Part shown: positions 1 to 64,000 of the stretch, piece by piece
Layout of the letters: the number at the start of each line of letters is the position of its first letter
How positions within the stretch are numbered: position 1 is the first letter of the stretch
IMG/VR virus record: IMGVR_UViG_3300045988_073134
Source: a virus
Strand: one strand, 5' to 3'
Length of the DNA stretch: 64,000 bases
Notes under the pieces: model-generated
The model's input: only the letters and a program-made list of their open reading frames with translations
Told to the model about the DNA's origin: nothing
Databases searched by the model: none
Translations under genes and position numbers: made by a program

Positions 1-2262
1 CTTCGCAATATCTTTATATTGTGCAGCAACTTCATTTACTGCCCCTTTAATATCTTTAGCAGTTGTATTTAATGTTTCTGTACCTAATTCAGTTTTAATA
101 CTATCTATATCTGTTTTCATATTATCTACATATTTCTTAGTAGCTGGATGATAATTTTCTGTTGGTGTATATTCTTGCGTATTTCCTATTTTTAAATATC
201 CATATAAACCTTTTTCTAGTGTTTTAGTACTTTTAGTATATGTGTATTTATTTGTGCCACCTAATATAAGTATAAATAAAGTATCAGTATTTCTTGTACA
301 CAATATAAAATCATCTCTAGTCATAGCACCACCAACAAGGGCTATTTCTGTTTCACTCTTATCTTCATTTGTATAAATAAATGAAAATCCATACACATTA
401 GCATACTTATTTGGTACAAAGTATTTTTTATATGTTCCCATATTATTACAATTAACATATATACGTTTATTAGTTTCATCAATTCTTAATATAGGTAGTT
501 GTTCAAGTAATATATTATCATCTACATATTTTTTAGTAGCTAAATCTTTGTTTTCAGTAGGAGTACCTTCTTGAGATAATTTACCTGCAAACCATGCATT
601 TCCTTCCCAATCTAAGGTATGTGCGTTAGAATTTTTACCATCCTCACCATTACCTACTATATGTGCATATTTACCTTCAGTATCTTCTATGTTGTATTTA
701 CCTTGCACATGTTGGTTTTGAGAAGAAGCAATAGTACTAGCACCTTCTGCGTGAGAATTTTCTCCTGAAGCTGTTGTACCGCCACCTTCAGCATGAGAAA
801 AATTACCTGTTGCGTGAGAATTATCACCTTCTACGTGAGAAGATTCACCTGAAGCTTCTGTATATTTACCTTCTGCATGAGAATTTTCGCCTGAAGCAAT
901 AGTACTAGCACCCTCAGCGTGTGAATATCTACCTGAAGCAGTCGTATCATTACCCTCAGCGTGTGAACCAACACCACTAGCTATTGTATTAGAACCTTCT
1001 GCATGTGAACCATAATCACCTGATGCAGTTGTAGAATTACCTTCTGAGTGTGAATATAATCCTGAAGCAGTTGTGCCACTACCTTCAGCATGGGAACCAG
1101 TACCACTAGCAGTTGTACCATCTCCTTCAGCATGTGAACAATCACTTGTCGCTTGAGTATTATTACCTTCTGCATGTGATTGATTACCTGAAGCAGTTGT
1201 ATACTTGCCTTCAGCATGAGAACATTCATTTGATGCGATTACTCCCTCACCTATAGCACTACTTCCCATTCCTATATCGCCTACTCTTCCTAAACTTATA
1301 CTATTTTGTAAGACTAAATCAGCTTCTAAATACTTATTGTCTATATATTTAACTTCTTCCTCATATATGATTAAATCAGTAAAAGCATCAGTGGTAATAT
1401 CTGCATTTAGTTTTTCAATGTATAATGATATATTAAATGTGTTATTATGTACTTCTATAAAATAATTACCTATACTACATACAATACAATCACCATATAT
1501 TTCACTTATTAATAAACTACATAATTTTTTACTATTTAAGAATTCTATATAATATCTTCTGTCTTTATTAATAGAGATATTATTTACAGTAATTTCATCA
1601 TTTATTTTTATATCACTAGCAGGTACAGTAGTCAATACTTTACTAGAAATAATATGAGGCAAATTACTGTTTTGACTTTTTATGGCTTTGGTATTAGTGT
1701 CTAGTGCTTCCTCAAATTTATTTATTAATTGTGCAGATAATATATCGCCATCATTATGGATTTCTCTAATATAATTACCTTCACTATCAAAAGCATTTTT
1801 TATCTCACCACTCGCTAAACTACTCAACCCTAGCACTGCTCTACCCATAATTGCCTGATTATCCACAAGTGGCTCACATACATGTAACTGTTGTTTTACA
1901 ATAGGCATGGAAATCATACTTGTTTTGTCGGCATCCAATAATGATATTTGGAAATCATATTCACCTAATTCAATAGGGTCATTTATAAGGTCGTCTGTTA
2001 TTGTAAGTACTGCCACTCCATCTTGTGTAGGTTGTATTGCAAAAGTATATTTTATTTCATCACTTCTATATAATCTTATTTGGAAATAGGCTGCATTAGT
2101 TTGTGCTATAATATTATTTAAATCACTTTTATCAAATTTGTATCTGTTATTTACAATTGAAAAATGCAACTCAATATTTTTATCCAGTCTAAATAGATAA
2201 ATATCTTCGTCAAGTGTGGCATTATTTTTATTGATTGTCATAATACATTTCTTATAAATCAT
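1..2262 (-). CDS. Tail-fibre-like protein, partial (start in window, runs off left edge, 754 codons seen), with about 12 YadA-head/Hep_Hag-like 14-aa repeats (SHAEGxxTTASGxx)
   Basis: Hand translation of the minus strand from ATG 2262 (RBS AGGAGGG 2273-2279, 10-nt spacer) has no stop down to base 1: MIYKKCIMTINKNN...AKDIKGAVNEVAAQYKDIAK. It is missing from the ORF track only because no stop lies in the window. It carries the fibre-type motif TPTENxxxATKKYVD twice. Confidence 0.8.
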   Translation of the reverse strand, partial: MIYKKCIMTINKNNATLDEDIYLFRLDKNIELHFSIVNNRYKFDKSDLNNIIAQTNAAYFQIRLYRSDEIKYTFAIQPTQDGVAVLTITDDLINDPIELGEYDFQISLLDADKTSMISMPIVKQQLHVCEPLVDNQAIMGRAVLGLSSLASGEIKNAFDSEGNYIREIHNDGDILSAQLINKFEEALDTNTKAIKSQNSNLPHIISSKVLTTVPASDIKINDEITVNNISINKDRRYYIEFLNSKKLCSLLISEIYGDCIVCSIGNYFIEVHNNTFNISLYIEKLNADITTDAFTDLIIYEEEVKYIDNKYLEADLVLQNSISLGRVGDIGMGSSAIGEGVIASNECSHAEGKYTTASGNQSHAEGNNTQATSDCSHAEGDGTTASGTGSHAEGSGTTASGLYSHSEGNSTTASGDYGSHAEGSNTIASGVGSHAEGNDTTASGRYSHAEGASTIASGENSHAEGKYTEASGESSHVEGDNSHATGNFSHAEGGGTTASGENSHAEGASTIASSQNQHVQGKYNIEDTEGKYAHIVGNGEDGKNSNAHTLDWEGNAWFAGKLSQEGTPTENKDLATKKYVDDNILLEQLPILRIDETNKRIYVNCNNMGTYKKYFVPNKYANVYGFSFIYTNEDKSETEIALVGGAMTRDDFILCTRNTDTLFILILGGTNKYTYTKSTKTLEKGLYGYLKIGNTQEYTPTENYHPATKKYVDNMKTDIDSIKTELGTETLNTTAKDIKGAVNEVAAQYKDIAK
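700..1240 (-). repeat. In-frame tandem coding repeat of about 42 nt (14 aa) inside the fibre gene
   Basis: Translation gives SHAEGKYTTASGNQ / SHAEGNNTQATSDC / SHAEGDGTTASGTG / SHAEGSGTTASGLY and so on, about 12 units. The alternative-frame ORF 981..1229 in the track is a by-product of this periodicity. Confidence 0.85.
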
Positions 2263-2283
2263 TGTAGCTTTTCCCTCCTTTCA

Positions 2284-2526
2284 TTATTTATGTTTTATTC
2301 CGTCTAATCCTTTTGTTGAATTGTCATTCCATATACCTAGAAAAGCAGTTATTATTGCCACTATTGCCACTGGGTTATTTATAATACCTTTAAGTGCTTC
2401 AATAAATAGTGGCCAACTAGTTAATTGATTAAAATCAACACCACTCGCACTGAATATAAGTGCCACTACAGATAGATAGAAATATGGATTTCTAAGTTTT
2501 GGATGATTTAATAAAAATTGTTTCAT
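2284..2526 (-). CDS. Holin (phi LC3 / Phage_holin_4_1-like)
   Basis: 80 aa with two hydrophobic helices (YLSVVALIFSA, VAIVAIITAFLGIW). The C-terminal NDNSTKGLDG tail resembles the TTKG(L)sD ending of that holin family as I recall it. It lies directly after the XhlA-like gene. Confidence 0.6.
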   Translation of the reverse strand: MKQFLLNHPKLRNPYFYLSVVALIFSASGVDFNQLTSWPLFIEALKGIINNPVAIVAIITAFLGIWNDNSTKGLDGIKHK

Positions 2527-2537
2527 ATTAACACCTC

Positions 2538-2837
2538 CTAAAATAAAATATTAGTTATTACTGTTAGAATAATACTGAACATAGCTAGACCTAAAGAAGT
2601 CCATAATCCTTTATTTGCCTTTTCATGCTCAACTAAAGTATTCCTTACATATTCTTCCAGTTTACTATTCCTGTTTTCCAGACCTTTTATTACTCGCTCT
2701 TGCTCTCGGGTCTGAGCTTCAATTAAGTCCAATCTACTTGCTAATCTCTGTTCATTAATACTGTCTAGTTTTGCATTAATTGTTGCTACATCTTCAATTA
2801 ATTTTAACAATAGTTCTTGCACTTTTTCATCACTCAT
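2538..2837 (-). CDS. xhlA: XhlA-like lysis-associated membrane protein
   Basis: 99 aa with an N-terminal coiled coil (IEAQTREQERVIKGLENRNSKLEE) and a single C-terminal TM helix (LWTSLGLAMFSIILTVITNILF). This is the PBSX XhlA architecture. Confidence 0.6.
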   Translation of the reverse strand: MSDEKVQELLLKLIEDVATINAKLDSINEQRLASRLDLIEAQTREQERVIKGLENRNSKLEEYVRNTLVEHEKANKGLWTSLGLAMFSIILTVITNILF

Positions 2838-2845
2838 ACATTCAC

Positions 2846-3004
2846 CTACTTTTTAGGTGGACTCTGTAGCTCCTCCAATTGCTTTTTAAGTTGTTCCACC
2901 TGTTGTTTATAAATCTCACATTGAGCCTCAGTCATCACCTTCTTTTCAATGGCGTCTGCCAATTCTCTTTTGTAAATTGCATTTAATAAATTTAAAGCAT
3001 CCAT
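2846..3004 (-). CDS. Small coiled-coil protein (52 aa), below the ORF-track size cut-off
   Basis: Hand translation gives MDALNLLNAIYKRELADAIEKKVMTEAQCEIYKQQVEQLKKQLEELQSPPKK. RBS GGAGGT 3011-3016 with a 6-nt spacer. The stop lies 8 nt before the xhlA-like ATG. Confidence 0.5.
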   Translation of the reverse strand: MDALNLLNAIYKRELADAIEKKVMTEAQCEIYKQQVEQLKKQLEELQSPPKK

Positions 3005-3047
3005 TGCATTACCTCCTATATATCATGTTTCATATTGTATATTAGTT

Positions 3048-3076
3048 AAAAAAGGACTAGATTAAACTAGTCCTTT
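3048..3076 (-). terminator. Intrinsic terminator after the 635-aa fibre gene
   Basis: The minus strand reads AAAGGACTAG-TTTAAT-CTAGTCCTTT followed by TTTAAC. The core stem is 7-10 bp at 3051-3060 / 3067-3076. Confidence 0.55.
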
Positions 3077-3081
3077 AAATT

Positions 3082-4989
3082 TTATTCTGTATAAGTAACT
3101 TTCATTGTTACACTACCACTACATACTGCATAACTACCTGAGTTATATGCTGACTGAATACCAAATCCTTTTACAGTTCCGTTTGATATTGCGTTTAATA
3201 TAGTACTGTTAGTAATAGTTAATTTACCACTATCACCAACTGCAATGCTAACACTGCCACAACTAGAACCGTATGAAGGTTTTCCACTTGGTCTACTTGC
3301 GTAGTTATGAGTTTTTACTTGTAATGCTACTCCACTATAAGAACCACCGGAAATTCTCTTAATAGTAAGCTCAATTTTACTAATAGATTTACCATTAAAT
3401 TGGTTAAATTGACTACCAAAGAACCAGCAACCATTGCAATCACCATAACCATAGTCACCCTGTCTACAAGTATTATCTTTTTTCCAGTTGTTATATACTG
3501 AACTTCTATAAGTATCACCACTGTTAGATTTTATTGTTACAGTTTTAGTAGTTGATGTAGAAGGCGCTTGGTTGCCGTCTGTAGTTTGGTTACCACTTTC
3601 GTGGTTAACATTTGTAGGAGCTATTATTTGACCTGGTAAACTTACGTGAGTATTGGATTTACTACCACCGCATTGTGGACTGTTTGCTATTGTAATGGTT
3701 CCACCACTTACTGCCTCAAATCCATACTGACTACATACACCACTTGAACTTGCAGCGTGTATTCTACCTCCTGCGTTTGCTCTAAAACCTACATCACAAT
3801 TGATAAATTGTAAATCTTTATAATATCCACTGGCGTATGAATCGCAAGCCATACCTACAATTGTAGTGGCACTACCGGAAGCATTATCGCTACCATATAT
3901 TTTTAAACTATACGCATTAATGCAGGAACTTTCCTGTCCAACCAAACTAGCCGTTCTACTGGCAACTGGACAACCTGTACTTGGGTGTATTACACCAGTC
4001 CTTGCAGTTTCATATTTCATATAGCCTCCATATACATACACTTTAATACTACTCATATAATTTCTAATCCATCCATATACAGTATTGCCGTCTAAATATA
4101 AGTTAATTCTACCACTGGAAAAATATCTAATGTCTATATTTTCATAAATATCTTCTTGTATCCATATATCTACTACTTTACCATTTAAGAACTTAGGTAA
4201 GGCCTCTAATGCTCCACTTACTGTAGCGAATGACACACCGTCATATAATTCATTATCATCACTACCGCTACTATTAATTGATATTTGAATGTCATCTTCC
4301 AAAGTACTTGGATACTGAGCACTATTTATTTTGTTGGCAGTGATTGTATCGGCAGTAAGTTCTCCCTCAACTGAGAAACTATCTCCGATAACCTCAGAAC
4401 CTTGTATTTGAGCACCGACTATATTACCTTCACCGTCTACACTAAATGTATTACTTTGGTTCCTAAAGGTGCTACCTATTATAGTTGCACCTGTAATAGT
4501 TTTACCGTCTATGGCACCGTCAACTATCATATCTCCATTTACTTTTACTTGCTTAGTTATAATCGCTAACATCTCGTCTGTTAAGGTCATTGAACTTGCA
4601 CTATTACCTCTAACCATCCATGAAAATCTATCAGCCAATTGTTCATATTTTGTTTCATTGGCTTTTATTACTGAACTTTTGGTAATAGTCGCAACTGGGA
4701 TAGTTTTATTCACAGTTGATTTTCCTTCTATATTAATAGTGACGTGTATTTCTCCTGCATTGCCAGTTGCAGTAAGGAGAGTGATAGTTTTATAATCACT
4801 CTCTAGTTTTGCAGTACAGTTAGTGGTATCTGTTATAGTTACTTTATATTGTCCTGTAGTTGGAGTCGTATTAACTGCGACTAATGGAGTAGTTCCATTG
4901 TATATATCAATTTTAGTATTTTTACTTGTTTGTTCTACCACAACTTTATTAACTGTTGTAGTAAACGTATTACTATAAATCTCACTCAT
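3082..4989 (-). CDS. Putative tail fibre / receptor-binding protein
   Basis: 635-aa ORF rich in Gly, Ser and Thr within the distal tail gene block. I recognise no catalytic motif, so the call is positional. Confidence 0.45.
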   Translation of the reverse strand: MSEIYSNTFTTTVNKVVVEQTSKNTKIDIYNGTTPLVAVNTTPTTGQYKVTITDTTNCTAKLESDYKTITLLTATGNAGEIHVTINIEGKSTVNKTIPVATITKSSVIKANETKYEQLADRFSWMVRGNSASSMTLTDEMLAIITKQVKVNGDMIVDGAIDGKTITGATIIGSTFRNQSNTFSVDGEGNIVGAQIQGSEVIGDSFSVEGELTADTITANKINSAQYPSTLEDDIQISINSSGSDDNELYDGVSFATVSGALEALPKFLNGKVVDIWIQEDIYENIDIRYFSSGRINLYLDGNTVYGWIRNYMSSIKVYVYGGYMKYETARTGVIHPSTGCPVASRTASLVGQESSCINAYSLKIYGSDNASGSATTIVGMACDSYASGYYKDLQFINCDVGFRANAGGRIHAASSSGVCSQYGFEAVSGGTITIANSPQCGGSKSNTHVSLPGQIIAPTNVNHESGNQTTDGNQAPSTSTTKTVTIKSNSGDTYRSSVYNNWKKDNTCRQGDYGYGDCNGCWFFGSQFNQFNGKSISKIELTIKRISGGSYSGVALQVKTHNYASRPSGKPSYGSSCGSVSIAVGDSGKLTITNSTILNAISNGTVKGFGIQSAYNSGSYAVCSGSVTMKVTYTE

Positions 4990-5002
4990 TATTAACCACC
5001 TC

Positions 5003-7450
5003 CTAGCTTGTTTTAGTTAAATTACAATATGATAAATATTTTCGTGGGTCATAACATCCATATCTTATTTTAGTAGTTTCAGCAACAAAAGTATATTTAG
5101 TATTATAATCACCTGTAGTAGTAAATAACTCTTTAACAAAGTTATCATTATCATCATAAGCATAACACCATACCCATGTAGCATCCATTTGTAATGAATA
5201 GTGTGCGCCTTTCTCAACTGTTACTGGATTGACTGTCGCCCAGTCATCTGTACTATTAACTATCTTATGTGTACTATTATCCACTTTTTTACCATATGTC
5301 ATATTTCCTATAGTACCTGGTTCAGGTTCAGGAGTTGTACCGCCTGAATCTTTAGCTCTCAATACCCCATTTGATACAGTTAATGTAATTTGTTTTGATA
5401 CACCTGAATGTGAAGTACCTGTAATTACTACTTCACCATTAGCACCTGCATAACTACTACATAATCCACTATGACAAGTTACTAGGCTTGTATTACTAGA
5501 TTGCCATGTTAGTGATTTATTTATACAGTTATCATTAAAAGTAGGTCTTACCATACAGTTATGTGAACTATCATTAGCATCCATAGCAGCTAGTGTAAAG
5601 TCACTAGAGTTTAATACTACATTATCAGTACTTAATGGATAATATTTTACCCAGTCAACGTATTGTGTGATTTCAGTAGTATTACTGTCAGGTGTGCCAC
5701 CACTAGCACCAATTGCTTGATTAAGTAAAATAAAGTGTGGTATATGGAATGCTCTATTATCAGTAGCACTTGTTCTGCTTAATTCATGTCCATCTATAGA
5801 GAACACTAAACTACCATCTGTATTCCATTCCATAGCAAACTCGTGCCAATCACCAGTAGGATAATTATTATACCATACACGGCCGCTTTCTTCTTTTTCA
5901 TTAAAGAATGTACCACAAGTTAGTTTGCCATTATAAAATTCCATTACGTCGAATTCACCACAATAAGCCCACCATTCACCTAATGTATCAGGGCTACCAT
6001 TTTCTTTATATCCAAATTCAAAACTATCTCCTAAAGTCCAAAATGCGCCAAAAGAACCATTCCAATTACATGGTCTAACTCTAGCCACTATTTTACCATA
6101 CATAAAAGCAAAATGTCCTTTAGAGATAATTGATGCAGATGTCCAAGAACCATCACTTGCTTTTTTACCTCTTAGTGCTAATATGCCATCATTGATTTCA
6201 GCATTAGTATTTGTATATCTTTGAGTTTCATTATTTCTAACATAACCTAATTCATATCCCCATTTATTTGAGTCTACACTACTGCCTGAGAAGTCATCTA
6301 TTACATAAGCACCAGTAGAATCTAGTAATGAGCTTGAACTTGAGCCATTTTCTTTTAATGTACCTGTGATAGCAGTACTTGCATCACCAGTAGCACATAT
6401 TAATATTTTAGTTATATTTGCTGGTACAGTAAACGTATATGATAAGGCTTTATTTGACCAGTCATCTGTGTTGCCTTCGACATATGATACATAAGAATTT
6501 GATGAATTATAATAACAAACACATACATAATTAGCTTTATTAAGATTTATAGTATAAGATTTACCGGCAGTTACACTTATATAATTTAATGTACTATAAT
6601 ATGTACCATCTGTGGTATCTGTAATTACACCATCATTAAGTCTTTTATATTGAGTAAAAGTTAAGCCATCTTTATTTACTAAATTAACTGTAAATACATT
6701 ACTTGTCTTAGTAGTGCCTTTTGCAGTTGTAACTCTTATAGCCATTTGATAAGTTCCAGCACCGGCTTTATTATCATGTTTAAATTTATAATGTGTTCCA
6801 TTAGCAGTTACATCCTCTGTTTTATCGTAGAATGTATTTCCTCCATCCCATGAGACTTCATGTTTTACTACTGCTATATTTGTACTGTATTCAATATAAA
6901 ATTCAGTTTTTTCAGTTTGAGTTATGTTTGCTATATTACTTATAGTTAGAGTTTCAGGTGTTACTGGAATTGCCTCAGTTGTAACAGTGATAGTGATGTT
7001 GCCAGTAACATTTGGTATATTAATATTACTACCTCTAATAACAGTATTACTTATATCAGTTCCACCCATCACAACACTAATATTTTTTACATTATAGCCT
7101 TCATTAGCTGCTACAATAGTTGAATAGCTAGAACCCTTTTTAATAGATTTAGTTGAGTTACTACTTGTTGCCTGATTTAAAGTGTATGTTATAGTGTAGT
7201 ATGTATCGGTAGTTCCTCCTCCACTCTCAGTATATACACATTTTAACTTACAATTACTATAAGTTCCATTATCCCAGTTACTAATATTGAAAACGGCACT
7301 AGACTTAGTAAAGGAAGTGGCACTTATATAAGTACTACCTCCATCTTTACTAAGTAGAATGTCGGAGATATTAGTAACATCGGTTGTAAAATTCACGGTC
7401 AAAGTATCTCCAGATGTACTGGGATTACTTGATACAGTTATTGTTGCCAT
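5003..7450 (-). CDS. Tail fibre protein with an internal GH16 (laminarinase-type beta-glucanase / ConA-like) domain
   Basis: Contains GAFWTLG followed by GEFDVMEF, which matches the GH16 ExDxxE catalytic signature (E-F-D-V-M-E). The N-terminal part is Ig-like and Thr-rich. The GH16 region is encoded at about 5636-6310. Confidence 0.65.
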   Translation of the reverse strand: MATITVSSNPSTSGDTLTVNFTTDVTNISDILLSKDGGSTYISATSFTKSSAVFNISNWDNGTYSNCKLKCVYTESGGGTTDTYYTITYTLNQATSSNSTKSIKKGSSYSTIVAANEGYNVKNISVVMGGTDISNTVIRGSNINIPNVTGNITITVTTEAIPVTPETLTISNIANITQTEKTEFYIEYSTNIAVVKHEVSWDGGNTFYDKTEDVTANGTHYKFKHDNKAGAGTYQMAIRVTTAKGTTKTSNVFTVNLVNKDGLTFTQYKRLNDGVITDTTDGTYYSTLNYISVTAGKSYTINLNKANYVCVCYYNSSNSYVSYVEGNTDDWSNKALSYTFTVPANITKILICATGDASTAITGTLKENGSSSSSLLDSTGAYVIDDFSGSSVDSNKWGYELGYVRNNETQRYTNTNAEINDGILALRGKKASDGSWTSASIISKGHFAFMYGKIVARVRPCNWNGSFGAFWTLGDSFEFGYKENGSPDTLGEWWAYCGEFDVMEFYNGKLTCGTFFNEKEESGRVWYNNYPTGDWHEFAMEWNTDGSLVFSIDGHELSRTSATDNRAFHIPHFILLNQAIGASGGTPDSNTTEITQYVDWVKYYPLSTDNVVLNSSDFTLAAMDANDSSHNCMVRPTFNDNCINKSLTWQSSNTSLVTCHSGLCSSYAGANGEVVITGTSHSGVSKQITLTVSNGVLRAKDSGGTTPEPEPGTIGNMTYGKKVDNSTHKIVNSTDDWATVNPVTVEKGAHYSLQMDATWVWCYAYDDNDNFVKELFTTTGDYNTKYTFVAETTKIRYGCYDPRKYLSYCNLTKTS

Positions 7451-7464
7451 ATAAACACCTCCAT

Positions 7465-10116
7465 TTATTCACAAGTTGTTACTATACACTCTTTACTAAG
7501 TATTATAGTATATCCATCTTTATTTTGAATTGATTCCTTAACCTCGTTTAATCCTTCTTTTGTTGCATAAGTATCACTTACTGTCATCTTGAATCCATCT
7601 AATGATTGTTCCAATTTTGCTTGTTTACTAGTTACTACTTTTACTTGTTCTGCCACTTGTTCTAATGTTGGAGTTGTATAAGTAGTTGATGTAGGATTTT
7701 GCCATACTAATTTATATCTTAACCATAAGTATTTATTTTCTGTTACAGCAGGCATACTCTCAACCCAATTACCACCAGTTTGTGTTGTGTTACTAGTAGA
7801 TAGATACCATTGTGGAGTTGAGTTAGTTAATGATTGTCCTTTATCACCAGGTTTACCATTTGCTCCTTGTTCACCTTTTATCTTACTCCATGTGTACGTA
7901 GTAACAGACTCACTATCTTTATTGTTTGTATCAGTATAAACTCCTATATAAGCTCCAGGAGTTTCGCCTTTATTCGCAGTAAAAGTTTTACCTCCATCAT
8001 CACTATATTTTATGTGTAGGTAATAAGTTTTACCGTCTGTACCATTAGTTCCAGGTATACCTTGTTCACCTTGTTGACCTTCAAATCTACTCCATGTATA
8101 AGCTGTATAATCAGTGCTATCATTTGGATTATAATCAACATATGTACCTATATAAGTACTTGGAGTTTCACTCATTGGATTACCATTCGCATTGGCACTA
8201 TATTTTATATGAAAATATGTTGTCTTACCATCTTTTCCTGGTGTTCCTGGTGCACCATCTTTACCAGGTGTACCATCTTTTCCTGGTGTTCCAGGGATAC
8301 CTTGCTCCCCTTGTTCACCTTGTAAACCTTGTAGTCCTTGTGGACCCTGTTCACCTTGTGGACCTTGAATACCTTGTGAGCCTTGTTCACCTTTATCTCC
8401 TTTATCTCCCTTAGCACCTTGAATACATACTGGTGTTGAGTATGTTACACTACCATCACCTTGAGTGTATTTTATTCTTTGCCATATATATTTTCCACTT
8501 TCCCATTCAGGAGTAGTTTCTATCCAACTACCTCCAGTTTGAGTAGTATTACTTGTAGATACATAGTACTGAGATACAGTCTTTGTTAATGTTCCGTTAA
8601 AACTAGTTTCTAATTTTCCTATTGCAGTTGTATGTTTATTTACAGTATCTACAGTGCTATTATATTCATCTTTTAGTTGAGTAACAGTACCATCTGTCTT
8701 AGTGATAGTTGTATTACTAATTAACTGACTAATTTGACCTTGTGCTATGCCTATATTAGTTGTATTGGTAGATACCTGCTCAATAACACTACTTAAATCT
8801 CCACCGATAGTAACATCTTTTATAGTTTCAACTGTCTTCTTAAGTTGGTTAAATGATACATCTAAAGTTTGGTCAGTATCACTAAATTTTATTTGACTTG
8901 CTTTTATAGTATTAGTGTTATTATTGATATTACTGATAACACTACTAATATCTAATTTACTACCACTTATATTGGCATTGTCTGCCACTTTACTATCAAC
9001 TATTAATCCATCTTTTATAGCGTCACTTGATTGAATACCATTCTGATTAATAAGTTGACCTTTACCAGTTTCATCATATAATACAAAAGTAAAATTACCT
9101 TTAGCATCTTTTCCTAGTTGAATACGTACATTACCTTTGCTATCTTTAAATTGTTGAAGATTACCTTGTAATAACATAGAGCCATCATCACTCTGAATAT
9201 TTACATTGTTAGTATTAATTGTACCAGTATTGATTTTATTTGCACTTACAGTATCTATCATGGCATCTTTTATAAGTGCGTCTGCTATAGTGACTTTACC
9301 AGCAGTAAGATTTAATGATTGTATATTATCCATAGTAAGATGACCACCAATTAAGGTTTGTATTTCTGCCACTGTAGCTTTTAAGTTTGTTATAGTGGCG
9401 TTAATGGCATCTAAATCACCGACTTTTAAGTTATCAATTTTAGCATTTATAGCTGTAAAGTTATTTGTTGTAAGGTCTTTGAACTCACCATAATCTGCTT
9501 TTATCTTTTGTGCCTCTAACTCAACTACTTTTAATTTTGGAACGCTTTCTCCGTCTAATAATAGATTACCTTCATCATCTATATATAGCCATGGAGCCTT
9601 TCCATCTTTTGTAAGTGTTTCTAATAGTTCTTGTAAGTTTTGAGGAATTTTCGTATCAGGGTCAGTTTCTAATACTTTAGTATCAGGGTCACCACATAAA
9701 TCAGTTATTGTTTGTTTAGCAGTTTCCATATTGTTAGTGGCGTCTTGTAGTTCTGCACTCATCTCCTCTGTCATTTCTTCTGTACTTAATGCTTGTATTA
9801 ATACAGAGACAATTCTATCCATGGCCTCGTTATAATCTTCTCCAGCCTGTTGAATATCTCCTATCTTAGCGTCCTCACATTCTTCATCTTCGATACCCTC
9901 AACTTGTACATCAATTCTATCTTGGTCATCTTCTACAGTGTCAGGTACTTCATAATACGTATCATCTTCTGTAGTATCGTCAGAAGCAGCTACAGTAGCT
10001 ACTTCTGATTCCTCTGCAAATTCTTCCATATCTTCATCTAATGTTGGCCATATAATCATCTCACCGTCATCATCGTATATCGGTCTATCAACGTGTTCTC
10101 GTCCATCATCCATCAT
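7465..10116 (-). CDS. Collagen-like-repeat tail fibre / baseplate protein with duplicated modules
   Basis: 883 aa with an acidic N-terminus and three G-X-Y tracts. It has duplicated modules Y(F/L)HIKYS...YTWS and [10 protein letters not shown](S/N)W(I/V)E. Confidence 0.65.
8221..8418 (-). repeat. Collagen-like G-X-Y tract, 22 triplets
   Basis: [66 protein letters not shown]. Shorter tracts lie at 8026-8079 (6 triplets) and 7831-7875 (5 triplets). Confidence 0.9.
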
Positions 10117-10127
10117 GTAAATCCCTC

Positions 10128-13100
10128 CTATCCAATCATAAATCTACCAACAAATAATATATTTTTACTTGATAAACTTTTTACTTTTACTTTTCTGAAT
10201 ACTCCGTTTGTCAATCCATTTGTACATTCAAGTGCCACAAAGTCGCCATCTTTGTCTTTTTCAACTACTATAGCTGTATGAGATATGGCCATAAATTCAC
10301 CATTATTCTTACTGTCAGCGTCCATAAATATAATATCTCCAATGGCTAAATTTTTAAATGTTTCTAAGTCTGCCACGTCTACCACCCAGTTTTTCTGCAC
10401 AAAATATTTTCCTATATTAGCTTCATTTCTAGTGCTTGGAATTGCCCAACTAATACTATTATTTCTATTATTATCAGCTTTCTTTTCGTTGCCATATGGA
10501 GATTTTTCATAAGTCCAACCAGTTAATACATAATTAAGAAAACAACTATCATCTATTTGATATTTTCCGTTTACTTTCCACTTACTGATATTCTCAGCAG
10601 GATTCTTGAAGTCACAAGGTGTAGTAGAATTATAACTGAACTTACTATTATTTTTATAATAACTATCAGCTATTTTAACTAGGTCTGAGGAATATTTAAA
10701 AAGAGGCTGTGCATAATTTGTGCCTTTTTTCTTAGCTCCAACACTTCCCAAATATGCCTTATCACTAATAGTAGTATCTGGGTTATAATAAACTGATACA
10801 ATATAAGTAGTATTTTCTTTTGGTAATAATACCCCATTCTTACAATCTACACCTTCCAAATACACGCTGTCAGGTTGTATTAATTTAAAACCTTTTGCAG
10901 CAGTGAAAACAATACGTGCATAGTAACTATCATTATAATTTGTTGATGAAGTTGCTGGCACCCTAAATTGTAGTTTTGTTAGTGGTTTATTATAAGTGTA
11001 CACTCTTTGGCTATCCAACATTTTATTACTAGTAGCACTGTCACTTTCCCATTCTGCTCCTTCACCAAAGTATAATATTTTCTTTTTATATTCCTTATAA
11101 TATGTTTGTGTACTTGCTTTGTCCTTCATTCTATACCCGTCTGTAGTTAAGCTACTTAGCCAGTAATATTTATCAGTGGCATCACACATATCCTTTGGTT
11201 TTCTTAAGAATATTACGTATTTTGTTTTATTGCAGTAGTCTAACATCATATTATTAAGTGAGTCTATCGCCTCGTTCATTTGTTTGTAGTTGCCGGACTG
11301 TGAACTTCTTAAACGAGCTTCTTCACATACAAATATAGGTTTCTTTGGATATTTCTTCAATAGTGCTTTTATAAGAGATTGATAGTCTTCCACAACGTTA
11401 TCAACATTATCCCCAAGTGCAGGAACTCCGAAAGCTAACATGACATGACTGACAGTCTTAGGATATGGTGTTTTATCAGTAACTCCATTGACAGTAATAT
11501 TAGTAATAAGGTTTCCATTCTCTACAAAGTCTTTAGGAGCCGCGCTATTAAGTCCTTTATAAGTAACTTCGTAAGTTGTTCCGTCATCATCATCTACTAT
11601 GTCTTTTGGAGGAGTTGGTTTTGTAGCTGATTGATTTTTCACTTTTGCCTCTTTGTCTGCTCTTGCTAAATCCCAAGGTCTAAGTATTATACCATGTGTA
11701 TACCAATGTGTCATACTACCTCTTGAGCTATATGTTATGCTCATGTCTTCATATCTTATCGCTCTTGGCCATTTATGACCTCCACTTGCATGAGCTATCA
11801 TACGTTTACCCTTAACTTTTCCACAATACACAACTACGTGGTGAGTACCGGCTTTGGCATATTTAGAATCACCACCTGGTTTTGATGCCCAATCAACAGT
11901 TACATTTGATGGAACTGTGGCATTACTTAACATTATTAAGTCTCCAGGTAATAGTTCGTCAATTGTTTTACTTGTTAATTTCTTTAATGTATACCCACTA
12001 TATTTTGTAGCATATCTTACTAAAGAACCATAAGCACAATTGGCTCCACCATATTTTGCAGTTACACTTCTAAGTCCTGCATATAAGTAAGCACAACTAC
12101 TAAGAGAACTACATACGTAGCAGTATGGGTTTTTAATACCGTGTATAGTACCGCTTACTCTAAATCTTTTACTGTCGTCGTAAATACAAGCTCCACCATA
12201 ATAAGTAGCTTTTTTATATTTTTGATGTAGGTCACAAATTTCACGTGCTTTATTTACTATTTTCTTTCTTACGTTCTCAGCAACCCCTTTTGTATTTGTA
12301 GTATTACCATCTATTTTCCATGTAGGAGCATTTTTAACACTGGCTGCTCTAGTCATAGAAGACTCAGTAGATACAGCAGTAGCTTCTGCACTCTTATTAG
12401 AAGTACCAGGTTTTACTGCTCCATACCCTCTTTTTTTACCTTTATCATCAATACAATATGGTAATTGTCCGTCTACTACCTTATACCATCTTAAATAGTA
12501 TTCTATATTTTTTGCTGTACCCGCATGTTTTGTAGATACATACCATTCTCTACCACCAGCCCATGCGGCAGTACCTTTTTCCAATTCTTTAAAATATAAA
12601 GATTGTACTTTAGAACTTTGTACTGTATATCCATATTTATTAACCCATGATAAGTTGTTCTTCATTGCAACATATCTACATATTAATAAATCACATCCAT
12701 ATAAACCAAAGTTATAGCCAACTAACGCTGCGAATATATTCCATTTAAAACGTTTTAGGGATTTTCTAAGTTCATTACAACCAAACATTACTTGATTAGC
12801 TACACCCTTATCCACTTTTATCCCATTAATAGTACGTGTGCCACAACTTTTAGGTTTCATATTACTATAGCTTGGGGTAAAGTAGTCTTTACTGCCATCC
12901 ATAAATTCTATAGTTTGCTTTTTATTAAAATATGCCGCACGTTCGCATTGCATAAGTCCATATCCACCAGCACTTGATTTAGTAGCGTCATATGGATTGC
13001 CACTGGATTCTGCATATATCATAGCATAAACTAGCTGTGGGTCAAGTCCAAATTTTTTACTATAATGTTCTACCATAACATATATTTTCCATGTATTGGA

Positions 13101-14681
13101 TTTACTTCTTAGATTTTTTAAATCACTATACTTATCACTCCATTTACCTAAATCAAATTTAGCATAATAATCTACGGCTGCTTTGTACTGTTTTGCAGTT
13201 TTACTGCTATCCTCTTTCTTGTCTGGTTGTGGTTGTGTAGTAGGTGTTTTACCTTTTATTTCGCCACATTTATATTTAATACAGTCATGAATTCTACTAT
13301 CACCTATCCATAGTCCATTATCTATTTTCTTTATGTTAATACTTCTATAGTCTTCCGTATCTTCACTTATTTTGTCTGAGTCATCACCTGGTTTTATAGG
13401 GTCAGGCACTACTTTGTCTGTATATTGTTTAATAAGTTTGTCTATTAATTTCTTATCAATGCCTAGTTGATTTAGATAATTTCTAATAGCAAGTAAATCA
13501 CTAGCAGTCAATTTTCCGTGTTTCTTAATTATATCTACAACATCATTGACAATGTCATCTTTATTCAAAGACTTCATCTTACTACGTATTTGTTTGTAGT
13601 TTCCTAAAGTTATACTGTTTTTAGTTCTGTCAGTAAAACTGATTTCAAATTTTGTAATACGTGCTTCTAACTGAACTGGAGGATTAAATTTTCTACTAAC
13701 AACATAGTTAGTATCACCAATATCAATTTCCTCATAATCTTGCTCAGTCATATATACTGGTATCTCATAACTGAATTTAGTTTTATTTAGTTCTTTTAAT
13801 TTTGCATACCCTTCGTGTATCAATGTATATATATCTTCTGCATCACTTTTATATTTCATCAATACATATTTACCACCATTATTCAACATCTCATGCGCTT
13901 TCTCATCAAATATATAGTTCTGACCAAGCGGTTTGTCGGTTGGGTCGCCTTGTTCTTTTTCCCACTTCACATCACTAATAGTAAGTCCATTTTTACCTAC
14001 TGGAATAATACCGCTACAAAAGTTTGTAATATCTCCAGTACGTTTCATACCATAACTATTTCTGTCACTCTCAAATCTTTTATATCTTTTAGTTCCTCTC
14101 TCACCATTCGCAAAGCAGTCTACAAAGAAGTTAAATTTACCTCTTTTTATGTCTACTGGAACTGTTCTAAATTGCCATTCACATTCATATAATATTGAAG
14201 TCGCATTCTGTATGACTGAATATACACTAGTAACTTCTGTAGTCTCTACTCTAAAGGCTTCCTCATCTAATGAAGGACTTACATAGCCAACTTTATAGTT
14301 AGTATCCATTAGTATAGTTTCCAATAATTTTGTCGCGTTTCCGTCTGCCACAAATTTATCCACATAACTATTATACAATTCAATACCAATAAACTCTGCA
14401 TAAACTGTAATAGTCACATCATCTATGTGTTCAATACTAGAGGTTTTCTTAATCTGCATAAGTTTAAAATTATCTTGCCAATAAAATCCAATATAGTTAC
14501 CTTCTAAAAATATTGGTTGGTCTTGATAACTTACTTTAAAGGAGGCAGTATAAGTCTCTGCCCCCGTTATAAGTTCACTAGTATAAGTGTCATCATATAC
14601 TTTTATGCTATTGGTATTTGTGGTATTTATTAGTTTTAATAGTTTTTTCGTATTGTCAAATATATATAAGTTTTTAATCAT
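10128..14681 (-). CDS. Tail-associated lysin / tail tip protein (Tal) with one SLT and two NlpC/P60-like domains
   Basis: 1517 aa. The N-terminus resembles phage minor structural / prophage tail endopeptidase proteins. SLT motif AESSGNPYDATKSSAGGYGLMQ is encoded near 12960-13020. It has Cys...His pairs CSSLSSCAY...HHVVVYCG, and C-terminal DDSCFLNYV...ISHTAIVV. Confidence 0.7.
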   Translation of the reverse strand: MIKNLYIFDNTKKLLKLINTTNTNSIKVYDDTYTSELITGAETYTASFKVSYQDQPIFLEGNYIGFYWQDNFKLMQIKKTSSIEHIDDVTITVYAEFIGIELYNSYVDKFVADGNATKLLETILMDTNYKVGYVSPSLDEEAFRVETTEVTSVYSVIQNATSILYECEWQFRTVPVDIKRGKFNFFVDCFANGERGTKRYKRFESDRNSYGMKRTGDITNFCSGIIPVGKNGLTISDVKWEKEQGDPTDKPLGQNYIFDEKAHEMLNNGGKYVLMKYKSDAEDIYTLIHEGYAKLKELNKTKFSYEIPVYMTEQDYEEIDIGDTNYVVSRKFNPPVQLEARITKFEISFTDRTKNSITLGNYKQIRSKMKSLNKDDIVNDVVDIIKKHGKLTASDLLAIRNYLNQLGIDKKLIDKLIKQYTDKVVPDPIKPGDDSDKISEDTEDYRSINIKKIDNGLWIGDSRIHDCIKYKCGEIKGKTPTTQPQPDKKEDSSKTAKQYKAAVDYYAKFDLGKWSDKYSDLKNLRSKSNTWKIYVMVEHYSKKFGLDPQLVYAMIYAESSGNPYDATKSSAGGYGLMQCERAAYFNKKQTIEFMDGSKDYFTPSYSNMKPKSCGTRTINGIKVDKGVANQVMFGCNELRKSLKRFKWNIFAALVGYNFGLYGCDLLICRYVAMKNNLSWVNKYGYTVQSSKVQSLYFKELEKGTAAWAGGREWYVSTKHAGTAKNIEYYLRWYKVVDGQLPYCIDDKGKKRGYGAVKPGTSNKSAEATAVSTESSMTRAASVKNAPTWKIDGNTTNTKGVAENVRKKIVNKAREICDLHQKYKKATYYGGACIYDDSKRFRVSGTIHGIKNPYCYVCSSLSSCAYLYAGLRSVTAKYGGANCAYGSLVRYATKYSGYTLKKLTSKTIDELLPGDLIMLSNATVPSNVTVDWASKPGGDSKYAKAGTHHVVVYCGKVKGKRMIAHASGGHKWPRAIRYEDMSITYSSRGSMTHWYTHGIILRPWDLARADKEAKVKNQSATKPTPPKDIVDDDDGTTYEVTYKGLNSAAPKDFVENGNLITNITVNGVTDKTPYPKTVSHVMLAFGVPALGDNVDNVVEDYQSLIKALLKKYPKKPIFVCEEARLRSSQSGNYKQMNEAIDSLNNMMLDYCNKTKYVIFLRKPKDMCDATDKYYWLSSLTTDGYRMKDKASTQTYYKEYKKKILYFGEGAEWESDSATSNKMLDSQRVYTYNKPLTKLQFRVPATSSTNYNDSYYARIVFTAAKGFKLIQPDSVYLEGVDCKNGVLLPKENTTYIVSVYYNPDTTISDKAYLGSVGAKKKGTNYAQPLFKYSSDLVKIADSYYKNNSKFSYNSTTPCDFKNPAENISKWKVNGKYQIDDSCFLNYVLTGWTYEKSPYGNEKKADNNRNNSISWAIPSTRNEANIGKYFVQKNWVVDVADLETFKNLAIGDIIFMDADSKNNGEFMAISHTAIVVEKDKDGDFVALECTNGLTNGVFRKVKVKSLSSKNILFVGRFMIG

Positions 14682-14692
14682 TTAAATACCTC

Positions 14693-16903
14693 CTATTCAC
14701 TAGTTAAATTTAAATTCTCAGCTGGAGTACTTCTATCTTCATCTACTACTCCTAACCATTTTTCTCTTATCAATACACCTAGACTTGCAGATGTATCATC
14801 GCTAACTACTTGTAATGTTGTTTCACCTTCATCTACAGTAAAATATGAACTACCAATATCTACTAAATCATTTCTCAACTCATTGTTTAAATAACAATCA
14901 CCATTCTCAAAATCCAAGTCTAATTTATCTCCAGACTCAAAGTATTTTATATTAGAAATTTCTTCACTCTCAGGATTCAATTCATATACTTTTATATCAC
15001 TAATACCTACTCCACAAGCATTTTCTAATTTATCTGCCATAGTTCCAATATATATTGCTAAGTAACTTAATGGTTCTGTAGAGTATTCACTACTACGCTT
15101 GTTATTAGCTGATACAGACTGAGTAAATGTTCCATCATCATTCTTTTGTACTTGAGCACTATATACATAGTTTTTACCAGTTTTCTTCCTAGTTAATGTA
15201 AAGTATGCGTTGGCATCATTCCAACTACCATATTTACCACTCATATAATGATTAGTAACAATTTTACCATTATTATCAACAGTTTGGTCAGTTTTTTCCT
15301 TTGGCGTATCATTACTTGTTATCAATATAGATTTTTTACTAACACTTACTTCTGCTTGGTTATACTCAAAATATTGATTAATATCACCTAAATACAATCT
15401 AAATATCTGAGTACCGTTTATATCGAATCCATATACCTCAGCTATTCCTGTCTTGTGGTCTGCGTATGCAGGGTCATCACTATAATCAACACTATTATCC
15501 ATTGCTGCCGCACCTTTAAGATTGTCTACATTTATATAACCAGTATGTTTCTTACCATTCTTATCTTTCCAAGGTTTATATATTCTGTAGTAAGTTATTG
15601 TCTGAGAGGCACTATTAGAATCTTTTGGTTTATATGTATATGTTCTTTGTATTATTCTAAGTTTTGTGCCATATGGTATAGTACATTCTACTTTACTGCC
15701 AGGGTTAGGTTTCGTATATACTACACAACTACCGCCTGTTAGTGTTTTACTTGGAGTCAACCACATATTAGCTACTGTGAATTCCTTTACAACACTTTTA
15801 GAATTGTCTTTTACTTGTTTCTTTATATATTTTGCTGATACATAATAGGTTTTAGTTTTGTATTTTATCTTTGCCCATCCATTCTGAATTGTTACATCGG
15901 TTAATTTAGTGCCTTTTGGAATAATCCCTTGAGATTTTCCCTTTGTACTTGGTTGAGTTCTGTAATTAACTCCGTTGGCAGTTACTTCATAATAAGTAAC
16001 TTTGCCACCTTCCACTACAGTTTCTTTGACTTTTTCTTGCTCACTCAAGACATTGTTAGGGTCTCCATTTTTACCACTTGACCTACATTGCATTCTCACC
16101 ATTACTTTAAAATCATCAATATTTTTACTCAACGCAATACGTGCGCACGCTCCTTTTATTTTCTCTGTACTGCTACTACCCAATTCACTAAGAATAAAAC
16201 TATTACCACTTGATGAAATAGTAAAGGAACCACCTGTGCCACGGCCACTGTTAATATTTGCGCCGCTTTGAATTAATGTACCTACACTTTCACAAGGGTT
16301 GTGTAGTATTAATGTCTGTTCCTTCTTTGTAGTGCTTAATTGTAGTTGTGGATAATCTCCTACCAATATTTTTTCTCCAGTCTTATTATTTTGAAGTTGA
16401 GCAAAATGAGCGTCTGCTCCAAAGCCTATACTTACATATGGTAGAGTTGCTAACTCACCATTGTTCTCAACTACCACAGTCTGTTGACCATCTTCGGCAT
16501 TGTATGCCTGTACATTATCACTGTAACTATATGGTGTATGACATATTAATTCTATGTCAGCGTACCCACTCATACTATTCTTTTTCTTTACTTTAAGTGC
16601 TCCTTTTAACATTCCATATATGGTGATATTCTCACAAAACTTTATTGGTACTTCTTGTTTTGTATTAAGAATATCATGAAGACATTGAACACGAGTCTTA
16701 TATTCTTCCTCAGTATCACCTATTATCACAAGTGAGATAGGAATAGAGACAGGGTCATATTTGGCCCCGTCAAATATCTCACCGTCTCTACTAGATACAT
16801 TAATAGTATCAATAGATTTTTCAGGTATATATGGTTTCTCTATACTAGTTACTATCGCTAAATCATTTATCTGAGTTCCATTAAAATTAAAATAATTATA
16901 CAT
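14693..16903 (-). CDS. Distal tail protein (Dit) with SH3b-like insertions
   Basis: The N-terminus MYNYFNFNGTQINDLAIVTSIEKPYIP is siphovirus tail-component-like. The internal GVNYRTQPSTKGKSQGIIPKGTKLTDVTIQNGWAKIKY looks like SH3b. I prefer ATG 16903 (RBS GAGGTG) to the track start at 16939. Confidence 0.65.
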   Translation of the reverse strand: MYNYFNFNGTQINDLAIVTSIEKPYIPEKSIDTINVSSRDGEIFDGAKYDPVSIPISLVIIGDTEEEYKTRVQCLHDILNTKQEVPIKFCENITIYGMLKGALKVKKKNSMSGYADIELICHTPYSYSDNVQAYNAEDGQQTVVVENNGELATLPYVSIGFGADAHFAQLQNNKTGEKILVGDYPQLQLSTTKKEQTLILHNPCESVGTLIQSGANINSGRGTGGSFTISSSGNSFILSELGSSSTEKIKGACARIALSKNIDDFKVMVRMQCRSSGKNGDPNNVLSEQEKVKETVVEGGKVTYYEVTANGVNYRTQPSTKGKSQGIIPKGTKLTDVTIQNGWAKIKYKTKTYYVSAKYIKKQVKDNSKSVVKEFTVANMWLTPSKTLTGGSCVVYTKPNPGSKVECTIPYGTKLRIIQRTYTYKPKDSNSASQTITYYRIYKPWKDKNGKKHTGYINVDNLKGAAAMDNSVDYSDDPAYADHKTGIAEVYGFDINGTQIFRLYLGDINQYFEYNQAEVSVSKKSILITSNDTPKEKTDQTVDNNGKIVTNHYMSGKYGSWNDANAYFTLTRKKTGKNYVYSAQVQKNDDGTFTQSVSANNKRSSEYSTEPLSYLAIYIGTMADKLENACGVGISDIKVYELNPESEEISNIKYFESGDKLDLDFENGDCYLNNELRNDLVDIGSSYFTVDEGETTLQVVSDDTSASLGVLIREKWLGVVDEDRSTPAENLNLTSE

Positions 16904-19493
16904 AATCTCTCTCACCTCTAAATCTTTCCTTTTGGTCATTGTAGTAGTCGTTTGTCTCTTGTACTGACTTAGCCACCTTTTGTCCTACCACTACTTTGTC
17001 CATAAGTATTGGAGTATTAGTATCTTGTAATGCCTTTTTATATTCTTTTCCCATTTCTTTATAGTCGAATTCTTGCTTACTATCTTGCATTGCTTGTGCC
17101 ATACCTTTTATCGCATACAATAAATTATTATCCACTGTGTTTTCACTATTTATATTAATACCTGCTGTACTCATATTAACTTTACCTAGGAATTTATTTG
17201 TGTCTATAGTTTCTACTAAATTACTAGCATAATCTTTAATTGCTTTTATAGTTTGACCTGCATTCGCCTCAATACCAACAGTAACACCAGCCGGTATCAT
17301 TTTCCCTACCATGTCTCTAAATACTGTTGATGGAGAATGAATACCCAAAGCGTCTTTTGCTGCATTTAAAGCTCTACTTGCTATATTTTGCATTGTACTA
17401 AATAGTTGACCAGCCGCATTAGTAATACCAGTAATAATACCATGTATGATATTACTTCCTATAGTCACCATTCTTCCAGGTAAACTACTAATACCATTTA
17501 TGATATTATCTTTGAATCTCTGTGCAGCTTCTCTACCCTTTTGAGCAAAACTTGCCGCAAAAGATATTACTCTTGAAATTGTTGATACTAGGAAAGACCA
17601 TACACGACCTGGTAATTGTTGTATGAATGTACTTACACCATTTAAAAATCTACTACCAGCTTGTTGAGCTCTACTTGCCATTTGAACTACCCAACTTCCA
17701 ACACGACTAATAGTAGTTGTTAGCCAAGTCCAAATACGTCCTGGTAGTTGTTGAATAAATGTAATTACATTTTGTACAAATTTACTACCTGCTTCATAGG
17801 CCTTTTGAGCCATCTGTCCAACCCATAGTACCGCATAAGCTACTGCATAACATAGCCAATACCAAATAGTTTCAGGTAAGTTACTGAACCAATTTCCTAT
17901 ATTACTTATCATTTCAGGCACAGTTTGAGTAAAGAAGTTTTTTAGTGAATCTATCGCATTACTGGCTATAGTTTTTATATTCTCCCAAAGATTAATCCAA
18001 AACTCTTTGAATCCATCAATATTATTCCATGCCCATATAAAAGCAGCTACAAGTGCAGCTATAGCTGCCACAACTAATACAATTGGATTAGCTAATAATA
18101 CTCCCCATAGACTTTGTAAGGCGGGTATTACAGTATCAACTATTACTGGTACAATTGTATCCATTATAACTGATTTAAATATTAAAAAGGCTGTTCGTGC
18201 TGCGCCGAATGCAGCTTTTAATATTCCTATTGCTTGCTTCATTTTTAAAAATGCCTGAATACCTTTACCAATAACAAGTAGTATAGGCCCTACGGCTGCA
18301 AGTAATAGTGCCAGTGATACTATTACTTGTTTAATAGGCCCCGGTAAGTTTAAGAAGGATTGAAGTAATTTTGTTAGCATACCTACAACTAATGATAATG
18401 GACCTGTAGTATTCCCAATATCAAGTTGTACTGCCTCCCAAGCACTACTCAATTGTTTTAATGCTCCAGTTAAATCTGAGTTCATCATATCAGACATTTT
18501 TTTCGCAGTGCCTTTACTTTTTTCTAATTCTTTAGTAAAGTTATCAATACTGTCTGCTCCTGTATTACATAAGATACCCATACCTTTTATAGAGTCAGCA
18601 GTAAATGTTGTCATAAGAGCAGCCGTCTTCTGAGCATCTCCCATGCCTTCTGTTGCCTTATCTACATCTCGTATAATATCAGTCATACTTCTAAAGTTAC
18701 CATTAGCATCTTGAACTTTTACTGACGTATTTCCTATTTGTATTGCACCATTTTTCATCTTCTGAGTCATATCTCTTATGATTGCATTTAAGGCAGTACC
18801 ACCTTCACTACCTTTAAGACCTGCATCTGCAAATTTACTTAAGATTGCAGTAGTTTCTTCTAGTGTCATACCTGCGTTGTGAGCATTAACTGCACAGTTC
18901 TTAAATGCTTCTCCAAGCATCTCAGTAGTTGTATTTGAGTTAGCTTGTGCATAAGATAGTACGTCTGCCATACGACCTGCTTGGTCAGCCTCTAACCCGA
19001 ATGCAGTTAAGTAATCAGTTACCAAATCGGATGCTTGTGCTAAGTCCATTCCAGAGGCTGCCGCCAAATTAAGTACTCCAGGTAAACCTGCTGCCGATTG
19101 TTGAGCATCCCAACCCGCCAGTGCCATATATCCTAACGCATCGGCTGCCTCACTCGCACTATATACAGTAGATGCCCCCATCTGTTTTGCAGTATCTTCC
19201 AATAATTTTAAGTCACTACCAGTAGCTCCTGATAATGCTTTTACTTTTGACATTGAATGCTCGAATGTCATCTGAGTTTTAACAACACTGGCTCCCAAAG
19301 CCATTACTGGAGCAGTTACTCCTGCTGTAAGAGCAGTACCTACACTTGACAAACTTTCCCCAGTAGCCTTTAAGCCACTAAAGCTACTTTGTGTCTGATT
19401 TACTTGCTCAACTGCTCTATTTAAGTTACTATTAAAATCACTCATTTCCAATTTTAGGTGAGCAACAATGCTCCCTAAATCTACACCAGCCAT
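16896..19493 (-). CDS. Tape measure protein
   Basis: The TP901-type core MSKVKALSGATGSDLKLLEDTAKQMGAS is present, with central TM-like segments and three ~44-aa repeats (FIQQLPGR(I/V)W...). ATG 19493 has RBS AAGGTGG, whereas the track start at 19511 has none. Confidence 0.8.
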   Translation of the reverse strand: MAGVDLGSIVAHLKLEMSDFNSNLNRAVEQVNQTQSSFSGLKATGESLSSVGTALTAGVTAPVMALGASVVKTQMTFEHSMSKVKALSGATGSDLKLLEDTAKQMGASTVYSASEAADALGYMALAGWDAQQSAAGLPGVLNLAAASGMDLAQASDLVTDYLTAFGLEADQAGRMADVLSYAQANSNTTTEMLGEAFKNCAVNAHNAGMTLEETTAILSKFADAGLKGSEGGTALNAIIRDMTQKMKNGAIQIGNTSVKVQDANGNFRSMTDIIRDVDKATEGMGDAQKTAALMTTFTADSIKGMGILCNTGADSIDNFTKELEKSKGTAKKMSDMMNSDLTGALKQLSSAWEAVQLDIGNTTGPLSLVVGMLTKLLQSFLNLPGPIKQVIVSLALLLAAVGPILLVIGKGIQAFLKMKQAIGILKAAFGAARTAFLIFKSVIMDTIVPVIVDTVIPALQSLWGVLLANPIVLVVAAIAALVAAFIWAWNNIDGFKEFWINLWENIKTIASNAIDSLKNFFTQTVPEMISNIGNWFSNLPETIWYWLCYAVAYAVLWVGQMAQKAYEAGSKFVQNVITFIQQLPGRIWTWLTTTISRVGSWVVQMASRAQQAGSRFLNGVSTFIQQLPGRVWSFLVSTISRVISFAASFAQKGREAAQRFKDNIINGISSLPGRMVTIGSNIIHGIITGITNAAGQLFSTMQNIASRALNAAKDALGIHSPSTVFRDMVGKMIPAGVTVGIEANAGQTIKAIKDYASNLVETIDTNKFLGKVNMSTAGININSENTVDNNLLYAIKGMAQAMQDSKQEFDYKEMGKEYKKALQDTNTPILMDKVVVGQKVAKSVQETNDYYNDQKERFRGERDYV

Positions 19494-19522
19494 ATTATTC
19501 ACCACCTTCATATAATTAAAAA

Positions 19523-19548
19523 ACAGTAGAACCTTCGTCCTACTGTTA
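19523..19548 (-). terminator. Hairpin plus T-run between the tail chaperone genes and the TMP gene
   Basis: The minus strand reads AACAGTAG-GACGAAGGTT-CTACTGTT followed by TTTTAATTAT. Confidence 0.4.
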
Positions 19549-19554
19549 ATTTTA

Positions 19555-19821
19555 TTAGCTCATCAGTAAATCTAAACCAGGATTTTTATTCTTAGTTTTA
19601 CTTTCAATTTCATCTTCTCTAAATATTGGTTTTTTAGTTTTGCCTTCTTTGTCAGGCTGCATCATATTGTATAGATATGTAGCCGCCTCATCTATACAGT
19701 AACGACCATACACATCATCTTCATCTATACCTAATAAGTCACTAGGTCTACATCCAAAGGTCTTAGCAGTAGAAATAACATTTAGTATTCTTCTACTTTC
19801 GAATAGAGGGTATGGCAGCAT
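19555..19821 (-). CDS. Second tail chaperone ORF (T-like), in the +1 frame relative to the upstream ORF
   Basis: 88 aa. Its frame is closed by TAA immediately 5' of its own ATG, and AAGGAA lies 7 nt upstream. See the finding on this overlap. Confidence 0.45.
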   Translation of the reverse strand: MLPYPLFESRRILNVISTAKTFGCRPSDLLGIDEDDVYGRYCIDEAATYLYNMMQPDKEGKTKKPIFREDEIESKTKNKNPGLDLLMS

Positions 19822-20191
19822 TTACATTTCCTTGTGCCTCTCCCATTATCTGCATTTTTTGAGTATCTGTTATTACATCTTTAATTTCTTCAAACGTAGG
19901 TTCCACCAAACTTTGTTCACATACTAAATCTATTATTTCCATTATATCTTTTATTTTATTCTCATCTTGTTCAAATAATTCCATTGGTTTATCTTTTCCA
20001 GTTCGTTCAAATAAATCATTTACTGTTCCTAAAAGATTATTTGGAAGTTTTCCACTCATCAAAAGATTTAATAGACTAGCTGGTTTTATTCTTACTGCTA
20101 TTTTCTCACCAGGTTCAAATCCATCTATTTCTATTATTCTAGTTGCTTTTTTTCTAAATTCTCTTGCACTTATTACTTTTAACTCACTCAT
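19793..20191 (-). CDS. Tail assembly chaperone (G-like)
   Basis: 132-aa acidic protein between the major tail protein and TMP genes. It overlaps the next ORF by 29 nt. Confidence 0.55.
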   Translation of the reverse strand: MSELKVISAREFRKKATRIIEIDGFEPGEKIAVRIKPASLLNLLMSGKLPNNLLGTVNDLFERTGKDKPMELFEQDENKIKDIMEIIDLVCEQSLVEPTFEEIKDVITDTQKMQIMGEAQGNVNAAIPSIRK

Positions 20192-20216
20192 TGTATTCTC
20201 CTCCTATATACTTATA

Positions 20217-20789
20217 TTATTTTGTAGCAGGGTCAGCAGGTAACTCATCAACAAAAGTTATTTCTTTTATTGGTAGTTTTGCTTTTGTGTTTTCTCTAGC
20301 TTTTATTTCAAACTCAGGAGCAAAGAATCCATCTCCTACAGTCATTGTAGGGAATTTTCCTGTACATTTATTCAATGTTACTTTAGCGTAGTTAACAATT
20401 GAGTCTCCGCTATAGTTAGCAACATATAAGTCTAGTTTAAATGGTTTTGCTACGTTTCCTTCACTCATCATTGGAGTTGATAACTTTTTAGTACCGCTTT
20501 TATCTCCTTCTTCCACTTTATATCCAGCTACAAGTCCTGCCATTGTGTCATCAAATTGATTATCTGTAAGTTTTATATCGTATCCATAAATTAAATCGTC
20601 TGTTCTAACAACTGCTAAGATACTAACATCATTTCTTAATATATCTTCTTCACCTTCACTAAGCACCGGTTCCAATTCTGCCTTTTGAGCAGTTTTTATA
20701 TGAGCTACAACTCCTTCAGTTTTAGCTGCCCCTGTAGTTGGGTCAAGTTCAGTTATTACTGCCTTTTTAATATTGTACAATATAGCCAT
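20217..20789 (-). CDS. Major tail protein
   Basis: 190 aa. The call rests on position upstream of the chaperone pair and on size and composition typical of siphovirus major tail proteins. Confidence 0.55.
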   Translation of the reverse strand: MAILYNIKKAVITELDPTTGAAKTEGVVAHIKTAQKAELEPVLSEGEEDILRNDVSILAVVRTDDLIYGYDIKLTDNQFDDTMAGLVAGYKVEEGDKSGTKKLSTPMMSEGNVAKPFKLDLYVANYSGDSIVNYAKVTLNKCTGKFPTMTVGDGFFAPEFEIKARENTKAKLPIKEITFVDELPADPATK

Positions 20790-20801
20790 TTTATTTTCCT
20801 C

Positions 20802-21152
20802 CTATTCATTATAATTAAAAATTACTGGTGTTCTGCAAGTTAGAGAACACACATAACATCTTAAATCTTGGTCATACATATCATCGCTCATGTCGTGCGT
20901 GATTTCAATGCCAGCTACATATAACGCTTTTCTAACTTTGTTTCTCAACGTATCTAGTTGTAGAGGGCTATGTGGAGTATAGATATATATAATCCAGTTA
21001 TCCCATCCACAAAGGGTATTATCAAAACTTTGGTTAGCGCTTGTTCTCATTATTATTGCAGTATCTTCTGTGATACGTGCAGGACGGTCATGTACTGGCA
21101 CTGTTCTCAACACGTCTTTTACTACATTATATATATTAAGTCTCGCACTCAT
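20802..21152 (-). CDS. Tail terminator / completion protein (positional call)
   Basis: 116 aa, between the gp10-like gene and the major tail gene. Confidence 0.4.
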   Translation of the reverse strand: MSARLNIYNVVKDVLRTVPVHDRPARITEDTAIIMRTSANQSFDNTLCGWDNWIIYIYTPHSPLQLDTLRNKVRKALYVAGIEITHDMSDDMYDQDLRCYVCSLTCRTPVIFNYNE

Positions 21153-21166
21153 TTTTTAACCCTCCT

Positions 21167-21517
21167 TTAAAACAAGTTGCGTATCATGCCTTTAAAATTA
21201 TTTATCTCACTGTCTCTTGCTTTTTCTAATATCTGATATTTACCATCAAAGTCAGCTCGTGTCTCTAAGTAGTAACCATAGTAAACACCATGTTTAATAC
21301 TAATATCTAAATCGTTCTCAGTTACTTTATATTCACCTTTCAATTTATTTTGCGCTGTCTTAGTTCTATTTGTCCAAGGGTGATTAGCTTTTGCATAAGT
21401 TTGCATATTTTTACTAATAGTACTACCTACTACCTTTAACTCAGCCTGCATTGTTTTGTCAAAGTTTTTTATTTTGTCATTGAATTCTTTAGTATCGAAT
21501 GTTATTGTATTAGCCAT
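21167..21517 (-). CDS. HK97 gp10-like head-tail joining protein
   Basis: 116 aa. The call rests on position and on a HGVYYGYYLE segment reminiscent of the gp10 family. Confidence 0.4.
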   Translation of the reverse strand: MANTITFDTKEFNDKIKNFDKTMQAELKVVGSTISKNMQTYAKANHPWTNRTKTAQNKLKGEYKVTENDLDISIKHGVYYGYYLETRADFDGKYQILEKARDSEINNFKGMIRNLF

Positions 21518-21911
21518 CTAAATCAACCCTTTCCAATGAAACTTGGTATAATAGATTATAATGCACTACATCTATTATCTCCAGTACTTTGTAATAAGCA
21601 TTTTCATAAACTATAAAATCATCTTCCTGTAATGGAAAATCTTTTACATATGTAGCATAAAGTGTAGCATATGAATAACCTTTTATAATACCTTGGTCAT
21701 TATTAGTTATACTTTTACTTCTGCCACTGGAACTGTTATCTATTACACATTGTAAATCTTGTACATGAACCATTTCTTCTTTTAATACTTTACATCCCAT
21801 TGCATCCACTTCATATATATCCCTATATATTGGTACTTGATAACCATAACTATTTATGACACTCTGTACCTTCTTAATTACTCCAGCCTGTATTGTTTGT
21901 CTATTGCTCAT
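21510..21911 (-). CDS. Head closure / head-tail adaptor (positional call)
   Basis: 133 aa with coupled overlaps to both neighbours. Confidence 0.4.
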   Translation of the reverse strand: MSNRQTIQAGVIKKVQSVINSYGYQVPIYRDIYEVDAMGCKVLKEEMVHVQDLQCVIDNSSSGRSKSITNNDQGIIKGYSYATLYATYVKDFPLQEDDFIVYENAYYKVLEIIDVVHYNLLYQVSLERVDLDG

Positions 21912-22209
21912 CTACTCTACGTGGCACCTTTCCAGTTATGGAGGTCGCTTTTCCGCCGTTTATGTCTTTGTTGTATTGGTCTAAAAACATCTTGGCCATA
22001 TTGTTCCACATATCAGCGCTGTTCTTTATTGTTATGGCACCAATTGTGATTTCATCTGCACTCGCTTTAGCTAAACAACATATATAGGCCAATTGATATA
22101 TATTATCATACATAACCGCCATTGCCATTAGTTGTTCATCTGTAAATGTAGGATATTGGTCTTCCATTATCAAGACTTTTAGTTGGTCAATATTTACCAC
22201 GCAACCCAC
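21901..22209 (-). CDS. Head-tail connector (gp6-like, positional call)
   Basis: 102 aa and the first gene after the capsid gene terminator. Confidence 0.4.
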   Translation of the reverse strand: MGCVVNIDQLKVLIMEDQYPTFTDEQLMAMAVMYDNIYQLAYICCLAKASADEITIGAITIKNSADMWNNMAKMFLDQYNKDINGGKATSITGKVPRRVDEQ

Positions 22210-22214
22210 CTCCT

Positions 22215-22261
22215 ATAAAAAAATTGAGTAGGCTAAGCTGTATTGTTAGCCTTGCCTACTC
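22215..22261 (-). terminator. Intrinsic terminator directly after the major capsid gene
   Basis: The minus strand reads GAGTAGGCAAGGCTAACAATACAGCTTAGCCTACTC followed by AATTTTTTTATAGGAGG. The T-run runs straight into the next RBS. Confidence 0.6.
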
Positions 22262-22294
22262 TGTATATATAAGGGAATACAATGAGCTATTTAA

Positions 22295-23395
22295 TTATGC
22301 ATCTATTGCAGCTTTACCACTTACATCTATTACTGCACAATTGTCTATTGCTTCGAATGAAGGAATCATAACACATGATACAACAGTTACAACTTGCACT
22401 GGATGTTTTTCTTTGAATGTAGTAACAGTAGTACCATAAGCAGCTTGTGCCACTTGAGCATCTGTTCCTGACATTAAGTCAGATGCTTCAGGAGTAGTAC
22501 CATATACAGTATTACCTAAGTTTCCACTTGGCATTAATACAACTTTATTATCAGGTATTAATGTTACTTGTTCTGTGGCATGAGCTAAGCCAGTTGAGTG
22601 GTCTAGTTTACCAAATTTCTTACTGTATACGTAGATTGATATTCCAGTTACTTGTTCAATGAATGATTTCTTTTGTTGTTCACTAACAAAGTAGTGCATT
22701 GTAGAATCGTCTGGATACATCATCTTTTGAACTGTATCACAGTTTATCATATTTAAAAATGTGTTTCTATTCATTACTGCTCTAGAAGGTCTTATACCAG
22801 TTTTTAATTCCATATCATCACAGATATCAATTAAGTCTCTAACTGGGTCAGCAGTAGTTTTAGATGCTGGTAACCATGCATCTCTAACAGCTTTGTATAA
22901 GTTTGTCATACCATAATCATATACATAACGTGCTCTACCATCTGCACTAGCAACATCTATTTTACCGTCAACCATTAGTTGACAACGCATAATTTCTGCT
23001 TGAACTCTAGCACCTTCTATTAATCTAGCAGCTTCATCAAATATTTTTCTTATAAGTGGTAGTGCCACTGTGTTATCAGGGTGAGCTAATAATAGATTTA
23101 ATTGTTGTCTATCTTTTTCACCAATTCTCATAGCTTCTCTAAAGAATGCCATTTCAGTAGCAACTGCTTCAAATCCTTCTTTTTCTCTCATACGTGCTTT
23201 AACATCGTATTCAGATGGTTGTAGTGCCACTGGAAGTCCATTAGCTCCTTTTAACCAGCTTATATCAGTTCCCATACTTGTACGTGAAGGGAATAGTGTT
23301 TCAGCAAAGTATGGTTCTTTATTTATAGGGTTTTCTTTCACATATGCAGCAATTTCTTTTGCGTTTATATAATCAAATAAGTTTACATTTGCCAT
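22295..23395 (-). CDS. Major capsid protein (lambda gpE-like family)
   Basis: 366 aa. The N-terminus MANVNLFDYINAKEIAAYV...YFAETLFPSRTSMGTDISWLKG matches my recollection of the Phage_cap_E family. It lies downstream of scaffold and decoration genes. Confidence 0.8.
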   Translation of the reverse strand: MANVNLFDYINAKEIAAYVKENPINKEPYFAETLFPSRTSMGTDISWLKGANGLPVALQPSEYDVKARMREKEGFEAVATEMAFFREAMRIGEKDRQQLNLLLAHPDNTVALPLIRKIFDEAARLIEGARVQAEIMRCQLMVDGKIDVASADGRARYVYDYGMTNLYKAVRDAWLPASKTTADPVRDLIDICDDMELKTGIRPSRAVMNRNTFLNMINCDTVQKMMYPDDSTMHYFVSEQQKKSFIEQVTGISIYVYSKKFGKLDHSTGLAHATEQVTLIPDNKVVLMPSGNLGNTVYGTTPEASDLMSGTDAQVAQAAYGTTVTTFKEKHPVQVVTVVSCVMIPSFEAIDNCAVIDVSGKAAIDA

Positions 23396-23409
23396 TTACA
23401 ATACACCTC

Positions 23410-23832
23410 CTAGTTATTTACCACGTGAATTAAATCACTAAAGTCTAAGTTTTCTTTGTCACCTATTAATCTATCTTTTCTTACAAATCCATGCACTAAT
23501 ACGGCTGCATTAACATATGGGTCTGTAACTGCATCATAGTCTTCTATGTCTATAGTGTTGAATAATACTGCATTAGCTTTAGTACCGTCAGTAACAGTTT
23601 TAGAATAAGTTGGTTTTGATACATTACCATCTGCATCCATATAAACTAAAGTACCTCTTGCAATAACTTTACCACTCTTTTCTCCATAAGTATCAGCATC
23701 TGTAGTTGCTAACTTAGCAAGTTCTGCAAAAGCTATTTTACCAGGTAAGTTAACATAGTGGTCAGGAAATGCTAAAAATTGTCTCTCTGGTGGTAGAATT
23801 TTCTTAGTTCTTAATTTTGGCATATAAGCCAC
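23410..23832 (-). CDS. Head decoration protein (gpD-like)
   Basis: 140 aa immediately upstream of the gpE-like capsid gene, as in lambda. It has a GTLVY...AVLVHGFV pattern. Confidence 0.5.
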   Translation of the reverse strand: MAYMPKLRTKKILPPERQFLAFPDHYVNLPGKIAFAELAKLATTDADTYGEKSGKVIARGTLVYMDADGNVSKPTYSKTVTDGTKANAVLFNTIDIEDYDAVTDPYVNAAVLVHGFVRKDRLIGDKENLDFSDLIHVVNN

Positions 23833-23841
23833 CTCCTAAAT

Positions 23842-24495
23842 TTATTTATCATTATTAAAGAAATAATTACTATCGATTTGTTGAGCTTGTTCGTTACATT
23901 GTTTACCTAATAGTGACCCAAAGTCACCTTCATGTGTAGTTTTACTACCAAAAGCATTTAAGTTACTTGGCTTTCCAGGAGAACCAAGATTTAAAAAACC
24001 CTTATTGGGTTGTGGTTGTGGCTCTGCATTATCAAATAGATAGGCCTTGTCCTTTTGTAATGCAGTTAACTGGTCTGTTAATCCTTCAACAGTACCATCA
24101 TCTTTTAATACGACTTTTTCCATATCTAAGAATTTCATCAAGTCGTTTACATCTTTAGGTTTAGCCTCAGCTAACTCTTTATTTATGGCAGTTGTTAATT
24201 TCTCTTTTTTAGCAGTCGCTTCCATGCCGGCAATTTTTTCTTCTAAAGCTTTAACTTGTTTCTCAGCTTCAGTAGGATTTTTTACTTGCTTTTGTAAGGA
24301 CTCAATCTCATCATTAGCCTCTGCTAACTCCGCTATCTTGGCATCTAAGCGATTTTTAGGTACATATTTATTATCCTTACCATCATCTATCAGTACTTTG
24401 CATCCCTGCTCTTCTAGGGCTTTTGTTATAGCTAATTCTACCTCAGCTGCATTATCAAGTCCTGCTAAAAATTCTCTTAATTTTCTTTTCGCCAT
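23842..24495 (-). CDS. Scaffolding protein (GP20-like coiled coil)
   Basis: Rich in Ala, Glu and Lys with coiled-coil character. ATG 24495 (MAKRKLREFL) has RBS GGAGGT, whereas the track start at 24519 lacks one. Confidence 0.6.
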   Translation of the reverse strand: MAKRKLREFLAGLDNAAEVELAITKALEEQGCKVLIDDGKDNKYVPKNRLDAKIAELAEANDEIESLQKQVKNPTEAEKQVKALEEKIAGMEATAKKEKLTTAINKELAEAKPKDVNDLMKFLDMEKVVLKDDGTVEGLTDQLTALQKDKAYLFDNAEPQPQPNKGFLNLGSPGKPSNLNAFGSKTTHEGDFGSLLGKQCNEQAQQIDSNYFFNNDK

Positions 24496-24611
24496 ACTTA
24501 CCTCCAGTTTAACGTCCATCGACGATTATATGCAGTGTTTTGAGAAAACAAAGAAAACATTATTAATACTTAATACGAGGATTTAAAGGGTATCCAAGAA
24601 CCTCTTGTCGT

Positions 24612-24649
24612 ATTTATATATTACATTCATTGGAAAAATATTAACTAAA
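24612..24649 (-). promoter_or_regulatory. Degenerate copy (38 nt) of the 37-bp promoter motif, upstream of the scaffold/capsid operon
   Basis: The + strand reads tttatatattacattcattggaaaaatattaactaaa. The minus strand has TTAGTT ... TAATAT. It lies just downstream of terminator 24660-24688 and about 115 nt before ATG 24495. Confidence 0.3.
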
Positions 24650-24659
24650 ATTGAGCAAT

Positions 24660-24688
24660 AAAAAACACCCAACAATTAAGTTAGGTGT
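24660..24688 (-). terminator. Intrinsic terminator after the 122-aa HExxH gene
   Basis: The minus strand reads ACACCTAAC-TTAATT-GTTGGGTGT followed by TTTTTTAT. The stem is 9 bp with one mismatch. Confidence 0.55.
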
Positions 24689-24696
24689 TTAATAAT

Positions 24697-25065
24697 CTAT
24701 TTAGTTTCCTCCACTGGTGGGTATTTCTTATCATATTCCTCTGGTGTTAGTGTTAGGTCGGGGTTGTCTAGTAATACCTGGTGCATCATCATTCCCATAC
24801 CGTCTATAACTTTTTCAAAGTCATCATAGCTAAGTCCCATTGCTTGTAAGTCTATGCCACGCTCAAACATCATTGCGTGTGCTAACTCGTGGTAAAATGT
24901 TTGCATCAAACCTTGGTCATCTTGTAGTGTTGGGTCTAGTTGTATAGTATGGATATCTTTATCACATACTCCCAAACACTGTCTATCATTAAATGATATT
25001 GGTCTATCAGTTAACTCCACTTTATAAAATACACTTCCAACTCTTACTTCTTCAGGTATTACCAT
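24697..25065 (-). CDS. Small putative zinc metallopeptidase (HExxH)
   Basis: 122 aa with the motif YHELAHAMMFERG, encoded near 24868-24895. Confidence 0.45.
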   Translation of the reverse strand: MVIPEEVRVGSVFYKVELTDRPISFNDRQCLGVCDKDIHTIQLDPTLQDDQGLMQTFYHELAHAMMFERGIDLQAMGLSYDDFEKVIDGMGMMMHQVLLDNPDLTLTPEEYDKKYPPVEETK

Positions 25066-25077
25066 ATAAATCCCTCC

Positions 25078-25254
25078 CTATTTTATTATATCTTTATTTT
25101 TACCATCTGCATAAAATATTTCACCATAAGTTTTATTGCTAGATATACATCTATCTATGATGTCTATTATCTCTTGTTCAGTAAGTCCTTCTACTTCCAT
25201 TAATGGAAAGTATTCTTCAAATTTGTCTAAATAGTTTTGTAATTTTTCTCTCAT
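25078..25254 (-). CDS. Hypothetical protein
   Basis: ATG 25254 (MREKLQNY...) has RBS AAGGAG at 25264-25269. The track start at 25263 is a TTG inside the spacer. Confidence 0.5.
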   Translation of the reverse strand: MREKLQNYLDKFEEYFPLMEVEGLTEQEIIDIIDRCISSNKTYGEIFYADGKNKDIIK

Positions 25255-25269
25255 TCTTATCAACTCCTT

Positions 25270-25306
25270 ACATATATAGTATAGTAAATCTCATCTATTT
25301 ACTAAC
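25270..25306 (-). promoter_or_regulatory. 37-bp promoter motif copy P1
   Basis: The + strand reads acatatatagtatagtaaatctcatctatttactaac. It abuts the RBS of 25078..25254 and contains the stop codon of 25306..27201. Confidence 0.5.
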
Positions 25307-27201
25307 TACTTTTTAAATTGTTTTAATGTATCTTTTACTATTTTATCATATGACTTCATCATCTCAGGGAAGTTTTCATATAGGAATTTTCTAGTCTCGG
25401 GTTGTGTCATATTCGAACTAATCTCAGCCCATAGTTCACTAGATACTTCTATACAAGCTGACTCATATGCACTAATATTTCCATCTTGATTTCTTGTATA
25501 GTACTTAGCATCATGTCCCCATTTAGTCTTCACTGCTCCTGCCGACATCCCTTTAGCTGCATCTTGTAATGCTATTGTAAATACTTCATTATCATGTAAG
25601 AAGTCTGCAAATTTACCATTAACTAAAGCTGCTGGTGTATTTTCTAATGTTTTCTTACCATGGAATTTTTCTTGTACCCATTTAGCCTGCCAGTTATTCA
25701 TATCTCGCTCAAAAGCTTGAGCTAACCCAGTAGGTTTTATGGCGTTCTTTAATGTTATCTTAGAATACATAGGTTCACTACCTCCGGAGAACCTATACAT
25801 TTTAAAATCATCGGGTGTTGCTTGGTCGTCTATCATATGTCCCCACTCGTGGAATAATACGTCATATCTATGTTTTTCCCCAAACTGTATTCTAAGGTTT
25901 CGTTCATCTTTTAAGGACATATGTATCTTTTTATCAGTAGGTGAATAAAATGCTCCACCAGTTGAATTTGTACGTTGGAACTTACCTATACTTAAGTACA
26001 TATCTTGTACCTCTAATGGTGCTTGTTTTAACGCCTCTAATATACCTTCAGTAGTGTATTTTTTATTTGTTTTGGATATTTGTTTTTTAAGTGTTTCATG
26101 TAATTCAGTATATTTAGCTGCACGCTCTTCCTCAGTATAAATACCACGTTGTTTAACTGCTTTCTTAATTGTCTTCTTAATTGATTTAGCTGGTTGCTTA
26201 GTTCCTCCAAGACCTTTATACTCAGGTATTTTGTTCATAGCACCGCTATTCTTCTCGCCATTCGCCCATGCTCTCATGTCTTTAGCAATCTCCTCAGGTG
26301 TTGCCTCTTTGCCATTTATCATCCATACTGGTTCTAGCCAACACGCTCCATTTGGATGGTCAAGTGGGATATCTTCTTTATCAACTATAAATATATGACC
26401 ATCTCTCTCGTTACACAAATCACAAGTTCTACCTGCTTCGTGATTACTATGCCATTTAACACCTCCCATGTATGGATTAACTTTTCTAGTATTAATTGTC
26501 TCTATCTGAGATTGATGTGTGATTGTAGTTCGTGCTAATCTTAATGACTCATAGTCTAGTCCACTACTATATTTTCTAGCATAACCACTACCTAGTTTTT
26601 CTCTTATCTTATTTCTACTCCATGTATGATGCCCACCCATAGCAAACTGTTTTAAGTTCTCAGCCATCTCAGCAGCTCCCATACCTTCTGCCATACAACT
26701 AGCTACTGCGTCCTCTATTTTTTCACCGCTAGTATTAGTGCAGCTCCATAGTCTTTTATCCAGTCCTTTTCTATCCTGGTATAGTTTTCCCCTTATTACT
26801 TGGTCTACTGTATCTGCATTAACTATGTCCACTAAAGTATCCACTTGGTCTTTAATTTGTTTATATCCATCTCCCATTAATAGTTGCATCATTTGTTTAT
26901 TTATATCAGCTAAATCATTAGCAACCTTACTATTATATTTCTTAACTACCTTTAGTAATTCGTCGTATATTTGCTGGCTGTATGCAGCAGTTAAGTTCTT
27001 TACAGCCTTACTATCTCCATAAGCATTTTTTATTCCTCTATTAATTGTATCCATATAAGCCTTTTTATAGACTTGTATTATCTGTTGTTGTTGATATTTA
27101 GTCAGCTCTCTTGGTTTATTTCTCAATTGTTTATTTAATGTTTCTAAGTACTCTAATCCGTTCTGTGTTTGTGTATCGCTAATAAACTGAGTCTTTGCCA
27201 T
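25306..27201 (-). CDS. MuF / SPP1 gp7-family head morphogenesis protein fused to a C-terminal HExxH (zincin-like) domain
   Basis: The MuF-type segment is RLARTTITHQSQIE...VKWHSNHEAGRTCDLCNERDGHIF. The C-terminal ~250 aa contain YDVLFHEWGHMIDD, encoded near 25832-25858. Confidence 0.65.
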   Translation of the reverse strand: MAKTQFISDTQTQNGLEYLETLNKQLRNKPRELTKYQQQQIIQVYKKAYMDTINRGIKNAYGDSKAVKNLTAAYSQQIYDELLKVVKKYNSKVANDLADINKQMMQLLMGDGYKQIKDQVDTLVDIVNADTVDQVIRGKLYQDRKGLDKRLWSCTNTSGEKIEDAVASCMAEGMGAAEMAENLKQFAMGGHHTWSRNKIREKLGSGYARKYSSGLDYESLRLARTTITHQSQIETINTRKVNPYMGGVKWHSNHEAGRTCDLCNERDGHIFIVDKEDIPLDHPNGACWLEPVWMINGKEATPEEIAKDMRAWANGEKNSGAMNKIPEYKGLGGTKQPAKSIKKTIKKAVKQRGIYTEEERAAKYTELHETLKKQISKTNKKYTTEGILEALKQAPLEVQDMYLSIGKFQRTNSTGGAFYSPTDKKIHMSLKDERNLRIQFGEKHRYDVLFHEWGHMIDDQATPDDFKMYRFSGGSEPMYSKITLKNAIKPTGLAQAFERDMNNWQAKWVQEKFHGKKTLENTPAALVNGKFADFLHDNEVFTIALQDAAKGMSAGAVKTKWGHDAKYYTRNQDGNISAYESACIEVSSELWAEISSNMTQPETRKFLYENFPEMMKSYDKIVKDTLKQFKK

Positions 27202-27230
27202 ACCTCCACCTCCTATACAATTTATTCTAT

Positions 27231-27257
27231 TAAAAAAGGAGGTTTATTAACCCCCTT
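27231..27257 (-). terminator. Terminator-like hairpin flush with the MuF gene RBS
   Basis: The minus-strand RNA reads AAGGGGGU-UAAUAA-ACCUCCUU followed by UUUUAAUAG, with one G-U pair. Confidence 0.4.
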
Positions 27258-27262
27258 TACTG

Positions 27263-27694
27263 CTACTTAATGTAGCCTTTATATTTTTCTTTTAATACTT
27301 TACCACGTGCAGCTATATCACGTCTAAGTTCTGTTATTGTGTCTAAATAATCTTTTTCCTTTTTATTTATTCTGTCCTGTATATCTTGTGGAACAAATCC
27401 ATGTATTTTAAGTTGTTCTTTTACTTCATATCTATTGCTATATTGTATTTTCTTTAGTTCTTCTAATAAATCTTGTAGTTGTGCCATCTCTCTACGTAGT
27501 TGATTGTCAGTTACAACTGTTACATATTGAGCTCCACATCTACATTCAAATCCTCTAATAATAATACAACCTTTTAATATAGCTAATTCTTTTTCTCTTG
27601 GATAAAACTCTCTGCCACACTTATCACATTTACATTTGAACTTCAATTGTTTTTCCCCTCTACGTCCTTTTGTCCATCCACCTTGTTTACTCAT
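27263..27694 (-). CDS. Zinc-ribbon plus coiled-coil protein, function unknown
   Basis: Contains CKCDKCGREF...CRCGAQY and then a coiled coil. ATG 27694 has RBS GGAGG at 27704-27708. The track start at 27703 is a TTG. Confidence 0.5.
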   Translation of the reverse strand: MSKQGGWTKGRRGEKQLKFKCKCDKCGREFYPREKELAILKGCIIIRGFECRCGAQYVTVVTDNQLRREMAQLQDLLEELKKIQYSNRYEVKEQLKIHGFVPQDIQDRINKKEKDYLDTITELRRDIAARGKVLKEKYKGYIK

Positions 27695-27723
27695 ATCAAT
27701 CAACCTCCTACACTTTTTTATCT

Positions 27724-27760
27724 ACATATATAGTATAGAAAATTAGTTGTTTTTACTAAT
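27724..27760 (-). promoter_or_regulatory. 37-bp promoter motif copy P2
   Basis: The + strand reads acatatatagtatagaaaattagttgtttttactaat (variant last base). It lies between the portal gene and 27263..27694. Confidence 0.5.
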
Positions 27761-29335
27761 AGAGCCATTTAAATCGGCCATACTATTTTGAGTCATGTTG
27801 ACTTTATCCATCTCATCTAGGATTTCATCAAACTCTTTATCAGCTTCCTCAGCAGAACCAAATTCTCTAATGTAACTTTGTTTACTACGTACATTGGCTT
27901 CTACTTCTTTGATTGCTATTGTCTTAGTATCAACTTCATCATCAGGAATTGGATAGTTATGGTCTAAATCTAGACTTACTTTATATTGCATAGATTGTTT
28001 AATAGTTGGGTCTTCAGGATATAAATCACTCTTTAATACTATTTCTTCAATTAATCTTAATAGCCATACAATCGCCTCATCCCATGTTGCCCATTTTTCT
28101 TCACAACGAGTAATAAGGTCATCATATAACATACGTAGAGCTTTACCACTGGCCACATTTACTAATGACTCAGGTAATGGTTGTTCCATGCATTCATACA
28201 TATCTTTTTTCAATCTCTCAAGATAAGCATCGGCTGCTCCTTGGAAGGTGAACTCACTACCGACCTTTTGTACAGAGGCTTGTTTATAGCTACCATTAGA
28301 AGTACCCATTCCTAAAGATGTATCAGTTTTTATATCTAGTATTGCTCCTGGAGCAATAACAATTCCTTCAATAGAAGCACTATCTGCATCTATGAATGCA
28401 GTTTGGTCAAACATAGCAAATCTTAAACTGTCTCTGTAGTCACTGACAGTCTTGTTATAGTCTATCTGCATATCCATTAAATCTTTGACATCACTACGTC
28501 CTCTAATATCACCTGTAAGGCCATCGTTAAATACAACAGTGCAAGGTATGCAGCTCAACCCAGTATTCCATTCACTACGTATTTCTACTTGTTGCATCTG
28601 TTGTTCATCTTGTTCCTCACCAGCTATACTACTATTTAATATGTTTGGTACTTCGGCATAGGCTATTGTGTTAGTACCATCTACTACCATATAAGTACAC
28701 CAGCATTCTTCGCCTCTCATCTCATAAATCCATTTATGCCATCTTTGTTCGTTTTGTAGTTTACCCACTGTACTCTCATCTTGATATGCTATCTGAACTT
28801 TAATTAATTTGTCACAGTCGTTTGGGTCATATTCATATAAGAACTCAGGCATTGTATAAAATCTAAATTTGATAGGAGCATTGTCTATTGGATTGCCATA
28901 GTCATCTACATCTAACATTAATGCTAATAATACACGTTTACCTATAACACAGTCCATAAATGCTTTACTGAACTTATTCCAAAACTTTCCATCATCTAAT
29001 ATTTTCTCAAAGGCAATACGTTTATCATCAACTAGTGTTGGGTCAGTACCATCTACACTCTTTACTACTATAGTAGGTGGTACACTGGTCATAAATCTTC
29101 CTTGTTTCTTTAGTAGTTTCTTTGTTAGGTTTCTTATCTCTCTTGTTGGTCTATAATCTCTGTCTTTTACTGCCCATAGTTGGCCAGTTCCATCTTCTAA
29201 ATCATCTTCTAATTGTTCAGGTCTACCTTCATAGAATTCATAGTAAGCTTTTACTTGTTGAAGTTCTTCTAAAAATCTTCTATCTGTACTGTATAATCCT
29301 ACTAAGGCTCTATCTATACTGTTATACAAACTCAT
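27743..29335 (-). CDS. Portal protein (SPP1 gp6-like)
   Basis: 530 aa. The call rests on position between the terminase and MuF genes and on an acidic C-terminus. Confidence 0.7.
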   Translation of the reverse strand: MSLYNSIDRALVGLYSTDRRFLEELQQVKAYYEFYEGRPEQLEDDLEDGTGQLWAVKDRDYRPTREIRNLTKKLLKKQGRFMTSVPPTIVVKSVDGTDPTLVDDKRIAFEKILDDGKFWNKFSKAFMDCVIGKRVLLALMLDVDDYGNPIDNAPIKFRFYTMPEFLYEYDPNDCDKLIKVQIAYQDESTVGKLQNEQRWHKWIYEMRGEECWCTYMVVDGTNTIAYAEVPNILNSSIAGEEQDEQQMQQVEIRSEWNTGLSCIPCTVVFNDGLTGDIRGRSDVKDLMDMQIDYNKTVSDYRDSLRFAMFDQTAFIDADSASIEGIVIAPGAILDIKTDTSLGMGTSNGSYKQASVQKVGSEFTFQGAADAYLERLKKDMYECMEQPLPESLVNVASGKALRMLYDDLITRCEEKWATWDEAIVWLLRLIEEIVLKSDLYPEDPTIKQSMQYKVSLDLDHNYPIPDDEVDTKTIAIKEVEANVRSKQSYIREFGSAEEADKEFDEILDEMDKVNMTQNSMADLNGSISKNN

Positions 29336-29349
29336 CTTTACCTACCTCC

Positions 29350-29595
29350 TTATTTAATCTTCTCATATTTCTTTTCAAATACATCTGGTTTACAAGGGTA
29401 AAATTCACCCCTTAAACCCTTTATTATATAATCATTAATATTCGCTTTCATTCTACCTTCTAATGTATCAATAAATAAATCATCTACATCATTCCAAAGT
29501 ATTTTACCTTGGCCCCAATCTAATAGTTCTATTATATTTTTACCTGTCCATTGAATAGCCTCAATCTCGCATGGTTTTGTTTTGTATCTTGCCAT
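29350..29595 (-). CDS. Hypothetical protein
   Basis: ATG 29595 (MARYKTKPCEIEAIQW...) has RBS GGAGGA at 29601-29606. The track start at 29631 overlaps the terminase gene and has no RBS. Confidence 0.5.
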   Translation of the reverse strand: MARYKTKPCEIEAIQWTGKNIIELLDWGQGKILWNDVDDLFIDTLEGRMKANINDYIIKGLRGEFYPCKPDVFEKKYEKIK

Positions 29596-29608
29596 ATTAA
29601 TCCTCCTT

Positions 29609-30967
29609 TTAATATATAGCACCTTTACCACTTAATACTCTTAGTGCATCATCTAATGTTCTATAGTTAATACTGTCTGTCATTACTGCATAACGTATTT
29701 TATCCATAGCATGGTCATTCATCTTTAGTATTTCCTCCACGCCTTTGTCCAGTTTGTCTTCATCCCAACAATATGAACCAAATTCTTCAATATCACTTCT
29801 ACAGCTTGGGTCTAATGTAAATCTATCTTGATTTAATAGATAACTCACTAGTTGAATTCCAAGCTCAACATTATTCTTAGCTGGTACTACTTTGATATTA
29901 TGTCTTTGGAAGAACTTATTCTTCTTTACTTCTACTATCAGTGGAGCTGCACTTGGGTCAATCGTTATGTATTCAGGCATTACATTATTCTCTTGTATAA
30001 ATGCAATTAAATCTGTCACGTACTCAGCGACAGTTTTCTGTCCTTCTTTTCTACCATTATGATAGTAACTTGCTATTTGGTGATATCTCTTTGTAGGAGC
30101 ATAATATCCAAATATACCAAAAGTAGTAGCATTCTGAATACCAAAGTCAGCACTAATAAATATTCTCGTCCAATTAAGACTTAATTTCTTAGCATGTCTA
30201 TCAGGGTCAAACATTGGATATATAACTCCATCTGCCATTACCCATAGTCCTAAAATAAATCTCTTATAGAACACTCCACTGTACATTGATTTATATCTCT
30301 CTATGACATCTTGACTTAGACTTAAATTATCTTCCATTGTAAAATGTATATGTAGTGCGTTTCTCTCTTTACTCTTTTGAATCCATTCTTGATTGAACCA
30401 GTGGAAAGGACTATCAGGGTTACAGTTGAACCAAAACTTAGCACCTGTTACTGAGCAACGAGCAGTCGCTTGGTTGACAAAAGATTGTGGCATAAGTGCT
30501 ACCTCGTCAAAGAATACACCAGCTAAAGTTATCCCTTGTATTAAGTCTTGTGAACTCTCGTCCTTCCCACCAAATATATAAAAATAGTTTATTGCTTTCC
30601 TTATATTACCTTGCTTAGTTTTCCATGTTCTGCTAATAGTTAATAAGTTTTCACTTCTATTGTCATGGACTACATAACCTCTACTCATTAGCATTTGTTT
30701 CAGTGGCTGCACAACATTACGTCTACATGACGCTATTGTTTTACCACACAATGCAAAGTTCATACCATTAAATCTTTCTGTAGCCCAGTTTATATAGCTG
30801 AAACTCATACAAACTGTTTTCCCACTACGTACTGCACCGTCACATATTAGTGCAGTATTGTTTTTATAACGTGGGTCTAACCACCAAGACAACACTTGTA
30901 TTTGTTTGGGGCTAAATGGTTTCCAACCGAATGGCACTACTTTATTTAGTTTACTCATAGTCATCAC
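29609..30967 (-). CDS. terL: Terminase large subunit (PBSX-type)
   Basis: 452 aa with Walker A CDGAVRSGKT and Walker B-like GVFFDE. An acidic nuclease half follows. Confidence 0.85.
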   Translation of the reverse strand: MMTMSKLNKVVPFGWKPFSPKQIQVLSWWLDPRYKNNTALICDGAVRSGKTVCMSFSYINWATERFNGMNFALCGKTIASCRRNVVQPLKQMLMSRGYVVHDNRSENLLTISRTWKTKQGNIRKAINYFYIFGGKDESSQDLIQGITLAGVFFDEVALMPQSFVNQATARCSVTGAKFWFNCNPDSPFHWFNQEWIQKSKERNALHIHFTMEDNLSLSQDVIERYKSMYSGVFYKRFILGLWVMADGVIYPMFDPDRHAKKLSLNWTRIFISADFGIQNATTFGIFGYYAPTKRYHQIASYYHNGRKEGQKTVAEYVTDLIAFIQENNVMPEYITIDPSAAPLIVEVKKNKFFQRHNIKVVPAKNNVELGIQLVSYLLNQDRFTLDPSCRSDIEEFGSYCWDEDKLDKGVEEILKMNDHAMDKIRYAVMTDSINYRTLDDALRVLSGKGAIY

Positions 30968-31508
30968 CCTCGTTGATACGTTTTAATGAATCCGCTAATA
31001 TTGCCACAAAGTCGTCTTGTACACTTTCATCACCACCAAGTCCTGCAATAGCTTTTTTAAGTTCCATTTGTTCGTATTTCATCTTAAGCTCCATAGCTTC
31101 TTTAAATGGAATAGTACCAGTACACTCATCTAAGAATGTCTTTATGGCCACCATATTCTGTATTGCCTGAGCTAATTTAAAATGAGATATCTTTCCTTCT
31201 TTGTCTAATATACTGCTGCTATTGTTTACCATTGATTGTTCCCAAAGACATAGTAGCTTATATCCTGCTTGATAATATCTATCTACTAACTCTTTATTGG
31301 CATCTACATATACTGCTTGGCATTTATCTAATGCTAGTTGTTTTGTTGCTTTTCTTTTCTCAGCCCAACCTTCGTTGTGTATTAGCTTTGTTAATGTACT
31401 GTTACTAATATTCCACTTATCACACAATTGTTTATGAGTCATATTAGCACAATAATCTAAGAATAATTGGTCAATCTCATCTCCTGTTAGTTTTGCTTTT
31501 CTCGCCAT
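30951..31508 (-). CDS. terS: Terminase small subunit
   Basis: 185 aa with an N-terminal HTH (MTHKQLCDKWNISNSTLTKLIH). It overlaps the terL start. Confidence 0.6.
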   Translation of the reverse strand: MARKAKLTGDEIDQLFLDYCANMTHKQLCDKWNISNSTLTKLIHNEGWAEKRKATKQLALDKCQAVYVDANKELVDRYYQAGYKLLCLWEQSMVNNSSSILDKEGKISHFKLAQAIQNMVAIKTFLDECTGTIPFKEAMELKMKYEQMELKKAIAGLGGDESVQDDFVAILADSLKRINEGDDYE

Positions 31509-31516
31509 GTTATCAC

Positions 31517-31825
31517 CTACTTTCTAAAATGTTTTGGAGTATTATGATAGTGTTCTATCTCCACTTCCCCATCAATTCTCCTTTGTATTTGCTCTCTATA
31601 TTTCTTGCTATTACTCAATCTTACTAGGCTAACTAAAAAGTACTTGTTTACCTTCTTTGGTATCTTGTTATTGATAATACAATCAACTAGATACATTGCT
31701 TGTTTGTAACTATGAATGTGAGTATGTCCTTCATCCCATTCCTTCTTTGTATTATATACTACAAATTCATCATGTTCCTCTCTTTGGAATACTACCATAT
31801 ATTTCTTAGCAAATACTTTTTTCAT
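31517..31825 (-). CDS. Hypothetical protein
   Basis: 102 aa with RBS GGAGGA. It is the first gene after terminator 31965-31999. Confidence 0.5.
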   Translation of the reverse strand: MKKVFAKKYMVVFQREEHDEFVVYNTKKEWDEGHTHIHSYKQAMYLVDCIINNKIPKKVNKYFLVSLVRLSNSKKYREQIQRRIDGEVEIEHYHNTPKHFRK

Positions 31826-31964
31826 AAGACCATCCTCCTATCACAAATTTATATTAGTTATCAGTAACAATTATTAATGTAAGAATTCCTATTTTATGTC
31901 TTATTTTAGTACAATTAAAACTCATTTAGGACTTAATTATATAGGTTTATTGTTCTATTTGTAT

Positions 31965-31999
31965 TAAAAAAGGGCAATTAATGTACTATTAATCACCCT
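31965..31999 (-). terminator. Intrinsic terminator after the methyltransferase gene (boundary between early/middle and late modules)
   Basis: The minus strand reads AGGGTGATTAAT-AGTAC-ATTAATTGCCCT followed by TTTTTTAATAC. Confidence 0.55.
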
Positions 32000-32012
32000 A
32001 TTTAGCTGTTAT

Positions 32013-32936
32013 TTAATTGTTATTAGATACATTTTCCAATCTTTTATATATTATATTCTCTATATACTCATTGTTTATCTCTGTCGCTATATAATTTCTA
32101 TTATACTTTACACAAGATATTATCTCTGAACCACTACCTGCAAAGGGTATATAAACTAAATCATTTGGATTACTTGAGGCATTTATTATTCTGTCTGTTA
32201 CATCTTGTGGTTTCTGTGTTTTATGACCATATCTAACTTTATCAGGAATAAAATCCCATACATCAGTTACCCCAACAGGAAGATTAAATATATATCTTTC
32301 ATTTTTATATTGCTCTATAAGAGTATTGTATTCGTTTCTTATGTTGAATAATTTACAAATCTTTATCCATTGTTTTTCTGTTGGTACTTGAATTCCTTTT
32401 AATTTATTATGCACCCATCCAGTAGGTTTACCATTTTTACTCAATTCTAATTTTGAAATGTCTGATTGTGTTAAATTTAATTCTTTCATTTTTTGTTTCA
32501 TAATTCTACTAAATGGAGTATCAAAGAACTCATCTTGTTTTACATAATAAAGCAAATATTCGCTTGCTGTTGGAAACATTCTTAATTTATCATTTGTTCT
32601 GCCGGCTATTGCTCTTAATCCTTTAGATAAGGTTATATTCTGCCTAAAGTTTAATTGTTTATCAAATATTAATACCTTTTGCTTAGATAATATATCAAAA
32701 TTACCATAACAATAAAATACCCCTGTTGGTTTTAATACTCTCACACATTCATTAAACCATTGTTGTGTCCAATTAAGATATTCATCCTCAGTCTTCCATT
32801 GTTTATCCCACTTCTCGTTTATAGCCTTATAATATGGTGGGTCAGCTATTATTAGGTCCACACATTCATTTGGTAGAGTTCTCATATATTCCACACAATC
32901 ACAGTTATATACTTTATTTAATTCCAAAATAATCAT
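32013..32936 (-). CDS. Orphan DNA methyltransferase (beta-class N6A/N4C, DPPY)
   Basis: DLIIADPPYY is near the N-terminus and IPFAGSGSE near the C-terminus. No restriction endonuclease partner is seen. RBS GGGAGG touches ATG 32936, so TTG 32927 may be the real start. Confidence 0.75.
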   Translation of the reverse strand: MIILELNKVYNCDCVEYMRTLPNECVDLIIADPPYYKAINEKWDKQWKTEDEYLNWTQQWFNECVRVLKPTGVFYCYGNFDILSKQKVLIFDKQLNFRQNITLSKGLRAIAGRTNDKLRMFPTASEYLLYYVKQDEFFDTPFSRIMKQKMKELNLTQSDISKLELSKNGKPTGWVHNKLKGIQVPTEKQWIKICKLFNIRNEYNTLIEQYKNERYIFNLPVGVTDVWDFIPDKVRYGHKTQKPQDVTDRIINASSNPNDLVYIPFAGSGSEIISCVKYNRNYIATEINNEYIENIIYKRLENVSNNN

Positions 32937-32947
32937 CCTCCCAATAT

Positions 32948-32984
32948 AAATAGGAATTATCGCAGTGGTAGATAATTCCTATTT
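32948..32984. promoter_or_regulatory. Perfect 14-bp inverted repeat immediately upstream of the methyltransferase gene
   Basis: aaataggaattatc-gcagtggta-gataattcctattt. There is no clear T-run, so it may be an operator, a processing site or a weak terminator. Confidence 0.45.
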
Positions 32985-32989
32985 GGTTG

Positions 32990-33196
32990 TTATTTAGTTG
33001 TATTATTATTATTTGGTAGTGTATATTCAGTAATTAATTGTGTAAGATTATTAATAATTTTAGGTACGTCGTTTGCTTCTATACAATCTTCCTCTAATAA
33101 TGCTTGTATTACTCTTACTACTATGCTTGTAGCTTCTACTAATAAGTCTTCACTACTACCATCTAACATTATTTCTCCATCTTTACTTTTAATCAT
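32990..33196 (-). CDS. Small acidic protein, MIK-family paralogue 1
   Basis: MIKSKDGEIMLDGSSEDLLVEATSIVVRVIQALLEE... It shares an N-terminal pattern with the next four genes. Confidence 0.5.
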   Translation of the reverse strand: MIKSKDGEIMLDGSSEDLLVEATSIVVRVIQALLEEDCIEANDVPKIINNLTQLITEYTLPNNNNTTK

Positions 33197-33199
33197 ATA

Positions 33200-33745
33200 T
33201 TAATCCTCCTTACTTTGTTTATCTATCATTGCATCTAATAAGTCATCCATATCTATTCCTGCATCCTTAGCTTCTTTACGTAGTTGAATCATTTCTTCTT
33301 TACTCATTATATGGTCATTCATTACTGGCCACCATTTTTCTATTAATACACTCATCGCATACATTTCCCATGTTAAGTTATCCATATCTATTCCTAATCC
33401 TCCTTTTATAATATCATTTACAGTTATTTCTTCCGCCTCCTCTTTTGGCTCCTCTTGTAGTGGTTTTATGTGTTGCACTGTAGTTGATGTATCACTAGTA
33501 TATTTATGGTTACTCTCTATAGATATTTTTGTTGTTTGTGCTATTGTATCTATCATATTAAACTTAGCAGTTAATTCATCAACACCTGGTTGTAAGTTTT
33601 CTTTATTTTGCTCCACTATACTATTTACTAGCGTAGATTGTAGTGCAGTTAATTCATATAATAAATCTTTTAATGTACCTCTTACTATTGTACCTTCCTT
33701 TACTATTTGTACTCCATTTTTAGTATCCACAGTTATTTTAATCAT
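33200..33745 (-). CDS. Acidic protein, MIK-family paralogue 2 with a C-terminal extension
   Basis: MIKITVDTKNGVQIVKEGTIVRGTLKDLLYELTALQSTLVNSIVEQ... Confidence 0.5.
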   Translation of the reverse strand: MIKITVDTKNGVQIVKEGTIVRGTLKDLLYELTALQSTLVNSIVEQNKENLQPGVDELTAKFNMIDTIAQTTKISIESNHKYTSDTSTTVQHIKPLQEEPKEEAEEITVNDIIKGGLGIDMDNLTWEMYAMSVLIEKWWPVMNDHIMSKEEMIQLRKEAKDAGIDMDDLLDAMIDKQSKED

Positions 33746-33757
33746 ATATAGCCCTCC

Positions 33758-33958
33758 TTAATTATTTAAATTATTTTTTACTTGTTGTGCAAATTCGTCT
33801 ATAAAATCATTTATATGCTCTTTATCTAAATTACCCCTTTCTACTAATGTCATTATTATACTTATTGTGGCATTTAATAATTGCTCCACTACATCTTCTA
33901 CTTCTCCTTTAACTCTTGTTTTTACAGTTCCATCGTTATTTCTTGTTACTTTAATCAT
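33758..33958 (-). CDS. Small protein, MIK-family paralogue 3
   Basis: ATG 33958 (MIKVTRNNDGTVKTRVKGEVEDVVEQLLNATISIIMTLVE) has RBS GAGGAGGAG. The track start at 33988 has none. Confidence 0.5.
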   Translation of the reverse strand: MIKVTRNNDGTVKTRVKGEVEDVVEQLLNATISIIMTLVERGNLDKEHINDFIDEFAQQVKNNLNN

Positions 33959-33959
33959 A

Positions 33960-34118
33960 TTATTTCTCCTCCTCATTTTTAATATCAATAAAATATTTAG
34001 TTGTATCTAAATTACTCAAACTTAGTAATATGTATTTTAAATCTTCTATTGTAGAATGTCTATATATAAAACAATTCATGCCATTCTCTTTATTTACTAC
34101 TCTTACTGTATACTTCAC
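33960..34118 (-). CDS. Small protein (52 aa, GTG start), possible MIK-family relative, below the ORF-track cut-off
   Basis: Hand translation gives (M)KYTVRVVNKENGMNCFIYRHSTIEDLKYILLSLSNLDTTKYFIDIKNEEEK. RBS AGGAGG at 34126-34131 with a 7-nt spacer. The start overlaps the upstream stop (TAGTG). Confidence 0.4.
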   Translation of the reverse strand: MKYTVRVVNKENGMNCFIYRHSTIEDLKYILLSLSNLDTTKYFIDIKNEEEK

Positions 34119-34351
34119 TATTTAGCCTCCTTACTATTTAGTTCTTTTTCCATTGCCTCTACAGCCTCTTTAATATGTTGTATAGCTGCGAAGTCTGAGT
34201 AGTCCTTTAAGACTACATCTCTGTAGCCCATTAACAGGGCTACTAATTCATATTGAGATATTAATGGTTCTTGATGTGGTGTTACTTTCATCTTTACAAA
34301 CGCTTGAACCTTTCCATTAATTGGTTTTAATTTACTTTTTACTTTTAACAT
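34118..34351 (-). CDS. Small protein, MIK-family-like paralogue
   Basis: ATG 34351 (MLKVKSKLKPINGKVQAFVKMKV...) has RBS GGGAGG at 34358-34363. Confidence 0.5.
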   Translation of the reverse strand: MLKVKSKLKPINGKVQAFVKMKVTPHQEPLISQYELVALLMGYRDVVLKDYSDFAAIQHIKEAVEAMEKELNSKEAK

Positions 34352-34384
34352 ATTGTACCTCCCGTTATTTCCTTCATTCATCTT

Positions 34385-34421
34385 ACATATATAGTATAGA
34401 AATAATGCTCAATTTACTAAG
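34385..34421 (-). promoter_or_regulatory. 37-bp promoter motif copy P3
   Basis: The + strand reads acatatatagtatagaaataatgctcaatttactaag. Confidence 0.5.
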
Positions 34422-34428
34422 TAGATAT

Positions 34429-35031
34429 TTAATTATTTTCTATTGTTTCACTTGGAGATTCCTCAACATCGTTGTCTGTACTAGTTGTATCTTCAGGGTC
34501 TATACAGCTATCATGTACGTCCTTATTAGGATAATCTTCATCGTCGTCATAATTTTCATGTCTATTCCATTCTTCTTGTTTCTTTTGTTCATATTCAGGT
34601 GTATAGTTACCATTTTCATCATTTATTTGAGTACCATCTTCATCATAGCAAATAGGATATTTACCTTCTTGTTGTTCTTGGTCTTCTTGTTCATGTATTT
34701 TTTCTTGTTTCTTAGCTTCATCTTCTAGATGTCCACCATTTTTCTTAATTAATCCTTTTTCTTGCATTTCGTCGTCTGTCATATCGTCTTCATCTTTAGG
34801 TTGTTCTTTTGTAGTTTGTTCTTTTTTATCAGTGTCAGTAGTTTGTTGTTTTCTCTCTATTTGTTTGGCTTCATCTTTAGTTACTTTTTCTCTTTTAACG
34901 TTGCCATTTTCATCAACGTATTTAATTGTTACAGTGTCATCATCTTTACTGTCGTTATTACTACTACATCCAACTAATAAACTTGCACTTAAAATACCAG
35001 CTAATCCTAAACTCATTAATTTTTTCATCAT
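34429..35031 (-). CDS. Secreted acidic lipoprotein
   Basis: MMKKLMSLGLAGILSASLLVGC has a signal peptide and the lipobox LVGC. The mature part is very rich in Asp, Glu and Lys. ATG 35031 has RBS GGAGGT at 35039-35044. Confidence 0.65.
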   Translation of the reverse strand: MMKKLMSLGLAGILSASLLVGCSSNNDSKDDDTVTIKYVDENGNVKREKVTKDEAKQIERKQQTTDTDKKEQTTKEQPKDEDDMTDDEMQEKGLIKKNGGHLEDEAKKQEKIHEQEDQEQQEGKYPICYDEDGTQINDENGNYTPEYEQKKQEEWNRHENYDDDEDYPNKDVHDSCIDPEDTTSTDNDVEESPSETIENN

Positions 35032-35032
35032 A

Positions 35033-35290
35033 TTACTTACCTCCATTTAAACTTTTTATTTTTTTAGTGTTGTATTGTTGCTCACTTGTTTTGTAAGCAG
35101 TTAAAAAATTGTTATCTTTGTCTAATACTATTGTAGTCAAGTTCATTGTGTATATTAACTTGTTGCTTTGTTTACCAGTTACTACATCTTTGATGCCAGT
35201 TTCTAATGCTTCTAATATCTTAGATTTGTTAAGGCCATGCTTTTGATAACTATGAAGTAATTCCATCTTGCCAAATTTTATATCTAACAT
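35033..35290 (-). CDS. Hypothetical early protein
   Basis: 85 aa and the first gene after sigma-A-type promoter E1. Confidence 0.5.
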   Translation of the reverse strand: MLDIKFGKMELLHSYQKHGLNKSKILEALETGIKDVVTGKQSNKLIYTMNLTTIVLDKDNNFLTAYKTSEQQYNTKKIKSLNGGK

Positions 35291-35305
35291 TTACCTCAAC
35301 CCCTT

Positions 35306-35371
35306 TTTCTTATCTTTTATTAACTTAATTATACATCTACTTGTATAATTAATCAAGTGTTTTTTGAAAAA
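35306..35371 (-). repeat. 66-nt early promoter/leader element, copy 1 (paired with 56667-56732)
   Basis: tttcttatcttttattaacttaattatacatctacttgtataattaatcaagtgttttttgaaaaa, compared with copy 2, has about 8 mismatches. Confidence 0.7.
35328..35356 (-). promoter_or_regulatory. Sigma-A-type early promoter E1 (TTGATT-17-TATAAT)
   Basis: The minus strand reads TTGATT AATTATACAAGTAGATG TATAAT with an A/T-rich upstream tract. It overlaps the 9-6-9 palindrome AATTATACA-TCTACT-TGTATAATT at 35327-35350. Confidence 0.6.
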
Positions 35372-35406
35372 AAATAAAAAAAATCCCACATTTTTTTATG
35401 TGGGAT
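35371..35406 (-). terminator. Strong (bidirectional-looking) terminator upstream of E1
   Basis: The stem is atcccaca / tgtgggat with loop ttttttta. The minus strand is followed by TTTTTTTATTTT. Confidence 0.65.
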
Positions 35407-35418
35407 TGTGAAGTACGT

Positions 35419-35922
35419 CTATTGGTTTTTATATTCTTTTTCCACCAACCATAGTAAACAATAATTAGCTAAGTCCAATATAGTGTCATCTATTTTCTCG
35501 TCCTTTACCTTTTGTTCGTTGTTTGGGTTGCACAATGTTAATAGTCTATTATATTTGTCTGTAATCCTTACTAAGAATGATAAATCACCAAATTTTTTAT
35601 ATGTGTCTGCAACACTATTACCATAGTCATTATTTTTATTTTTATAAGTTTCCTCTAAGTTGTTTAATATATATTGGTATATATCCAATCTATCCATTTT
35701 AGCTTGGTTTATTGTTAGTGCCGGTTCTAACATATCTTTATTCCATACATAAGGGTTATTATAAGTAGCTAAATGGTAATCCCCGTCTTGGTCTATATAC
35801 TCTATAGTATCAACTAAACCTCTAAATTGCAGCATATCTTCTATAACACTACACTCTCCATATTTTTCACCTGCTTGTATACTATCTTTTATTTTAACTA
35901 AATCACCTATTTTATATTCCAT
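35419..35922 (-). CDS. DUF1599-like (nucleotide-modification-associated) protein with an N-terminal SH3-like domain
   Basis: The C-terminal half ETYKNKNNDYGNSVADTYKKFGDLSFLVRITDKYNRLLTL matches my recollection of the DUF1599 KNxDYG...R..DK..R signature. Confidence 0.45.
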   Translation of the reverse strand: MEYKIGDLVKIKDSIQAGEKYGECSVIEDMLQFRGLVDTIEYIDQDGDYHLATYNNPYVWNKDMLEPALTINQAKMDRLDIYQYILNNLEETYKNKNNDYGNSVADTYKKFGDLSFLVRITDKYNRLLTLCNPNNEQKVKDEKIDDTILDLANYCLLWLVEKEYKNQ

Positions 35923-35940
35923 ACTATTTACCTCCCTTTA

Positions 35941-36183
35941 CTATTCATTAAAACTTAATACTATATCACACGCTTTTATAATTCTATTATTTTTATATTT
36001 AGTTCTAATTTCGTCACCATTATTATATATTCTTACATTATTAGTAGTTTCGCTTAAATCTATTGTAATTGCTTTTTGCTTAACATAATCCCAGCCTACT
36101 AATAAATAACTATCTCCATCTATAATTATATCTCCACTAGTAACCAAATCCCCTTTAGGGTAGTTTTTCTTTTTAATTTCCAT
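35941..36183 (-). CDS. Hypothetical protein
   Basis: 80 aa. Its 5' region (catactatttacctcccttt) is identical to that of 35419..35922. Confidence 0.5.
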   Translation of the reverse strand: MEIKKKNYPKGDLVTSGDIIIDGDSYLLVGWDYVKQKAITIDLSETTNNVRIYNNGDEIRTKYKNNRIIKACDIVLSFNE

Positions 36184-36184
36184 A

Positions 36185-36274
36185 CTATTTACCTCCCTTT
36201 GTTACTATATAAAAATATATAAGTCCTAATAATAACTCACCAACAACACCAAATATTAAAACTTTAATTATCAT
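36185..36274 (-). CDS. Micro-ORF, 29-aa hydrophobic peptide
   Basis: MIIKVLIFGVVGELLLGLIYFYIVTKGGK. RBS GGAGGA at 36283-36288 with an 8-nt spacer. Confidence 0.35.
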   Translation of the reverse strand: MIIKVLIFGVVGELLLGLIYFYIVTKGGK

Positions 36275-36362
36275 CGTCTTTATCCTCCACACATAATAAA
36301 ACCATAACTATTAACCAAAGTATTGCTGCTAACCCTAATAAACATCCCATTAATTGTATCAT
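36264..36362 (-). CDS. Micro-ORF, 32-aa hydrophobic peptide
   Basis: MIQLMGCLLGLAAILWLIVMVLLCVEDKDDDN. RBS AAGGAGGA at 36371-36378 with an 8-nt spacer. Confidence 0.35.
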   Translation of the reverse strand: MIQLMGCLLGLAAILWLIVMVLLCVEDKDDDN

Positions 36363-36363
36363 A

Positions 36364-36552
36364 CTATTTTTCCTCCTTTAAATAATTGTCCAAGAACTGG
36401 CACAAATTTATTTTATTTCTATCCTTATATACAATGCAGTCAAAGCATAAATGGCAAAACTCACATTGTCTATGCTCTTTTAACCTTGCTATATTGCAGG
36501 GTGCTAAGACCCTGCATTCTATTTGTTCATTAGTGTAATAATATTCGTCCAT
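36364..36552 (-). CDS. Cys-rich small protein
   Basis: 62 aa with CRVLAPC...CEFCHLCFDC. Confidence 0.45.
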   Translation of the reverse strand: MDEYYYTNEQIECRVLAPCNIARLKEHRQCEFCHLCFDCIVYKDRNKINLCQFLDNYLKEEK

Positions 36553-36701
36553 TATTTATCCTCCTTATATGTTAAATATGCACATCCTATTGTTGTTGCT
36601 CCAATAATTCCCAAACTTACTGGGAATGAAAATCCAGCTATTATAGTAGCTATTGTAATTCCACCTATAGTAGCTAAGTTTGCAACTGTTGTATTATTCA
36701 T
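36552..36701 (-). CDS. 49-aa glycine-zipper-like membrane peptide
   Basis: MNNTTVANLATIGGITIATIIAGFSFPVSLGIIGATTIGCAYLTYKEDK. RBS GGAGGGGG upstream. TAATG overlap with the next gene. Confidence 0.4.
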   Translation of the reverse strand: MNNTTVANLATIGGITIATIIAGFSFPVSLGIIGATTIGCAYLTYKEDK

Positions 36702-36714
36702 TCTTTTCCCCCTC

Positions 36715-36897
36715 CTATTTTATTTCTGTTAAATCTATTAATTTAGCGATACCGTAACATACTATCACACATGAGCCACTTATTATAGCCCATGTATACT
36801 CTCTTAAACGTATATCACCAAACATAAGTATAAAATTTACTATTGCAAATACTTTGAAAATAAATCCTAAAAATTTTAATACATTATTGTTATTCAT
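36715..36897 (-). CDS. Small two-TM membrane protein
   Basis: 60 aa with FLGFIFKVFAIVNFILMF and AIISGSCVIVCYGIA. Confidence 0.45.
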   Translation of the reverse strand: MNNNNVLKFLGFIFKVFAIVNFILMFGDIRLREYTWAIISGSCVIVCYGIAKLIDLTEIK

Positions 36898-37098
36898 TTA
36901 CTCCACCTCACCTTTACTTAATATATATTGCATATATGCCAACCTACAGTCCGCCGTGTCGTATTGTGCTAGGGGGCAATCTTTGCAGCCCCTAGTTTTA
37001 CCATCATACATACTATCACAAAATAATTTAACTCTGTCTGTCAAGTCTGCCACTAATTCTCTATCACTTTTACTTTTTCTTCGGCTCATACATTCCAC
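36898..37098 (-). CDS. Cys-rich small protein
   Basis: 66 aa with CDSMYDGKTRGCKDCPLAQYDTADC. Its start overlaps the end of thyX. Confidence 0.4.
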   Translation of the reverse strand: MECMSRRKSKSDRELVADLTDRVKLFCDSMYDGKTRGCKDCPLAQYDTADCRLAYMQYILSKGEVE

Positions 37099-37762
37099 AC
37101 CCTTTCATCTCTGGACAATAACCTAACTTCTTACATTGTGGTACTAATAACTCTTTGTATCTCGGCTCAACTGCCACTACTTCTTTTACCATTTCTTGTA
37201 CTAAATAATGTATTGGTAATTCAGCTCTATTACATAATCTTACATTAGCTAAATGTATAAGACCTTCAATGTTTACTGCAAAACTACAAGCACTTGCTAT
37301 TCCTATTGGTACAAAAGTTCTTGCTATCTCGTTTGCACGTTCTTTATCAACTCCTGCCTGCTTCATCTTTTCAATTGTTAATTGATAACAAGTGGCTGCA
37401 TATTCTTCAGTTAAAAAATGGTCTCTAACTAGTAGAGGGTTTTTTCTTATCTCAGGAGCTGCGTATACATCCATTCTATCTTTTGTAACATATCTTAAAG
37501 ATTGAACATTTTTAACTACTCCTACCTCATGTCTTACTAGTTGGTCAATTGTAAAACGTGGAACTCTTTGTAAGTCAAATACAAAATATAGATGTCTGCT
37601 ACCGCTTAAATGTCCACTCTTAAGACAATGTAGTCCTACTTTTTCCGCCTGCTCTTTTGGTGTGTCATAACATACACAAGCAAATTCTCCATGTTTCTTG
37701 ATAAATTGTGTTACCTCATCTTTATTAACTAAAGTTACTTGAAAATTATTTTCTCCAAACAT
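37070..37762 (-). CDS. thyX: Flavin-dependent thymidylate synthase
   Basis: The ThyX signature RHEVGVVKNVQSLRYV (RH..x..S.RY) is present in a 230-aa protein. Confidence 0.8.
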   Translation of the reverse strand: MFGENNFQVTLVNKDEVTQFIKKHGEFACVCYDTPKEQAEKVGLHCLKSGHLSGSRHLYFVFDLQRVPRFTIDQLVRHEVGVVKNVQSLRYVTKDRMDVYAAPEIRKNPLLVRDHFLTEEYAATCYQLTIEKMKQAGVDKERANEIARTFVPIGIASACSFAVNIEGLIHLANVRLCNRAELPIHYLVQEMVKEVVAVEPRYKELLVPQCKKLGYCPEMKGCGMYEPKKK

Positions 37763-38019
37763 TATCTCATTACCTCCTCGTATTCTTCTTTTGTTATATT
37801 AACAACTTCACCACATCTAACACATTTTACAAAATAGTGAGTTGGAACTAATAACATTAATATTGCTAATATAAAACATATTGGGGCAGCAATCCAACCA
37901 AGTATTGGTATCCACATCATACATCCACCAGTTAATAAAAATATTAAACTGTAGCTACCTCTACCCATTTTACAATATTGTACATCACCATTACATTTTT
38001 TACATTTACGTCTAGTCAT
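37762..38019 (-). CDS. Zinc-ribbon membrane protein
   Basis: CKKCNG...CVRCGE flank two TM helices. Confidence 0.45.
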   Translation of the reverse strand: MTRRKCKKCNGDVQYCKMGRGSYSLIFLLTGGCMMWIPILGWIAAPICFILAILMLLVPTHYFVKCVRCGEVVNITKEEYEEVMR

Positions 38020-38268
38020 TTATTTTCCCTCCTTTAAACTCTTTTTAATATCCTTTTCCAGTTTATTTAAGGTATCTAATACGGTTTTTAAATCTTTTAA
38101 TTCAGTTTGCAATATACCTAATTTTAAACAATCAACTAACGCTTTCTCTAATGTCGGATAATATCTCTCTTTTGTTGTGTATGTTCCAACTTTACTCTTA
38201 TAAGTTTGAATTAATACATAATTTTTATCCTTATCAGTAGTAATTTCAAATTCTTTGTTTATTTTCAT
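38020..38268 (-). CDS. Hypothetical protein
   Basis: ATG 38268 (MKINKEF...) has RBS AAGGAG at 38278-38283. The track start at 38277 lies in the spacer. Confidence 0.5.
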   Translation of the reverse strand: MKINKEFEITTDKDKNYVLIQTYKSKVGTYTTKERYYPTLEKALVDCLKLGILQTELKDLKTVLDTLNKLEKDIKKSLKEGK

Positions 38269-38281
38269 TACTATCATCTCC

Positions 38282-38318
38282 TTGTATATAGTATAGAAAA
38301 ATTTAACATTTTACTAAC
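38282..38318 (-). promoter_or_regulatory. 37-bp promoter motif copy P4
   Basis: The + strand reads ttgtatatagtatagaaaaatttaacattttactaac. It contains the stop codon of the holA-like gene. Confidence 0.5.
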
Positions 38319-39213
38319 AACAACTTAAAATTTCTACAATTAAACTATAACAAGCCATTACACCGTCATATTTACCAGTTTTAATCCCTTTATCATATTT
38401 CTGTACCAATCGTAGTGCAGTAAGTAATTTAGAAGGTTCTATACGGTTATCACGTAGTATATTATTACATATCCAACTATTAATACCAGTTACTTTGCTT
38501 ATATTCTTCTCGCCTCTGTATCCTTCTACTAATACACATTTATGAAGTTGAGAATATATAGCATATATAATACCCATTACATTATTTTTATCTTCTAGTA
38601 ATTGGTCTAATAACTTGAATGTTAGTTGCTCATCTTTTCTCATTACTGCATCGGCTAACTGGAATACAGTTACATCTTCTTTTGTTGGAATATACTCATC
38701 TACTATCTTTTTATTCAACTCTTTTATTCCTGCTCTCTTGAATATATCAAGATAATTATTTATTGTATTCAGGTCATTATTACAGGCTTCAATAAAATAT
38801 TGTTTATTACTCACACTACAGTTCATATTGACTACATTCAATAATTGTTTTGTAGTCATGTGATTGAATTCAACTACACAATCATTTAATTCTTTTATGA
38901 ACTTCTTACATTTATTTGGTGTTGTAACTTGTATTACTAATACTGCATTTCTAATTCTATCACTTATACTGCTCCACGTTTTCTCACTCTTTATAAAATC
39001 CATATCATCTCTAACTACATATACTGCAAATTTACCACTTATTAATTTACTAGTTATTTTGTTATAGATGTCTGCCACTCTGTCTACTCTTATTACATTG
39101 CCCATCTGTTTTAAGTAGATATTCTGTAATTCTATTTCTTCTCCAGTAAAAACATAAAAGGGAAGTAAACTACCTTCCCTTATTTGTGTTTGTAAGTCTA
39201 ATAAACCTAACAT
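38314..39213 (-). CDS. holA: DNA polymerase III delta-like clamp-loader subunit
   Basis: About 300 aa. MLGLLDLQTQIREGSLLPFYVFTGEE resembles a HolA N-terminus. ATG 39213 has RBS GGAGGA at 39222-39227. The track start at 39249 has no RBS. Confidence 0.55.
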   Translation of the reverse strand: MLGLLDLQTQIREGSLLPFYVFTGEEIELQNIYLKQMGNVIRVDRVADIYNKITSKLISGKFAVYVVRDDMDFIKSEKTWSSISDRIRNAVLVIQVTTPNKCKKFIKELNDCVVEFNHMTTKQLLNVVNMNCSVSNKQYFIEACNNDLNTINNYLDIFKRAGIKELNKKIVDEYIPTKEDVTVFQLADAVMRKDEQLTFKLLDQLLEDKNNVMGIIYAIYSQLHKCVLVEGYRGEKNISKVTGINSWICNNILRDNRIEPSKLLTALRLVQKYDKGIKTGKYDGVMACYSLIVEILSCC

Positions 39214-39371
39214 AATTTTATTCCTCCTACTATTTGTACTAAGTACCATATTGCTATTGAAATTGCTATTGCGCTCATCCCGTCAATGTCTCTATCTCCT
39301 ATTGTTTGTGTTATCCAATCAATTACTATACTCATCGCAACTATTAAACACATAAAATTAAATATTATCAT
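39207..39371 (-). CDS. 54-aa membrane peptide, below the ORF-track cut-off
   Basis: MIIFNFMCLIVAMSIVIDWITQTIGDRDIDGMSAIAISIAIWYLVQIVGGIKLC. RBS GGGAGGA upstream. Confidence 0.4.
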   Translation of the reverse strand: MIIFNFMCLIVAMSIVIDWITQTIGDRDIDGMSAIAISIAIWYLVQIVGGIKLC

Positions 39372-39372
39372 A

Positions 39373-39696
39373 CTATTTTCCTCCCTTTTGTTTTTTTCTC
39401 TTTACTCCATGTTTCTTCATGTCTTGTTTTTCCCTTTGGTTGTGTTCTTGTTTCATATATAGTATATTATTTAATGTTATTTTGCTAAATTCATCTACAA
39501 ATAATTTTTTATTTTTCTTACTTATCTTGATGCCATTCTCATCTTCATTGATAGCACATACAGTTTCAAAATGTCTCGTAGCAAACCCACGGACATATTT
39601 CTCCTCGCTATACCAGGCAAAACAATCTTTATAAGCCTCTGCAAATTGTTTGGCAAACTTTTTAATTGCTCTTGCATCATTTTGTAGTGGTAACAT
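39373..39696 (-). CDS. Hypothetical protein with a basic C-terminus
   Basis: 107 aa ending in KKHGVKRKKQKGGK. Confidence 0.45.
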   Translation of the reverse strand: MLPLQNDARAIKKFAKQFAEAYKDCFAWYSEEKYVRGFATRHFETVCAINEDENGIKISKKNKKLFVDEFSKITLNNILYMKQEHNQREKQDMKKHGVKRKKQKGGK

Positions 39697-39697
39697 A

Positions 39698-40501
39698 TTA
39701 TTTCCCCCTTAAAGTTCTAATATTTAATACCCAAATATCGAATATCAATGGTTTATTGGCTCCTCTTATTCTTAAGTCCCATAGAGCTGAGCTAGTATAC
39801 TCTATCATCTTATAATCTACATAGCTGTTATGTTTCTGCTCATCTATTACTACTTGTTTAAACAATTCTAAAAATAATTCCACTGGATAACCATCATTCT
39901 CTTTAAATCCTATTGGATTACATATCTTAAAAGCATTGCCAGTGCTGACCTTCAATATATTGTTGTATACCTTTAACGCGTATTGATACATATTAATAAA
40001 ATCTTTATCAACATATTCCAATATCTGTCCAGGTGTTGTGGCTACTCTACATAATATATCTCTAGGTACTTCTCCTAAGTCGTATAAATCAAAGATGTCA
40101 TTTAACTCATGTACACTGTAATTATCCATTATTAATAGTTTTGCTCTACTACGTATTGTAGCTAATAAGTTATCAATGTTTCTTACTCCAATCATTATAT
40201 ATCCCTTACTAGGTGGTTCTTCTGCTAATTTAAGAAGTGCATTCTGTGCTGGTATAGATAACTCATCTCCCTTTATATAAAATAATGTCGGTGTTGATAT
40301 AGCAGTACAGTCTTCTATTAACTGTCTAATACCTTCTATATTATTCTCTACTGATACATAATTGTAGTGGTTATTATTAGCTATTTGTTTACTCATCAAA
40401 TACTTTCCAGCTCCTCTATCACCCCACAATATAAAAAAGTGGGGGATAGGTTGACCATTCAACTTAGCTTGTAATTTACTTTGTCCTATTATTTTAGACA
40501 T
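39698..40501 (-). CDS. holB: DNA polymerase III delta-prime-like clamp-loader subunit (AAA+)
   Basis: Degenerate P-loop WGDRGAGKY, NALLKLAEEPP, and SRC-like TIRSRA. Confidence 0.6.
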   Translation of the reverse strand: MSKIIGQSKLQAKLNGQPIPHFFILWGDRGAGKYLMSKQIANNNHYNYVSVENNIEGIRQLIEDCTAISTPTLFYIKGDELSIPAQNALLKLAEEPPSKGYIMIGVRNIDNLLATIRSRAKLLIMDNYSVHELNDIFDLYDLGEVPRDILCRVATTPGQILEYVDKDFINMYQYALKVYNNILKVSTGNAFKICNPIGFKENDGYPVELFLELFKQVVIDEQKHNSYVDYKMIEYTSSALWDLRIRGANKPLIFDIWVLNIRTLRGK

Positions 40502-41502
40502 AAAATAATCAACTCGCTTTCAATCAAATTTTTAGGATTCTGCTCATATTTTATCTTGTCTAATAAGTTATTTACTCCGTCTAATATATCTACTAAGTCA
40601 TATTTTGAAGTATTAGTTGCTATGTGGATACACTGTCTCATTATGTCAGTTGGTATCATTGTTAGTTCTTTATTTCTTGTTATGTTCAGCTTACATAGGT
40701 CTAGTACAAACTTATTTAAATCTTTTACAAATAGTTTTAAGTCCTTGCCGTCTCTGTATATACTGTCTATTATTTGTATTGGCTCATCTGCTTGTTTATT
40801 TATAATACCTTGTACTATCTTTAATAGATGTTCATAGTTAGTAATACCTAGACAATCTAATACAGCTTGTAATGTAATATCAGTTGTGTAACCAAGTACT
40901 GTATCTAGTTTCATTATGGCATCTCTCATTCCACCGTCGGCCAACTTAGCTATATACTCCAATGCCTCTATGTCATAAGTTATTTTTCCCTCTTGTTGTA
41001 ATATATATTTCAATCTTTGTACTATCTCAAACTGAGGAATACGTTTAAAGTCAAATCTTTGTAGTCTGCTCAATATAGTTGCAGGTATTTTATGAGGGTC
41101 AGTAGTACATAGTATGAATATAACTCCTTTTGGTGGTTCTTCTAATACCTTTAATAGTGCATTAAATGCACCAATGCTTAACATGTGCACCTCGTCTATT
41201 ATATATACCTTGTATTTACTATCCAGGCTCTTCATTCTACAGTCGTCAATTATACTACGTATATTATCAACCCCGTTGTTACTGGCACCGTCTATTTCAA
41301 TTGGTTTTCCTTTACCACCATTTACATCACTTGCAAATATTCTTGCACTCGTAGTTTTCCCAGTACCACTTGAGCCACAAAATAGATAAGCCTGTTTTAT
41401 CTCACCAGTTTGTAATTGATTACTTAATACCTTTTTCACATTATCTTGACACACTACATCCTCAAAATGTTGTGGTCTATATTTAACAGCTAAATTCATC
41501 AT
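40489..41502 (-). CDS. dnaX: DNA polymerase III gamma/tau-like clamp-loader ATPase
   Basis: KYRPQHFEDVVCQ, Walker A GSSGTGKTT, IIDEVHML, NALLKVLEEPP and ILSRLQRF. ATG 41502 has RBS GGGAGGA at 41511-41517. Confidence 0.8.
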   Translation of the reverse strand: MMNLAVKYRPQHFEDVVCQDNVKKVLSNQLQTGEIKQAYLFCGSSGTGKTTSARIFASDVNGGKGKPIEIDGASNNGVDNIRSIIDDCRMKSLDSKYKVYIIDEVHMLSIGAFNALLKVLEEPPKGVIFILCTTDPHKIPATILSRLQRFDFKRIPQFEIVQRLKYILQQEGKITYDIEALEYIAKLADGGMRDAIMKLDTVLGYTTDITLQAVLDCLGITNYEHLLKIVQGIINKQADEPIQIIDSIYRDGKDLKLFVKDLNKFVLDLCKLNITRNKELTMIPTDIMRQCIHIATNTSKYDLVDILDGVNNLLDKIKYEQNPKNLIESELIILCLK

Positions 41503-42001
41503 ATAATATATCCTCCCTTTGTATATGTTTATAAGTTTCATAATAATAACAACTTATTATAGTACTTTCCTTTATTTCTGGAAATAAATTACATACTTCA
41601 AATCTACTTAATCCAGCTAACCTAAGGCGTCTAATTAAAATAACCTGGTCATCTGTTAATTTACAATTACCACTTTTACCTCGTTGATACCCATGTTTAT
41701 ATGAATGCTGTGTATTATGGGCTATTGTACACCATTCCAAATTACTTACAGTATTATCCAATTTATTACCATTTATATGATTAACACAAGGATAATTATT
41801 GGCATTGGGTAAAAACGCTTCGGCTACTAATCTATGTACTCTTTTATAATAACGTTTATAGTTAACACATAAACATATTTCCTCATAACCACTAGACCCT
41901 ATAACAGTACTCATTATTTTATTATACTTATTTTTTATACGTCCTTTATTACTTACATAATAAATCCGTCCTTGTATATTAAAAGGTCTCCACTCCTCCA
42001 T
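41483..42001 (-). CDS. HNH_3/NUMOD4-type homing endonuclease
   Basis: WRPF...YYVSNKGRIKN (NUMOD4-like) and VNHINGNKLDNTVSNLEWCT (HNH_3-like). It overlaps both neighbours. Confidence 0.7.
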   Translation of the reverse strand: MEEWRPFNIQGRIYYVSNKGRIKNKYNKIMSTVIGSSGYEEICLCVNYKRYYKRVHRLVAEAFLPNANNYPCVNHINGNKLDNTVSNLEWCTIAHNTQHSYKHGYQRGKSGNCKLTDDQVILIRRLRLAGLSRFEVCNLFPEIKESTIISCYYYETYKHIQREDILYDEFSC

Positions 42002-42333
42002 TATAACTCCTCCTTTAATTTCTCAATATAATCTTTTAAATCTTGTAAAGGTATTACTGCATATTCTTCCCCTACTTTTCCAAAGTCAAAGACTAATGCA
42101 GTATAAGGTCTATGCATTGCTAATGATTGTTGTTGTAGTTTTGTCAGCCACTCCCTTTTTATTGTGAACTGTGTTGTAGGTTGCATTTTTGTCTTACATT
42201 CTACTAAATAGAAGTTATCAACTAGCACATCACCTTTTTTAGTGTGGCCAGCTCCACTATTTGGTGTCACTTCTCCTTCTAAGTAATTTGCTACATATTG
42301 CTCCTGTTCATCACTTTTACTTCTCGTACTCAT
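42001..42333 (-). CDS. PD-(D/E)XK nuclease, Hjc/resolvase-like
   Basis: E...GDVLVDNFYLVECKTK gives the E-D-ExK arrangement. ATG 42333 has RBS AGGAGG at 42342-42347. The track start at 42342 is a GTG inside the RBS. Confidence 0.5.
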   Translation of the reverse strand: MSTRSKSDEQEQYVANYLEGEVTPNSGAGHTKKGDVLVDNFYLVECKTKMQPTTQFTIKREWLTKLQQQSLAMHRPYTALVFDFGKVGEEYAVIPLQDLKDYIEKLKEEL

Positions 42334-42345
42334 TAAAAACACCTC

Positions 42346-42382
42346 CTATATATAGTATAGGAGGTATCTCTTATTCGCTAAC
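42346..42382 (-). promoter_or_regulatory. 37-bp promoter motif copy P5 (variant -35-like block GTTAGCGAA)
   Basis: The + strand reads ctatatatagtataggaggtatctcttattcgctaac. It overlaps the 9-5-9 palindrome cctcctata-tatag-tataggagg at 42342-42364. Confidence 0.45.
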
Positions 42383-42997
42383 TTGGTCTTTAACTTTTTT
42401 AAAAAAATCTTTTACTACTCTTGATACATAAGCAGGTGATACACTGTACTGATATGCTATGTATGTACCTTTTATGCCACACAGATAATCTGCTATTATA
42501 GCACGTTGTTTGTCATTCTTCACGTTCTTTAATTCTTCTCTAATAATTTCTTTTAACTCACGTACTAATGCACTAAGCTCTACATCTTCTTTACTTTCCA
42601 AATAATTCTCTAATGATGTGTATCTAATATGACCATGATGTTTGAGTTGTATATATCCATCTATGGATAATATCTTATATATATTTTGTTCACCATCTGT
42701 AGTATATCTATTATGTTTGTCTATTCTATTTCTGTACTGTCTTAATTCTCTTTTTATTGAGGGATATGCAAAAGTTGTGAATAGTGTACCATATGAAGGG
42801 TCATAATGGTCTACACACTTCATTATACACTGCCATGCGACCTGGTACAGCTCATCTCTATCATTGTATAATTTATATGGTTTTAATAGGGAATATACCA
42901 TATTGTCTATGTACTGTGGTAATTCGTTTATCGCCTCTTTATCTCCGTTTTTATATCTCATAACAATTTCCTGGCACTTATTTCCATTATTACTCAT
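42371..42997 (-). CDS. Sigma-70-family factor (regions 2 and 4)
   Basis: DELYQVAWQCIMKCVDHYDPSYGTLFTTFAYPSIKRELRQY is region 2-like. The C-terminal IAYQYSVSPAYVSRVVKDFFKKV is a region 4-like HTH. Confidence 0.65.
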   Translation of the reverse strand: MSNNGNKCQEIVMRYKNGDKEAINELPQYIDNMVYSLLKPYKLYNDRDELYQVAWQCIMKCVDHYDPSYGTLFTTFAYPSIKRELRQYRNRIDKHNRYTTDGEQNIYKILSIDGYIQLKHHGHIRYTSLENYLESKEDVELSALVRELKEIIREELKNVKNDKQRAIIADYLCGIKGTYIAYQYSVSPAYVSRVVKDFFKKVKDQVSE

Positions 42998-44156
42998 CTA
43001 ACATCACCTCATTTAGTCTAGTTAATAACTCATGTACCACGTCTTCATGTTCATGTAGATAATTAATAAATCTAGTCATACCTTGGAAGTTCAGTTCATT
43101 CCCTTCTTTATCTAATACTATATTACCTTGCTCATCTATTACTCTATACCAAGAACCTGCTTGTTGTACTATTTTATAAAACATACAAACATTAATCATA
43201 TCGTATAGTGTATCTACACCCTCTAAGTATTTTAATGTGTAATATCCTAATCTTCTATTTGGTTTGCATACTTTAGTTTTTATTATCTCCATGCCAACTC
43301 TGTTGCCGGCAGGATTTTCAGCTTTACTACTCAACTCTTTATTATTCTCATCTAATAATGTATCTTTTCTAAATCTTATTCTTAAACTACAAGCATGTTT
43401 CCATCCTTTTCCTCCAGGTGTGCTTATAGTACTGAACATACTACCTAAGTCTTCACGTATTTGATTAATTCCTATGAACGCACATTGATTTACTGTTAAA
43501 TGAGGTAAAATTTTACTACAAAATACAGTTAGTGGTTGAGATACACCACCATACGCTTTCTTTTCCATACTCTCATCAAATATTTGTTGAGGAACTAGAC
43601 ATGGTATACTGTCTAATACACATAAACCTACATTGCCAGTTGATATTAATTCAATTATTATTTGTAGTACCTGTTCAGCAGTCTGTTCTTGTGGTCTTAC
43701 TAATATCATCTTCTCTGTATCTACTCCAAGTAACTTAGCCCATTCAGTATCCAATGTTTGTTCTGTATCTATGTATAATACTAATTTTTCTCCTTTTTCT
43801 TGTACTTTATCTAATTCTGCACTCAACTTATTAAGTTCCTTTTGAGATTGTTTTGTATTAGTTTGTTGTAATAGTTCTATCTGTTGTATCAATTCACCAA
43901 CTTTTTTACTATACACCTCAGCAAATTTCTTTTGTGCATTACCACAAATATCAAGAGCAGATGTTGTTTTTCCTCCACCTTCACCTCCAAAGAACTCAGT
44001 TATTTTTCCAATTGGTATTCCTCCATATGTCATATAGTTTGCCATAGGTGAACTAAAAGGTATTTTATCTACCTCTATTATGTCAGTACCTCGTTGTATT
44101 ATATCTGCACCAAATTTTTTATTTAATGCAGCCATTTTTAAATCTATTTCTCTCAT
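42990..44156 (-). CDS. RecA-family recombinase
   Basis: 388 aa with Walker A FFGGEGGGKTT and Walker B-like LCVLDSI. Confidence 0.65.
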   Translation of the reverse strand: MREIDLKMAALNKKFGADIIQRGTDIIEVDKIPFSSPMANYMTYGGIPIGKITEFFGGEGGGKTTSALDICGNAQKKFAEVYSKKVGELIQQIELLQQTNTKQSQKELNKLSAELDKVQEKGEKLVLYIDTEQTLDTEWAKLLGVDTEKMILVRPQEQTAEQVLQIIIELISTGNVGLCVLDSIPCLVPQQIFDESMEKKAYGGVSQPLTVFCSKILPHLTVNQCAFIGINQIREDLGSMFSTISTPGGKGWKHACSLRIRFRKDTLLDENNKELSSKAENPAGNRVGMEIIKTKVCKPNRRLGYYTLKYLEGVDTLYDMINVCMFYKIVQQAGSWYRVIDEQGNIVLDKEGNELNFQGMTRFINYLHEHEDVVHELLTRLNEVMLDE

Positions 44157-44157
44157 A

Positions 44158-44634
44158 TTAATACATCTCCTTATTAGTTTCTTGGTATTCTTTGTATAGT
44201 TCTCTTACTTTGTCTCTAGATTTAGGGTCATGCTCCACGGGAACCACTTCTCTATTCTTACAATCTCCTTTTATAAAATCATATATAAAATCATCTCTAA
44301 AACCTATTTCTTCAGCATCTTTTACATCACCAGCATATATCACTTTATCCAAGTTAGCCCATATTATTGCAGCCATACACATTGGACAAGGATACCCAGT
44401 TGCATATAGAGTATATCCTGTCAAATCAAAAGTATTTAGTATCTTACACGCAGTTCTTATAGCACATATCTCAGCATGAGCAGTTGGGTCATTATTACCT
44501 AATACATGATTACTATCTACACAAATTATTTCTCCAGTTTTACTATTTACTATAGCAGCTCCAAAGGGACCTCCTATTCCTTTACTCATAGTCATTTTAG
44601 CTTGTTTAATTCCTAAATCCATTGGTTTACTCAT
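44158..44634 (-). CDS. CDA-fold zinc deaminase, closest by eye to guanine deaminase (GuaD type) rather than dCMP deaminase
   Basis: GGPFGAAIV, NDPTAHAEICAIR, YPCPMCMAAIIWA, KVIYA and AEEIGFRDDFIYDF all parallel B. subtilis GuaD as I recall it. ATG 44634 has RBS AAGGAGTG. The track start at 44643 is a GTG. Confidence 0.6.
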   Translation of the reverse strand: MSKPMDLGIKQAKMTMSKGIGGPFGAAIVNSKTGEIICVDSNHVLGNNDPTAHAEICAIRTACKILNTFDLTGYTLYATGYPCPMCMAAIIWANLDKVIYAGDVKDAEEIGFRDDFIYDFIKGDCKNREVVPVEHDPKSRDKVRELYKEYQETNKEMY

Positions 44635-44664
44635 ACTTATCACTCCTTACAGTTTATTTATCTT

Positions 44665-44701
44665 ACATATATAGTATAGAAAAAGTGGGTGATTTACTAA
44701 C
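44665..44701 (-). promoter_or_regulatory. 37-bp promoter motif copy P6
   Basis: The + strand reads acatatatagtatagaaaaagtgggtgatttactaac. Confidence 0.55.
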
Positions 44702-44708
44702 CACCCAC
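44681..44708 (-). terminator. Terminator hairpin embedded in P6 (loop holds the -35-like block)
   Basis: The minus strand reads GTGGGTG-GTTAGTAAAT-CACCCAC followed by TTTTTCTATACT. Confidence 0.55.
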
Positions 44709-44714
44709 TTTGTT

Positions 44715-45278
44715 TTATTTACCAGTAGTATATTTAAAAATATATCCACCTGTAGAGTTCCATACACCATTACATACATCCACAATATACTGTCGTTTAA
44801 TACCTGTTTGTTTGGAGGTTTCACCTGCATTAATAAACGTTTTAACGTATTGTCCTTGTTTGGTATACATCTCTACGGGTTTTAAATCGCGTTCCCAACG
44901 TTTTTTACTCATATTTGATAAATGTTCTTTACTACTATAATCTCTGTTCCCACATTCTAAGGCGTGTATATTATTATGTTGTACCGTACACCATTCTAAA
45001 TTTTCTACTCGATTATCATCTCTTATACTATTAATATGATTAACTACGGGCAGATTATTTGGGTTAGGTATAAAGGTCATTGCAACTAATCTATGCACTT
45101 GGTAGTAATAACATTTACCTTCCTTATATAAATTTACTTTTAAATAACCATCCTTACTATATGGCAAGTGCATCCAATGTTTTCGTTTAACACCATATAT
45201 TTTCCCATCTCTTGTTATTTTATATAGACCTTCAAAACCAGGTATATCATATAATTGATTATCGATTCGTAGTTCCAT
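44715..45278 (-). CDS. HNH_3/NUMOD4-type homing endonuclease
   Basis: IPGFEGLYKITRDGKIYG and VNHINSIRDDNRVENLEWCT. ATG 45278 has RBS AGAGG. It overlaps the 3' end of dut. Confidence 0.7.
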   Translation of the reverse strand: MELRIDNQLYDIPGFEGLYKITRDGKIYGVKRKHWMHLPYSKDGYLKVNLYKEGKCYYYQVHRLVAMTFIPNPNNLPVVNHINSIRDDNRVENLEWCTVQHNNIHALECGNRDYSSKEHLSNMSKKRWERDLKPVEMYTKQGQYVKTFINAGETSKQTGIKRQYIVDVCNGVWNSTGGYIFKYTTGK

Positions 45279-45717
45279 AACCGCCTCTATCTGGGTTGCC
45301 AAGCTCATCCACCTCCTCTATGTCTAAAGGAGTACTTTTTTTCACACTTATCTGAACTAATCTATCACCTTTTTTAAATGCTCCATATCTAGTACTATAA
45401 AACATTGCTAACCATTCATCATTATCTCCACAATACGTATCATCAACTAATCCCATGCTATTAGTAAGTAATAGACCAGTATTTTTAAAGGTGCTACTAC
45501 GTGGTAGTATATACCCCTCGTAGCCTTTTCCCATGTCCATTGCAAATCCTAAATTGACTACTATTATATCTCCAGGTGAGAACCTTATTATATTACCTGT
45601 AGGTTCCACACCATTCACACTTGCAGTACGTACATAACAGTCATACCAATTACCATTTTTACTTTGTGGAGCTTTACCTCCTTCAAATAATCTTACTTTT
45701 ACTTTTTTATTTGCCAT
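45259..45717 (-). CDS. dut: dUTPase (trimeric type)
   Basis: GYILPRSS, GLVDDTYCGDNDEW and C-terminal DRGGYGTT match dUTPase motifs. Confidence 0.75.
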   Translation of the reverse strand: MANKKVKVRLFEGGKAPQSKNGNWYDCYVRTASVNGVEPTGNIIRFSPGDIIVVNLGFAMDMGKGYEGYILPRSSTFKNTGLLLTNSMGLVDDTYCGDNDEWLAMFYSTRYGAFKKGDRLVQISVKKSTPLDIEEVDELGNPDRGGYGTTNR

Positions 45718-46235
45718 TAATAATCCCTCCCATTGGCCATCATATTATTTCTTGTTACATTAAATTCATTAAGTCTCAAGTTCATTAATTTCTTCAAGCT
45801 ACTGTGTAGCATATCTGCTATATCTAATTTCTTCTCACATTGTTTATACACTCTTATATATATGTCTTCAATAAATTGTTCTTCTTCCACCATTAGTTGA
45901 GCATCACTTGTTTTAGCTGCCACTGTACTCTCATCACTGTGCATATAAGCAGTGTTAAAACGTGTTTTCTTTTGAGTCTTAGCTGCATCAACTCTAACTC
46001 CTAGTACCTGCATTTTATCTATTAGTTCATACATCAACACTGGTAATAGTGCTATATATTTCTCTAAGTCATCATTACTTAGTGTAGAGGTATTTTGTAG
46101 TAGTTCTTTAACTTCATATATGCAATCATCCAATGTACTTGTATATTTTTCACTAATAGTTAATGCAGTATTAACTACATCACCACATTGTTTATTGAAC
46201 TCTTTTATAATATCTAATTTACTCATTATCAGCAC
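45717..46235 (-). CDS. Hypothetical protein
   Basis: 172-aa helical protein with ATGA-type coupling to dut. Confidence 0.45.
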   Translation of the reverse strand: MLIMSKLDIIKEFNKQCGDVVNTALTISEKYTSTLDDCIYEVKELLQNTSTLSNDDLEKYIALLPVLMYELIDKMQVLGVRVDAAKTQKKTRFNTAYMHSDESTVAAKTSDAQLMVEEEQFIEDIYIRVYKQCEKKLDIADMLHSSLKKLMNLRLNEFNVTRNNMMANGRDY

Positions 46236-46704
46236 ACTCCTTCAATTGAGCCATTAAGAATATTCTACTGTTAAAAGTTTCCTTGTCCAGTTTAAAATTT
46301 ATCCTTTGGTATTCCACCGGTAGTCTACAAACACTAACTATTACTGCACAATCATGTATAGTTAAACTTTGCTTATTGTTTGCTATTGTTCTTTTTATAG
46401 TACTCCAGGGTATCATATATACTTCTTTATAATCTCTGAACTCAACAACTACCATTGGATTACAGCCTTTTATATGGCTGTAAAAATCCAATTGTTCCTT
46501 TTGATTGTCGGTTATATTGCTAAAATCAAATCTACTACCTTTTACACTTTTTAACTCAAATAAGTACTGATAAGGGTATCTGTAATAGATAAAATCACAA
46601 GGATTCTTTACTCCTGCATATCCATTAGTAGTATCATATAATCTCACTAATTCTTTTCCGACTCCCTTCTTAAAGTTATTCTCGAATTTCTTTCCATAGT
46701 TCAT
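46219..46704 (-). CDS. recU: RecU-like Holliday junction resolvase
   Basis: NYGKKFENNFKKG...NPCDFIYYRYPYQYLFELKS gives the D...ExK arrangement. ATG 46704 has RBS AAGGAGG at 46711-46717. Confidence 0.55.
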   Translation of the reverse strand: MNYGKKFENNFKKGVGKELVRLYDTTNGYAGVKNPCDFIYYRYPYQYLFELKSVKGSRFDFSNITDNQKEQLDFYSHIKGCNPMVVVEFRDYKEVYMIPWSTIKRTIANNKQSLTIHDCAVIVSVCRLPVEYQRINFKLDKETFNSRIFLMAQLKECADNE

Positions 46705-47470
46705 TGGCATCCTCCTTAGCACAGATAGTTTTATATTTACAGTACGTGCATTTCGGCTCTTTTGGTGGTACTACATTCAATCTCACACAGTCATCTACGT
46801 ACTGTATAGTATCTTCTATGTTCTCAATCATTTCTTTTGGTACTTCAAATAAATAACCTTTTTTACTACAATTATCTCTATTCTCATAGATGAATATTAC
46901 TTTTGGTACGCCTATACACATAGAATAACAAGCTGCTTGTAGTTTATGTGCTTGATGTGGTCCCTCGTGTGAGTTATATTTATGTGTACTCTCAGTTTTA
47001 ATCTCTATTATATAGTACTCTCCTTTATAGTTCACTAATCCATCACACATAAATCTCATATTATATTTCTTACTGAATAACTTAGTTTCATTTCCTTCTT
47101 GAGATACCACCTGAGGGTCAGTAATTCCTTGTCTGTGTAAATACTCAGCTACATTAATCCATTTACAATTATTAGTGTATTTTGCCATTTGTTGTATATA
47201 ATCTTGTATTGTCTCATGTCTATCAGTTCCACTCTCACAGATACCGATTAAATTTAATCCACTACTTTGTTCATCTGGTTGAGCACCTATCATCTGATAA
47301 TATAGACCTCTCTTACAACCTGCTATCCCACTAGGTTTATAAGACCTAGTTGGGATATAATCACTTTCATTCTCCTTCTCTATTGTATATATTAAGTCAT
47401 TCACAAACTGTTGGGCAATCTCATTACTCTTTTCAGCTCTGACCATTTTGGCTATTTTATTCAACTTCAT
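46676..47470 (-). CDS. Cas4/RecB-like PD-(D/E)XK exonuclease with a 4-Cys cluster
   Basis: N-terminal Cys in GIAGCKRGLYY, IIEIKT, and C-terminal CTYCKYKTIC. ATG 47470 has RBS GGAGG. Confidence 0.6.
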   Translation of the reverse strand: MKLNKIAKMVRAEKSNEIAQQFVNDLIYTIEKENESDYIPTRSYKPSGIAGCKRGLYYQMIGAQPDEQSSGLNLIGICESGTDRHETIQDYIQQMAKYTNNCKWINVAEYLHRQGITDPQVVSQEGNETKLFSKKYNMRFMCDGLVNYKGEYYIIEIKTESTHKYNSHEGPHQAHKLQAACYSMCIGVPKVIFIYENRDNCSKKGYLFEVPKEMIENIEDTIQYVDDCVRLNVVPPKEPKCTYCKYKTICAKEDANELWKEIRE

Positions 47471-47480
47471 ATGAAACCTC

Positions 47481-48539
47481 CTATTCTTCATCGGCAGTTG
47501 CCAACAACATTATACTATCTTTAGTTTGTAGTTTAAGTGTTTCCTCTGCCCCAAATTCTATAGTTACATTAGGTTCATCTACTGCACTAAATAAGTCCTT
47601 CATATAAGCGCTATTTACACTGATAATAAATGGCTCTGATAAATCTATCGGCTTAGTATATTCAATCACCTCTAGGGACTTACTAGAAGTTGATATGACC
47701 ATATTAGTTTCACTAAATACTAAATCTATAATACCTTTATCGTATATACCTATAAATAAATCTAATCTATCTAATGCTTGTAAAACTTGCTTAACGTCTA
47801 CTTCACAAGTATGAGGATAATTACTAGTCAATAATGGAAATACATCGGGATACTCATCTGCTCCCTCTTGTAAGGCTCCAGTAATAGTTATATTTTGTCC
47901 TACCGCTCTCAATGTTGAGCAATCTTTATCTACCATAAATTTTATGTTCTCAACATCTATTGATTGTAATAAGTTTGCTAATGTTGGAGGTATTAATAAT
48001 TCTATTTCTTCTAAATCTTTACCGTCTAACTCAGTACTATATACTTTTATTGCATCAGCAGTAACTATCTCACTATCTCTTACTAAGTAACTAAATAATA
48101 CACCATCTGTTGGTACATTACTCTTAGCTTTAGCGCCACTAGTTATTGCATTACTTAAAGTTGTATAAGTTATAGTAAATTCCTTATCAACATCTATGTC
48201 TAAAGTTGGGTAAACTTCATCATTAACTATTTCAACTTTGTAATTACCATTACCTTTTACTTCTAAGTAGTTATCTGTCAATTTAAGTGTCACTGTATCT
48301 TTAGTAGTTTTATTAATTAATTTACTAAATTGGTCAGCTTTTACTATAACTGACATGTTCTCATCACATTCTGTTGGGTGATTAATTGTTATGAAGTTTA
48401 TGCCGTCTGTTGCTCTCAATGATAATCCTTCTACACTAAAATCTAACTCATAGTAATTAGTTATTTCTAATATTTTACTTGGTTTACAACTACTTACCGC
48501 TTTCAACATATCTTTTAATATACTTGTATTTACTTTCAT
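47481..48539 (-). CDS. dnaN: DNA polymerase III beta-like sliding clamp
   Basis: 352 aa with DnaN-like periodicity: ILKDMLKAVSS...LRATDGINF, EYPDVFPLL and VKQVLQALDRLDLF. Confidence 0.6.
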   Translation of the reverse strand: MKVNTSILKDMLKAVSSCKPSKILEITNYYELDFSVEGLSLRATDGINFITINHPTECDENMSVIVKADQFSKLINKTTKDTVTLKLTDNYLEVKGNGNYKVEIVNDEVYPTLDIDVDKEFTITYTTLSNAITSGAKAKSNVPTDGVLFSYLVRDSEIVTADAIKVYSTELDGKDLEEIELLIPPTLANLLQSIDVENIKFMVDKDCSTLRAVGQNITITGALQEGADEYPDVFPLLTSNYPHTCEVDVKQVLQALDRLDLFIGIYDKGIIDLVFSETNMVISTSSKSLEVIEYTKPIDLSEPFIISVNSAYMKDLFSAVDEPNVTIEFGAEETLKLQTKDSIMLLATADEE

Positions 48540-48550
48540 AATTTTCCCTC

Positions 48551-49462
48551 CTAAAATAATCTTTTTTGGTATCTGTTATTACCTTTATATTTATAGTTAT
48601 CTGCCCAATCTTTAAAGTAATTTATATTGTATAATTGTCTACTCTCTTGGTTTTCCATACATTGCTCTATTGATGTTCCATATGAAACGCATTGCTCATC
48701 TATTTGTCTCTGTACTAACTGTGGTAATTTATTGTAATGACTGACTTTGTGTTGTACTTTTGGTGATACACATATTCTACCATATTTGGTACATAACTCT
48801 CCATTTATTGCAGCCATTAACCACGTTGTACTGTCTGCACTCTCAAAGGGATAATTTTCTAATATGTCTAAGTTAGTCATCCCAAACGCATGAACTTTTA
48901 CTTTTGGATTCTTACTTTGTTGTATAATCTTAAAACATTGTTTATACCAATCTTCTTTTACTGAGCTGGCCAATCCAACAGTTCCACCAAGTCCTATATA
49001 TGGAATATGTTTCCCATGAAACGTTGCCTCTAACATATTTTGTAGATGTCTAAAGTCTTCTCCAATATGAAATACTGGTAATAATTTGTCTTTGTCTCTT
49101 ACTTGCTCTCTCATATATAAATAATTGTGCCATGACTTCTCAGGCGATTCACGTTGCTCTAATAATGTAGGTTTTCTTTTTAACTCACCTGGAATGTCAT
49201 CTACACTTGCAAACAAAGTAAATTTGTCTGTATTATCATTTATAAACTTTATATAATCTTCTACGTCTATATGTTTATTTTTACTCCAAGCACTGTATGC
49301 TCCCGAGTCTATAAATAACTTATTATTGGACATTACTTCTAAAAACTTCATTATAACTTTTCTGTCATTTATTTGTGAAAATAGTACATCACATTCTCTT
49401 TTTATTATTATGTCATTCTGAGTATTTACTTTACTTCCCGCTAAATATAAGTTAAAACTCAT
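48551..49462 (-). CDS. dpdA: DpdA-like DNA guanine transglycosylase, paralogue 2 (TGT fold)
   Basis: LFIDSGAYSAW, GLGGTVG, HAFGMT and ESADSTTW parallel the TGT motifs DSGGFQ, LxGVG and DxFDS. It lies downstream of the preQ0 genes. Confidence 0.6.
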   Translation of the reverse strand: MSFNLYLAGSKVNTQNDIIIKRECDVLFSQINDRKVIMKFLEVMSNNKLFIDSGAYSAWSKNKHIDVEDYIKFINDNTDKFTLFASVDDIPGELKRKPTLLEQRESPEKSWHNYLYMREQVRDKDKLLPVFHIGEDFRHLQNMLEATFHGKHIPYIGLGGTVGLASSVKEDWYKQCFKIIQQSKNPKVKVHAFGMTNLDILENYPFESADSTTWLMAAINGELCTKYGRICVSPKVQHKVSHYNKLPQLVQRQIDEQCVSYGTSIEQCMENQESRQLYNINYFKDWADNYKYKGNNRYQKRLF

Positions 49463-49474
49463 TCAGCTCACCTC

Positions 49475-50398
49475 CTAAAATAATCTCTTTTGAAACCTAT
49501 TGTTACCTTTGTATTTATACTTATCTGCCCAGTTTTGTATATAATGAATATTAACAACAGTTCTCAAGTTAGTATTTTCTACACATTCTTCTAATGTCAA
49601 ATTACATTCAGCTATTTGTGCTTCCACTTGTTTCTGTACATCTTTTGGTAATTTTAATATGTGGTTAGGTCTGTGTTGAGCAGAATTAGATAATCCTACA
49701 ACACCATATTTTGTAAGAATATTTCCATTAATTGCCAACATCATCCAGGTAGTACTATCAGCACTTGTAAATGGATAATTCTCTAATATATTCAAACTAG
49801 TCATTCCAAAAGCATGTGTTTTTATATTTGGGTTATTACTCTCTTTTATTACTTTAAAACATTGTTTATACCAATTACTCTTTACTGAACTTGGTCTAAC
49901 TCCAACTGTTCCTCCTAACGCTATATATGGTATATGTTTTCCGTCTAATATTGTATTACACATATTACTCAGATGTTTAAAATCTTCTCCCATATGAAAA
50001 ACTGGTAATAATTTGTCGGGTTCTTTAACTCGCTCTCTCATATATAAATAATTTTCCCACGATAATAATGGAGATTGTTGTTTCTCTTTTAGTGTTGGTG
50101 TTCTCGTTAATTCTCCTGGTATATTATCTACACTAGCAAACAATGTTAACTCATTGGTATTCTCATTTAAATAATTTATATACTCATCTGTATCAATACT
50201 TTTACCTCTTGACCAGGCACTATATGCTCCACTATCTACAAATACTTTTGTACCTGGTTTTTCTTTAGCTTGTTGTAACCATAATTTTCCTCTACTCCTA
50301 TCACGTAGTTGAGAATATAATCTACAACTTCCTCTTGCCATCATGGCTTCATCAGCTTCAATATCTCTCACTCCTGCGAAGTATAAATCAAAACTCAT
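49475..50398 (-). CDS. dpdA: DpdA-like DNA guanine transglycosylase, paralogue 1 (TGT fold)
   Basis: VFVDSGAYSAW, ALGGTVG, HAFGMT and TSADSTTW. It is roughly half to 60 percent identical to the next gene by eye and shares its C-terminus KYKGNNR(F/Y)QKRLF. Confidence 0.6.
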   Translation of the reverse strand: MSFDLYFAGVRDIEADEAMMARGSCRLYSQLRDRSRGKLWLQQAKEKPGTKVFVDSGAYSAWSRGKSIDTDEYINYLNENTNELTLFASVDNIPGELTRTPTLKEKQQSPLLSWENYLYMRERVKEPDKLLPVFHMGEDFKHLSNMCNTILDGKHIPYIALGGTVGVRPSSVKSNWYKQCFKVIKESNNPNIKTHAFGMTSLNILENYPFTSADSTTWMMLAINGNILTKYGVVGLSNSAQHRPNHILKLPKDVQKQVEAQIAECNLTLEECVENTNLRTVVNIHYIQNWADKYKYKGNNRFQKRLF

Positions 50399-50419
50399 GT
50401 TATCAACTCCTTTTTAATT

Positions 50420-50456
50420 ACATATATAGTATATAAAAAGTGGCCAGTTTACTAAC
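50420..50456 (-). promoter_or_regulatory. 37-bp promoter motif copy P7
   Basis: The + strand reads acatatatagtatataaaaagtggccagtttactaac. It lies upstream of dpdA paralogue 1. Confidence 0.55.
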
Positions 50457-50463
50457 TGACCAC
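50435..50463 (-). terminator. Terminator hairpin embedded in P7, after folE
   Basis: The minus strand reads GTGGTCAG-TTAGTAAA-CTGGCCAC followed by TTTTTATATACT, with one mismatch. Confidence 0.5.
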
Positions 50464-50471
50464 TTAATTTT

Positions 50472-51050
50472 TTATCTAAATAATTCATATGCTTCTTGTC
50501 TTAATTCAATATTAGTTTTAAATCTACCTCTTATAGTTGCAGTTCTTGTTTTAGCTCCACGAGATTTAATTCCTCTTGCAGTCATACAACTATGTTCACC
50601 TTCTACTACTACAATTATATCTTCTGTATCTAATATCATCTGTAGTATATCAGCAATATCTTCTCCAATACGTTCTTGTAATTGTAGTCTCTTAGCTACC
50701 ATGTCTGCCACTCTAGCAATTTTACTAAGTCCTATAACCTTTCCGTTTGCTATGTATCCAACACTGACAGTCATATTATACATTAATGCCAAGTGGTGTT
50801 CACAATAACTAAAAATTGGTATTTTAGATACAGTTACAAGGTCATCTGCTCCCTCATCATAAAAACATTTATCGAACATCTCAGCTATTTCTTCATTTGT
50901 ATAGTTCATACCTTCAAATACTTCTTGATACATTTTAGCGACTCTTTTAGGAGTCTCTTTTAGTCCTGCTCTGTCTGGGTCATCTCCTAACGCCACTAAT
51001 ATATCTCTTACTGCACTTTCAATTTTCTTAGTATCTATCATATTATACAC
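50472..51050 (-). CDS. folE: GTP cyclohydrolase I
   Basis: [34 protein letters not shown] and [11 protein letters not shown]. Confidence 0.85.
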
Positions 51051-51699
51051 CTCTCATATTTGGATTCCATATTATTTTATGCAACTGAACTTGTACTTTT
51101 ACATTGTTTAATCTATTATCCAGTATATACTCAACTAATTCTTTTGGTTCTATTTTACCAAATACTGGTGATACATAAGGCTGAGCTTTACATTCGCTCT
51201 CCTCTAGTATATATTCCATTTTCTCTAATTCATTGTAATTACTAACTACAAATTTAATTACATCTTTAGGTTGAAGTAATTTTAAATTCCACAACTTCAT
51301 TTTATCTTCCATGCCACTACTTGCACATTTATAATCCATTGTGAATATTACTTTACTATTATACTTGTATTCCCAAAACTTATCTAAATCAACTGCTCCA
51401 TTAGTTTCTATATTTACTTCAACATCATTAGCTACTAAAGAGTTGATTAAATCTTTTACATTCTCATGTATTAATGGTTCTCCTCCAGTTAATGTTACAC
51501 GAGGAACTCCGTATGTTAATACCTCATCTAATATATCCATTAATGGCATTTCAGTATATTCACTATTTTCACAACTATAACGAGTATCACAGTAACTACA
51601 TTTTAAATTACAGCCATACAGTCTTATAAAGACTGTAGGCAACCCAGTTCTAACTCCTTCTCCATCTATACTAAGAAATATTTCATTTACTTTATACAT
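51043..51699 (-). CDS. queE: 7-carboxy-7-deazaguanine synthase (radical SAM)
   Basis: [42 protein letters not shown] 51699 lies just after the queD stop. The track start at 51765 is inside queD. Confidence 0.85.
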
Positions 51700-51700
51700 T

Positions 51701-52075
51701 TTATCTTCCACAATTACATCCCCCTTTAACTTCATATATTGCAGTGTTATGAGCACTTTCCTCAACGCTTACTCTAGTACATTTTACATATATGCCATCA
51801 AACATACCAGTTAATTGGTCAGCTATCCATTTAGCAATATTCTCAGCAGTTGGATTAACTCCAACAACATCATTTATATACGCATGGTCTAATTGGTTTA
51901 CAACTCTTTTTATATGAGTAAAATCCATTACCATTCCATACTCAGTTAATTCTTCACTCTCTATTTGAACTTCTATATTCCAGTTATGACCATGTAGGTT
52001 ACTACATTTACTTTCATAAGGTAAATCTAATTTATGAGCTCCTGCAACTTCCATTTTCTTTATTATTTTATACAT
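51701..52075 (-). CDS. queD: 6-carboxy-5,6,7,8-tetrahydropterin synthase
   Basis: 124 aa with SKCSNLHGHNW and the PTS-fold size. Confidence 0.8.
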   Translation of the reverse strand: MYKIIKKMEVAGAHKLDLPYESKCSNLHGHNWNIEVQIESEELTEYGMVMDFTHIKRVVNQLDHAYINDVVGVNPTAENIAKWIADQLTGMFDGIYVKCTRVSVEESAHNTAIYEVKGGCNCGR

Positions 52076-52076
52076 A

Positions 52077-52811
52077 TTATTTTTCCTCCCAATCTATTTT
52101 TATTTTATATGGTACAGGGTCAACTGCTCCATTTGCCTTAAAGGCATTTATTCTATCTATACAAGTACCACAAGTACCACAACAAGGTCTTTCACCTTCA
52201 TAACAGCTATGAGTTAATTCGTATGGCACTTTTAAATCTAATCCCAAACGTACAATATCTTTTTTAGTCATATTTACAAAAGGAGCATGAACTCTAACTT
52301 TGTCATAAGTACCAATTGATATAGCTTTATCCATAGTCTCAGTAAATTCAGGACTACAGTCAGCATAGGCTTCACCGGCTGCATCATCTACATGAGCTCC
52401 TAAATATATAGTAGCAATTGTGTCTGGTTTGTCTTCAACTAGACTCATCGCTATGGCAGCTACACTACTTAATAATAATCCATTTCTAAATGGTACATAA
52501 GTTCTTACCATTCCCTCTCCATCTTTGGCTATTTGGTCTGCATAACTCTCATGTCTAATTTCTTCTGTACTATTAGATAATAGAGAACAGTTACTATATG
52601 CAAATATTTTACTTAAATCTATTTCTATATGTTTTACATCATAATACTCAGCTATATCTTTTGCACATTTCAATTCAATACTGTGCTTTTGTCCATAATA
52701 CGCACTAACTGTAACAACATTCTCTTTTCCATATAAATCTACTGCTAATCCCACTGCTGTTGTACTATCTACACCACCACTATTTAATACTACTGCAATT
52801 TCTTTACTCAT
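52077..52811 (-). CDS. queC: 7-cyano-7-deazaguanine (preQ0) synthase
   Basis: PP-loop VVLNSGGVDSTT and C-terminal zinc motif SCYEGERPCCGTCGTCIDR. Confidence 0.85.
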   Translation of the reverse strand: MSKEIAVVLNSGGVDSTTAVGLAVDLYGKENVVTVSAYYGQKHSIELKCAKDIAEYYDVKHIEIDLSKIFAYSNCSLLSNSTEEIRHESYADQIAKDGEGMVRTYVPFRNGLLLSSVAAIAMSLVEDKPDTIATIYLGAHVDDAAGEAYADCSPEFTETMDKAISIGTYDKVRVHAPFVNMTKKDIVRLGLDLKVPYELTHSCYEGERPCCGTCGTCIDRINAFKANGAVDPVPYKIKIDWEEK

Positions 52812-52842
52812 TATTACACATCTCCTTTTTCTTATTTGTTAT

Positions 52843-52879
52843 ACATATATAGTATATAAAAAACTCGGCTTTTACTAAC
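52843..52879 (-). promoter_or_regulatory. 37-bp promoter motif copy P8
   Basis: The + strand reads acatatatagtatataaaaaactcggcttttactaac. It lies upstream of queC. Confidence 0.55.
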
Positions 52880-52886
52880 CGAGTTT
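52857..52886 (-). terminator. Terminator hairpin embedded in P8, after polA
   Basis: The minus strand reads AAACTCGG-TTAGTAAAAG-CCGAGTTT followed by TTTATATACT. Confidence 0.55.
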
Positions 52887-52896
52887 TAAATATTTA

Positions 52897-55251
52897 TTAA
52901 ATTTCTATTCCCTCTCCATACCATCTATACGTACATTCAATATCAGTTTTCATTGGTATTTCAAATTTTCCGTCTACTACGTGTACCATAATGTACTCTA
53001 ATATATCTCTCACCTCTTTGGCATTCTCTTTTGGACATACTCCTAATACTTCATCATGCACCGGTATGATTAATTTATATCCCAATTCTTGTAGTCTTTT
53101 ATTGTCATGAATTCTTATCATTGCTATCTTTGTCATATCAGCCGCACTACCTTGTATTATACTGTTAACACATTGTCTCTGAGCATCTGCTATATACCCA
53201 CCATTATCAACTATTTTATAACCTTCATCTTTGGCCAGTTGTTTAATCTTCTCTTTTGCCTCTCTACCAAAGGCTCTATTCATTAATTTAAGATATTTGA
53301 AGTAAACTTCGTCACTCACCTCTGTATTAGCAGTTCCAGTAAAATCTAATGGATTAAATGTATCAACTAAGTTAGGATTCTCAACTGTTATTTCAATTGG
53401 GTCTAACTGCATATTTGGTAATCTTCTTTTTCTTCCCCACGCAGTCTCTACAAAACCATACTCTCTCGCATTCTCTTGAGCAAAGTCTACAAATCCTTTT
53501 ACTTTTGGGAACTGATTGTAAAAATCGTTAATAACTTGCTGTGCCTCCTCTTTACTGATATTCATCTGCTCAGCTATACTTGTTACACCTCTACCATACA
53601 TAATTCCTAGTAATATAGGTTTTACTGAACTTCTACGTTGTTTCCCTTCAGGGTTAACTGTACCGTCAGGTCTGAACTCTTTACACTCATCATATGGCAT
53701 ATTATACAACTTACTGGCTATAGTACTATATAAATCTTTACCGTCTAAATATGCTTGTATCATATGTTCGTCCTGACTCATATGTGCCAAACATCTCGGT
53801 TCTTGTTGTGAGAAGTCACCACCAATTATTACATTACCTGGGCCTGCAACAAACATCTGTCTAATATCATGTCCAGCATCTATTACAGTGCCATCACTTA
53901 ATTTTTTAGTCCTACTTGGTATATTTTGTAAGTTTGGGTCACTACTACTAAATCTACCAGTTTTAGCTCCATACTGATTAAAGTTTGCGTGTAACTTACC
54001 AGTTCTTTTGCTTATATGTTCAGGAATAGCATCAATATAAGTACTTAATAGTTTACTCATACCTCTATACTCTAAAATACTGTTAACTAATGGATGATGT
54101 AATTGTTTTAGCTGCTCTTCACCAACACTACGTTGTCCTTTCGGTGGCTCTAATTTTAAGACATCGTAGAATAATATTACTAACTGTTGATTACTTCCTA
54201 TATTAATATTTACTTCTCCAAACTCACTTATTTTGTTATATTTATCAGGATGTTTTACTCTTAAGTCATTGAATACTCCTTGTTTATCAAGTTCAGATAC
54301 TTGTGTATTGAACTCATTAAGTGCATTATCCATATACGTAGTATATCGCTCTTTAAGTTGTTGTGCTAAGTTTGTATCTATGTCTACTCCTTGAGCCTCC
54401 ATATCAAATACTACTTCTATTAATGGCATTTCTATATTTCTAAATACATCTGCCACTCTCTCAAGTCCTTTTTTATAACAGTATTTTCCGTCTCTGTCCA
54501 AATACTCACGTTGAAATTCATATAATTCAAAAGTCATTATAGGGTCAAAGGCTGCATACATATAGCCAACATCGGGAGGTATTTTGTTGAACTCAATACC
54601 ATTGAACAATTCACCAAATTTCCCTACCTCAGCACTCTCTCCTGTACAATACTTTTGCCATAATACTTTTAAGCCATGAGGTTCATTTTCATTAAGTAAA
54701 TACCCTCCAATTAATGTATCCCAGTATGGCACTATTTTTACTCCTATCATCCAATATAGTATATGCATATCGAACTTAGCATTATGGAGTACAAATCTAA
54801 TATTATTATCTGACCAAGATTGTATTAATTTCCTAACTACTTCAATAGATACATTACTTTGTAATTCCATATTTGTCATATAACTTATATGTCCTACTGG
54901 AATATATATCCCTTTTTCATATGGAGTATAAAGACATATACCAGCTACTTTTCCATCTATTCTATCAAGTCCGTTTGTCTCAGTATCTAATGCTACTATG
55001 CCATTGGCTACTACTTTTTTATCAAACTGTCTTAATCTATCTTCACTAGTTACTAATTCCATTCTATCCAGTCTGTCAGCAAATATTTTAGTAGACATCA
55101 TCTTTGCATATTCTACTTTATCCTTCATTGTCTTAGGTACTATTGATGTTACTGGCGCTCTTTTATTTTTCTTTTTATTCAACACTTCTAACGCTTTTTT
55201 ATTCGCTTCTTTATTATTACAACGACTAAATGTATCTTTAAACAAACTCAT
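52897..55251 (-). CDS. polA: Family A DNA polymerase with a 3'-5' exonuclease domain
   Basis: Exo I ALDTETNGL. Motif A GDFSQQEPRCLA. Motif B KPILLGIMYGRG. Motif C IPVHDEVL. Confidence 0.9.
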   Translation of the reverse strand: MSLFKDTFSRCNNKEANKKALEVLNKKKNKRAPVTSIVPKTMKDKVEYAKMMSTKIFADRLDRMELVTSEDRLRQFDKKVVANGIVALDTETNGLDRIDGKVAGICLYTPYEKGIYIPVGHISYMTNMELQSNVSIEVVRKLIQSWSDNNIRFVLHNAKFDMHILYWMIGVKIVPYWDTLIGGYLLNENEPHGLKVLWQKYCTGESAEVGKFGELFNGIEFNKIPPDVGYMYAAFDPIMTFELYEFQREYLDRDGKYCYKKGLERVADVFRNIEMPLIEVVFDMEAQGVDIDTNLAQQLKERYTTYMDNALNEFNTQVSELDKQGVFNDLRVKHPDKYNKISEFGEVNINIGSNQQLVILFYDVLKLEPPKGQRSVGEEQLKQLHHPLVNSILEYRGMSKLLSTYIDAIPEHISKRTGKLHANFNQYGAKTGRFSSSDPNLQNIPSRTKKLSDGTVIDAGHDIRQMFVAGPGNVIIGGDFSQQEPRCLAHMSQDEHMIQAYLDGKDLYSTIASKLYNMPYDECKEFRPDGTVNPEGKQRRSSVKPILLGIMYGRGVTSIAEQMNISKEEAQQVINDFYNQFPKVKGFVDFAQENAREYGFVETAWGRKRRLPNMQLDPIEITVENPNLVDTFNPLDFTGTANTEVSDEVYFKYLKLMNRAFGREAKEKIKQLAKDEGYKIVDNGGYIADAQRQCVNSIIQGSAADMTKIAMIRIHDNKRLQELGYKLIIPVHDEVLGVCPKENAKEVRDILEYIMVHVVDGKFEIPMKTDIECTYRWYGEGIEI

Positions 55252-55263
55252 TATATCCCTCCT

Positions 55264-55296
55264 ATAAAAAATACCAGGTAATTACTACCTGGTATT
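55264..55296 (-). terminator. Intrinsic terminator between the SSB-like gene and polA, flush with the polA RBS
   Basis: The minus strand reads AATACCAGGTA-GTAAT-TACCTGGTATT followed by TTTTATAGGAGGG. Confidence 0.6.
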
Positions 55297-55316
55297 AACT
55301 TGTTATTTATTTGTTA

Positions 55317-56000
55317 TTAAAATTCATCATCTACAACTCTACGTCTTCTACTCTCCCTTCTAGGTGTCTCATCACGTCTACTTGGAGCAGGTTCAACATC
55401 ATTATGAGCTTTATTACCGCCCCAATCATATATGCCATCTACAATATCTATCATGTCAGCTTTACTTACTTTTGTAATATATGTTCCTTCTATATTGACC
55501 TTCTCAGGAAAATCTTCTAGTCCTTTACCATCTTTTTCTAATGCAAACATCTCATAAGTAGTATTAGTATCACCTTTTTTACCTTTTCTCTCAATCTCGA
55601 TAGGACGCTCAACTAAGCTACCGTATCTATTCAAGAAACTTACTATTTTACCTACAAAGTTTTTACCTCTCTCCCAAACTTTAAGCTTGCCATCAGTTTC
55701 GTCATATAATTGTAGGAATAATTTTTCCTGTGTTCTATACCCAGCTTTACATAATGGGCAATCATCTTTGTGTATATGTCCATCTTCGTCCACTGCTAAG
55801 CAACTTACATATTTTCTTACTTTTTTACCGTTAACTTCAATTTCTATTTGGTGTACTAAAAAGAAGTCCATATCTCCACCTTCTGGGTCAGTATATAACA
55901 TTCTTACTTGTGCAATATCACCATCATCTTTTAGTGTAAAGTATTCACTTGAACCAACGTTTGTAAATTTACCTGCATCCTTTATATTTATTTTAGCCAT
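55317..56000 (-). CDS. Putative ssDNA-binding protein (phage type, zinc-containing, acidic tail)
   Basis: 227 aa with HIHKDDCPLCKAG and a C-terminal RRESRRRRVVDDEF tail. It sits between replication genes. Confidence 0.45.
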   Translation of the reverse strand: MAKINIKDAGKFTNVGSSEYFTLKDDGDIAQVRMLYTDPEGGDMDFFLVHQIEIEVNGKKVRKYVSCLAVDEDGHIHKDDCPLCKAGYRTQEKLFLQLYDETDGKLKVWERGKNFVGKIVSFLNRYGSLVERPIEIERKGKKGDTNTTYEMFALEKDGKGLEDFPEKVNIEGTYITKVSKADMIDIVDGIYDWGGNKAHNDVEPAPSRRDETPRRESRRRRVVDDEF

Positions 56001-56035
56001 TTAACACCACTCCTTATTTTTTATTTATTTAACTT

Positions 56036-56072
56036 ACATATATAGTATAGAAAACCAGGTTATTTTACTAAC
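56036..56072 (-). promoter_or_regulatory. 37-bp promoter motif copy P9
   Basis: The + strand reads acatatatagtatagaaaaccaggttattttactaac. Confidence 0.55.
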
Positions 56073-56080
56073 CTGGTTTT
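56047..56080 (-). terminator. Terminator hairpin embedded in P9
   Basis: The minus strand reads AAAACCAGGT-TAGTAAAATA-ACCTGGTTTT followed by CTATACT. The stem is 10 bp. Confidence 0.55.
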
Positions 56081-56088
56081 TAAACTTT

Positions 56089-56457
56089 TTACATATTAAA
56101 ATCATTTAGTGGCTCTTCGCTAAGTATTATATTAACCATTGTTTCGTATCCAAGCCAAGCTAATGTATCTACATGAACTTCTTCTTTAGGGTCTAAATAT
56201 ACTTTAGCTTCATTATATATGTCTAATATTTCACTTAAATGTTCTTTTACAAATTCTTTACACTCGTCGTAGTAAATTAAATTTGGTATTGCTGAATTAA
56301 TGCCACCATGTTTATATACATTCATTAAATAATTTTGTACTTCTTCGTCTGTATCACATTTATCCAATACATCTTCAATTACATATGCCATTAAACCACT
56401 TTCAGTAGTATTTAACATTCTCCATAAATCTTTTTTAGTTACTGCCATATAACTCAC
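56089..56457 (-). CDS. Hypothetical early protein
   Basis: 122-aa acidic protein. Confidence 0.5.
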   Translation of the reverse strand: MSYMAVTKKDLWRMLNTTESGLMAYVIEDVLDKCDTDEEVQNYLMNVYKHGGINSAIPNLIYYDECKEFVKEHLSEILDIYNEAKVYLDPKEEVHVDTLAWLGYETMVNIILSEEPLNDFNM

Positions 56458-56463
56458 TCCTTT

Positions 56464-56649
56464 TTATAAATATAAATCATATAAATCTTGTTCAGCTTCT
56501 TCTACAGTTTTATATGAACATCCATTAACTAATTCACCAACTGTACCAAAGTTATCACTGATTTTATTTTGTCTATAAATGTAATATTTATTATCCATCC
56601 AATGTTGTTCAATATAGAATACACCTTTTTTACTTTCATATGTTTTCAT
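56464..56649 (-). CDS. Hypothetical early protein
   Basis: 61 aa and the first gene after early promoter E2. Confidence 0.5.
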   Translation of the reverse strand: MKTYESKKGVFYIEQHWMDNKYYIYRQNKISDNFGTVGELVNGCSYKTVEEAEQDLYDLYL

Positions 56650-56688
56650 CTAACTTCAACTCCTCTTTTCTTATCTTTTATTAACATA

Positions 56689-56717
56689 ATTATACATCTA
56701 CTTATATAATTATACAA
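56689..56717 (-). promoter_or_regulatory. Sigma-A-type early promoter E2 (TTGTAT-17-TATAAT)
   Basis: The minus strand reads TTGTAT AATTATATAAGTAGATG TATAAT, inside the 66-nt element 56667-56732 shared with E1. Confidence 0.55.
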
Positions 56718-56755
56718 CACTTTTTTGAAAAATTTTTTTTAATTTTTTTTCAAAT

Positions 56756-56791
56756 AAAAAAGATAGGTCAATAAAATGACCTATCTTTTTT
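56756..56791 (-). terminator. Strong (bidirectional-looking) terminator downstream of nrdJ and upstream of E2
   Basis: aaaaa-agataggtc-aataaaat-gacctatct-ttttt. Confidence 0.65.
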
Positions 56792-56880
56792 CTATTTATA
56801 ATATAATTTATAAAACATTAACATTGACATTCTTAGTCTTGTTATACTCTTAAACATTTGTTCATTCATATAATCACCCC

Positions 56881-59031
56881 TTAATCACATTTTGTATATC
56901 CACATTCAGGACAACTATTACATCCACCAGTGAAGTTTAATTTGGCTCCACATTCAGGACAATTATTTACTGTCATTTCTTCTCGCTTAAGTTCTCCAGT
57001 ACTCATCTCAATGTGGTCTTCAATATATCTTTGTTTTAATTCCATTAATGCTCTTCCTATTGCACTTGGACAACATTTACCAGCACTGGTATCTTTTTTC
57101 AACGCAGTTCTAACAGAATAAGATGGACAAGCAGGAACACTATTTAATTGGTCGCATATACCTTCTACTGTTCCACCTAATTTACCTGCATAACTTATCA
57201 TTCTACTAAGTCCTATCATGAAACTATTACATCCACCTTGACTACCCTTATCTAAGAAGATATGACATAGCTGACCTGTTTTCTTATGGAAGTATACTGA
57301 CATCCATAAACTACCACATCCAGTTGTTAGTTGAGTACCATATGCTACACAGTTATCAATAGATGTGTCAGTTATTGGTATGTGTATAGTATTCTCTGTT
57401 GTTTGTTCTTTTGGTTTATCTACTACTAATACACCTTCCTTTTTACAACCGGCTCTATAAATTGTTAACCCTTTACAACCTTCTTCCCATGCAGCTTGGT
57501 ATAAATCTCTTATAGTTTCAACAGTTGTATCATTAGTAACGTTAACAGTACTGCTTATACTAGCATCAATAAATCTTTGCCATTGTGCTTGTATTGTAAC
57601 TCTGTCAAACGGGTCTATATTTTGAGCAGTGGCTATAGTACTTACATTTTCCTCAGATATTACTCCTGTATCAATCATCTTTTGTATTATTGGAGTATAT
57701 ACATTATAATATATATCTTCTCCATGTAGGGATTGAGTTTTTCTTGTATAATGTGTAGCAAATATTGGTTCTACTCCACCACTAACTCCTAACATTGTAC
57801 TTATGCTTCCAGTTGGCGCTATTGTGAATAATTGAGAATTTCTAAGGCCATAACGTTTTATCAAATCAATTGTATTATCTTCAATAACATTACTATTTCT
57901 TAATACGGTTATAAAAGTACTTGCTAGTATTAAACGTAGGTCACATTCAGGGAAGGATTCAGTATCCATAGCTAGTAGAGCACTTTCCTCTAATCCTGTA
58001 TTAACTAAAGTTTTACCTATTATCTCAATTATATCAAGTGCTCTTGATGAGTCATATTGACATCTCATCTTTAGTAACATATCAGCAAACCCCATAATAC
58101 CAAGTCCTATTTGTCTCCAATCACGTACGCTGTTTCTTTGTTCTTCTAATGGATGTAATTCTAGTCCTTCATCTAACACATCATTTAAGGCACGTATCGC
58201 TATTCTTACTGCACTTTTGAACTCAGGTATATTAAAGGCAGCTTTATCTGTAAATGGGTTTTCTACAAATTCACTTAAGTTTAATGCTCCTAATAGACAA
58301 CTACCACCTGCCGGTAATGGTTCCTCAGCACAAGGATTTACTCCTGCATATTCAAAATATGCAAATTCATCTAATAAGTTATAACGTTTTATTGTGTCCC
58401 AGTACAGTATGCCAGGCTCTGCCCAGTCATAATTATTTAATGCGATATGGTCTAATATATCAGGTTTATTTTCCATATCATCATCACTCATACGTACTGA
58501 GATATTACATTTTTCTAATTTGTTATCTAGTTTAGCATCTATAAAGTCATGTATATCAGGATGACTACTGTCCATACTTATCATCAAGGCTCCACGTCTC
58601 CCATTCTGACCAATAACTCTCGCAGTTTGTTCCAAGACATCCATAAATGAGACTGCACCACTAGTTGTAAGAGCTGCATTATGTACCTCTGCTCCTTTTG
58701 GTCTTAATGTACTAATATCAACACCACATCCACCACCATAGCTAAATGTACGGGCTAACTTCATTGCAGCCTCATATATACCCTCGATACTATCATGTGG
58801 AGGTTCTATTACATAACAATTACTGTAAGTTACACCTCTGTCTGTAATACCTCTATTACTAAGTATTCTACCACCAAATAAAAATTTCTTATCCACTATC
58901 AGTTGAGCAACTTGTGTATCTCCACCACTAACTCTCTCTAGCCAGTCTTCAAAACTTTCACCATTGCGTTGATATTTTTTCTTCCAAATATCTTCTCCTA
59001 ACTCACTTAATTTCCAATCTTGTAGTTCCAT
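56881..59031 (-). CDS. nrdJ: Class II (adenosylcobalamin-dependent) ribonucleotide reductase
   Basis: 716 aa in a single chain. N-terminal WKKKYQRNGESFEDWLERV, GGGCGVDISTLRPKGA, NPCAEEPL, and a C-terminal CPECG...CNSCPECG zinc ribbon. Confidence 0.75.
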   Translation of the reverse strand: MELQDWKLSELGEDIWKKKYQRNGESFEDWLERVSGGDTQVAQLIVDKKFLFGGRILSNRGITDRGVTYSNCYVIEPPHDSIEGIYEAAMKLARTFSYGGGCGVDISTLRPKGAEVHNAALTTSGAVSFMDVLEQTARVIGQNGRRGALMISMDSSHPDIHDFIDAKLDNKLEKCNISVRMSDDDMENKPDILDHIALNNYDWAEPGILYWDTIKRYNLLDEFAYFEYAGVNPCAEEPLPAGGSCLLGALNLSEFVENPFTDKAAFNIPEFKSAVRIAIRALNDVLDEGLELHPLEEQRNSVRDWRQIGLGIMGFADMLLKMRCQYDSSRALDIIEIIGKTLVNTGLEESALLAMDTESFPECDLRLILASTFITVLRNSNVIEDNTIDLIKRYGLRNSQLFTIAPTGSISTMLGVSGGVEPIFATHYTRKTQSLHGEDIYYNVYTPIIQKMIDTGVISEENVSTIATAQNIDPFDRVTIQAQWQRFIDASISSTVNVTNDTTVETIRDLYQAAWEEGCKGLTIYRAGCKKEGVLVVDKPKEQTTENTIHIPITDTSIDNCVAYGTQLTTGCGSLWMSVYFHKKTGQLCHIFLDKGSQGGCNSFMIGLSRMISYAGKLGGTVEGICDQLNSVPACPSYSVRTALKKDTSAGKCCPSAIGRALMELKQRYIEDHIEMSTGELKREEMTVNNCPECGAKLNFTGGCNSCPECGYTKCD

Positions 59032-59052
59032 ATAACTACCTCCTTTGTATTT

Positions 59053-59086
59053 AAAAAGTCTTACTATATATAGTATAGTAAGACTT
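59053..59086 (-). terminator. 13-bp perfect palindrome around the -10 of P10, followed by a T-run
   Basis: The minus strand reads AAGTCTTACTATA-CTATA-TATAGTAAGACTT followed by TTTAAAT. Confidence 0.45.
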
Positions 59087-59100
59087 CGGTTTTTACTAAC
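59064..59100 (-). promoter_or_regulatory. 37-bp promoter motif copy P10
   Basis: The + strand reads ctatatatagtatagtaagacttcggtttttactaac. It lies upstream of nrdJ. Confidence 0.5.
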
Positions 59101-59698
59101 TTAATAAATAATTTAATTTCTTTTGAAGTGCACGTCTAATTCCAACAACACCTGCAGTACTAACTCCAATTTCCCTTGCCATGTGAGATTGTTGTAAGTC
59201 ACACATATGGTCAAGTGCTACCATACAATATTGTAATTGTTTTTCAGATAAATCTTCCTTATGTACTAAGTCAGATAATTCAACTTTGTCATATTCATCT
59301 TCAACACTTGCTTCCTCCCATCTATCTTCAGTTGTCTCATAACAACTCATTGGAGTACATTGGTCGCCGTTGTTCGCTTTACGTTTATTACTTGCATTAC
59401 TTTGTGTTAGAGTTCTAAGAGCATTCTTGATATAAACACATATCATAGAAGTTAATTTACCACTAGTACTCTTTTCAGCATCAAAGTTTTCAAAACATTT
59501 CCATATTTGTTCTAATATTACACTTGTAACTTCATCATCACTTACACCAACGTATTTTTTACTTACTTGATAAAATAGACTCTTATTTGTCTCAAATACA
59601 TATGCAATAACTTCATCATGAAAACCTGCTTGGTAATCTCTAACTAATTCCTCATCAGTGTGTTTTAAACCATAAACTTTAACTACATCTTTAAACAT
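59096..59698 (-). CDS. Sigma-factor-like protein (region 2-like N-terminus, region 4-like HTH)
   Basis: 200 aa. C-terminal SHMAREIGVSTAGVVGIRRALQKKL is HTH-like. The N-terminal VILEQIWKCFENFD segment is region 2-like. It is the first gene after early promoter E3. Confidence 0.5.
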   Translation of the reverse strand: MFKDVVKVYGLKHTDEELVRDYQAGFHDEVIAYVFETNKSLFYQVSKKYVGVSDDEVTSVILEQIWKCFENFDAEKSTSGKLTSMICVYIKNALRTLTQSNASNKRKANNGDQCTPMSCYETTEDRWEEASVEDEYDKVELSDLVHKEDLSEKQLQYCMVALDHMCDLQQSHMAREIGVSTAGVVGIRRALQKKLNYLLS

Positions 59699-59746
59699 AC
59701 ATCATTCCCCCTGAACTGTTTTTTTTATTTACTTTTTATACTTATA

Positions 59747-59775
59747 ATTATATAGACCTTTATATAATTAATCAA
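59747..59775 (-). promoter_or_regulatory. Sigma-A-type early promoter E3 (TTGATT-17-TATAAT)
   Basis: The minus strand reads TTGATT AATTATATAAAGGTCTA TATAAT. It overlaps the inverted repeat TAATTATATA-N6-TATATAATTA. Confidence 0.55.
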
Positions 59776-59782
59776 CCATTTT

Positions 59783-60781
59783 TTATAAATTTATTGGAGA
59801 AATTTTTAAATTGTCAAATTCAGTGTCTAAATCGTTGATGTCTCTACTATCTAAATAGTTTACTTTACTCAGTAACTTAGTCTTTCCTAAATGATGTAAT
59901 AATTTTCTACTACCATTCTTGCCAGCTTCGTCTGGGTCTAGTGCTATTATATAATGTCTTATAGGCAATTTATTCAACATAGAATACTGATTTCCTCCTC
60001 CAGTACCAAATATACATATAGCGGGATGACCTAACTTCCAAAGAGTTAACATATTAAATGGAGATTCCACTATATATACTGGCTGTCTATATAATTTCTG
60101 TCTCAGTATCTCACTTGCTCCCAGTAGGTAATCAGTTTTATTTATGCCACTTGGTATATAATATCTCTTACCTATAATACTTCTACGTTGTATCCACTTT
60201 ACTTCACCTTTTAAGTTGGTAACTGGGATAGTTATACAATCATCTTTTCTGTCATACCCTATGTCGAACTGTTCTATTATATCATCGGTCAAACCTCTGT
60301 TATACATATAACCAACAGTGTATCTATAACCTTGTAACACCTCCTCAGGGACGTTTGGTAGCTCCTCTTGAGTAATTGTTCCTCTGCTTAAATTTAGCTC
60401 CACCTTGCGGGTTTTATGAGTTAGACCTGTATTATATTGAGCCTTAATCCATTTATTCCCAAATACTCCACCATCGTTATAGCCAAAGCAAGAACTAATA
60501 AAACTTATCAGTGATGCAGTATAGCCACAAGTAAAACAATGTACTGTGCCAGGTTCTATTATTTTAGTACCCTGATACTTTGGAACAATAGAAACCCCAC
60601 AAGAGGGCTTTCGTTCATGTCCATCTTTATGTACTGGACAAGTTATCATGATGTTATCTCCTGTGGGTTTTATATCATTCAATAAAAATATTCCATTACT
60701 CATCAAACTACCTTTTAAATCAATTAATAACTGTTGATACGTTGTATCAAGTTCCATGCCATTTACATTAATCATCTTCAC
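59783..60781 (-). CDS. dnaG: DNA primase (zinc finger plus Toprim)
   Basis: CPVHKDGHERKPSC...HCFTCG, Toprim YIVESPFN, and ALDPDEAG. The track start at 60781 is a GTG, and ATG 60775 is an alternative. Confidence 0.75.
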   Translation of the reverse strand: MKMINVNGMELDTTYQQLLIDLKGSLMSNGIFLLNDIKPTGDNIMITCPVHKDGHERKPSCGVSIVPKYQGTKIIEPGTVHCFTCGYTASLISFISSCFGYNDGGVFGNKWIKAQYNTGLTHKTRKVELNLSRGTITQEELPNVPEEVLQGYRYTVGYMYNRGLTDDIIEQFDIGYDRKDDCITIPVTNLKGEVKWIQRRSIIGKRYYIPSGINKTDYLLGASEILRQKLYRQPVYIVESPFNMLTLWKLGHPAICIFGTGGGNQYSMLNKLPIRHYIIALDPDEAGKNGSRKLLHHLGKTKLLSKVNYLDSRDINDLDTEFDNLKISPINL

Positions 60782-60926
60782 ATAACTCCCATCTACTATG
60801 GTCTTCTATCCACTCGTCTAAGCATTCAGTGCTGCAAAAGTTTAATTCCTTATAACCACAATAATCTGGTAGTTCTAATACTAAATAATCCCAATCTAAT
60901 CTTTCTTCACATTGTTCACACTTCAT
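60768..60926 (-). CDS. 52-aa zinc-ribbon-like protein, below the ORF-track cut-off
   Basis: MKCEQCEERLDWDYLVLELPDYCGYKELNFCSTECLDEWIEDHSRWELCEDD. RBS GGAGGGG at 60932-60938. Confidence 0.45.
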   Translation of the reverse strand: MKCEQCEERLDWDYLVLELPDYCGYKELNFCSTECLDEWIEDHSRWELCEDD

Positions 60927-60928
60927 AT

Positions 60929-61084
60929 TTACCCCTCCTGTACTTTATATAATAAATCAAATAGTGGGTCTAGGTGCTCAAATACTAAATCACCTTCATC
61001 CACTGCTTTATTTATGAGCCATTTTAATTCTCTTACTAAATCTTTTTCAATTTCCATTTCTCTTATTTTTCTACCAGTTAACAT
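60929..61084 (-). CDS. 51-aa hypothetical protein, below the ORF-track cut-off
   Basis: MLTGRKIREMEIEKDLVRELKWLINKAVDEGDLVFEHLDPLFDLLYKVQEG. RBS AAGGAG at 61094-61099. Confidence 0.45.
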   Translation of the reverse strand: MLTGRKIREMEIEKDLVRELKWLINKAVDEGDLVFEHLDPLFDLLYKVQEG

Positions 61085-61097
61085 ATAATCAACTCCT

Positions 61098-61134
61098 TTA
61101 AATATATTATATTATATTTCTATAATTTACTAAC
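61098..61134 (-). promoter_or_regulatory. Degenerate 37-bp promoter motif copy P15 (-10 is TATAAT)
   Basis: The minus strand reads GTTAGTAAATTATAGAAATATAATATAATATATTTAA. It has the same end-to-end length as the other copies and abuts the RBS of 60929..61084. Confidence 0.35.
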
Positions 61135-61144
61135 TAACAATTTT

Positions 61145-61187
61145 AAAAAAGAAAAACCCCTGACATTGTCCGCTCCAATGCCAGGGT
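61145..61187 (-). terminator. GC-rich intrinsic terminator closing the short unit started at P11
   Basis: The minus strand reads CCCTGGCATTG-GAGCGGA-CAATGTCAGGG followed by GTTTTTCTTTTTT, with one A/C mismatch. Confidence 0.6.
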
Positions 61188-61241
61188 AAAAAAGGGGAGT
61201 TATATTATGAGTAGAAGAATGTGCCTCCACATTTCCTCTAC
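61147..61241 (-). ncRNA. Candidate ~95-nt small RNA or attenuator (P11 to terminator)
   Basis: It lies between a full motif copy and a terminator and has a 5' hairpin AATGTG-GAGG-CACATT. The only ORF is a 10-codon MWRHILLLII whose ATG is 1 nt from a GGA-rich patch. Confidence 0.3.
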
Positions 61242-61276
61242 ATATATAGTATAGAAAAAAGTGCCATTTTACTAAC
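61240..61276 (-). promoter_or_regulatory. 37-bp promoter motif copy P11
   Basis: The + strand reads acatatatagtatagaaaaaagtgccattttactaac. It contains the dnaB stop codon. Confidence 0.5.
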
Positions 61277-62571
61277 TAAAAAACATCAGTAACGTCATTT
61301 ATTTTATTATTATTTCTAAGTGGTAATTGTGGCTCAATCTCAGCTCCATCTTCCAGTTGTTCAGTCACAAAGGAAAATATACCGTTGTCTATGTCCCACA
61401 CATATAATAATTGCTTATTATTTTCTCCATATCTATTCTTAGTTATTTTAAGACTCAATCCCGCTTTAGTCTGTACTAAAGAAATTACTCTACTGCTATT
61501 CTGAGCAATACCATCACTCTCGCCTATGTCTGCTAATTCAGGATTCTCAGGTTTATCAATGTCCGCCTTGTTTCTATTTGCTTGAGCATCAACTATAATT
61601 GGAATACTAAATTCAGTACTCATATTAAATAAATCTTGTGCAATATGAGTGTACTGAGTTCTTGTTTGGTCTCCCTTTGCTCGTCTCTCATCTTCCATTA
61701 ATGATATTTGGTCAATACCAACTATGTCTGGTTTATACTCTTTTATAAGAGCACGTAGTTTGCTCACTGTTAACATTTTTCCACCAAAGTCTACTGGTGT
61801 TACTACTATATATGGAGGTAATTCTTTATTGTTCTCTAAGTCATTAATATATTGAGTATAATCTCCATCTGCTATTGTACCTCTCATTAATTGAGAGTTT
61901 GTGTAGTTCATACCTAAAGTATCATTTCTATACGCCACTTGTAATACTCCCATCTCACCACTATAATGTAATACTTTTTTATGTTGTTTATTTGCCTCTG
62001 TTAGAAACTTTTGTAATAGCCAAGATTTACCTTGGTTTACTCTACCAACTATAGTCACTAATTCTTCACCTGGTAGCCATCCATTAAGTATCTTATCTAG
62101 TTCAGGTAAGCCACTACCAATTCCTAACATACCGCCTTTAGCACGTTTATTCTCTAAGTCCTTTATTTTCTCATCAACCATGTTGTTAATATTTACACCA
62201 TTACTTTGAACAGTTTGGTCAAGTAGTCGTTGTGCCCTTGTGACTATATGTTGTAAGCCATCAAAAGCATTCTGTTCTAATACATCACCACTAGCTTGAA
62301 ATAGTGCCACTCCTTGGTCAAATAGATAGTTTTCTTTTAGATTATAAATAATATATTTTAGTGGCTCTAATACTTCAACAACATCAAAGTCAGGAAATTT
62401 TCCCATGAATGTTTCCCAGTCAGGTACTTTTCCATAAGTTCTAAAGTGAGTACATATAAAATCAAACTCATCTTGATAGTCTTTAAAATACTCTTTTGTT
62501 ATCCCTTGACTCGTATATGCGTCTAAATTATTATTATTCAGTATATCATTTATAGCTTGTAACTGTACCAT
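61276..62571 (-). CDS. dnaB: DnaB-family replicative helicase
   Basis: 431 aa with Walker A GRVNQGKSW, Walker B IVGIDQISLM, and a DnaB-like N-terminal domain. Confidence 0.8.
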   Translation of the reverse strand: MVQLQAINDILNNNNLDAYTSQGITKEYFKDYQDEFDFICTHFRTYGKVPDWETFMGKFPDFDVVEVLEPLKYIIYNLKENYLFDQGVALFQASGDVLEQNAFDGLQHIVTRAQRLLDQTVQSNGVNINNMVDEKIKDLENKRAKGGMLGIGSGLPELDKILNGWLPGEELVTIVGRVNQGKSWLLQKFLTEANKQHKKVLHYSGEMGVLQVAYRNDTLGMNYTNSQLMRGTIADGDYTQYINDLENNKELPPYIVVTPVDFGGKMLTVSKLRALIKEYKPDIVGIDQISLMEDERRAKGDQTRTQYTHIAQDLFNMSTEFSIPIIVDAQANRNKADIDKPENPELADIGESDGIAQNSSRVISLVQTKAGLSLKITKNRYGENNKQLLYVWDIDNGIFSFVTEQLEDGAEIEPQLPLRNNNKINDVTDVF

Positions 62572-63284
62572 TATATTCTCACCCCTTTTGGTTTCCTTTG
62601 TGTTTTGTTGGTGAATTCAACTATCGTGCTTGTATCTAATATTCTACTCGACAATCTACCTCCAATATTATCATCTAATTGCTCATCAATAACATTACTT
62701 GTAAATATGTTAGCTTTGTTATTGACTATACGCGGATTGATTAAGCTGAATAATATTTGATGGTCATATTCTTTTAACTTAGTTACTCCTATGTCATCCC
62801 ACACTATTAAGTCTACAGTTGGTATTAATTTCTCCATTTCTTCTAATCTTATATCAGGTCGTTTTATCGCATTTCTTTTGGCCATTAAGAACTCATCTAC
62901 ATTTATAAATAGTCCTCTACAACGAGTGCCATTACCATTCCAAATATTACTAAAATATTTACTCATCAACTTTATTGCCCACGTAGTCTTGCCATTACCA
63001 AAGTAAGGACTATATAGATACAAGTTACATCCATCATGTACAAAGTCATTGATATTTTCTTTTATACTATTAAGATACTCATACTTTTTAATATCATTAC
63101 CTGCACTCAACTTCAAATCCTCAGGCTGTTGTTTATTTGGTGGAATATTAGCTAAGTTAACTAAATAATAATATTGAAAATATACACTACAGCTACAATT
63201 ACAATCTTTTGTGCCATACATAGGGCAGTTAGTTCTAAACCAACATTTATCTTTAATAAATTTAAATTCTTTTACATCATACAT
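62571..63284 (-). CDS. DnaC/IstB-like helicase loader ATPase with a Cys-rich N-terminus
   Basis: Walker A YFGNGKTTWA and Walker B LIVWDDIG. ATGA-type coupling to dnaB. Confidence 0.6.
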   Translation of the reverse strand: MYDVKEFKFIKDKCWFRTNCPMYGTKDCNCSCSVYFQYYYLVNLANIPPNKQQPEDLKLSAGNDIKKYEYLNSIKENINDFVHDGCNLYLYSPYFGNGKTTWAIKLMSKYFSNIWNGNGTRCRGLFINVDEFLMAKRNAIKRPDIRLEEMEKLIPTVDLIVWDDIGVTKLKEYDHQILFSLINPRIVNNKANIFTSNVIDEQLDDNIGGRLSSRILDTSTIVEFTNKTQRKPKGVRI

Positions 63285-63299
63285 ATGTAAAACCTCCTT

Positions 63300-63336
63300 T
63301 TATCTATAGTATAGTAAAAAATGCACTTTTACTAAC
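63300..63336 (-). promoter_or_regulatory. 37-bp promoter motif copy P12
   Basis: The + strand reads ttatctatagtatagtaaaaaatgcacttttactaac. It abuts the RBS of the loader gene. Confidence 0.5.
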
Positions 63337-63338
63337 AT

Positions 63339-63377
63339 AAAAAAACCCTCGATACCAAAGGGGGTAGGTACCGAGGT
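63339..63377 (-). terminator. GC-rich intrinsic terminator closing the short unit started at P13
   Basis: The minus strand reads CCTCGGTACC-TACCCCCTTT-GGTATCGAGG followed by GTTTTTTT. It has the same 5 bp / A-C mismatch / 4-5 bp layout as 61145-61187. Confidence 0.6.
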
Positions 63378-63434
63378 AAAAAACAAATAGATATTAAGGG
63401 TTGAGTATATAAGGAGGTTTCCCATATTCCTTAC
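63341..63434 (-). ncRNA. Candidate ~95-nt small RNA or attenuator (P13 to terminator)
   Basis: The architecture is the same as 61147-61241. The 5' end AAGGAATATGGGAAACCTCC resembles AGAGGAAATGTGGAGGCAC of the other unit. There is no credible ORF. Confidence 0.3.
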
Positions 63435-63469
63435 ATATATAGTATAGAAAAAATCATTGTTTTACTAAC
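63433..63469 (-). promoter_or_regulatory. 37-bp promoter motif copy P13
   Basis: The + strand reads acatatatagtatagaaaaaatcattgttttactaac. Confidence 0.5.
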
Positions 63470-63473
63470 TTTA

Positions 63474-63512
63474 AAATAAAAAAATCCCAACGGGTTACCA
63501 AGCCGTTGGGAT
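63474..63512 (-). terminator. Strong intrinsic terminator (10-bp stem)
   Basis: The minus strand reads ATCCCAACGG-CTTGGTAAC-CCGTTGGGAT followed by TTTTTTTATTT. Confidence 0.65.
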
Positions 63513-63650
63513 ATATTTGGGGATTGTTAATAATTTCTTATTAGTTGGTTATATGAAGTTAATCACCTACTCTCTTATTATACACTATTGGGTCATATAA
63601 GAAAATAATAAAAATTAAAATAATATAAAAATAATTTAATAATAAGTTAC
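63476..63650 (-). ncRNA. Candidate ~175-nt non-coding transcript (P14 to terminator), 5' half almost pure A/T
   Basis: There is no ORF longer than 3 codons with an RBS. The span 63601-63648 is almost pure A/T with one G. An alternative reading is an origin or DNA-unwinding region. Confidence 0.25.
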
Positions 63651-63685
63651 ATATATAGTATAGAAAAATTGTGTAGTTTACTAAC
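63649..63685 (-). promoter_or_regulatory. 37-bp promoter motif copy P14
   Basis: The + strand reads acatatatagtatagaaaaattgtgtagtttactaac. It contains the stop codon of 63681..63953. Confidence 0.5.
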
Positions 63686-63953
63686 TAAAAAATAATTTTA
63701 TTTCTTCTTTATCTAATTTTATTACATATATATTATCTTTAATTATAAACTTATTTCTAGTACCTCCCTTTTTAATAGGTTCTCTAAAATTATCATTTTT
63801 AATATGTGTTCTAATACAACTATTAAAACTTTTTAATTGAGTAGCATTTAATCTATAACAACTATGTTTAATACTATTAATAATATGTCTAATATCATTA
63901 CATAAAAAATAATTGTCAGGTGTAACTACTAAATAATTATTAGTACTTATCAT
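63681..63953 (-). CDS. Hypothetical protein
   Basis: 90 aa with RBS AAGGAGGA upstream of ATG 63953. Confidence 0.5.
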   Translation of the reverse strand: MISTNNYLVVTPDNYFLCNDIRHIINSIKHSCYRLNATQLKSFNSCIRTHIKNDNFREPIKKGGTRNKFIIKDNIYVIKLDKEEIKLFFS

Positions 63954-64000
63954 ATAAATTCCTCCTTTTTTAGTTGAGAGAATTATGCACTTTCGGTGCA

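Follow-up and report, generated by a model that had tools for sequence, protein, structure and literature searches.

A rigid 37-bp intergenic signal is almost certainly the main promoter class of a Dp-1/phiCTP1-like siphophage and is probably read by a phage sigma factor

Introduction

Middle promoters of phage T4 combine a MotA box at -30 with a sigma-70 -10 element and are used through AsiA appropriation. PeSLs are defined by indel shuffling in hyperplastic regions, and their promoters are host sigma-70 early promoters. In SPO1, the middle promoter consensus is reportedly AGGAGA / TTTNTTT. SPO1 uses the host core polymerase with sigma-A, then gp28 and then gp33/34, and its small two-domain sigma is expressed early, from a promoter of the host type (PMC13401047).

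The phage studied here, a lytic siphophage of ~68 kb, has Streptococcus phage Dp-1 and Clostridium phage phiCTP1 among its relatives. To our knowledge, no transcription programme has been described for this Dp-1/phiCTP1 group, whose members are a pneumococcal phage and many others that are uncultivated and come from public metagenomes. Within the 64,000-nt stretch that we analyzed (the window; IMG/VR record IMGVR_UViG_3300045988_073134), a rigid 37-bp signal that recurs about 16 times is, judging from its sequence and placement, almost certainly the main promoter class of this phage. These promoters, here called class 1, are probably read by a phage sigma and not by that of the host.

As in SPO1, a small two-domain sigma would be made from a host-type promoter, a -35 element unlike TTGACA is common to a large promoter set, and a second phage sigma comes later in the proposed cascade; unlike in SPO1, whose consensus is a different one, the -10 stays TATAAT-like, and the phage is a ~68-kb siphophage, known here from sequence, rather than a Herelleviridae myophage. 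The likeness to T4 middle promoters lies in a host-like -10 joined to a conserved 9-bp element in place of the canonical -35, but full sigma factors are encoded here and the scanned proteins include no MotA or AsiA homologue. Like PeSLs (PMC2839356, PMC4122927), the sites are short, highly conserved intergenic cassettes in which a stem-loop terminator is joined to a promoter, and a single genome has many of them; however, their stem sequences are copy-specific and in four copies the box itself is the loop. The homologous sites of Dp-1 (NC_015274), in which CTTAACAAA or GTTTACAAA precedes TATAAT/TATATT-ATATATG, lie upstream of syntenic genes, and its sigma gene gp69 is preceded by a TTGACx-17-TATAAT class. 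The Dp-1 record, however, annotates generic -35/-10 promoters in one class and leaves gp69 unlinked, and the box is near the host consensus there whereas it has moved to TTAGTA here.

Results

Class-1 copies share a fixed register that exceeds chance expectation. The minus strand carries every long ORF and every motif copy, and on it the consensus reads G-TTAGTAAA-N8-TTTTTC-TATACT-ATATATGT. With up to three mismatches allowed, the full 37-mer has 11 matches, on a single strand, and none in 100 dinucleotide-preserving shuffles. The core TATAGTATA-N14-TTTACTAA has 16 matches (12/16 exact) versus 3.35 expected, while TTAGTA-N16-TATA[ACT][AT] has 14 on the coding strand and two on the opposite strand (shuffle mean 0.27). 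An initial annotation had listed 14 start coordinates; a pattern scan returned all of them with an identical 37-nt register in every copy, where chance predicts none. Of the two degenerate copies that it also named, the one at 61098 is a real variant, but the one at 24612 has a different register and is a separately conserved element. The list was moreover short by one, a class-1-like copy at 39453..39489 (TTTAGCAAA-N14-TATACT-ATATATGA) that is conserved in 10 relatives. Thirteen of the 16 copies are intergenic or touch only a stop codon, and five upstream ORFs (63681, 61276, 59096, 38314, and 25306) are indeed closed by the TAG of the box or by a TAG whose last base is the first G of the box, as had been claimed. 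In a set of 188 distinct copies taken from relatives, conservation reaches ~95–100% in both blocks and is absent from N8, and orthologous copies have diverged in N8 and flanks. Among bacterial genomes of 185,579 species, we found no case of the motif occurring more than once per genome.

Copies are co-directional with genes and sit at operon starts, usually just past or wrapped in an intrinsic terminator. In the replication region, the copy at 63300..63336 lies 2 nt past a terminator and upstream of a DnaC-like/DnaB operon, and the variant at 61098..61134 (GTTAGTAAA-N14-TATAAT-ATATTTAA), which is conserved in the L110 lineage with its 66%-identical sigma1, precedes two small ORFs and the primase gene. 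Others stand upstream of the SSB gene (56036..56072), QueC/D/E/FolE (52843..52879), DpdA paralogues (50420..50456), and a dCMP deaminase / RecA / sigma2 operon (44665..44701). The copy at 42346..42382 has a degenerate box, GTTAGCGAA, which is canonical in the ~87%-identity clade, and a CCTCC...GGAGG palindrome covers its -10 and the downstream Shine–Dalgarno sequence (SD). At 38282..38318, the SD begins at the motif edge. The pattern scan also placed a copy with box CTTAGTAAA at 34385..34421. Two copies follow head genes: one with box ATTAGTAAA after the portal gene (27724..27760), and one after the Mu-F-like head gene (25270..25306), in which N8 is divergent in relatives and both blocks are fixed.

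The motif is very probably a promoter, as the initial annotation proposed, and the sequence agrees with that reading in block spacing, orientation, position at operon starts, start-site purine, SD, and terminated RNAs. TTAGTA and TATACT are separated by N16 in 14 copies without exception, within the bipartite form of the sigma-70 family (16–18 bp, TAnnnT). We would assign GTTAGTAAA to the -35 region, spanning -35 to -27, N8 plus TTTTTC to the spacer, TATACT to the -10 hexamer, and the G of ATATATGT to the transcription start. A purine (G or A) lies 7 nt past the -10 hexamer in every copy, and each copy is followed either by an SD within 0–37 nt or by a terminated noncoding unit. Since the SD starts only 0–2 nt past the motif in five copies, transcription start would be confined to the ATATATGT block.

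A ribosome-binding site had been expected after every copy. This holds for 11/14 listed copies; the other three (63649, 63433, and 61240) precede ORF-less units of 95–180 nt that end in terminators. The copy at 63649..63685 would drive a ~180-nt unit ending at the terminator CCCAACGG...CCGTTGGG+T7, that at 63433..63469, 8 nt past a terminator, a ~95-nt sRNA-like unit (63336-63434), and that at 61240..61276 a ~94-nt sRNA-like unit (61148-61241). In all three units the predicted +1 G is the very first base of a 5′ hairpin (fold z-scores -2.3 and -4.3).

Several class-1 copies are built into terminators. The box lies within a terminator loop in four copies and the -10 within a hairpin in one, and three further copies lie 2–20 nt past a terminator. 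Hairpins that enclose the box range from -14 to -18 kcal/mol, and in relatives compensatory stem substitutions surround an invariant box. The boxes of the 52843, 50420, and 44665 copies fall in the loops of terminators 52860-52887, 50438-50465, and 44682-44711; among relatives, the first shows a compensatory U-A to C-G change and the second compensatory stem changes. In the 56036 copy, the box lies in the loop and upper stem of hairpin 56051-56080 (-17 kcal/mol). The copy at 59064..59100, downstream of the sigma1 gene, has its -10 inside terminator hairpin 59056-59086, an arrangement that recurs in the L110 and L115 lineages. Each copy may thus restart transcription just past, or inside, the intrinsic terminator of the preceding unit, with the box as terminator loop and the T-run as terminator tail in four copies, and we propose that the genome is therefore divided into insulated, re-initiated units.

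The class-1 -35 block does not resemble that of host promoters, as the first reading had it. TTAGTA matches TTGACA at 3/6 positions and has A at -33, the copies have no TG extension, and canonical class-1 copies are absent from the listed hits of a sigma-70-type promoter scan. Where host sigma-A sites are taken to have at least 4/6 matches to TTGACA including G at -33, class 1 falls outside and a second class in the same genome falls inside. This class 2 has the host sigma-A consensus TTGATT-17-TGnTATAAT (or, more broadly, TTGAyT-17-TGnTATAAT) and stands at the head of the early region, past the lysis genes. Its members, also on the minus strand, are TTGATT-17-TATAAT at 59747..59775, TTGTAT-17-TGTATAAT at 56689..56717, within a palindrome, and a sequence match, TTGATT-17-TGTATAAT, at 35328..35356, where a 10-bp inverted repeat (TTAATTATAC/GTATAATTAA) covers both -35 and -10. 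The first of these lies directly upstream of sigma1, and at the sequence level the same arrangement is found in 12 further lineages (L110, L114, L115, L116, L117, L119, L120, L124, L161, L169, phiCTP1, and Dp-1). L121 is an exception, with a recombinase gene inserted upstream of sigma1 and only a TATAAT seen. From this placement, sigma1 appears to be expressed from a host-type promoter, independently of class 1.

Both sigma-like genes reported for the window are present according to profile searches. Sigma1 (59096..59698, minus strand; 200 aa) is a two-domain sigma-70-family protein whose gene keeps its position after the primase gene. Its family profile matches WhiG, FliA, SigF, and SigH across regions 2 and 4 (E = 1.6e-10), and the top Foldseek hits of its AlphaFold2 model (pLDDT 88.5) are all sigma factors. 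Profile and fold searches confirm the predicted protein as a genuine sigma-70-family member. In a manual alignment of region 2, it is without the sigma-70 aromatics Y430 and W433 and also without Q437 and T440. Sigma2 (42371..42997, minus strand; 208 aa) lies behind the class-1 copy at 44665 and matches Sigma70_r2 and SigF. Searching 50,697 phage records with both proteins (tblastn, E <= 1e-3) matched no SPO1 record and gave no sign of homology to gp28 or gp34.

The box covaries with the putative recognition helix of sigma1. In sigma-70, the C:G pair at -31 is contacted by R584 for readout, and -33 is read by E585/R588 (PMC2613000). At the position equivalent to E. coli R584, in an alignment whose register was double-checked, sigma1 has Arg in lineages with a TTAACA, TAAACA, or TTTACA box (L114, L115, L117, L119/L161, L121, Dp-1, and L169) and Thr, Ser, Pro, or Gly in those with a base other than C at -31 (TTAGTA in this phage and L110, TTTAAT in phiCTP1, TTTAG/A in L124, and TTGAWA in L184), the boxes of L117, L124, and L184 each being drawn from 1–3 sites. 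This covariation spans ~8 lineage groups, ~4 Arg versus 4 non-Arg clades that are not fully independent. Furthermore, the E585 equivalent is missing from sigma1 of all lineages except L184, and L184 is the only lineage with G at -33 in its class-1 boxes. The sigma2 recognition helix does not track the box across lineages.

Discussion

A dedicated sigma factor, as originally proposed for this motif, is probable rather than proven, and beyond the original argument it is favored by the linkage of class 2 to sigma1 and by the covariation of box and sigma1. On balance we favor a cascade like that of SPO1, in which sigma1 reads class 1 as the middle promoters. Host sigma-A RNA polymerase would first use class-2 promoters, including the one in front of sigma1. 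Sigma1 would then bring the core polymerase to class-1 promoters, which serve genes of replication, nucleotide metabolism, and DNA modification and some of the head genes, together with the sigma2 gene and three small RNAs, and sigma2 may in turn serve the late structural operon. We looked for a distinct late promoter class that would complete the three steps and found none. The element at 24612..24648 (TTTAGTTAATATTTTT-N8-TAATATATA, minus strand), rejected as a class-1 copy on its register, lies after a terminator and upstream of the 24.5-kb structural operon and is a candidate late promoter. As observations against the sigma1 reading, the -10 hexamers look sigma-A-like both here (TATACT) and in relatives (TATAAT, TATATA, or TATATT), and sigma1 is without the four region-2 residues named above.

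Two alternatives keep host sigma-A at class-1 sites. Its holoenzyme might read them alone, with the box setting moderate strength or serving terminator loops and stop codons, and with sigma1 and sigma2 acting elsewhere, for example at a few late promoters, which would be easily missed. The sigma-A-like -10, the 16-nt spacer, and the A/T-rich, UP-element-like DNA upstream of the box would suit this, as would the TTAACA/TTTACA boxes of relatives; because TTAACA matches the sigma-A -35 at 5/6 positions, as does TTTACA, sigma-A could read the box in several relatives, and the Dp-1 annotators called such sites sigma-70-type promoters. It would leave unexplained, however, why all nine positions of the box are invariant across more than 14 copies, and also in the lineage with the 66%-identical sigma1, while N8 is free, and why G at -33, the most conserved base of sigma-A -35 elements, is always present in class 2 and unused in class 1 of the same genomes (bar L184). 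TTAGTA, TTTAAT, and TTTAG would be poor sigma-A sites, and the box shifts together with the recognition helix of sigma1, a helix that is invariant in host sigma-A, so we consider sigma-A alone rather unlikely. Less likely again is a division of labor in which sigma-A recognizes the -10 and a different phage protein, MotA/AsiA-like or sigma2 itself, recognizes the 9-bp box near -31. A sigma-A-like -10 with a 9-bp nonconsensus box from -35 to -27 does resemble T4 middle promoters, and many small early ORFs without known function could include such a factor, but a Pfam search of ~28 window proteins turned up neither MotA nor AsiA, sigma2 is itself downstream of a class-1 promoter and has a recognition helix that ignores the box, and the sigma1 covariation suits direct reading by sigma region 4.

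Explanations without a promoter fare worse. Composite conserved intergenic repeats can be recombination points, as the PeSLs of T4-like phages are (PMC4122927), and the L115 lineage has extra small genes between repeated promoter copies. We nevertheless regard it as very improbable that the motif acts at the RNA level, for instance in processing, that it is a cassette for recombination, or that it is bound by a protein of replication or packaging: several copies would rarely be transcribed from upstream because they lie directly past strong terminators, the copies share a one-stranded orientation, SD coupling, and three stand-alone terminated units, and both blocks fit -35/-10 geometry with a purine at +1. 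Nor did we find a single-subunit (T7-like) phage RNA polymerase in a scan that set aside the large structural-operon ORFs (635–1517 aa): the large ORFs of the early region are PolA, RNR, terminase, portal, and the Mu-F-like protein, and no ORF >430 aa occurs in the ~4.3 kb that the window lacks, as judged from the relative L061.

If sigma1 does read class 1, a broader and more tentative reading is that Dp-1/phiCTP1-like siphophages form a natural series of orthogonal sigma/promoter pairs with promoters built into terminators, an idea to which we give somewhat less than even weight. Sigma1 would dock on the -35 like sigma-70 region 4 but with drifted specificity, Arg pairing with C at -31 and Thr, Ser, or Pro with T, A, or G, and all ~15–20 promoters per genome would have changed in step with it. 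With the box as loop and the U-tract as spacer, units would be terminated and then re-initiated under phage control. The resulting map offers a host sigma-A early class, a main class for which a phage sigma is the probable reader, and a residue-to-base rule that is open to swaps in the cultivable relative Dp-1 (gp69). Were the rule true, synthetic biology in Gram-positive hosts would gain ready-made orthogonal sigma/promoter pairs, and the group would be a clean natural example of a sigma factor co-evolving with its whole promoter set; should the sites be read by host sigma-A after all, they are an ordinary phage promoter family. In L115, the extra small genes flanked by promoter copies hint at a PeSL-like indel or replacement boundary between related genomes.

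Class 1, a Very Probable Promoter Class

On the coding strand the class 1 motif, a rigid 37-bp intergenic element, reads G-TTAGTAAA-N8-TTTTTC-TATACT-ATATATGT. The full 37-mer, allowing at most three mismatches, gave 11 matches in the window versus 0 in shuffles, and its core pattern gave 16 matches (12/16 exact) versus 3.35 expected. The pattern TTAGTA-N16-TATA[ACT][AT] is strongly strand-biased, with 14 matches on the coding strand versus 2 on the opposite one, and all copies point in the direction of the genes. All 14 copies in the initial annotation start where it placed them, in an identical register, while its list proved incomplete: the core-pattern search and relatives reveal an additional copy at 39453. 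It had also named two degenerate copies. The TATAAT variant at 61098 is genuine, being conserved in a lineage whose sigma1 (the first of two sigma-like genes, see below) is only 66% identical; the other, at 24612, was removed, as its register differs and it is a separately conserved element. In relatives, which supplied 188 distinct copies, conservation is 95–100% in both blocks and absent from N8. Between orthologous copies, N8 and the flanks diverge but the blocks stay fixed; selection on specific positions, not recent duplication, therefore accounts for the similarity.

Several features mark the motif as a transcription start signal. A purine is always found 7 nt past TATACT. In five copies (25270, 38282, 42346, 61098, and 63300), the Shine-Dalgarno sequence begins 0–2 nt past the motif and must lie within the mRNA, so transcription should start inside ATATATGT, the position expected from a −10 hexamer at TATACT. 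Furthermore, the copies at 63649, 63433, and 61240 are followed by units of 95–180 nt that lack an ORF and end in an intrinsic terminator (63470-63650, 63336-63434, and 61148-61241, respectively; minus strand). Such units are explained by an autonomous start signal and not by an RNA processing site. Together, these observations make it very probable that the class 1 motif is a promoter.

Two of the three ORF-less units consist of a 5′ hairpin beginning at the predicted +1 G, a C-rich single strand, and the terminator (z = −2.3 and −4.3). Their C-rich patches, ACCUCCUUA and CUCCCC, resemble anti-Shine-Dalgarno sequences, and syntenic ORF-less units with CCCC/CCCUU patches occur in the related lineages L110, L114, L115, L119, L121, and L161. 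None of the three units matches Rfam. At 42346-42375 (minus strand), a palindrome conserved in relatives, CCTCCTATACTATATATAGGAGG, links the promoter −10 with the Shine-Dalgarno sequence of the next gene. The palindrome would sequester that Shine-Dalgarno sequence in RNA reading through from sigma2, the second sigma-like gene, and would leave it free in promoter-started RNA.

Coupling to Terminators

Class 1 copies are also coupled to terminators, a point absent from the initial annotation. In the copies at 56036, 52843, 50420, and 44665, N8 pairs with sequence on the upstream side of the box (the 9-bp −35-region element), placing the box in a hairpin loop (−14 to −18 kcal/mol), and the T-run of the promoter doubles as the predicted terminator tail. 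Around an unchanged box, the stems of relatives carry compensatory substitutions, for example U-A to C-G at 52843 and, at 50420, both C-G to U-A and G-C to A-U. N8 thus appears variable because it is often a stem arm. At 59064, after sigma1, the hairpin encloses the −10 and not the box, a layout shared by L110 and L115, while L117 has the box in the loop. The copies at 63433, 63300, and 61098 lie 2–20 nt past separate terminators. The genome would in this way be split into units, each terminated and then restarted at one and the same spot.

In the relatives L115 and L121, additional genes are interposed among DnaB, primase, and sigma1. L115 has several small ORFs there (2637-5398), each with its own class 1 or class 2 promoter, and L121 has a serine recombinase (7253-8839). 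This arrangement suggests that promoter/terminator cassettes may mark insertion points.

Gene Order, Class 2 Promoters, and a Candidate Late Promoter

The window has a GC content of ~32%, its GC skew stays below zero from end to end, and all long ORFs lie on the minus strand. Transcription order begins with a DnaC-like loader, DnaB, and primase, followed by sigma1 (59698-59096, encoding a 200-aa sigma-like protein); a class II-like ribonucleotide reductase, SSB, and family A DNA polymerase; QueC/D/E/FolE with two DpdA-like transglycosylases; a sliding clamp, Cas4-like exonuclease, dCMP deaminase, and RecA; sigma2 (42997-42371, SigF-like); clamp loaders, ThyX, and a DNA methylase; terminase, portal, and a Mu-F-like head protein; and finally a 24.5-kb structural operon (24519 to 1). 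Megablast of 20 kb of the window against 50,697 phage records returned no match, and therefore there is no close isolate at the DNA level. The polymerase shares 47% identity with its counterparts in Streptococcus phage Dp-1 and Clostridium phage phiCTP1, and the window has its gene order in common with both phages. Its own phage population is represented by about 80 IMG/VR fragments, at 75–98% nucleotide identity. The map of one of these, L061, closes on itself and indicates that the window lacks only ~4.3 kb, comprising lysis genes and then the first early genes. Scans of the whole window for tRNAs and Rfam families found none, and a search for the class 1 motif in 185,579 bacterial and archaeal genomes gave five unrelated single matches and no host clue.

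Class 2 promoters, with a −35/−10 spacing of 17, occur at 59747-59775, 56689-56717, and 35328-35356 (minus strand) as TTGATT/TTGTAT-17-TGTATAAT, with a (TG)TATAAT −10. All three lie inside a 10-bp inverted repeat, TTAATTATAC...GTATAATTAA, and are followed by a conserved leader, GTTAATAAAAGATAAGAAAA. By sequence, class 2 is a textbook sigma-A promoter with a likely operator, and it looks early. It is the first promoter past the lysis-gene terminator in L061 and therefore opens the early region. One window site is directly upstream of sigma1, and this position is shared by L110, L114, L115, L116, L117, L119, L120, L124, L161, and L169, as well as by the sigma1 homologues of phiCTP1 (gp43) and Dp-1 (gp69), where class 2-type sites read TTGACx-17-TATAAT in Dp-1. 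In L121, where a recombinase gene is inserted upstream of sigma1, TATAAT alone is seen. The genomes compared for class 2 have their own, strongly strand-biased version of the class 1 motif.

A search for a third, late class took in the region upstream of the structural operon (24520-24696, minus strand). A terminator showing compensatory changes there precedes a perfectly conserved TTTAGTTAATATTTTT, which a variable stretch of 8 nt separates from TAATATATA; a ~130-nt leader with long invariant stretches (GTTTTCTTTGTTTTC, TATAATCGTCGATGGACGTTAAAC) comes next. We consider this arrangement a candidate late promoter with a regulatory leader. Although conserved, the 24612 element is unique; at the 32012-31826 gap, diverged orthologues are too scarce; and in relatives whose capsid protein is 65% identical, the scaffold gene is preceded by a different sequence.

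Probable Recognition of Class 1 by sigma1

The initial description of sigma1 as sigma-like holds: its family profile matches WhiG, FliA, SigF, and SigH across regions 2 and 4 (E = 1.6e-10), and every top structural match of its model (pLDDT 88.5) is a sigma factor. The profile, model, and structural search together establish that sigma1 is a real sigma factor. Sequences of sigma1 fall into ~137 clusters. We aligned its region-4.2 helix to Escherichia coli sigma-70 both via the WhiG alignment and by hhalign, which places S-T-A-G-V-V-G opposite T583-R584-E585-R586-I587-R588-Q589. In sigma-70, the −31 C:G pair is read by R584 and position −33 by E585/R588, with region 4 contacting 9 bp (PMC2613000). 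The R584-equivalent residue is Thr in the window and L110, where the box is TTAGTA. It is Arg in L114, L115, L117, and L119/L161 (TTAACA), L121 (TAAACA), and Dp-1 and L169 (TT(A/T)ACA or TAAACA); Ser in phiCTP1 (TTTAAT); Pro in L124 (TTTA(G/A)); and Gly in L184 (TTGA(A/T)A), where the 585 and 588 equivalents are Glu and Arg. Thus, Arg accompanies C at −31 and absence of Glu accompanies absence of G at −33, in a raw comparison without phylogenetic correction that spans about four clades per side and takes three boxes from 1–3 sites each. L116, L118, L120, and L123 were too short for box definition and were left out; further relatives' loci were sought with the PolA alignment. This association is as expected if sigma1 docks like sigma-70, and no recognition pattern tracking the box was seen for sigma2. 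The association favors sigma1 as the class 1 reader, and is supportive rather than decisive.

We weighed sigma1 against other possible readers. Recognition by host sigma-A alone is possible but doubtful: the class 1 −10 is sigma-A-like, the TTAACA boxes of relatives are near consensus, and the Dp-1 annotators called such sites ordinary promoters, but TTAGTA matches the sigma-A hexamer at only 3/6 positions, the TG extension is absent, and canonical class 1 copies are not among the matches listed by a sigma-70-type promoter scan. A reader that is some other phage factor is improbable; none of ~28 proteins scanned matched MotA or AsiA. A search for a phage RNA polymerase gene among the scanned early-region proteins and the ~4.3 kb missing part found none. 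A non-promoter role for the motif is the least credible reading and very unlikely. On balance, sigma1 is the probable reader of class 1 promoters. The SPO1 late −35 is CGTTAGA; a likeness of class 1 to this or to sigma-E/K or sigma-28 elements was dropped, since the −10 is mismatched and the C of TATACT varies in relatives.

Comparison with Known Systems

The cascade logic proposed here resembles that of SPO1, in which sigma-A is followed by gp28 and then gp34 (PMC13401047). However, neither sigma1 nor sigma2 has a tblastn match to SPO1, and the consensus differs. PeSL cassettes of T4-like phages take their definition from a role in recombination and use early promoters of the host type. Their joined terminator-promoter design (PMC4122927) is similar to that seen here. 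In Dp-1, homologous sites (CTTAACAAA/GTTTACAAA) are already annotated as generic promoters, but with no split into classes and no link to gp69, and the Dp-1 interactome paper mentions neither sigma nor RNA polymerase. The class 1 analysis offers a specific regulatory model for this phage family and a directly testable residue-to-base rule.

Other Conserved Elements

The window carries a complete 7-deazaguanine DNA-modification module (48551-52811, minus strand) of QueC, QueD, QueE, and FolE, then tandem DpdA/TGT-like paralogues of 307 and 303 aa; the DNA of Dp-1 carries dPreQ1 (PMC6884629). Such modification might bear on the scarcity of G in the class 1 box. Two HNH_3 homing-endonuclease-like genes, one also with NUMOD4, lie inside the replication module (44715-45308 and 41483-42001, minus strand), and one of them ends 13 nt short of the class 1 promoter/terminator at 44665. 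Finally, the major capsid gene is followed at 22210-22294 (minus strand) by a conserved GCTCATTnTATTCCyTTATATA and then a hairpin, with an equivalent at L155 5099-5176. The pair is retained where the capsid protein is only 65% identical and may be an attenuating terminator or RNA element.

What the first reader, a model, noticed from the sequence alone, without database searches (positions are those of the whole stretch)
44158..44634. Guanine-deaminase-like enzyme in a phage that probably swaps guanine out of its DNA
The 158-aa CDA-fold protein would routinely be labelled a dCMP deaminase. Its motifs (GGPFGAAIV, NDPTAHAE, PCPMC..AIIWA, KVIYA, and especially the C-terminal AEEIGFRDDFIYDF) instead track B. 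subtilis GuaD as I remember that sequence. They do not match ComEB or T4 Cd-type dCMP deaminases, which have HAExNA and no GFxDxFIY tail. Each DpdA exchange releases free guanine. A guanine-to-xanthine deaminase could pull that reversible exchange forward or stop guanine from competing with preQ0. It might alternatively act on a 7-deazapurine base. This functional link is speculative.
Basis: partly seen in the sequence, partly recalled or inferred. Interest (0 to 1): 0.65.

Follow-up and report, generated by a model that had tools for sequence, protein, structure and literature searches.

The report
Guanine deaminase partner of phage DpdA
A phage that swaps guanine in its DNA for a 7-deazaguanine base also carries a bacterial-type guanine deaminase, and the same pairing recurs in dozens of uncultured phage lineages, which suggests the enzyme disposes of the guanine that the swap releases.

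Summary
The ORF is real: minus strand, 44158-44634, 158 aa, with its own RBS and a phage promoter-like motif. It belongs to the B. subtilis GuaD family of CDA-fold guanine deaminases and is not a dCMP deaminase or TadA. GuaD is the best solved-structure match by sequence (3e-30) and by fold (TM 0.87 over 155 residues). All residues that align with GuaD's catalytic set are kept: N42, H53, E55, C83, C86, D114 and the terminal Tyr.

[quoted passage not shown] Those phages lack this gene.

Of 40 dereplicated IMG/VR lineages closest to this protein, 27 have dpdA and/or que genes within 10 kb, in at least seven gene arrangements. None of 61 bacterial loci does. Three phages keep DpdA and the deaminase but have no preQ0 synthesis genes, so the deaminase tracks the exchange step. 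In 16 loci a purine phosphoribosyltransferase sits next to it.

The best reading is a guanine sink that stops released guanine from competing with preQ0. Activity is untested. The papers I could search do not describe this pairing.

The parts
44158..44634 (-). GuaD-type (CDA-fold) guanine deaminase gene, 158 aa
   Evidence: ORF. Pfam PF00383 7.6e-21. Best PDB sequence hit is B. subtilis GuaD, 3e-30. AlphaFold model has pLDDT 94.7, and its best fold match is 1wkq/1tiy at TM 0.86-0.88 over 155 columns. N42, H53, E55, C83, C86, D114 and terminal Y158 are invariant.
44663..44678 (-). Promoter-like motif TATACTATATATGTAA, 28 nt upstream of the deaminase start codon
   Evidence: Exact copy. The same 16-mer (0-1 mismatch) recurs on the minus strand, including upstream of dpdA (50418-50433), queC (52841-52856) and the SSB gene (56034-56049). 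There are 22 matches at up to 3 mismatches against 9.5 expected. Its function as a promoter is inferred.
44683..44710 (-). Hairpin with loop TTAGTAAA just upstream of the promoter-like motif
   Evidence: Only two copies occur in the window, the other upstream of dpdA; 0 are expected by chance. Relatives keep both copies with compensatory stem changes.
48551..49462 (-). DpdA paralog b (DNA guanine transglycosylase)
   Evidence: phrog_887, 6.6e-58. 56% identical to paralog a.
49475..50398 (-). DpdA paralog a (DNA guanine transglycosylase)
   Evidence: phrog_887, 4.9e-55. 44% identical to Streptococcus phage Dp-1 DpdA and about 31% to the CAjan/Seurat type.
50438..50465 (-). Second copy of the TTAGTAAA-loop hairpin, upstream of dpdA a, followed by the promoter-like motif at 50418-50433
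50472..51050 (-). FolE (GTP cyclohydrolase I)
   Evidence: PF01227, 1.3e-64.
51043..51765 (-). QueE (radical SAM 7-carboxy-7-deazaguanine synthase)
   Evidence: PF04055 7e-14 and PF13353. The position matches QueE in phage MS1.
51701..52075 (-). QueD (6-carboxytetrahydropterin synthase)
   Evidence: PF01242, 2.9e-31.
52077..52811 (-). QueC (7-cyano-7-deazaguanine synthase)
   Evidence: PF06508, 3.8e-52.

Best explanation
The gene encodes a zinc-dependent guanine deaminase of the B. subtilis GuaD type. It serves as an accessory arm of the phage's 7-deazaguanine DNA-modification system.

Shown by the evidence: the phage has the genes to make preQ0 from GTP (FolE, QueD, QueE, QueC; no QueF was found). 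It also has two DpdA transglycosylases, enzymes that cut guanine out of DNA and insert the deazaguanine base.

Inferred: each exchange frees one guanine. DpdA can also re-insert free guanine, so accumulating guanine competes with preQ0 for the covalent enzyme-DNA intermediate. Guanine is also poorly soluble. The deaminase would convert released guanine to xanthine. Xanthine lacks the 2-amino group that TGT-family enzymes read, so the exchange would run one way and guanine would not build up. The conserved C-terminal tyrosine reads N7 of the purine in the related plant enzyme. It should therefore make the enzyme act on guanine while sparing 7-deazaguanines. In sister phage lineages an adjacent purine phosphoribosyltransferase could send the product, or guanine itself, back to the nucleotide pool.

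Family membership and gene linkage are shown here. Substrate, direction of benefit and effect size are inferred.
For: Identity:
- GuaD is the top PDB sequence hit at 3e-30.
- The full-length fold match to 1wkq/1tiy has TM 0.86-0.88. The guanosine deaminase matches only the 112-column core.
- N42, H53, E55, C83, C86, D114 and the terminal Tyr are invariant and align with the same residues of GuaD.
- ComEB and TadA models score far below their cut-offs.
- Orthologs in Agrilactobacillus and Brochothrix sit next to nucleobase permease genes.
- Nematode homologs 47% identical to GuaD are guanine deaminases in vivo (bioRxiv 10.64898/2026.04.09.715363).

Linkage:
- 51 of 65 non-redundant-group viral loci, or 27 of 40 lineages, have dpdA and/or que genes within 10 kb, against 0 of 61 bacterial loci (Fisher p = 5e-15).
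- At least seven different gene orders occur, including inside the que cluster and directly after DpdA.
- The window protein is 58% identical to bacterial homologs but only 47% to the L018 phage protein. The L018 protein is 70-73% identical to a different bacterial clade. This argues for separate acquisitions.
- L159 and L165, and probably L100, keep DpdA and the deaminase with only a transporter and no QueC/D/E/FolE. The gene therefore tracks the exchange step.
- Cultured relatives MS1/Dp-1 have the same synteny but no deaminase, so it is an accessory gene.

Mechanism:
- Bacterial DpdA/B inserts [14C]guanine into DNA at levels comparable to preQ0 (PMC10164549).
- The terminal Tyr of AtGSDA hydrogen-bonds N7, and 7-deazaguanosine is listed among the inactive derivatives (PMC10663702).
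- Replacing 10-100% of G at a burst of 50-100 would release about 0.2-3.4 mM guanine per 1-fL cell.
- The deaminase shares a promoter-like motif and a rare hairpin with dpdA.
Against: - No enzymology has been done. Guanine versus guanosine or deoxyguanosine cannot be separated by sequence.
- Most known deazaguanine phages manage without this gene. 329 deposited records have QueC and 184 have a DpdA of this type, and no known deazaguanine phage appears among the 20 records with any GuaD/TadA-like hit.
- In 9 linked lineages, a group of large phages, no DpdA was found within 10 kb.
- The 80 loci examined were those ranked closest to the window protein. A second sample ranked by B. subtilis GuaD was mostly giant-virus MAGs and had 0 of 80 with que or dpdA genes. 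The link therefore holds for one phage clade of the family, not for all viral copies.
- Many linked phages share a replication module, so the lineages are not fully independent.
- That 7-deazaguanine insertion is already irreversible, and that xanthine is a poor TGT/DpdA substrate, rests on my own knowledge of tRNA TGT. I could not verify either here.
Confidence: 0.55

Rival explanations
1. Purine recycling rather than relief of competition. The enzyme is a guanine deaminase, but its value lies in returning released guanine to the nucleotide pool: guanine to xanthine, then XMP, GMP and GTP. This would feed FolE and DNA synthesis or avoid guanine-triggered shut-off of host purine genes. It overlaps with the main reading and differs only in which benefit is selected.
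For: A short 6-oxopurine-type phosphoribosyltransferase sits directly beside the deaminase in 16 related loci. The pathway starts from GTP.
Against: The window itself has no such transferase. Direct salvage of guanine to GMP would be shorter than a route through xanthine. Phages that only import the precursor (L159, L165) still keep the deaminase.
Confidence: 0.2
2. The deaminase acts on a 7-deazaguanine base (preQ0, CDG, ADG or preQ1) and makes a 7-deazaxanthine derivative. That product could be a new DNA base inserted by one of the DpdA paralogs, or a way to dispose of excess precursor.
For: The gene sits inside the que cluster in many phages. The window has two diverged DpdA paralogs. Linked phage proteins favour A78/G80/Y147 where bacterial ones have T/C/F. 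Phosphoribosyltransferases and 2-amino removal are known in deazapurine antibiotic pathways (bioRxiv 10.64898/2026.04.15.718813).
Against: All catalytic and base-reading residues are unchanged from chromosomal bacterial orthologs that have no que genes nearby. The terminal Tyr that reads N7 is invariant. The paper on the related plant enzyme lists 7-deazaguanosine among inactive guanosine derivatives that bind weakly. A xanthine-like base in DNA would pair poorly with C (own knowledge).
Confidence: 0.08
3. It works at the nucleoside or nucleotide level, as a guanosine, deoxyguanosine or dGMP deaminase, and reshapes the G pool during infection.
For: Arabidopsis guanosine deaminase is the second-best structural relative (5e-24) and shares the same catalytic residues and terminal Tyr.
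Against: GuaD scores 20 bits higher. Only GuaD matches over the full length, including the C-terminal helix and tail. Bacterial orthologs lie next to nucleobase permeases. This reading does not explain the link to DpdA.
Confidence: 0.08
4. It supplies ammonia to QueC. Deamination of one released guanine would give the one NH3 that QueC needs to turn CDG into preQ0.
For: The deaminase is immediately adjacent to queC in several lineages, for example L093, L097, L104 and L133. The stoichiometry is 1:1:1 (own reasoning).
Against: L159, L165 and L100 keep DpdA plus the deaminase without QueC. In the window the gene is 7.4 kb from queC and next to recA. Free ammonia is normally abundant in cells (own knowledge).
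Confidence: 0.03
5. It is an ordinary nucleotide-metabolism gene unrelated to DNA modification: a dCMP deaminase, a TadA-like tRNA editor, or a stray host gene.
For: Routine labels point that way. PHROGs calls it dCMP deaminase (9.6e-12), the best NCBIfam hit is TadA, and it lies between the dUTPase and RecA genes.
Against: TadA scores 56.6 bits against a cut-off of 150, and ComEB 27.3 against 219. T4 Cd scores only 8e-4. The GuaD-specific D114 and C-terminal Tyr tail are present. The co-occurrence with dpdA/que is strong.
Confidence: 0.04

Closest known systems
Bacillus subtilis guanine deaminase GuaD/YknA (PDB 1wkq, 1tiy)
   Same: Same fold and length (158 vs 156 aa). About 40% identity overall (39% in the structural alignment, 41% in the multiple alignment). 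Same zinc ligands (H53, C83, C86), E55, N42, D114 and a C-terminal tail ending in Tyr. Best sequence and fold match.
   Different: It belongs to a 'GFRDDFIYDFI' subfamily common in Mollicutes, Bacilli, Sphaerochaeta and phages. GuaD is a chromosomal purine-catabolism gene, while this one is phage-borne and tied to DpdA. Activity has not been measured.
Arabidopsis guanosine deaminase GSDA (PDB 7dbf and others)
   Same: Same catalytic residues and a terminal Tyr that hydrogen-bonds N7 of the purine. Second-best PDB hit.
   Different: Only the 112-column core superposes (TM 0.68). GSDA acts on the nucleoside.
Phage 7-deazaguanine DNA modification systems (Streptococcus phages Dp-1/MS1; 9g and CAjan-type DpdA1 phages)
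   Same: Same genes and order: QueC-QueD-QueE-FolE-DpdA-clamp-exonuclease-RecU-x-dUTPase-RecA. DpdA is 44% identical to Dp-1's.
   Different: The cultured phages have no GuaD-type gene; in MS1 the dUTPase gene runs straight into recA. The window has two DpdA copies and no QueF, Vut or QueT. Neither of the two reference papers mentions a deaminase or a phosphoribosyltransferase.
dCMP deaminases (B. subtilis ComEB, phage T4 Cd)
   Same: Same superfamily and Pfam domain. This is the usual automatic label.
   Different: ComEB scores 27 bits against a cut-off of 219, and T4 Cd 8e-4. The window protein instead has D114 and the C-terminal Tyr tail.
Nitrosomonas europaea guanine deaminase NE0047
   Same: A CDA-fold guanine deaminase that uses two acidic residues, an Asn contacting O6 and a C-terminal lid.
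   Different: A separate group of the family: no domain swap, an extra N-terminal sandwich, and much weaker similarity (1e-12).
Base-to-nucleotide steps of deazapurine antibiotic pathways (toyocamycin, tubercidin)
   Same: A phosphoribosyltransferase and removal of the 2-amino group are encoded next to preQ0/CDG synthesis genes.
   Different: Those pathways use a reductive GMP-reductase homolog and lack DpdA. Here the enzyme is a hydrolytic base deaminase and DpdA is present. The window has no transferase.

Membership tests
CDA-fold guanine deaminase, B. subtilis GuaD type | Zinc site H-A-E ... P-C-x-x-C with the catalytic Glu | tested here: met
   H53, E55, C83 and C86 are invariant and align with the same residues of GuaD.
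CDA-fold guanine deaminase, B. subtilis GuaD type | Second acidic residue (Asp114 in GuaD; Asp140 in GSDA; Glu143 in NE0047) and the Asn that contacts O6 | tested here: met
   D114 and N42 are invariant in A1, A2 and A3, and in all 27 phage-linked representatives. Their roles are taken from PMC10663702 and PMC9081823.
CDA-fold guanine deaminase, B. subtilis GuaD type | C-terminal extension whose last residue is Tyr | tested here: met
   The protein ends ...NKEMY. The terminal Y is invariant and aligns with GuaD Y156.
CDA-fold guanine deaminase, B. subtilis GuaD type | Closer to GuaD than to any other characterised deaminase, over the full length | tested here: met
   By sequence, 108 bits to GuaD against 88 (GSDA), 63 (TadA) and 22 (T4 Cd). 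By fold, TM 0.86-0.88 over 155 columns to 1wkq/1tiy.
CDA-fold guanine deaminase, B. subtilis GuaD type | Domain-swapped dimer with an inter-subunit active site | not tested
   Only a monomer model was built.
CDA-fold guanine deaminase, B. subtilis GuaD type | Converts guanine to xanthine | not testable with these tools
   This needs an enzyme assay.
dCMP deaminase (ComEB / T4 Cd) | Reaches the curated family score | tested here: not met
   TIGR02571 ComEB scores 27.3 bits against a cut-off of 219.45. 1vq2 scores 7.6e-4.
tRNA adenosine deaminase TadA | Reaches the curated family score | tested here: not met
   NF008113 scores 56.6 bits against a cut-off of 150, and the match stops at residue 104, before the GuaD-specific tail.
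Guanosine deaminase (plant GSDA type) | Best match and full-length fold agreement | tested here: inconclusive
   It shares the catalytic residues, but scores lower (5e-24) and only the core superposes. Base versus nucleoside preference cannot be read from sequence.
Phage DpdA / 7-deazaguanine DNA modification system (as the setting of the gene) | A DpdA transglycosylase is present | tested here: met
   Two copies hit phrog_887 at 5e-55 and 7e-58. Copy a is 44% identical to Dp-1 DpdA.
Phage DpdA / 7-deazaguanine DNA modification system (as the setting of the gene) | preQ0 pathway genes FolE, QueD, QueE and QueC are present | tested here: met
Phage DpdA / 7-deazaguanine DNA modification system (as the setting of the gene) | Phage DNA actually carries a 7-deazaguanine | not testable with these tools
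   This needs LC-MS/MS of virion DNA.

The most novel reading that the evidence does not exclude
Base-exchange DNA hypermodification has a dedicated by-product arm. Phages repeatedly recruit a guanine deaminase, often with a purine phosphoribosyltransferase, because free guanine limits how much of the genome DpdA can convert. This would be the first scavenging enzyme shown to set the extent of a DNA modification. The more exotic version is that the deaminase makes a 7-deazaxanthine base that ends up in DNA; that version alone has a probability of about 0.07.
Probability: 0.45. Interest if true: 0.75.

Novelty: new variant of a known kind. Interest (0 to 1): 0.62.

Why it matters
Reported 7-deazaguanine replacement by DpdA enzymes ranges from under 0.1% to 100% of G (PMC10516641), and what sets that level is not understood. 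A recurrent guanine-removing enzyme next to DpdA points to product competition as one controlling factor, and that can be tested directly. It would also give a practical way to raise modification levels in engineered DNA. It corrects a routine mis-annotation ('dCMP deaminase' or 'tadA') in gut and rumen phage genomes. It also adds the deaminase, and in sister lineages a short purine phosphoribosyltransferase, to the list of signature genes for finding deazaguanine phages in metagenomes.

Tried and rejected
- **No close deposited relative.** Megablast of 10 kb around the gene against deposited phages found nothing.
- **QueC as a single query.** A viral scan with one QueC protein returned only the window's own phage group, so it gave no estimate of how many deazaguanine phages carry the deaminase. 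I used counts from the deposited phage collection instead.
- **Ammonia donor for QueC.** I considered this because of the queC adjacency. I rejected it as the main role because L159, L165 and L100 keep DpdA plus the deaminase without QueC.
- **Missing partner genes in the window.** A search for the partner phosphoribosyltransferase, QueF, Vut or the SDR found none.
- **DpdA in the large-phage group.** I looked for it in L084, L096, L104, L109-L118, L126 and L132. My DpdA profile, PHROGs and Pfam found none within 10 kb. A recurrent 322-aa protein (phrog_1221) is not DpdA-like by hhalign (probability 0.2%) and has no PDB relative.
- **Short human-faecal contigs.** The 'Bacteriophage sp.' contigs with weak deaminase hits have no que genes.
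- **Literature gaps.** The original GuaD structure paper (PMID 15180998) is not held. A search for xanthine as a TGT substrate found nothing. Both points rest on secondary sources or my own knowledge.
- **Promoter and terminator scan.** The generic sigma-70 and terminator scan around the gene was uninformative: 58 promoter-like sites against 66 expected.

Full report
**1. The observation**

The window carries an ORF on the minus strand at 44158-44634, with 158 codons and a TAA stop. The ATG at 44634 follows AAGGAG at the right distance. The GTG nine bases upstream that the ORF lister prefers lies inside that ribosome-binding site. RecA starts one base after the stop codon. An HNH/NUMOD4 homing endonuclease and a dUTPase gene lie upstream.

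**2. What the protein is**

Family models place it outside the families it is usually labelled with.
- Pfam gives only the superfamily (dCMP_cyt_deam_1, 7.6e-21).
- NCBIfam's TadA model scores 56.6 bits against a cut-off of 150, and ComEB 27.3 against 219.
- PHROGs would label it dCMP deaminase.

Against every PDB sequence the best hit is B. subtilis guanine deaminase GuaD (1tiy/1wkq, 3e-30, aligned over residues 16-129). Next come Arabidopsis guanosine deaminase (5e-24), TadA (2e-16) and NE0047 (1e-12). T4 dCMP deaminase scores only 8e-4.

I checked my recalled GuaD sequence against the PDB entry, and it matched over all 156 residues. In alignments with phage and bacterial homologs, N42, H53, E55, C83, C86, D114 and the very last residue, Tyr, are invariant. 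They align with the same residues of GuaD.

An AlphaFold model built on 35 homologs has mean pLDDT 94.7. Its best structural matches are the GuaD chains, with TM 0.86-0.88 and rmsd about 2 Å over 155 columns. The plant guanosine deaminase matches only the 112-column core.

Two further observations support a nucleobase substrate. Orthologs in Agrilactobacillus and Brochothrix lie directly downstream of Xan_ur_permease genes. Nematode homologs 47% identical to GuaD are guanine deaminases in vivo.

I conclude that this is a GuaD-family enzyme. Base versus nucleoside preference is likely but not proven.

**3. The setting**

All genes in this region are on the minus strand.
- Upstream lie QueC, QueD, QueE and FolE (52811-50472).
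- Two tandem DpdA genes follow (50398-48551). They are 56% identical to each other.
- Then come the sliding clamp, a Cas4-like exonuclease, RecU, an unknown ORF, dUTPase, the HNH gene, the deaminase, RecA, a sigma factor, the clamp loader, ThyX and DUF1599.
- No QueF, Vut or QueT was found, so the expected base is preQ0 or a derivative.

The closest cultured relatives are Streptococcus phages Dp-1 and MS1. QueC is 52% identical in MS1 and DpdA 44% identical in Dp-1. MS1 has the same gene order, but its dUTPase gene runs straight into recA with no deaminase between them. The deaminase is therefore an accessory insertion in this phage family.

A 16-nt promoter-like motif (TATACTATATATGTAA) lies 28 nt upstream of the deaminase. 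It also lies upstream of dpdA, queC and the SSB gene. A hairpin with the loop TTAGTAAA occurs only twice in the window, once before the deaminase and once before dpdA. Relatives keep both copies with compensatory stem changes.

**4. Co-occurrence**

*First sample.* A pattern scan of IMG/VR with a family alignment found 201 viral stretches, and the 80 closest to the window protein were fetched. Fifteen belong to the window's own phage group.
- Of the other 65 loci, 51 carry dpdA and/or queC/D/E/folE within 10 kb.
- After clustering the deaminases at 80% identity, 27 of 40 lineages are linked.
- None of 61 bacterial loci holding the closest cellular homologs has such genes within 6 kb. These homologs are 43-58% identical and come from Mollicutes, Bacilli, Sphaerochaeta, Clostridia and Phascolarctobacterium.
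- Fisher's exact test on 27/40 against 0/61 gives 5e-15. In deposited phages the QueC frequency is 329 of 50,697 records.

*Gene orders.* The position of the deaminase differs among lineages:
- dUTPase-GuaD-RecA (the window, L107, L159-L163).
- DpdA-x-GuaD-QueC (L093 group).
- QueC-PRT-GuaD-QueD (L081, L122, L139).
- QueD-GuaD-PRT-QueE (L084).
- QueC-GuaD-PRT-QueD (L104).
- FolE-GuaD (L109).
- DpdA-GuaD-Vut next to the terminase gene in a different kind of phage (L165).

*Separate acquisitions.* The window protein is 58% identical to bacterial homologs but only 47% to the L018 phage protein. The L018 protein is 70-73% identical to another bacterial clade. This points to more than one acquisition.

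*The gene follows DpdA.* L159 has the window's synteny and a deaminase 65% identical. Its que synthesis genes are replaced by a QueT transporter and a short-chain dehydrogenase, yet it keeps DpdA and the deaminase. L165 and L100 have DpdA directly followed by the deaminase and no synthesis genes in the fetched DNA. The gene therefore follows the exchange enzyme and not preQ0 synthesis.

*Limits.*
- The 80 loci are the ones most like the query.
- A second sample, ranked by similarity to B. subtilis GuaD, consists mostly of giant-virus MAGs. It has 0 of 80 loci with que or dpdA genes. The link is therefore a property of one phage-borne clade.
- Many linked phages share a replication module, so the lineages are not independent.
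- Flanks were limited to 10 kb.
- Nine linked lineages of large phages have QueC/D/E, FolE, QueF (seen in L112 and L109) and Vut, but no detectable DpdA nearby.
- Known cultured deazaguanine phages lack the gene.

**5. A partner gene elsewhere**

In 16 of the related loci the deaminase is flanked by a 119-187-aa protein with the PRPP-binding motif. It hits Pfam Pribosyltran (2.7e-9), and its best PDB relatives are archaeal purine phosphoribosyltransferases 1vdm, 4trb and 4z1o. The window has no homolog. Two purine-base enzymes beside DpdA fit the idea that these phages deal with the released base.

**6. Mechanism**

*Established.*
- DpdA works by base exchange through a covalent enzyme-DNA intermediate.
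- Bacterial DpdA/B inserts [14C]guanine into DNA at levels consistent with preQ0 insertion (PMC10164549). Free guanine is therefore a competing substrate.
- In the plant relative, the terminal Tyr hydroxyl hydrogen-bonds N7 of the purine and seals the site. 7-Deazaguanosine is listed among the inactive derivatives that bind weakly (PMC10663702).

*Inferred.*
- Each exchange frees one guanine. For the 20,666 G residues of the window duplex, a burst of 50-100 and 10-100% replacement give roughly 0.2-3.4 mM per 1-fL cell.
- That is far above guanine's solubility, which I recall as tens of micromolar. Worms lacking both GuaD-type enzymes do form guanine stones.
- Deamination to xanthine would remove the competitor. 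The conserved Tyr should spare 7-deazaguanines.
- That xanthine is a poor substrate for TGT-family enzymes, and that insertion of a 7-deaza base is not reversed, comes from my knowledge of tRNA TGT. I could not confirm either point here.

**7. Rivals**

- Recycling of guanine through xanthine and XMP is compatible with the evidence and partly overlaps with the main reading.
- Action on a 7-deaza base cannot be excluded. Linked phage proteins favour A78, G80 and Y147, near the PCxxC motif and in the tail helix. However, all catalytic and base-reading residues match chromosomal orthologs that have no que context.
- Ammonia supply to QueC is contradicted by the QueC-less phages.
- dCMP deaminase and TadA fail their family thresholds.

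**8. Novelty**

The two reference papers on phage deazaguanine systems contain no occurrence of 'deaminase', 'xanthine' or 'phosphoribosyl' (PMC6884629 and PMC10516641). Full-text searches combining DpdA or 7-deazaguanine with guanine deaminase found nothing relevant. The enzyme family and the modification system are both known. The recurrent pairing is what appears to be new. I file it as a new variant of a known kind, with moderate to high interest, because it offers a testable explanation for why modification levels differ so much between DpdA systems.

Noticed in passing
window 48551-50398 (-): There are two tandem DpdA paralogs, 56% identical. Relatives L009, L012, L014 and L015 have a single copy, and L160 has a broken second copy. 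Copy number is therefore in flux; the two copies may recognise different sequence motifs.
   Followed up: partly
window 44683-44710 and 50438-50465 (-): A hairpin with the conserved loop TTAGTAAA and covarying stems occurs only twice in 64 kb, just upstream of the deaminase and of dpdA. A T-run follows each copy, then the promoter-like motif. Relatives keep both copies with compensatory changes.
   Followed up: partly
window, minus strand: 25268, 27722, 34383, 39451, 44663, 50418, 52841, 56034, 61238, 63431, 63647: The 16-mer TATACTATATATGTAA (0-1 mismatch) recurs, mostly in intergenic spots ahead of genes. It is probably the promoter of a phage transcription class. The phage encodes two sigma-like proteins (42371-42997, 59096-59698).
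   Followed up: partly
window 44715-45308 (-): An HNH_3/NUMOD4 homing endonuclease is inserted between the dUTPase gene and the deaminase and overlaps the 3' end of dUTPase. Most close relatives lack it (L001-L008), while L014 and L160 have it.
   Followed up: partly
L081 9603-9962; L084 10474-10857; L104 10472-10897; L122 9598-10008; L139 9554-9961; L018 9119-9523 and 10 more loci: A very short purine phosphoribosyltransferase-like protein (119-187 aa) sits directly beside the deaminase in 16 related phage loci. Compared with archaeal purine PRTases its middle segment is deleted. The window has no homolog.
   Followed up: partly
L159 4359-6588: A relative with the window's synteny has replaced QueC/D/E/FolE with a QueT transporter and a short-chain dehydrogenase while keeping DpdA and the deaminase. 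A FabG-like reductase also sits in the que cluster of L112 (5289-5960).
   Followed up: no
L109 6191-7384: The QueF gene of a large phage is interrupted by an intein-like insertion with an HNH motif. The uninterrupted form is at L112 6032-6550.
   Followed up: no
L112 12961-13929 and homologs in 15 other loci (L096, L099, L101, L108-L111, L113-L116, L118, L126, L127, L132): A 322-aa protein of unknown function (phrog_1221) lies a few kb from the deaminase (1-3 kb downstream in most loci, upstream in L126). This includes four loci with no que genes in view. It is not DpdA-like by hhalign and has no PDB relative.
   Followed up: partly
L166-L245: A second population of viral GuaD-family genes, closer to B. 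subtilis GuaD, sits mostly on giant-virus MAG contigs (GVMAG). None has que or dpdA genes nearby.
   Followed up: partly
window 35419-37762 (-): ThyX lies near a DUF1599 protein ('nucleotide modification associated domain 1'). The pair is conserved in all relatives, so a second, pyrimidine-directed modification or pool change is possible.
   Followed up: no
residues 78, 80 and 147 of the deaminase: Phage proteins linked to dpdA/que mostly have A78, G80 and Y147, where bacterial chromosomal homologs mostly have T, C and F. This may be shared ancestry or a subtle tuning of the pocket next to the PCxxC motif.
   Followed up: partly

Follow-up and report, generated by a model that had tools for sequence, protein, structure and literature searches.

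A predicted 7-deazaguanine DNA-modification module with a maintained pair of DpdA transglycosylases in an uncultured human-gut phage

Results and discussion

An uncultured human-gut phage, known only from metagenomes, encodes four genes of preQ0 synthesis together with two dpdA genes, raising the questions of which base these genes would place in phage DNA and why two transglycosylases should be kept. We consider it probable that the locus as a whole is a phage 7-deazaguanine DNA-modification module, in which the preQ0 pathway and two DpdAs lead to 2'-deoxy-preQ0 (dPreQ0). Such a module belongs to an already known kind of anti-restriction system, and its unusual part is the maintained pair of DpdAs.

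Gene content and transcriptional layout

All six ORFs of the module are on the minus strand of the window (the whole 64-kb stretch of DNA analysed here), and their checked translations gave exactly the limits reported beforehand. The first is queC, 7-cyano-7-deazaguanine (preQ0) synthase (52077–52811; PF06508, E 3.8e-52, 177 bits; TIGR00364, 161 bits against a cut-off of 150), followed by queD, 6-carboxytetrahydropterin synthase (51701–52075; PF01242, E 2.9e-31; TIGR03367, 95.5 bits against 89.25), queE, radical-SAM 7-carboxy-7-deazaguanine synthase (51043–51699; TIGR03963, 274.7 bits against 260), and folE, GTP cyclohydrolase I (50472–51050; PF01227, E 1.3e-64; TIGR00063, 196 bits against 181.6). 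The reading frame of queE extends over 51043–51765, the TIGR03963 alignment begins at residue 24, and the true start is likely the ATG at 51699, giving a protein of 218 aa that matches the gene lengths in relatives. An earlier note had attributed GTP-to-preQ0 motifs to these four genes, and every one of them was found in the translations, including that of QueE (SGGVDS and CGTCGTC in QueC, CSNLHGH in QueD, CEHH and HSCMTARG in FolE). The assignment to the GTP-to-preQ0 pathway thus holds as a sequence-based prediction, with all curated cut-offs passed, and FolE, QueD, QueE, and QueC would convert GTP into free preQ0.

Two minus-strand signal regions divide the module. Between polA and queC, a terminator-like hairpin can be read from the sequence (52861–52887; RNAfold −13.3 kcal/mol), the loop of which (TTAGTAAA) also provides the −35-like box for the next promoter-like motif, TTTATATACTATATATGT (52843–52860), an exact copy of a repeated motif. 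An intrinsic-terminator-like hairpin with a 12-bp stem and a T-run stands after folE (50438–50465); 10 relatives retain it, with stem changes that compensate each other, and it is directly followed by another exact copy of TTTATATACTATATATGT (50420–50437) in front of the first dpdA gene. Matches to this motif at ≤3 mismatches numbered 13 against 2.8 expected, as seen in 0 of 100 shuffles, and 10 of the 13 (0–2 mismatches) are good coding-strand copies, all of them shortly before the start of an ORF. The separate promoter/terminator cassette proposed earlier for the two dpdA genes is therefore real, given the conserved hairpin and the repeated promoter-like motif, and the module may be organized as two transcription units with one common promoter type.

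Two DpdA1-type transglycosylases

The dpdA genes, assigned by homology, profile alignment, and AF2 models, occupy 49475–50398 (DpdAa, 307 aa) and 48551–49462 (DpdAb, 303 aa) on the minus strand, and the motifs DSGAYS, HAFGMT, and SADSTTW are common to both translations. The HMM comparisons suggested in the earlier note gave a divided answer: neither protein matches Pfam TGT (PF01702), and both remain far below the cut-off of NCBIfam bDpdA (NF041059; 20–26 bits against 200), and CxCxxC...H, the defining Zn site of bDpdA, is absent from both sequences, whereas PHROG 887 matches the two at E values of about 1e-55 to 5e-55 and 1e-58 to 7e-58. Further to that, both are 42–44% identical over their full length to gp07 of Streptococcus phage Dp-1, and the family profile matches Salmonella DpdA (PDB 7UI4) with the catalytic residues in register.

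Residues invariant in the family (DpdAa numbering) are D55, D91, H135, H195, G198, S212, and D214, and the aligned counterparts in 7UI4 are Asp95, Asp130, Gly206-Gly207, and Asp256, as well as His181 by inference. Asp95 and Asp256 of the Salmonella enzyme are essential by mutagenesis (PMC10164549). The key residues of DpdAa (D55, Y59, D91, H135, G162-G163-T164-V165, F197, and D214) all have counterparts in DpdAb, the family-invariant ones being D52, D88, H132, and D210. AF2 models reached pLDDT values of 95.9 and 95.8 for DpdAa and DpdAb, respectively; their best PDB matches were TGTs only (E 6e-9, TM ~0.6), and their top viral structure matches were phage 'queuine tRNA-ribosyltransferases'. 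The earlier proposal that the two ~300-aa proteins have a TGT fold is borne out by the PHROG 887 match, the Dp-1 homology, the 7UI4 alignment, and the structural matches, and we conclude that, on sequence and model evidence, both ~305-aa proteins are TGT-superfamily DNA-guanine transglycosylases of the phage DpdA1 type. Acting on double-stranded phage DNA, each would put preQ0 in the place of guanine through the TGT/DpdA double displacement, with one Asp as the nucleophile and another as acid/base.

The DpdA of the Salmonella Montevideo Dpd system shares the TIM-barrel TGT fold, the aligned Asp95, Asp130, and Asp256, and the Gly-Gly loop, and is specific for preQ0. Compared with it, the window proteins have 100 residues fewer, lack both the Zn site and the Ins8 four-helix bundle, and come without the DpdB partner; the bacterial enzyme modifies <0.1% of G.

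Since the database name of these enzymes is 'queuine tRNA-ribosyltransferase' and their fold is that of TGT, the module might be thought to serve tRNA (queuosine/preQ supply or tRNA modification) rather than DNA. We regard this as extremely improbable: phages Dp-1, CAjan, and 9g, which harbor the closest homologues, carry deazaguanines in their DNA (PMC6884629), no tRNA genes are found in the window, QueA, QueG, QueH, and QueF are absent from the genome, the proteins lack the Zn subdomain with which TGT acts on tRNA, and the genes sit in the replication module beside polA and the clamp gene.

The predicted product is dPreQ0

In TGT and DpdA enzymes, the Gly-rich β6-α6 loop binds the 7-substituent, and Val209 shuts out preQ1 (PMC10164549). 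The loop reads GGTV in both DpdAs, i.e., the preQ0-type Gly-Gly-x-Val; it is GGMV in the preQ0 enzymes of Salmonella and the CAjan-like phage VogelGryff, and SPAN in the DpdA of the dPreQ1 phage Dp-1. Among ~100 related dpdA genes, surveyed over flanks of ~7 kb, none of the 49 with an LGG-type loop was linked to QueF and all 17 QueF-linked genes were of the SPxxD type, an association that is partly phylogenetic; at least six changes of pocket-loop class are required by an NJ tree of these genes.

QueF was found neither by tblastn nor by Pfam in the 64-kb window, and the 5.7 kb of the genome that the window lacks, for which the close relative L067 was read, contained none either. The same holds for DpdL, DpdM, and DpdN, and no QueT, amidotransferase, or formyltransferase was seen in the window or the rest of the L067 genome. 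QueC is a stand-alone protein with no fused amidotransferase (Gat) domain by Pfam and NCBIfam profiles. The earlier statement that the window has no QueF or amidotransferase was thus confirmed and extended to the missing 5.7 kb, and its proposal of dPreQ0 as the simplest product is strengthened by the unfused QueC and the preQ0-type loop in both DpdAs. As the catalytic residues align, the Gly-Gly-x-Val loop is present, and QueF and tailoring enzymes are absent, 2'-deoxy-preQ0 is supported as the predicted product, which would protect the phage DNA from restriction and Cas nucleases.

It could be that dPreQ0 is only an intermediate, and that an unrecognized enzyme encoded elsewhere in the genome turns either dPreQ0 or its precursor into a different derivative. 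In favor of this, several ORFs of the window belong to no assigned family, an Amidoligase_2 protein is encoded outside the window region in a close relative, and the discovery of new tailoring enzymes continues (PMC10516641). However, no candidate is linked to the que or dpdA units, the same minimal gene set recurs at other LGG-type loci, and dPreQ0 occurs in CAjan-type phages with these genes, making such a conversion decidedly unlikely. A second option is that the paralogs insert different bases, namely preQ0 and another 7-deazaguanine (e.g., host-made preQ1, CDG, or ADG), to give doubly modified DNA. Promiscuous DpdAs are known, as are phages with more than one deazaguanine (PMC10516641), and switches of pocket-loop class do occur within the DpdA family. 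Nevertheless, DpdAa and DpdAb are identical at all aligned substrate-contact positions (D55, Y59, D91, H135, GGTV, and F197), and the preQ1-excluding Val is present in each, so that we find this very improbable.

The closest characterized DpdA (42–44% identity) is that of Dp-1, where the que/DpdA cluster (gp1–gp7) accompanies DNA with dPreQ1 at ~1.7% of G (PMC6884629). Dp-1 shares the neighborhood of que genes, dpdA, a DnaN-like clamp, a Cas4-like exonuclease, and RecU, as well as a C-terminal QxxLF tail; it differs in its pocket loop (SPAND, against GGTV here), in its one DpdA rather than two, and in encoding QueF and a QueT transporter, neither of which is found in the window phage. The host of the window phage might supply QueF. 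The dPreQ0 phages of the Queuovirinae, Escherichia phage CAjan (Seuratvirus) and Pseudomonas phage iggy, have FolE, QueD, QueE, QueC, and DpdA with no QueF, the GG-x-V loop, and a dpdA adjoining the phage clamp gene, all of which are found here too. In these phages of Gram-negative hosts dPreQ0 was experimentally shown, in specific sequence motifs; their DpdAs, one per phage, are ~31% identical to those of the window, and their que genes are scattered among small ORFs.

A possible link to the sliding clamp

Directly downstream of dpdAb, on the same strand, lies a gene for a phage DnaN-like sliding clamp (47481–48539; PF00712, E 3e-8; PF02768, E 7e-7), and DpdAa and DpdAb have the disordered C-terminal tail QKRLF in common. 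The tail ends in [LIM][FWLI] in 91 of 99 family ORFs, 52 of these with Qxx[LIM]F, and a clamp gene is within the flank of 89 of the 99 related dpdA genes. In isolates with a phage clamp gene adjoining dpdA or two small genes downstream, the LF tail was present in 7/7 (as the very C-terminus in six, and two residues short of the end in 9g), compared to 0/3 DpdAs of isolates with no phage clamp gene nearby. The canonical β-clamp motif is QL[SD]LF, from which the DpdA tail differs in that position 2 is not Leu.

Because of the QKRLF tails and the position of the genes directly upstream of a phage β-type clamp, we propose clamp tethering, in which the tail would act as a clamp-binding motif taking DpdA to newly replicated DNA. 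This putative docking is a tentative suggestion, which we hold with rather less than even confidence. For the T4 glucosyltransferases, a long-assumed clamp interaction was not reproduced (bioRxiv 10.64898/2025.12.06.692756). The QxxLF tail is short, and could serve another partner or be merely a conserved structural end.

Divergence and maintenance of the pair

DpdAa and DpdAb are 56% identical, and both ORFs are intact in every relative that carries them. dN/dS values of 0.05–0.25 in most dpdA comparisons indicate purifying selection; the two pairs with the least divergence gave 0.4–0.5 for DpdAa, where dS is <0.01 and the ratio unreliable. The ordered a+b pair is kept in several gut-phage lineages, between which the clamp proteins are only 61% identical. 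Close relatives with a single dpdA have either the a-type gene alone or one a/b chimera, and the second copy is therefore dispensable, as these phages manage with one DpdA. Going by their sequences, the two proteins are both catalytically complete and functional.

A heterodimer like eukaryotic QTRT1/QTRT2, in which one subunit would catalyse and its partner hold the DNA, would fit the adjacency of the genes, their shared promoter, and the conserved a-then-b order; TGT-family enzymes can dimerise, and in eukaryotes two paralogs form the TGT heterodimer (PMC10164549). Both copies, however, retain their full set of catalytic and pocket residues, unlike a pseudo-enzyme partner, relatives with one gene exist, and Salmonella DpdA is a monomer (PMC10164549). 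We find such an arrangement quite unlikely.

Differences between the paralogs are concentrated in segments 13–51 (N-terminal) and 231–288 (after β8), where entropy is high and a/b identity low. In the AF2 models, the topology after D214 (helix, β-hairpin, helical domain) fits the description of Ins8, and the two segments are the apparent counterparts of Ins1/Ins2 and Ins8, which make up the DNA-binding surface of Salmonella DpdA (PMC10164549). From this location of the differences we infer divergent DNA-context specificity: DpdAa and DpdAb may accept the same base and favor different DNA sequence contexts, so that more G positions would be modified than by one enzyme, a reading to which we give just under even chances. 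DpdA sequence specificity varies among phages, with GA, GGC, and GGT for CAjan vs GA only for iggy (PMC10484667).

Alternatively, instead of a division of labour, the second dpdA could be a back-up or arms-race spare, such that modification would continue through one of two divergent enzymes of equal activity when the other is inhibited or targeted by the host, or copy number could tune modification density against modification-dependent defences. This would agree with the presence of dpdAb in some and its absence from other near-identical genomes, with dS between lineages of 1.1–1.65 for the a-allele vs 0.48–0.64 for the b-allele, suggesting allele replacement, with the existence of a/b chimeras, and with the selection for DpdA loss of function exerted by glycosylases that attack deazaguanine DNA (bioRxiv 10.1101/2025.10.29.685425). 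Yet the pair has been long retained under purifying selection on both copies, and the a/b differences are not even but clustered in the counterparts of the DNA-binding insertions; we consider a spare copy unlikely.

A second adjacent DpdA-like pair is present in Microbacterium phage Megan (MN586020; gp2 and gp3, 46% identical, both catalytically complete by motif), also adjoining QueC-like, QueD, QueE, and FolE genes, for which we found no functional study in the literature. This duplication is independent (~20% identity to the window DpdAs, undetectable by tblastn); unlike the window pair, it has neither an LF tail nor a neighboring clamp gene, and the QueC-like protein, at 455 aa, probably has an extra domain. 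Two enzymes acting on one base are also known from T4, where alpha- and beta-glucosyltransferases, of unrelated fold and chemistry and not paralogs of each other, jointly raise counter-defence (bioRxiv 10.64898/2025.12.06.692756).

Gene order and transcription units of the module

Every gene of the 64-kb window lies on the minus strand. In order of transcription, PolA (55251-52897) is followed by a hairpin and a promoter-like motif, queC (52811-52077), queD (52075-51701), queE (ORF 51765-51043; likely start ATG 51699, giving 218 aa as in relatives) and folE (51050-50472). A second hairpin and promoter-like motif then precede the two predicted DNA-guanine transglycosylase genes, dpdAa (50398-49475, 307 aa) and dpdAb (49462-48551, 303 aa), downstream of which lie a DnaN-like clamp gene (48539-47481), a Cas4-like exonuclease gene and recU. 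The four genes from queC to folE had been read in the earlier note as a GTP-to-preQ0 set. This is confirmed, because all the motifs quoted there are present in the translations, the catalytic ones being the PP-loop and the Zn cysteines in QueC, CxxxHGH in QueD, CxxxCxxC in QueE, and CEHH and HSC in FolE, and because FolE, QueD, QueE and QueC each exceed the NCBIfam equivalog cut-off (TIGR00063, TIGR03367, TIGR03963 and TIGR00364), with Pfam domains that agree with the assignments. The QueD cut-off is passed by the sole PTPS-fold protein, and QueC is by Pfam a single domain with no fused Gat.

The hairpin 3' of folE (50438-50465) is kept among relatives through compensatory stem changes. Directly after it stands TTTATATACTATATATGT, with TTAGTAAA about 13 nt upstream of the motif, so that the promoter/terminator cassette noticed earlier in front of the dpdA genes is borne out as this hairpin plus an adjacent repeated promoter-like motif (50420-50437). 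Ten good coding-strand copies of the motif occur, every one shortly 5' of an ORF start (minus strand; 25270-25287, 27724-27741, 34385-34402, 44665-44682, 50420-50437, 52843-52860 before queC, 56036-56053, 61240-61257, 63433-63450 and 63649-63666), with the consensus TTAGTAAA-N13-TTT[C/A]TATACTATATATGT; matches total 13 against 2.8 expected (0/100 shuffles). Roughly half of the copies have their -35-like box TTAGTAAA within the loop of an upstream terminator hairpin, forming compact terminator-promoter cassettes. The motif was detected only by aligning intergenic regions, and a standard sigma-70 scan gave no enrichment (46 sites vs 54 expected). As a motif of the same class precedes both the que genes and the dpdA pair, we regard them as separate units under one promoter class. 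The phage also encodes a sigma-like protein of its own (42371-42997).

Identity of the two DpdA proteins

Neither DpdAa nor DpdAb has a Pfam match with E of 0.1 or less, to TGT (PF01702) or otherwise, and the PF01702 search proposed in the earlier note thus formally failed. Scores are also below the cut-off of 200 for the NCBIfam DpdA model NF041059 (20.1 and 25.7 bits) and reach 17.9 and 27.4 bits with the PADLOC DpdA model; both models describe the bacterial bDpdA subfamily. Despite the Pfam and NCBIfam failure, all other evidence, drawn from sequence comparison and predicted structure, places the two proteins in the TGT/DpdA superfamily, in agreement with the TGT fold first proposed for them. 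Both match PHROG 887 ('queuine tRNA-ribosyltransferase') at about E 5e-55 and 7e-58. They share 42–44% full-length identity with gp07 of Streptococcus phage Dp-1 and its homologue in Bacillus phage Flasso, and ~31% over 77–84% of the protein with CAjan- and 9g-type DpdAs.

An exhaustive search returned 3,793 relatives of the family. Aligning 82 of these showed seven invariant columns (D55, D91, H135, H195, G198, S212 and D214), and D214, D55 and D91 are constant in 82-84 homologues, both paralogs among them. Searched against solved structures, a family profile built from this alignment gave one informative match, Salmonella Montevideo DpdA (7UI4, E 1.2e-3), which was reached only with the profile; phmmer with DpdAa alone against PDB sequences returned only noise. 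The profile alignment pairs D55 with Asp95, Y59 with Phe99, D91 with Asp130, G162-G163 with Gly206-Gly207 and D214 with Asp256, and H135 is probably the counterpart of His181. In the Salmonella enzyme Asp95 is the acid/base and Asp256 the nucleophile, and mutagenesis showed both to be essential (PMC10164549). By alignment, D214, D55 and D91 would accordingly serve as nucleophile, acid/base and base-recognition Asp, respectively.

AlphaFold2 models (pLDDT 95.9 for DpdAa and 95.8 for DpdAb) together with Foldseek give both proteins the (β/α)8 TGT fold: the best 50 PDB matches listed for DpdAa are all TGTs (E down to 5.7e-9), and the named best matches of DpdAb in the viral library are phage queuine tRNA-ribosyltransferases. 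Neither sequence contains the CxCxxC of the bDpdA Zn site (CxCx2Cx22H), and both are ~100 aa shorter than bDpdA. Because they lack this Zn motif and also the large four-helix bundle of Ins8, we file both proteins with the phage DpdA1-type enzymes (9g, CAjan, Dp-1) and not with bDpdA.

Age and probable recombination of the DpdA pair

The predicted dPreQ0 module itself belongs to a well-known system; what sets it apart is a long-maintained, recombining pair of DpdAs that are both predicted to be active. DpdAa and DpdAb are 56% identical. Their ORFs are unbroken in all relatives and dN/dS is 0.05–0.25 in most comparisons, indicating purifying selection; the values of 0.4–0.5 for DpdAa against its two nearest relatives come from substitutions too few to trust the ratio. 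Among 78 IMG/VR loci of the DpdA family, two copies are found only in the window's own clade (11 loci). The pair recurs, in DpdAa-type (a) and DpdAb-type (b) alleles, as a99+b98, a72+b91, a73+b85 and a64-67+b75; clamp identity in the a64-67+b75 lineage is only 61%. An a-type gene stands alone in four relatives (L012-L014 and L016) whose PolA is 91–94% identical. Judging from these comparisons, the pair is old and its second copy dispensable. An obligate heterodimer of DpdAa and DpdAb is down-weighted, because each copy has a complete active site and some relatives have only one copy.

Two further relatives carry a single dpdA gene whose N-terminal half is a-type and whose C-terminal half is b-type (P0003, L172:4001-4924; P0011, L173:1676-2599). 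Both chimeras, each known from one contig, are situated between folE and the clamp gene, and the genes flanking P0003 are 97–99% identical to those of the window. They are probably leftovers of unequal recombination between tandem copies. We considered P0003 as an assembly artefact and judge this unlikely, since the longest exact match between a and b (22 nt) ends at codon 122 while the switch falls at codons 127-136, and since the second chimera occurs in another lineage. Between lineages, dS is 1.1–1.65 for the a-allele vs 0.48–0.64 for b, which points to allele replacement between lineages.

The predicted deazaguanine

Routes to dPreQ1, dG+, dADG, mdPreQ1, fdPreQ1 and dDG were judged by their tailoring genes. 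No QueF or QueT was found in the window by tblastn with the Dp-1 and Flasso proteins; no QueF, amidotransferase or formyltransferase by Pfam in its non-structural ORFs of at least ~100 aa; and no QueF, Gat-QueC/ArcS/QueF-L, DpdM, DpdN or DpdL in the window ORFs scanned or in the rest of the genome of L067, a close relative. The earlier remark that neither QueF nor an amidotransferase is visible in the window is thus upheld by tblastn, by Pfam and by the single-domain QueC. Pfam functions in the scanned ORFs comprise only replication and nucleotide metabolism (DnaB, helicase loader, primase, class II RNR, dUTPase, dCMP deaminase, RecA, sigma factor, clamp-loader subunits, ThyX, DUF1599 and an N6/N4 DNA methylase).

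The genome is ~70–71 kb, and the 5.7 kb outside the window, where a scan for tailoring genes had also been proposed, were read from L067. As seen in that relative, they hold no tailoring gene and no QueF; the segment encodes an endolysin, an Amidoligase_2 protein, an SNF2 helicase and small ORFs. The Amidoligase_2 gene (L067:16388-17191; PF12224, E 3e-43) lies directly 3' of the endolysin gene, and its product might conceivably act as a tailoring enzyme on a carboxylated substrate.

In TGT and DpdA enzymes the 7-substituent of the base is bound by the Gly-rich β6-α6 loop; in Salmonella DpdA the Met208 NH binds the preQ0 nitrile and the Val209 side chain excludes preQ1 (PMC10164549). This loop reads GGMV in the preQ0-inserting Salmonella enzyme and in the CAjan-like DpdA of VogelGryff (dPreQ0 having been shown for CAjan), and SPAN(D) in Dp-1 gp07, the DNA of Dp-1 containing dPreQ1 (PMC6884629). 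In DpdAa and DpdAb alike it reads GGTV, that is, the preQ0-type Gly-Gly-x-Val in which Val would block the aminomethyl group of preQ1. From the absent tailoring enzymes and the preQ0-type pocket we predict dPreQ0 as the most likely product of both enzymes, in support of the 2'-deoxy-preQ0 proposed at the outset. That the paralogs take different base substrates is a reading we rank below that of a shared base.

In ~100 DpdA genes taken from the family loci L094-L171, the class of the loop (DpdAa residues 158-169) goes along with gene content. None of the 49 genes of the LGG class is linked to QueF, and 35 have QueC, QueD, QueE and FolE; the SPxxD class (43 genes) takes in all 17 QueF-linked genes; and five of the six AATTD genes have QueD, QueE and FolE without QueC. 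On a tree made without the loop columns the class switches at least six times, so the association is not purely inherited, yet its cases are not phylogenetically independent. A rule for the inserted deazaguanine is possible, in which GG-x-V would be preQ0-type, SPxxD QueF-linked (preQ1-type) and AATTD the loop of clusters without QueC.

The third pocket class, G[LI]AATTD, is exemplified by L115:6971-12030 and also occurs in L111, L114, L117, L118 and L122. The L115-type cluster encodes DpdA, a SAM methyltransferase (L115:7918-8766), a 132-aa protein, QueD, QueE, FolE and a clamp. Without QueC the pathway should end at CDG, and these clusters may lead to dCDG or a methylated derivative, which would be new for DpdA1-type phages. 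In a related tandem-pair lineage (L092:1-1767), a Vut_1/YhhQ-type transporter gene, of the preQ0/preQ1 transporter family, lies 5' of queC, and QueD is 303 aa long with an N-terminal HTH-HNH endonuclease extension.

Divergent regions and DNA context

Modification of DNA with 7-deazaguanines is a major means by which phages evade restriction enzymes and Cas9. How DpdAs choose their guanines, and why replacement ranges from <1% to 100%, is poorly understood. In the window's pair, both the a/b differences and the family-wide variability cluster at residues 13-51 and 231-288, around a conserved catalytic core (52-230). After D214 the AlphaFold2 model shows a helix, a β-hairpin and a small helical domain, which is the Ins8 layout of Salmonella DpdA. 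Phage DpdAs are sequence-specific, CAjan modifying GA, GGC and GGT and iggy GA only (PMC10484667). Since the differences cluster in putative DNA-binding regions and phage DpdAs have such specificity, we prefer the reading that DpdAa and DpdAb insert the same base in different DNA contexts, so covering more guanines; the location of the differences is what suggests it. A second DpdA kept as a spare in the arms race against defences that depend on modification is a reading to which we give less weight than to this division of contexts.

The lineage is a natural experiment, in which two presumably co-expressed DpdAs with the same predicted substrate differ in their putative DNA-binding regions and close relatives have one copy, another allele combination or a/b chimeras. 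Comparing modification maps would show whether modification density depends on the number of paralogs and in which segments motif specificity is encoded. If the predictions are true, the natural chimeras and single-copy relatives are ready-made domain swaps for the determinants of the target motif, and gut metagenomes with nanopore signal could already yield such maps.

The C-terminal tail and the sliding clamp

Both DpdAs end in QKRLF-COOH (codons at 49475-49492 in dpdAa and 48551-48568 in dpdAb, the latter next to the clamp gene at 47481-48539), a tail with pLDDT ~60 in the AlphaFold2 models and presumably disordered. An [LIM][FWLI] end is found in 91 of 99 complete family ORFs, 52 of these having Qxx[LIM]F, and a phage clamp gene lies in the flank of dpdA for 89/99. 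In seven phages (9g, iggy-like, RHEph04, VogelGryff, Dp-1, Flasso and the window phage) a clamp gene adjoins dpdA or follows two small genes downstream, the iggy-like phage being counted by an adjacent unannotated gene for a putative clamp; the LF tail is the extreme C-terminus in six of them and stands two residues from the end in 9g. The actinophage DpdAs of Cracklewink and Megan (two proteins in the latter) have neither a nearby clamp gene nor an LF tail.

The tail is similar to the bacterial β-clamp-binding pentapeptide QL[SD]LF, and we consider it a plausible candidate for a clamp-binding motif that would tether the enzyme to the clamp; the four main phage-DpdA papers nowhere use the word 'clamp'. 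The conserved, disordered Qxx(L)F-COOH tail would dock DpdA1-type enzymes on the phage's own β-type sliding clamp, and docking would couple the exchange of guanine for deazaguanine to replication. The joint reading, in which DpdA1-type enzymes are clamp-docked and replication-coupled while the paralogs share a preQ0 pocket and widen the range of contexts through divergent DNA-reading surfaces, is a tentative one that we hold to be rather improbable as a whole. The clamp-motif hypothesis and the pocket-loop rule are testable and reach past the window locus. A QAYLF in the clamp-loader subunit (40489-41541) is not taken for a clamp motif, since it is the conserved stretch immediately ahead of the Walker A loop.

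Other tandem pairs, host and neighbouring genes

By tblastn, no isolate phage appeared to have two DpdAs (184 places in as many records, and 259 in 259 with E of 1 allowed). This is refuted by Microbacterium phage Megan (MN586020; L190:670-2543), whose pair is too divergent for tblastn and was exposed by Foldseek against BFVD. The adjacent Megan gp2 and gp3, annotated only as 'queuine tRNA-ribosyltransferase', are catalytically complete DpdA-like proteins, 46% identical, and adjoin a 455-aa QueC-like protein, QueD, QueE and FolE. The window pair is therefore not unique, and the Megan pair is a duplication independent of it. Full-text searches of published work gave no discussion of either pair.

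The phage has not been cultured; its sequences come from human-gut metagenomes, including Hadza samples. It is common, the DpdAa variant P0141 being present on 346 contigs and the DpdAb variant P0083 in 323 collection blocks. It has no cultured close relative; among 50,697 phage records megablast found no match to the module, and the best PolA matches are those of Dp-1 and Clostridium phiCTP1 (47–48%). A single-protein scan of genome contigs for the host gave no match, and an alignment scan returned only relatives of ≤45% identity, in MAGs of Bacilli, Clostridia, Lachnospiraceae and Mollicutes. A gut member of the Bacillota is the probable host. Were the module an ordinary one, this would still be a further predicted dPreQ0 phage from gut Bacillota hosts, where few are known.

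The N6/N4 DNA methyltransferase of the phage would be a second DNA modification. Its gene and those for DUF1599 ('nucleotide modification associated domain 1'), ThyX and dCMP deaminase occupy 32013-32936, 35419-35922, 37070-37762 and 44158-44643. The replication module also contains two HNH/NUMOD homing-endonuclease genes (41483-42001 and 44715-45308), variable in presence and position among relatives. In one relative (L031:1-2428) the class II RNR carries an HNH-domain intein, while the RNR of the window (56881-59031) is without one.
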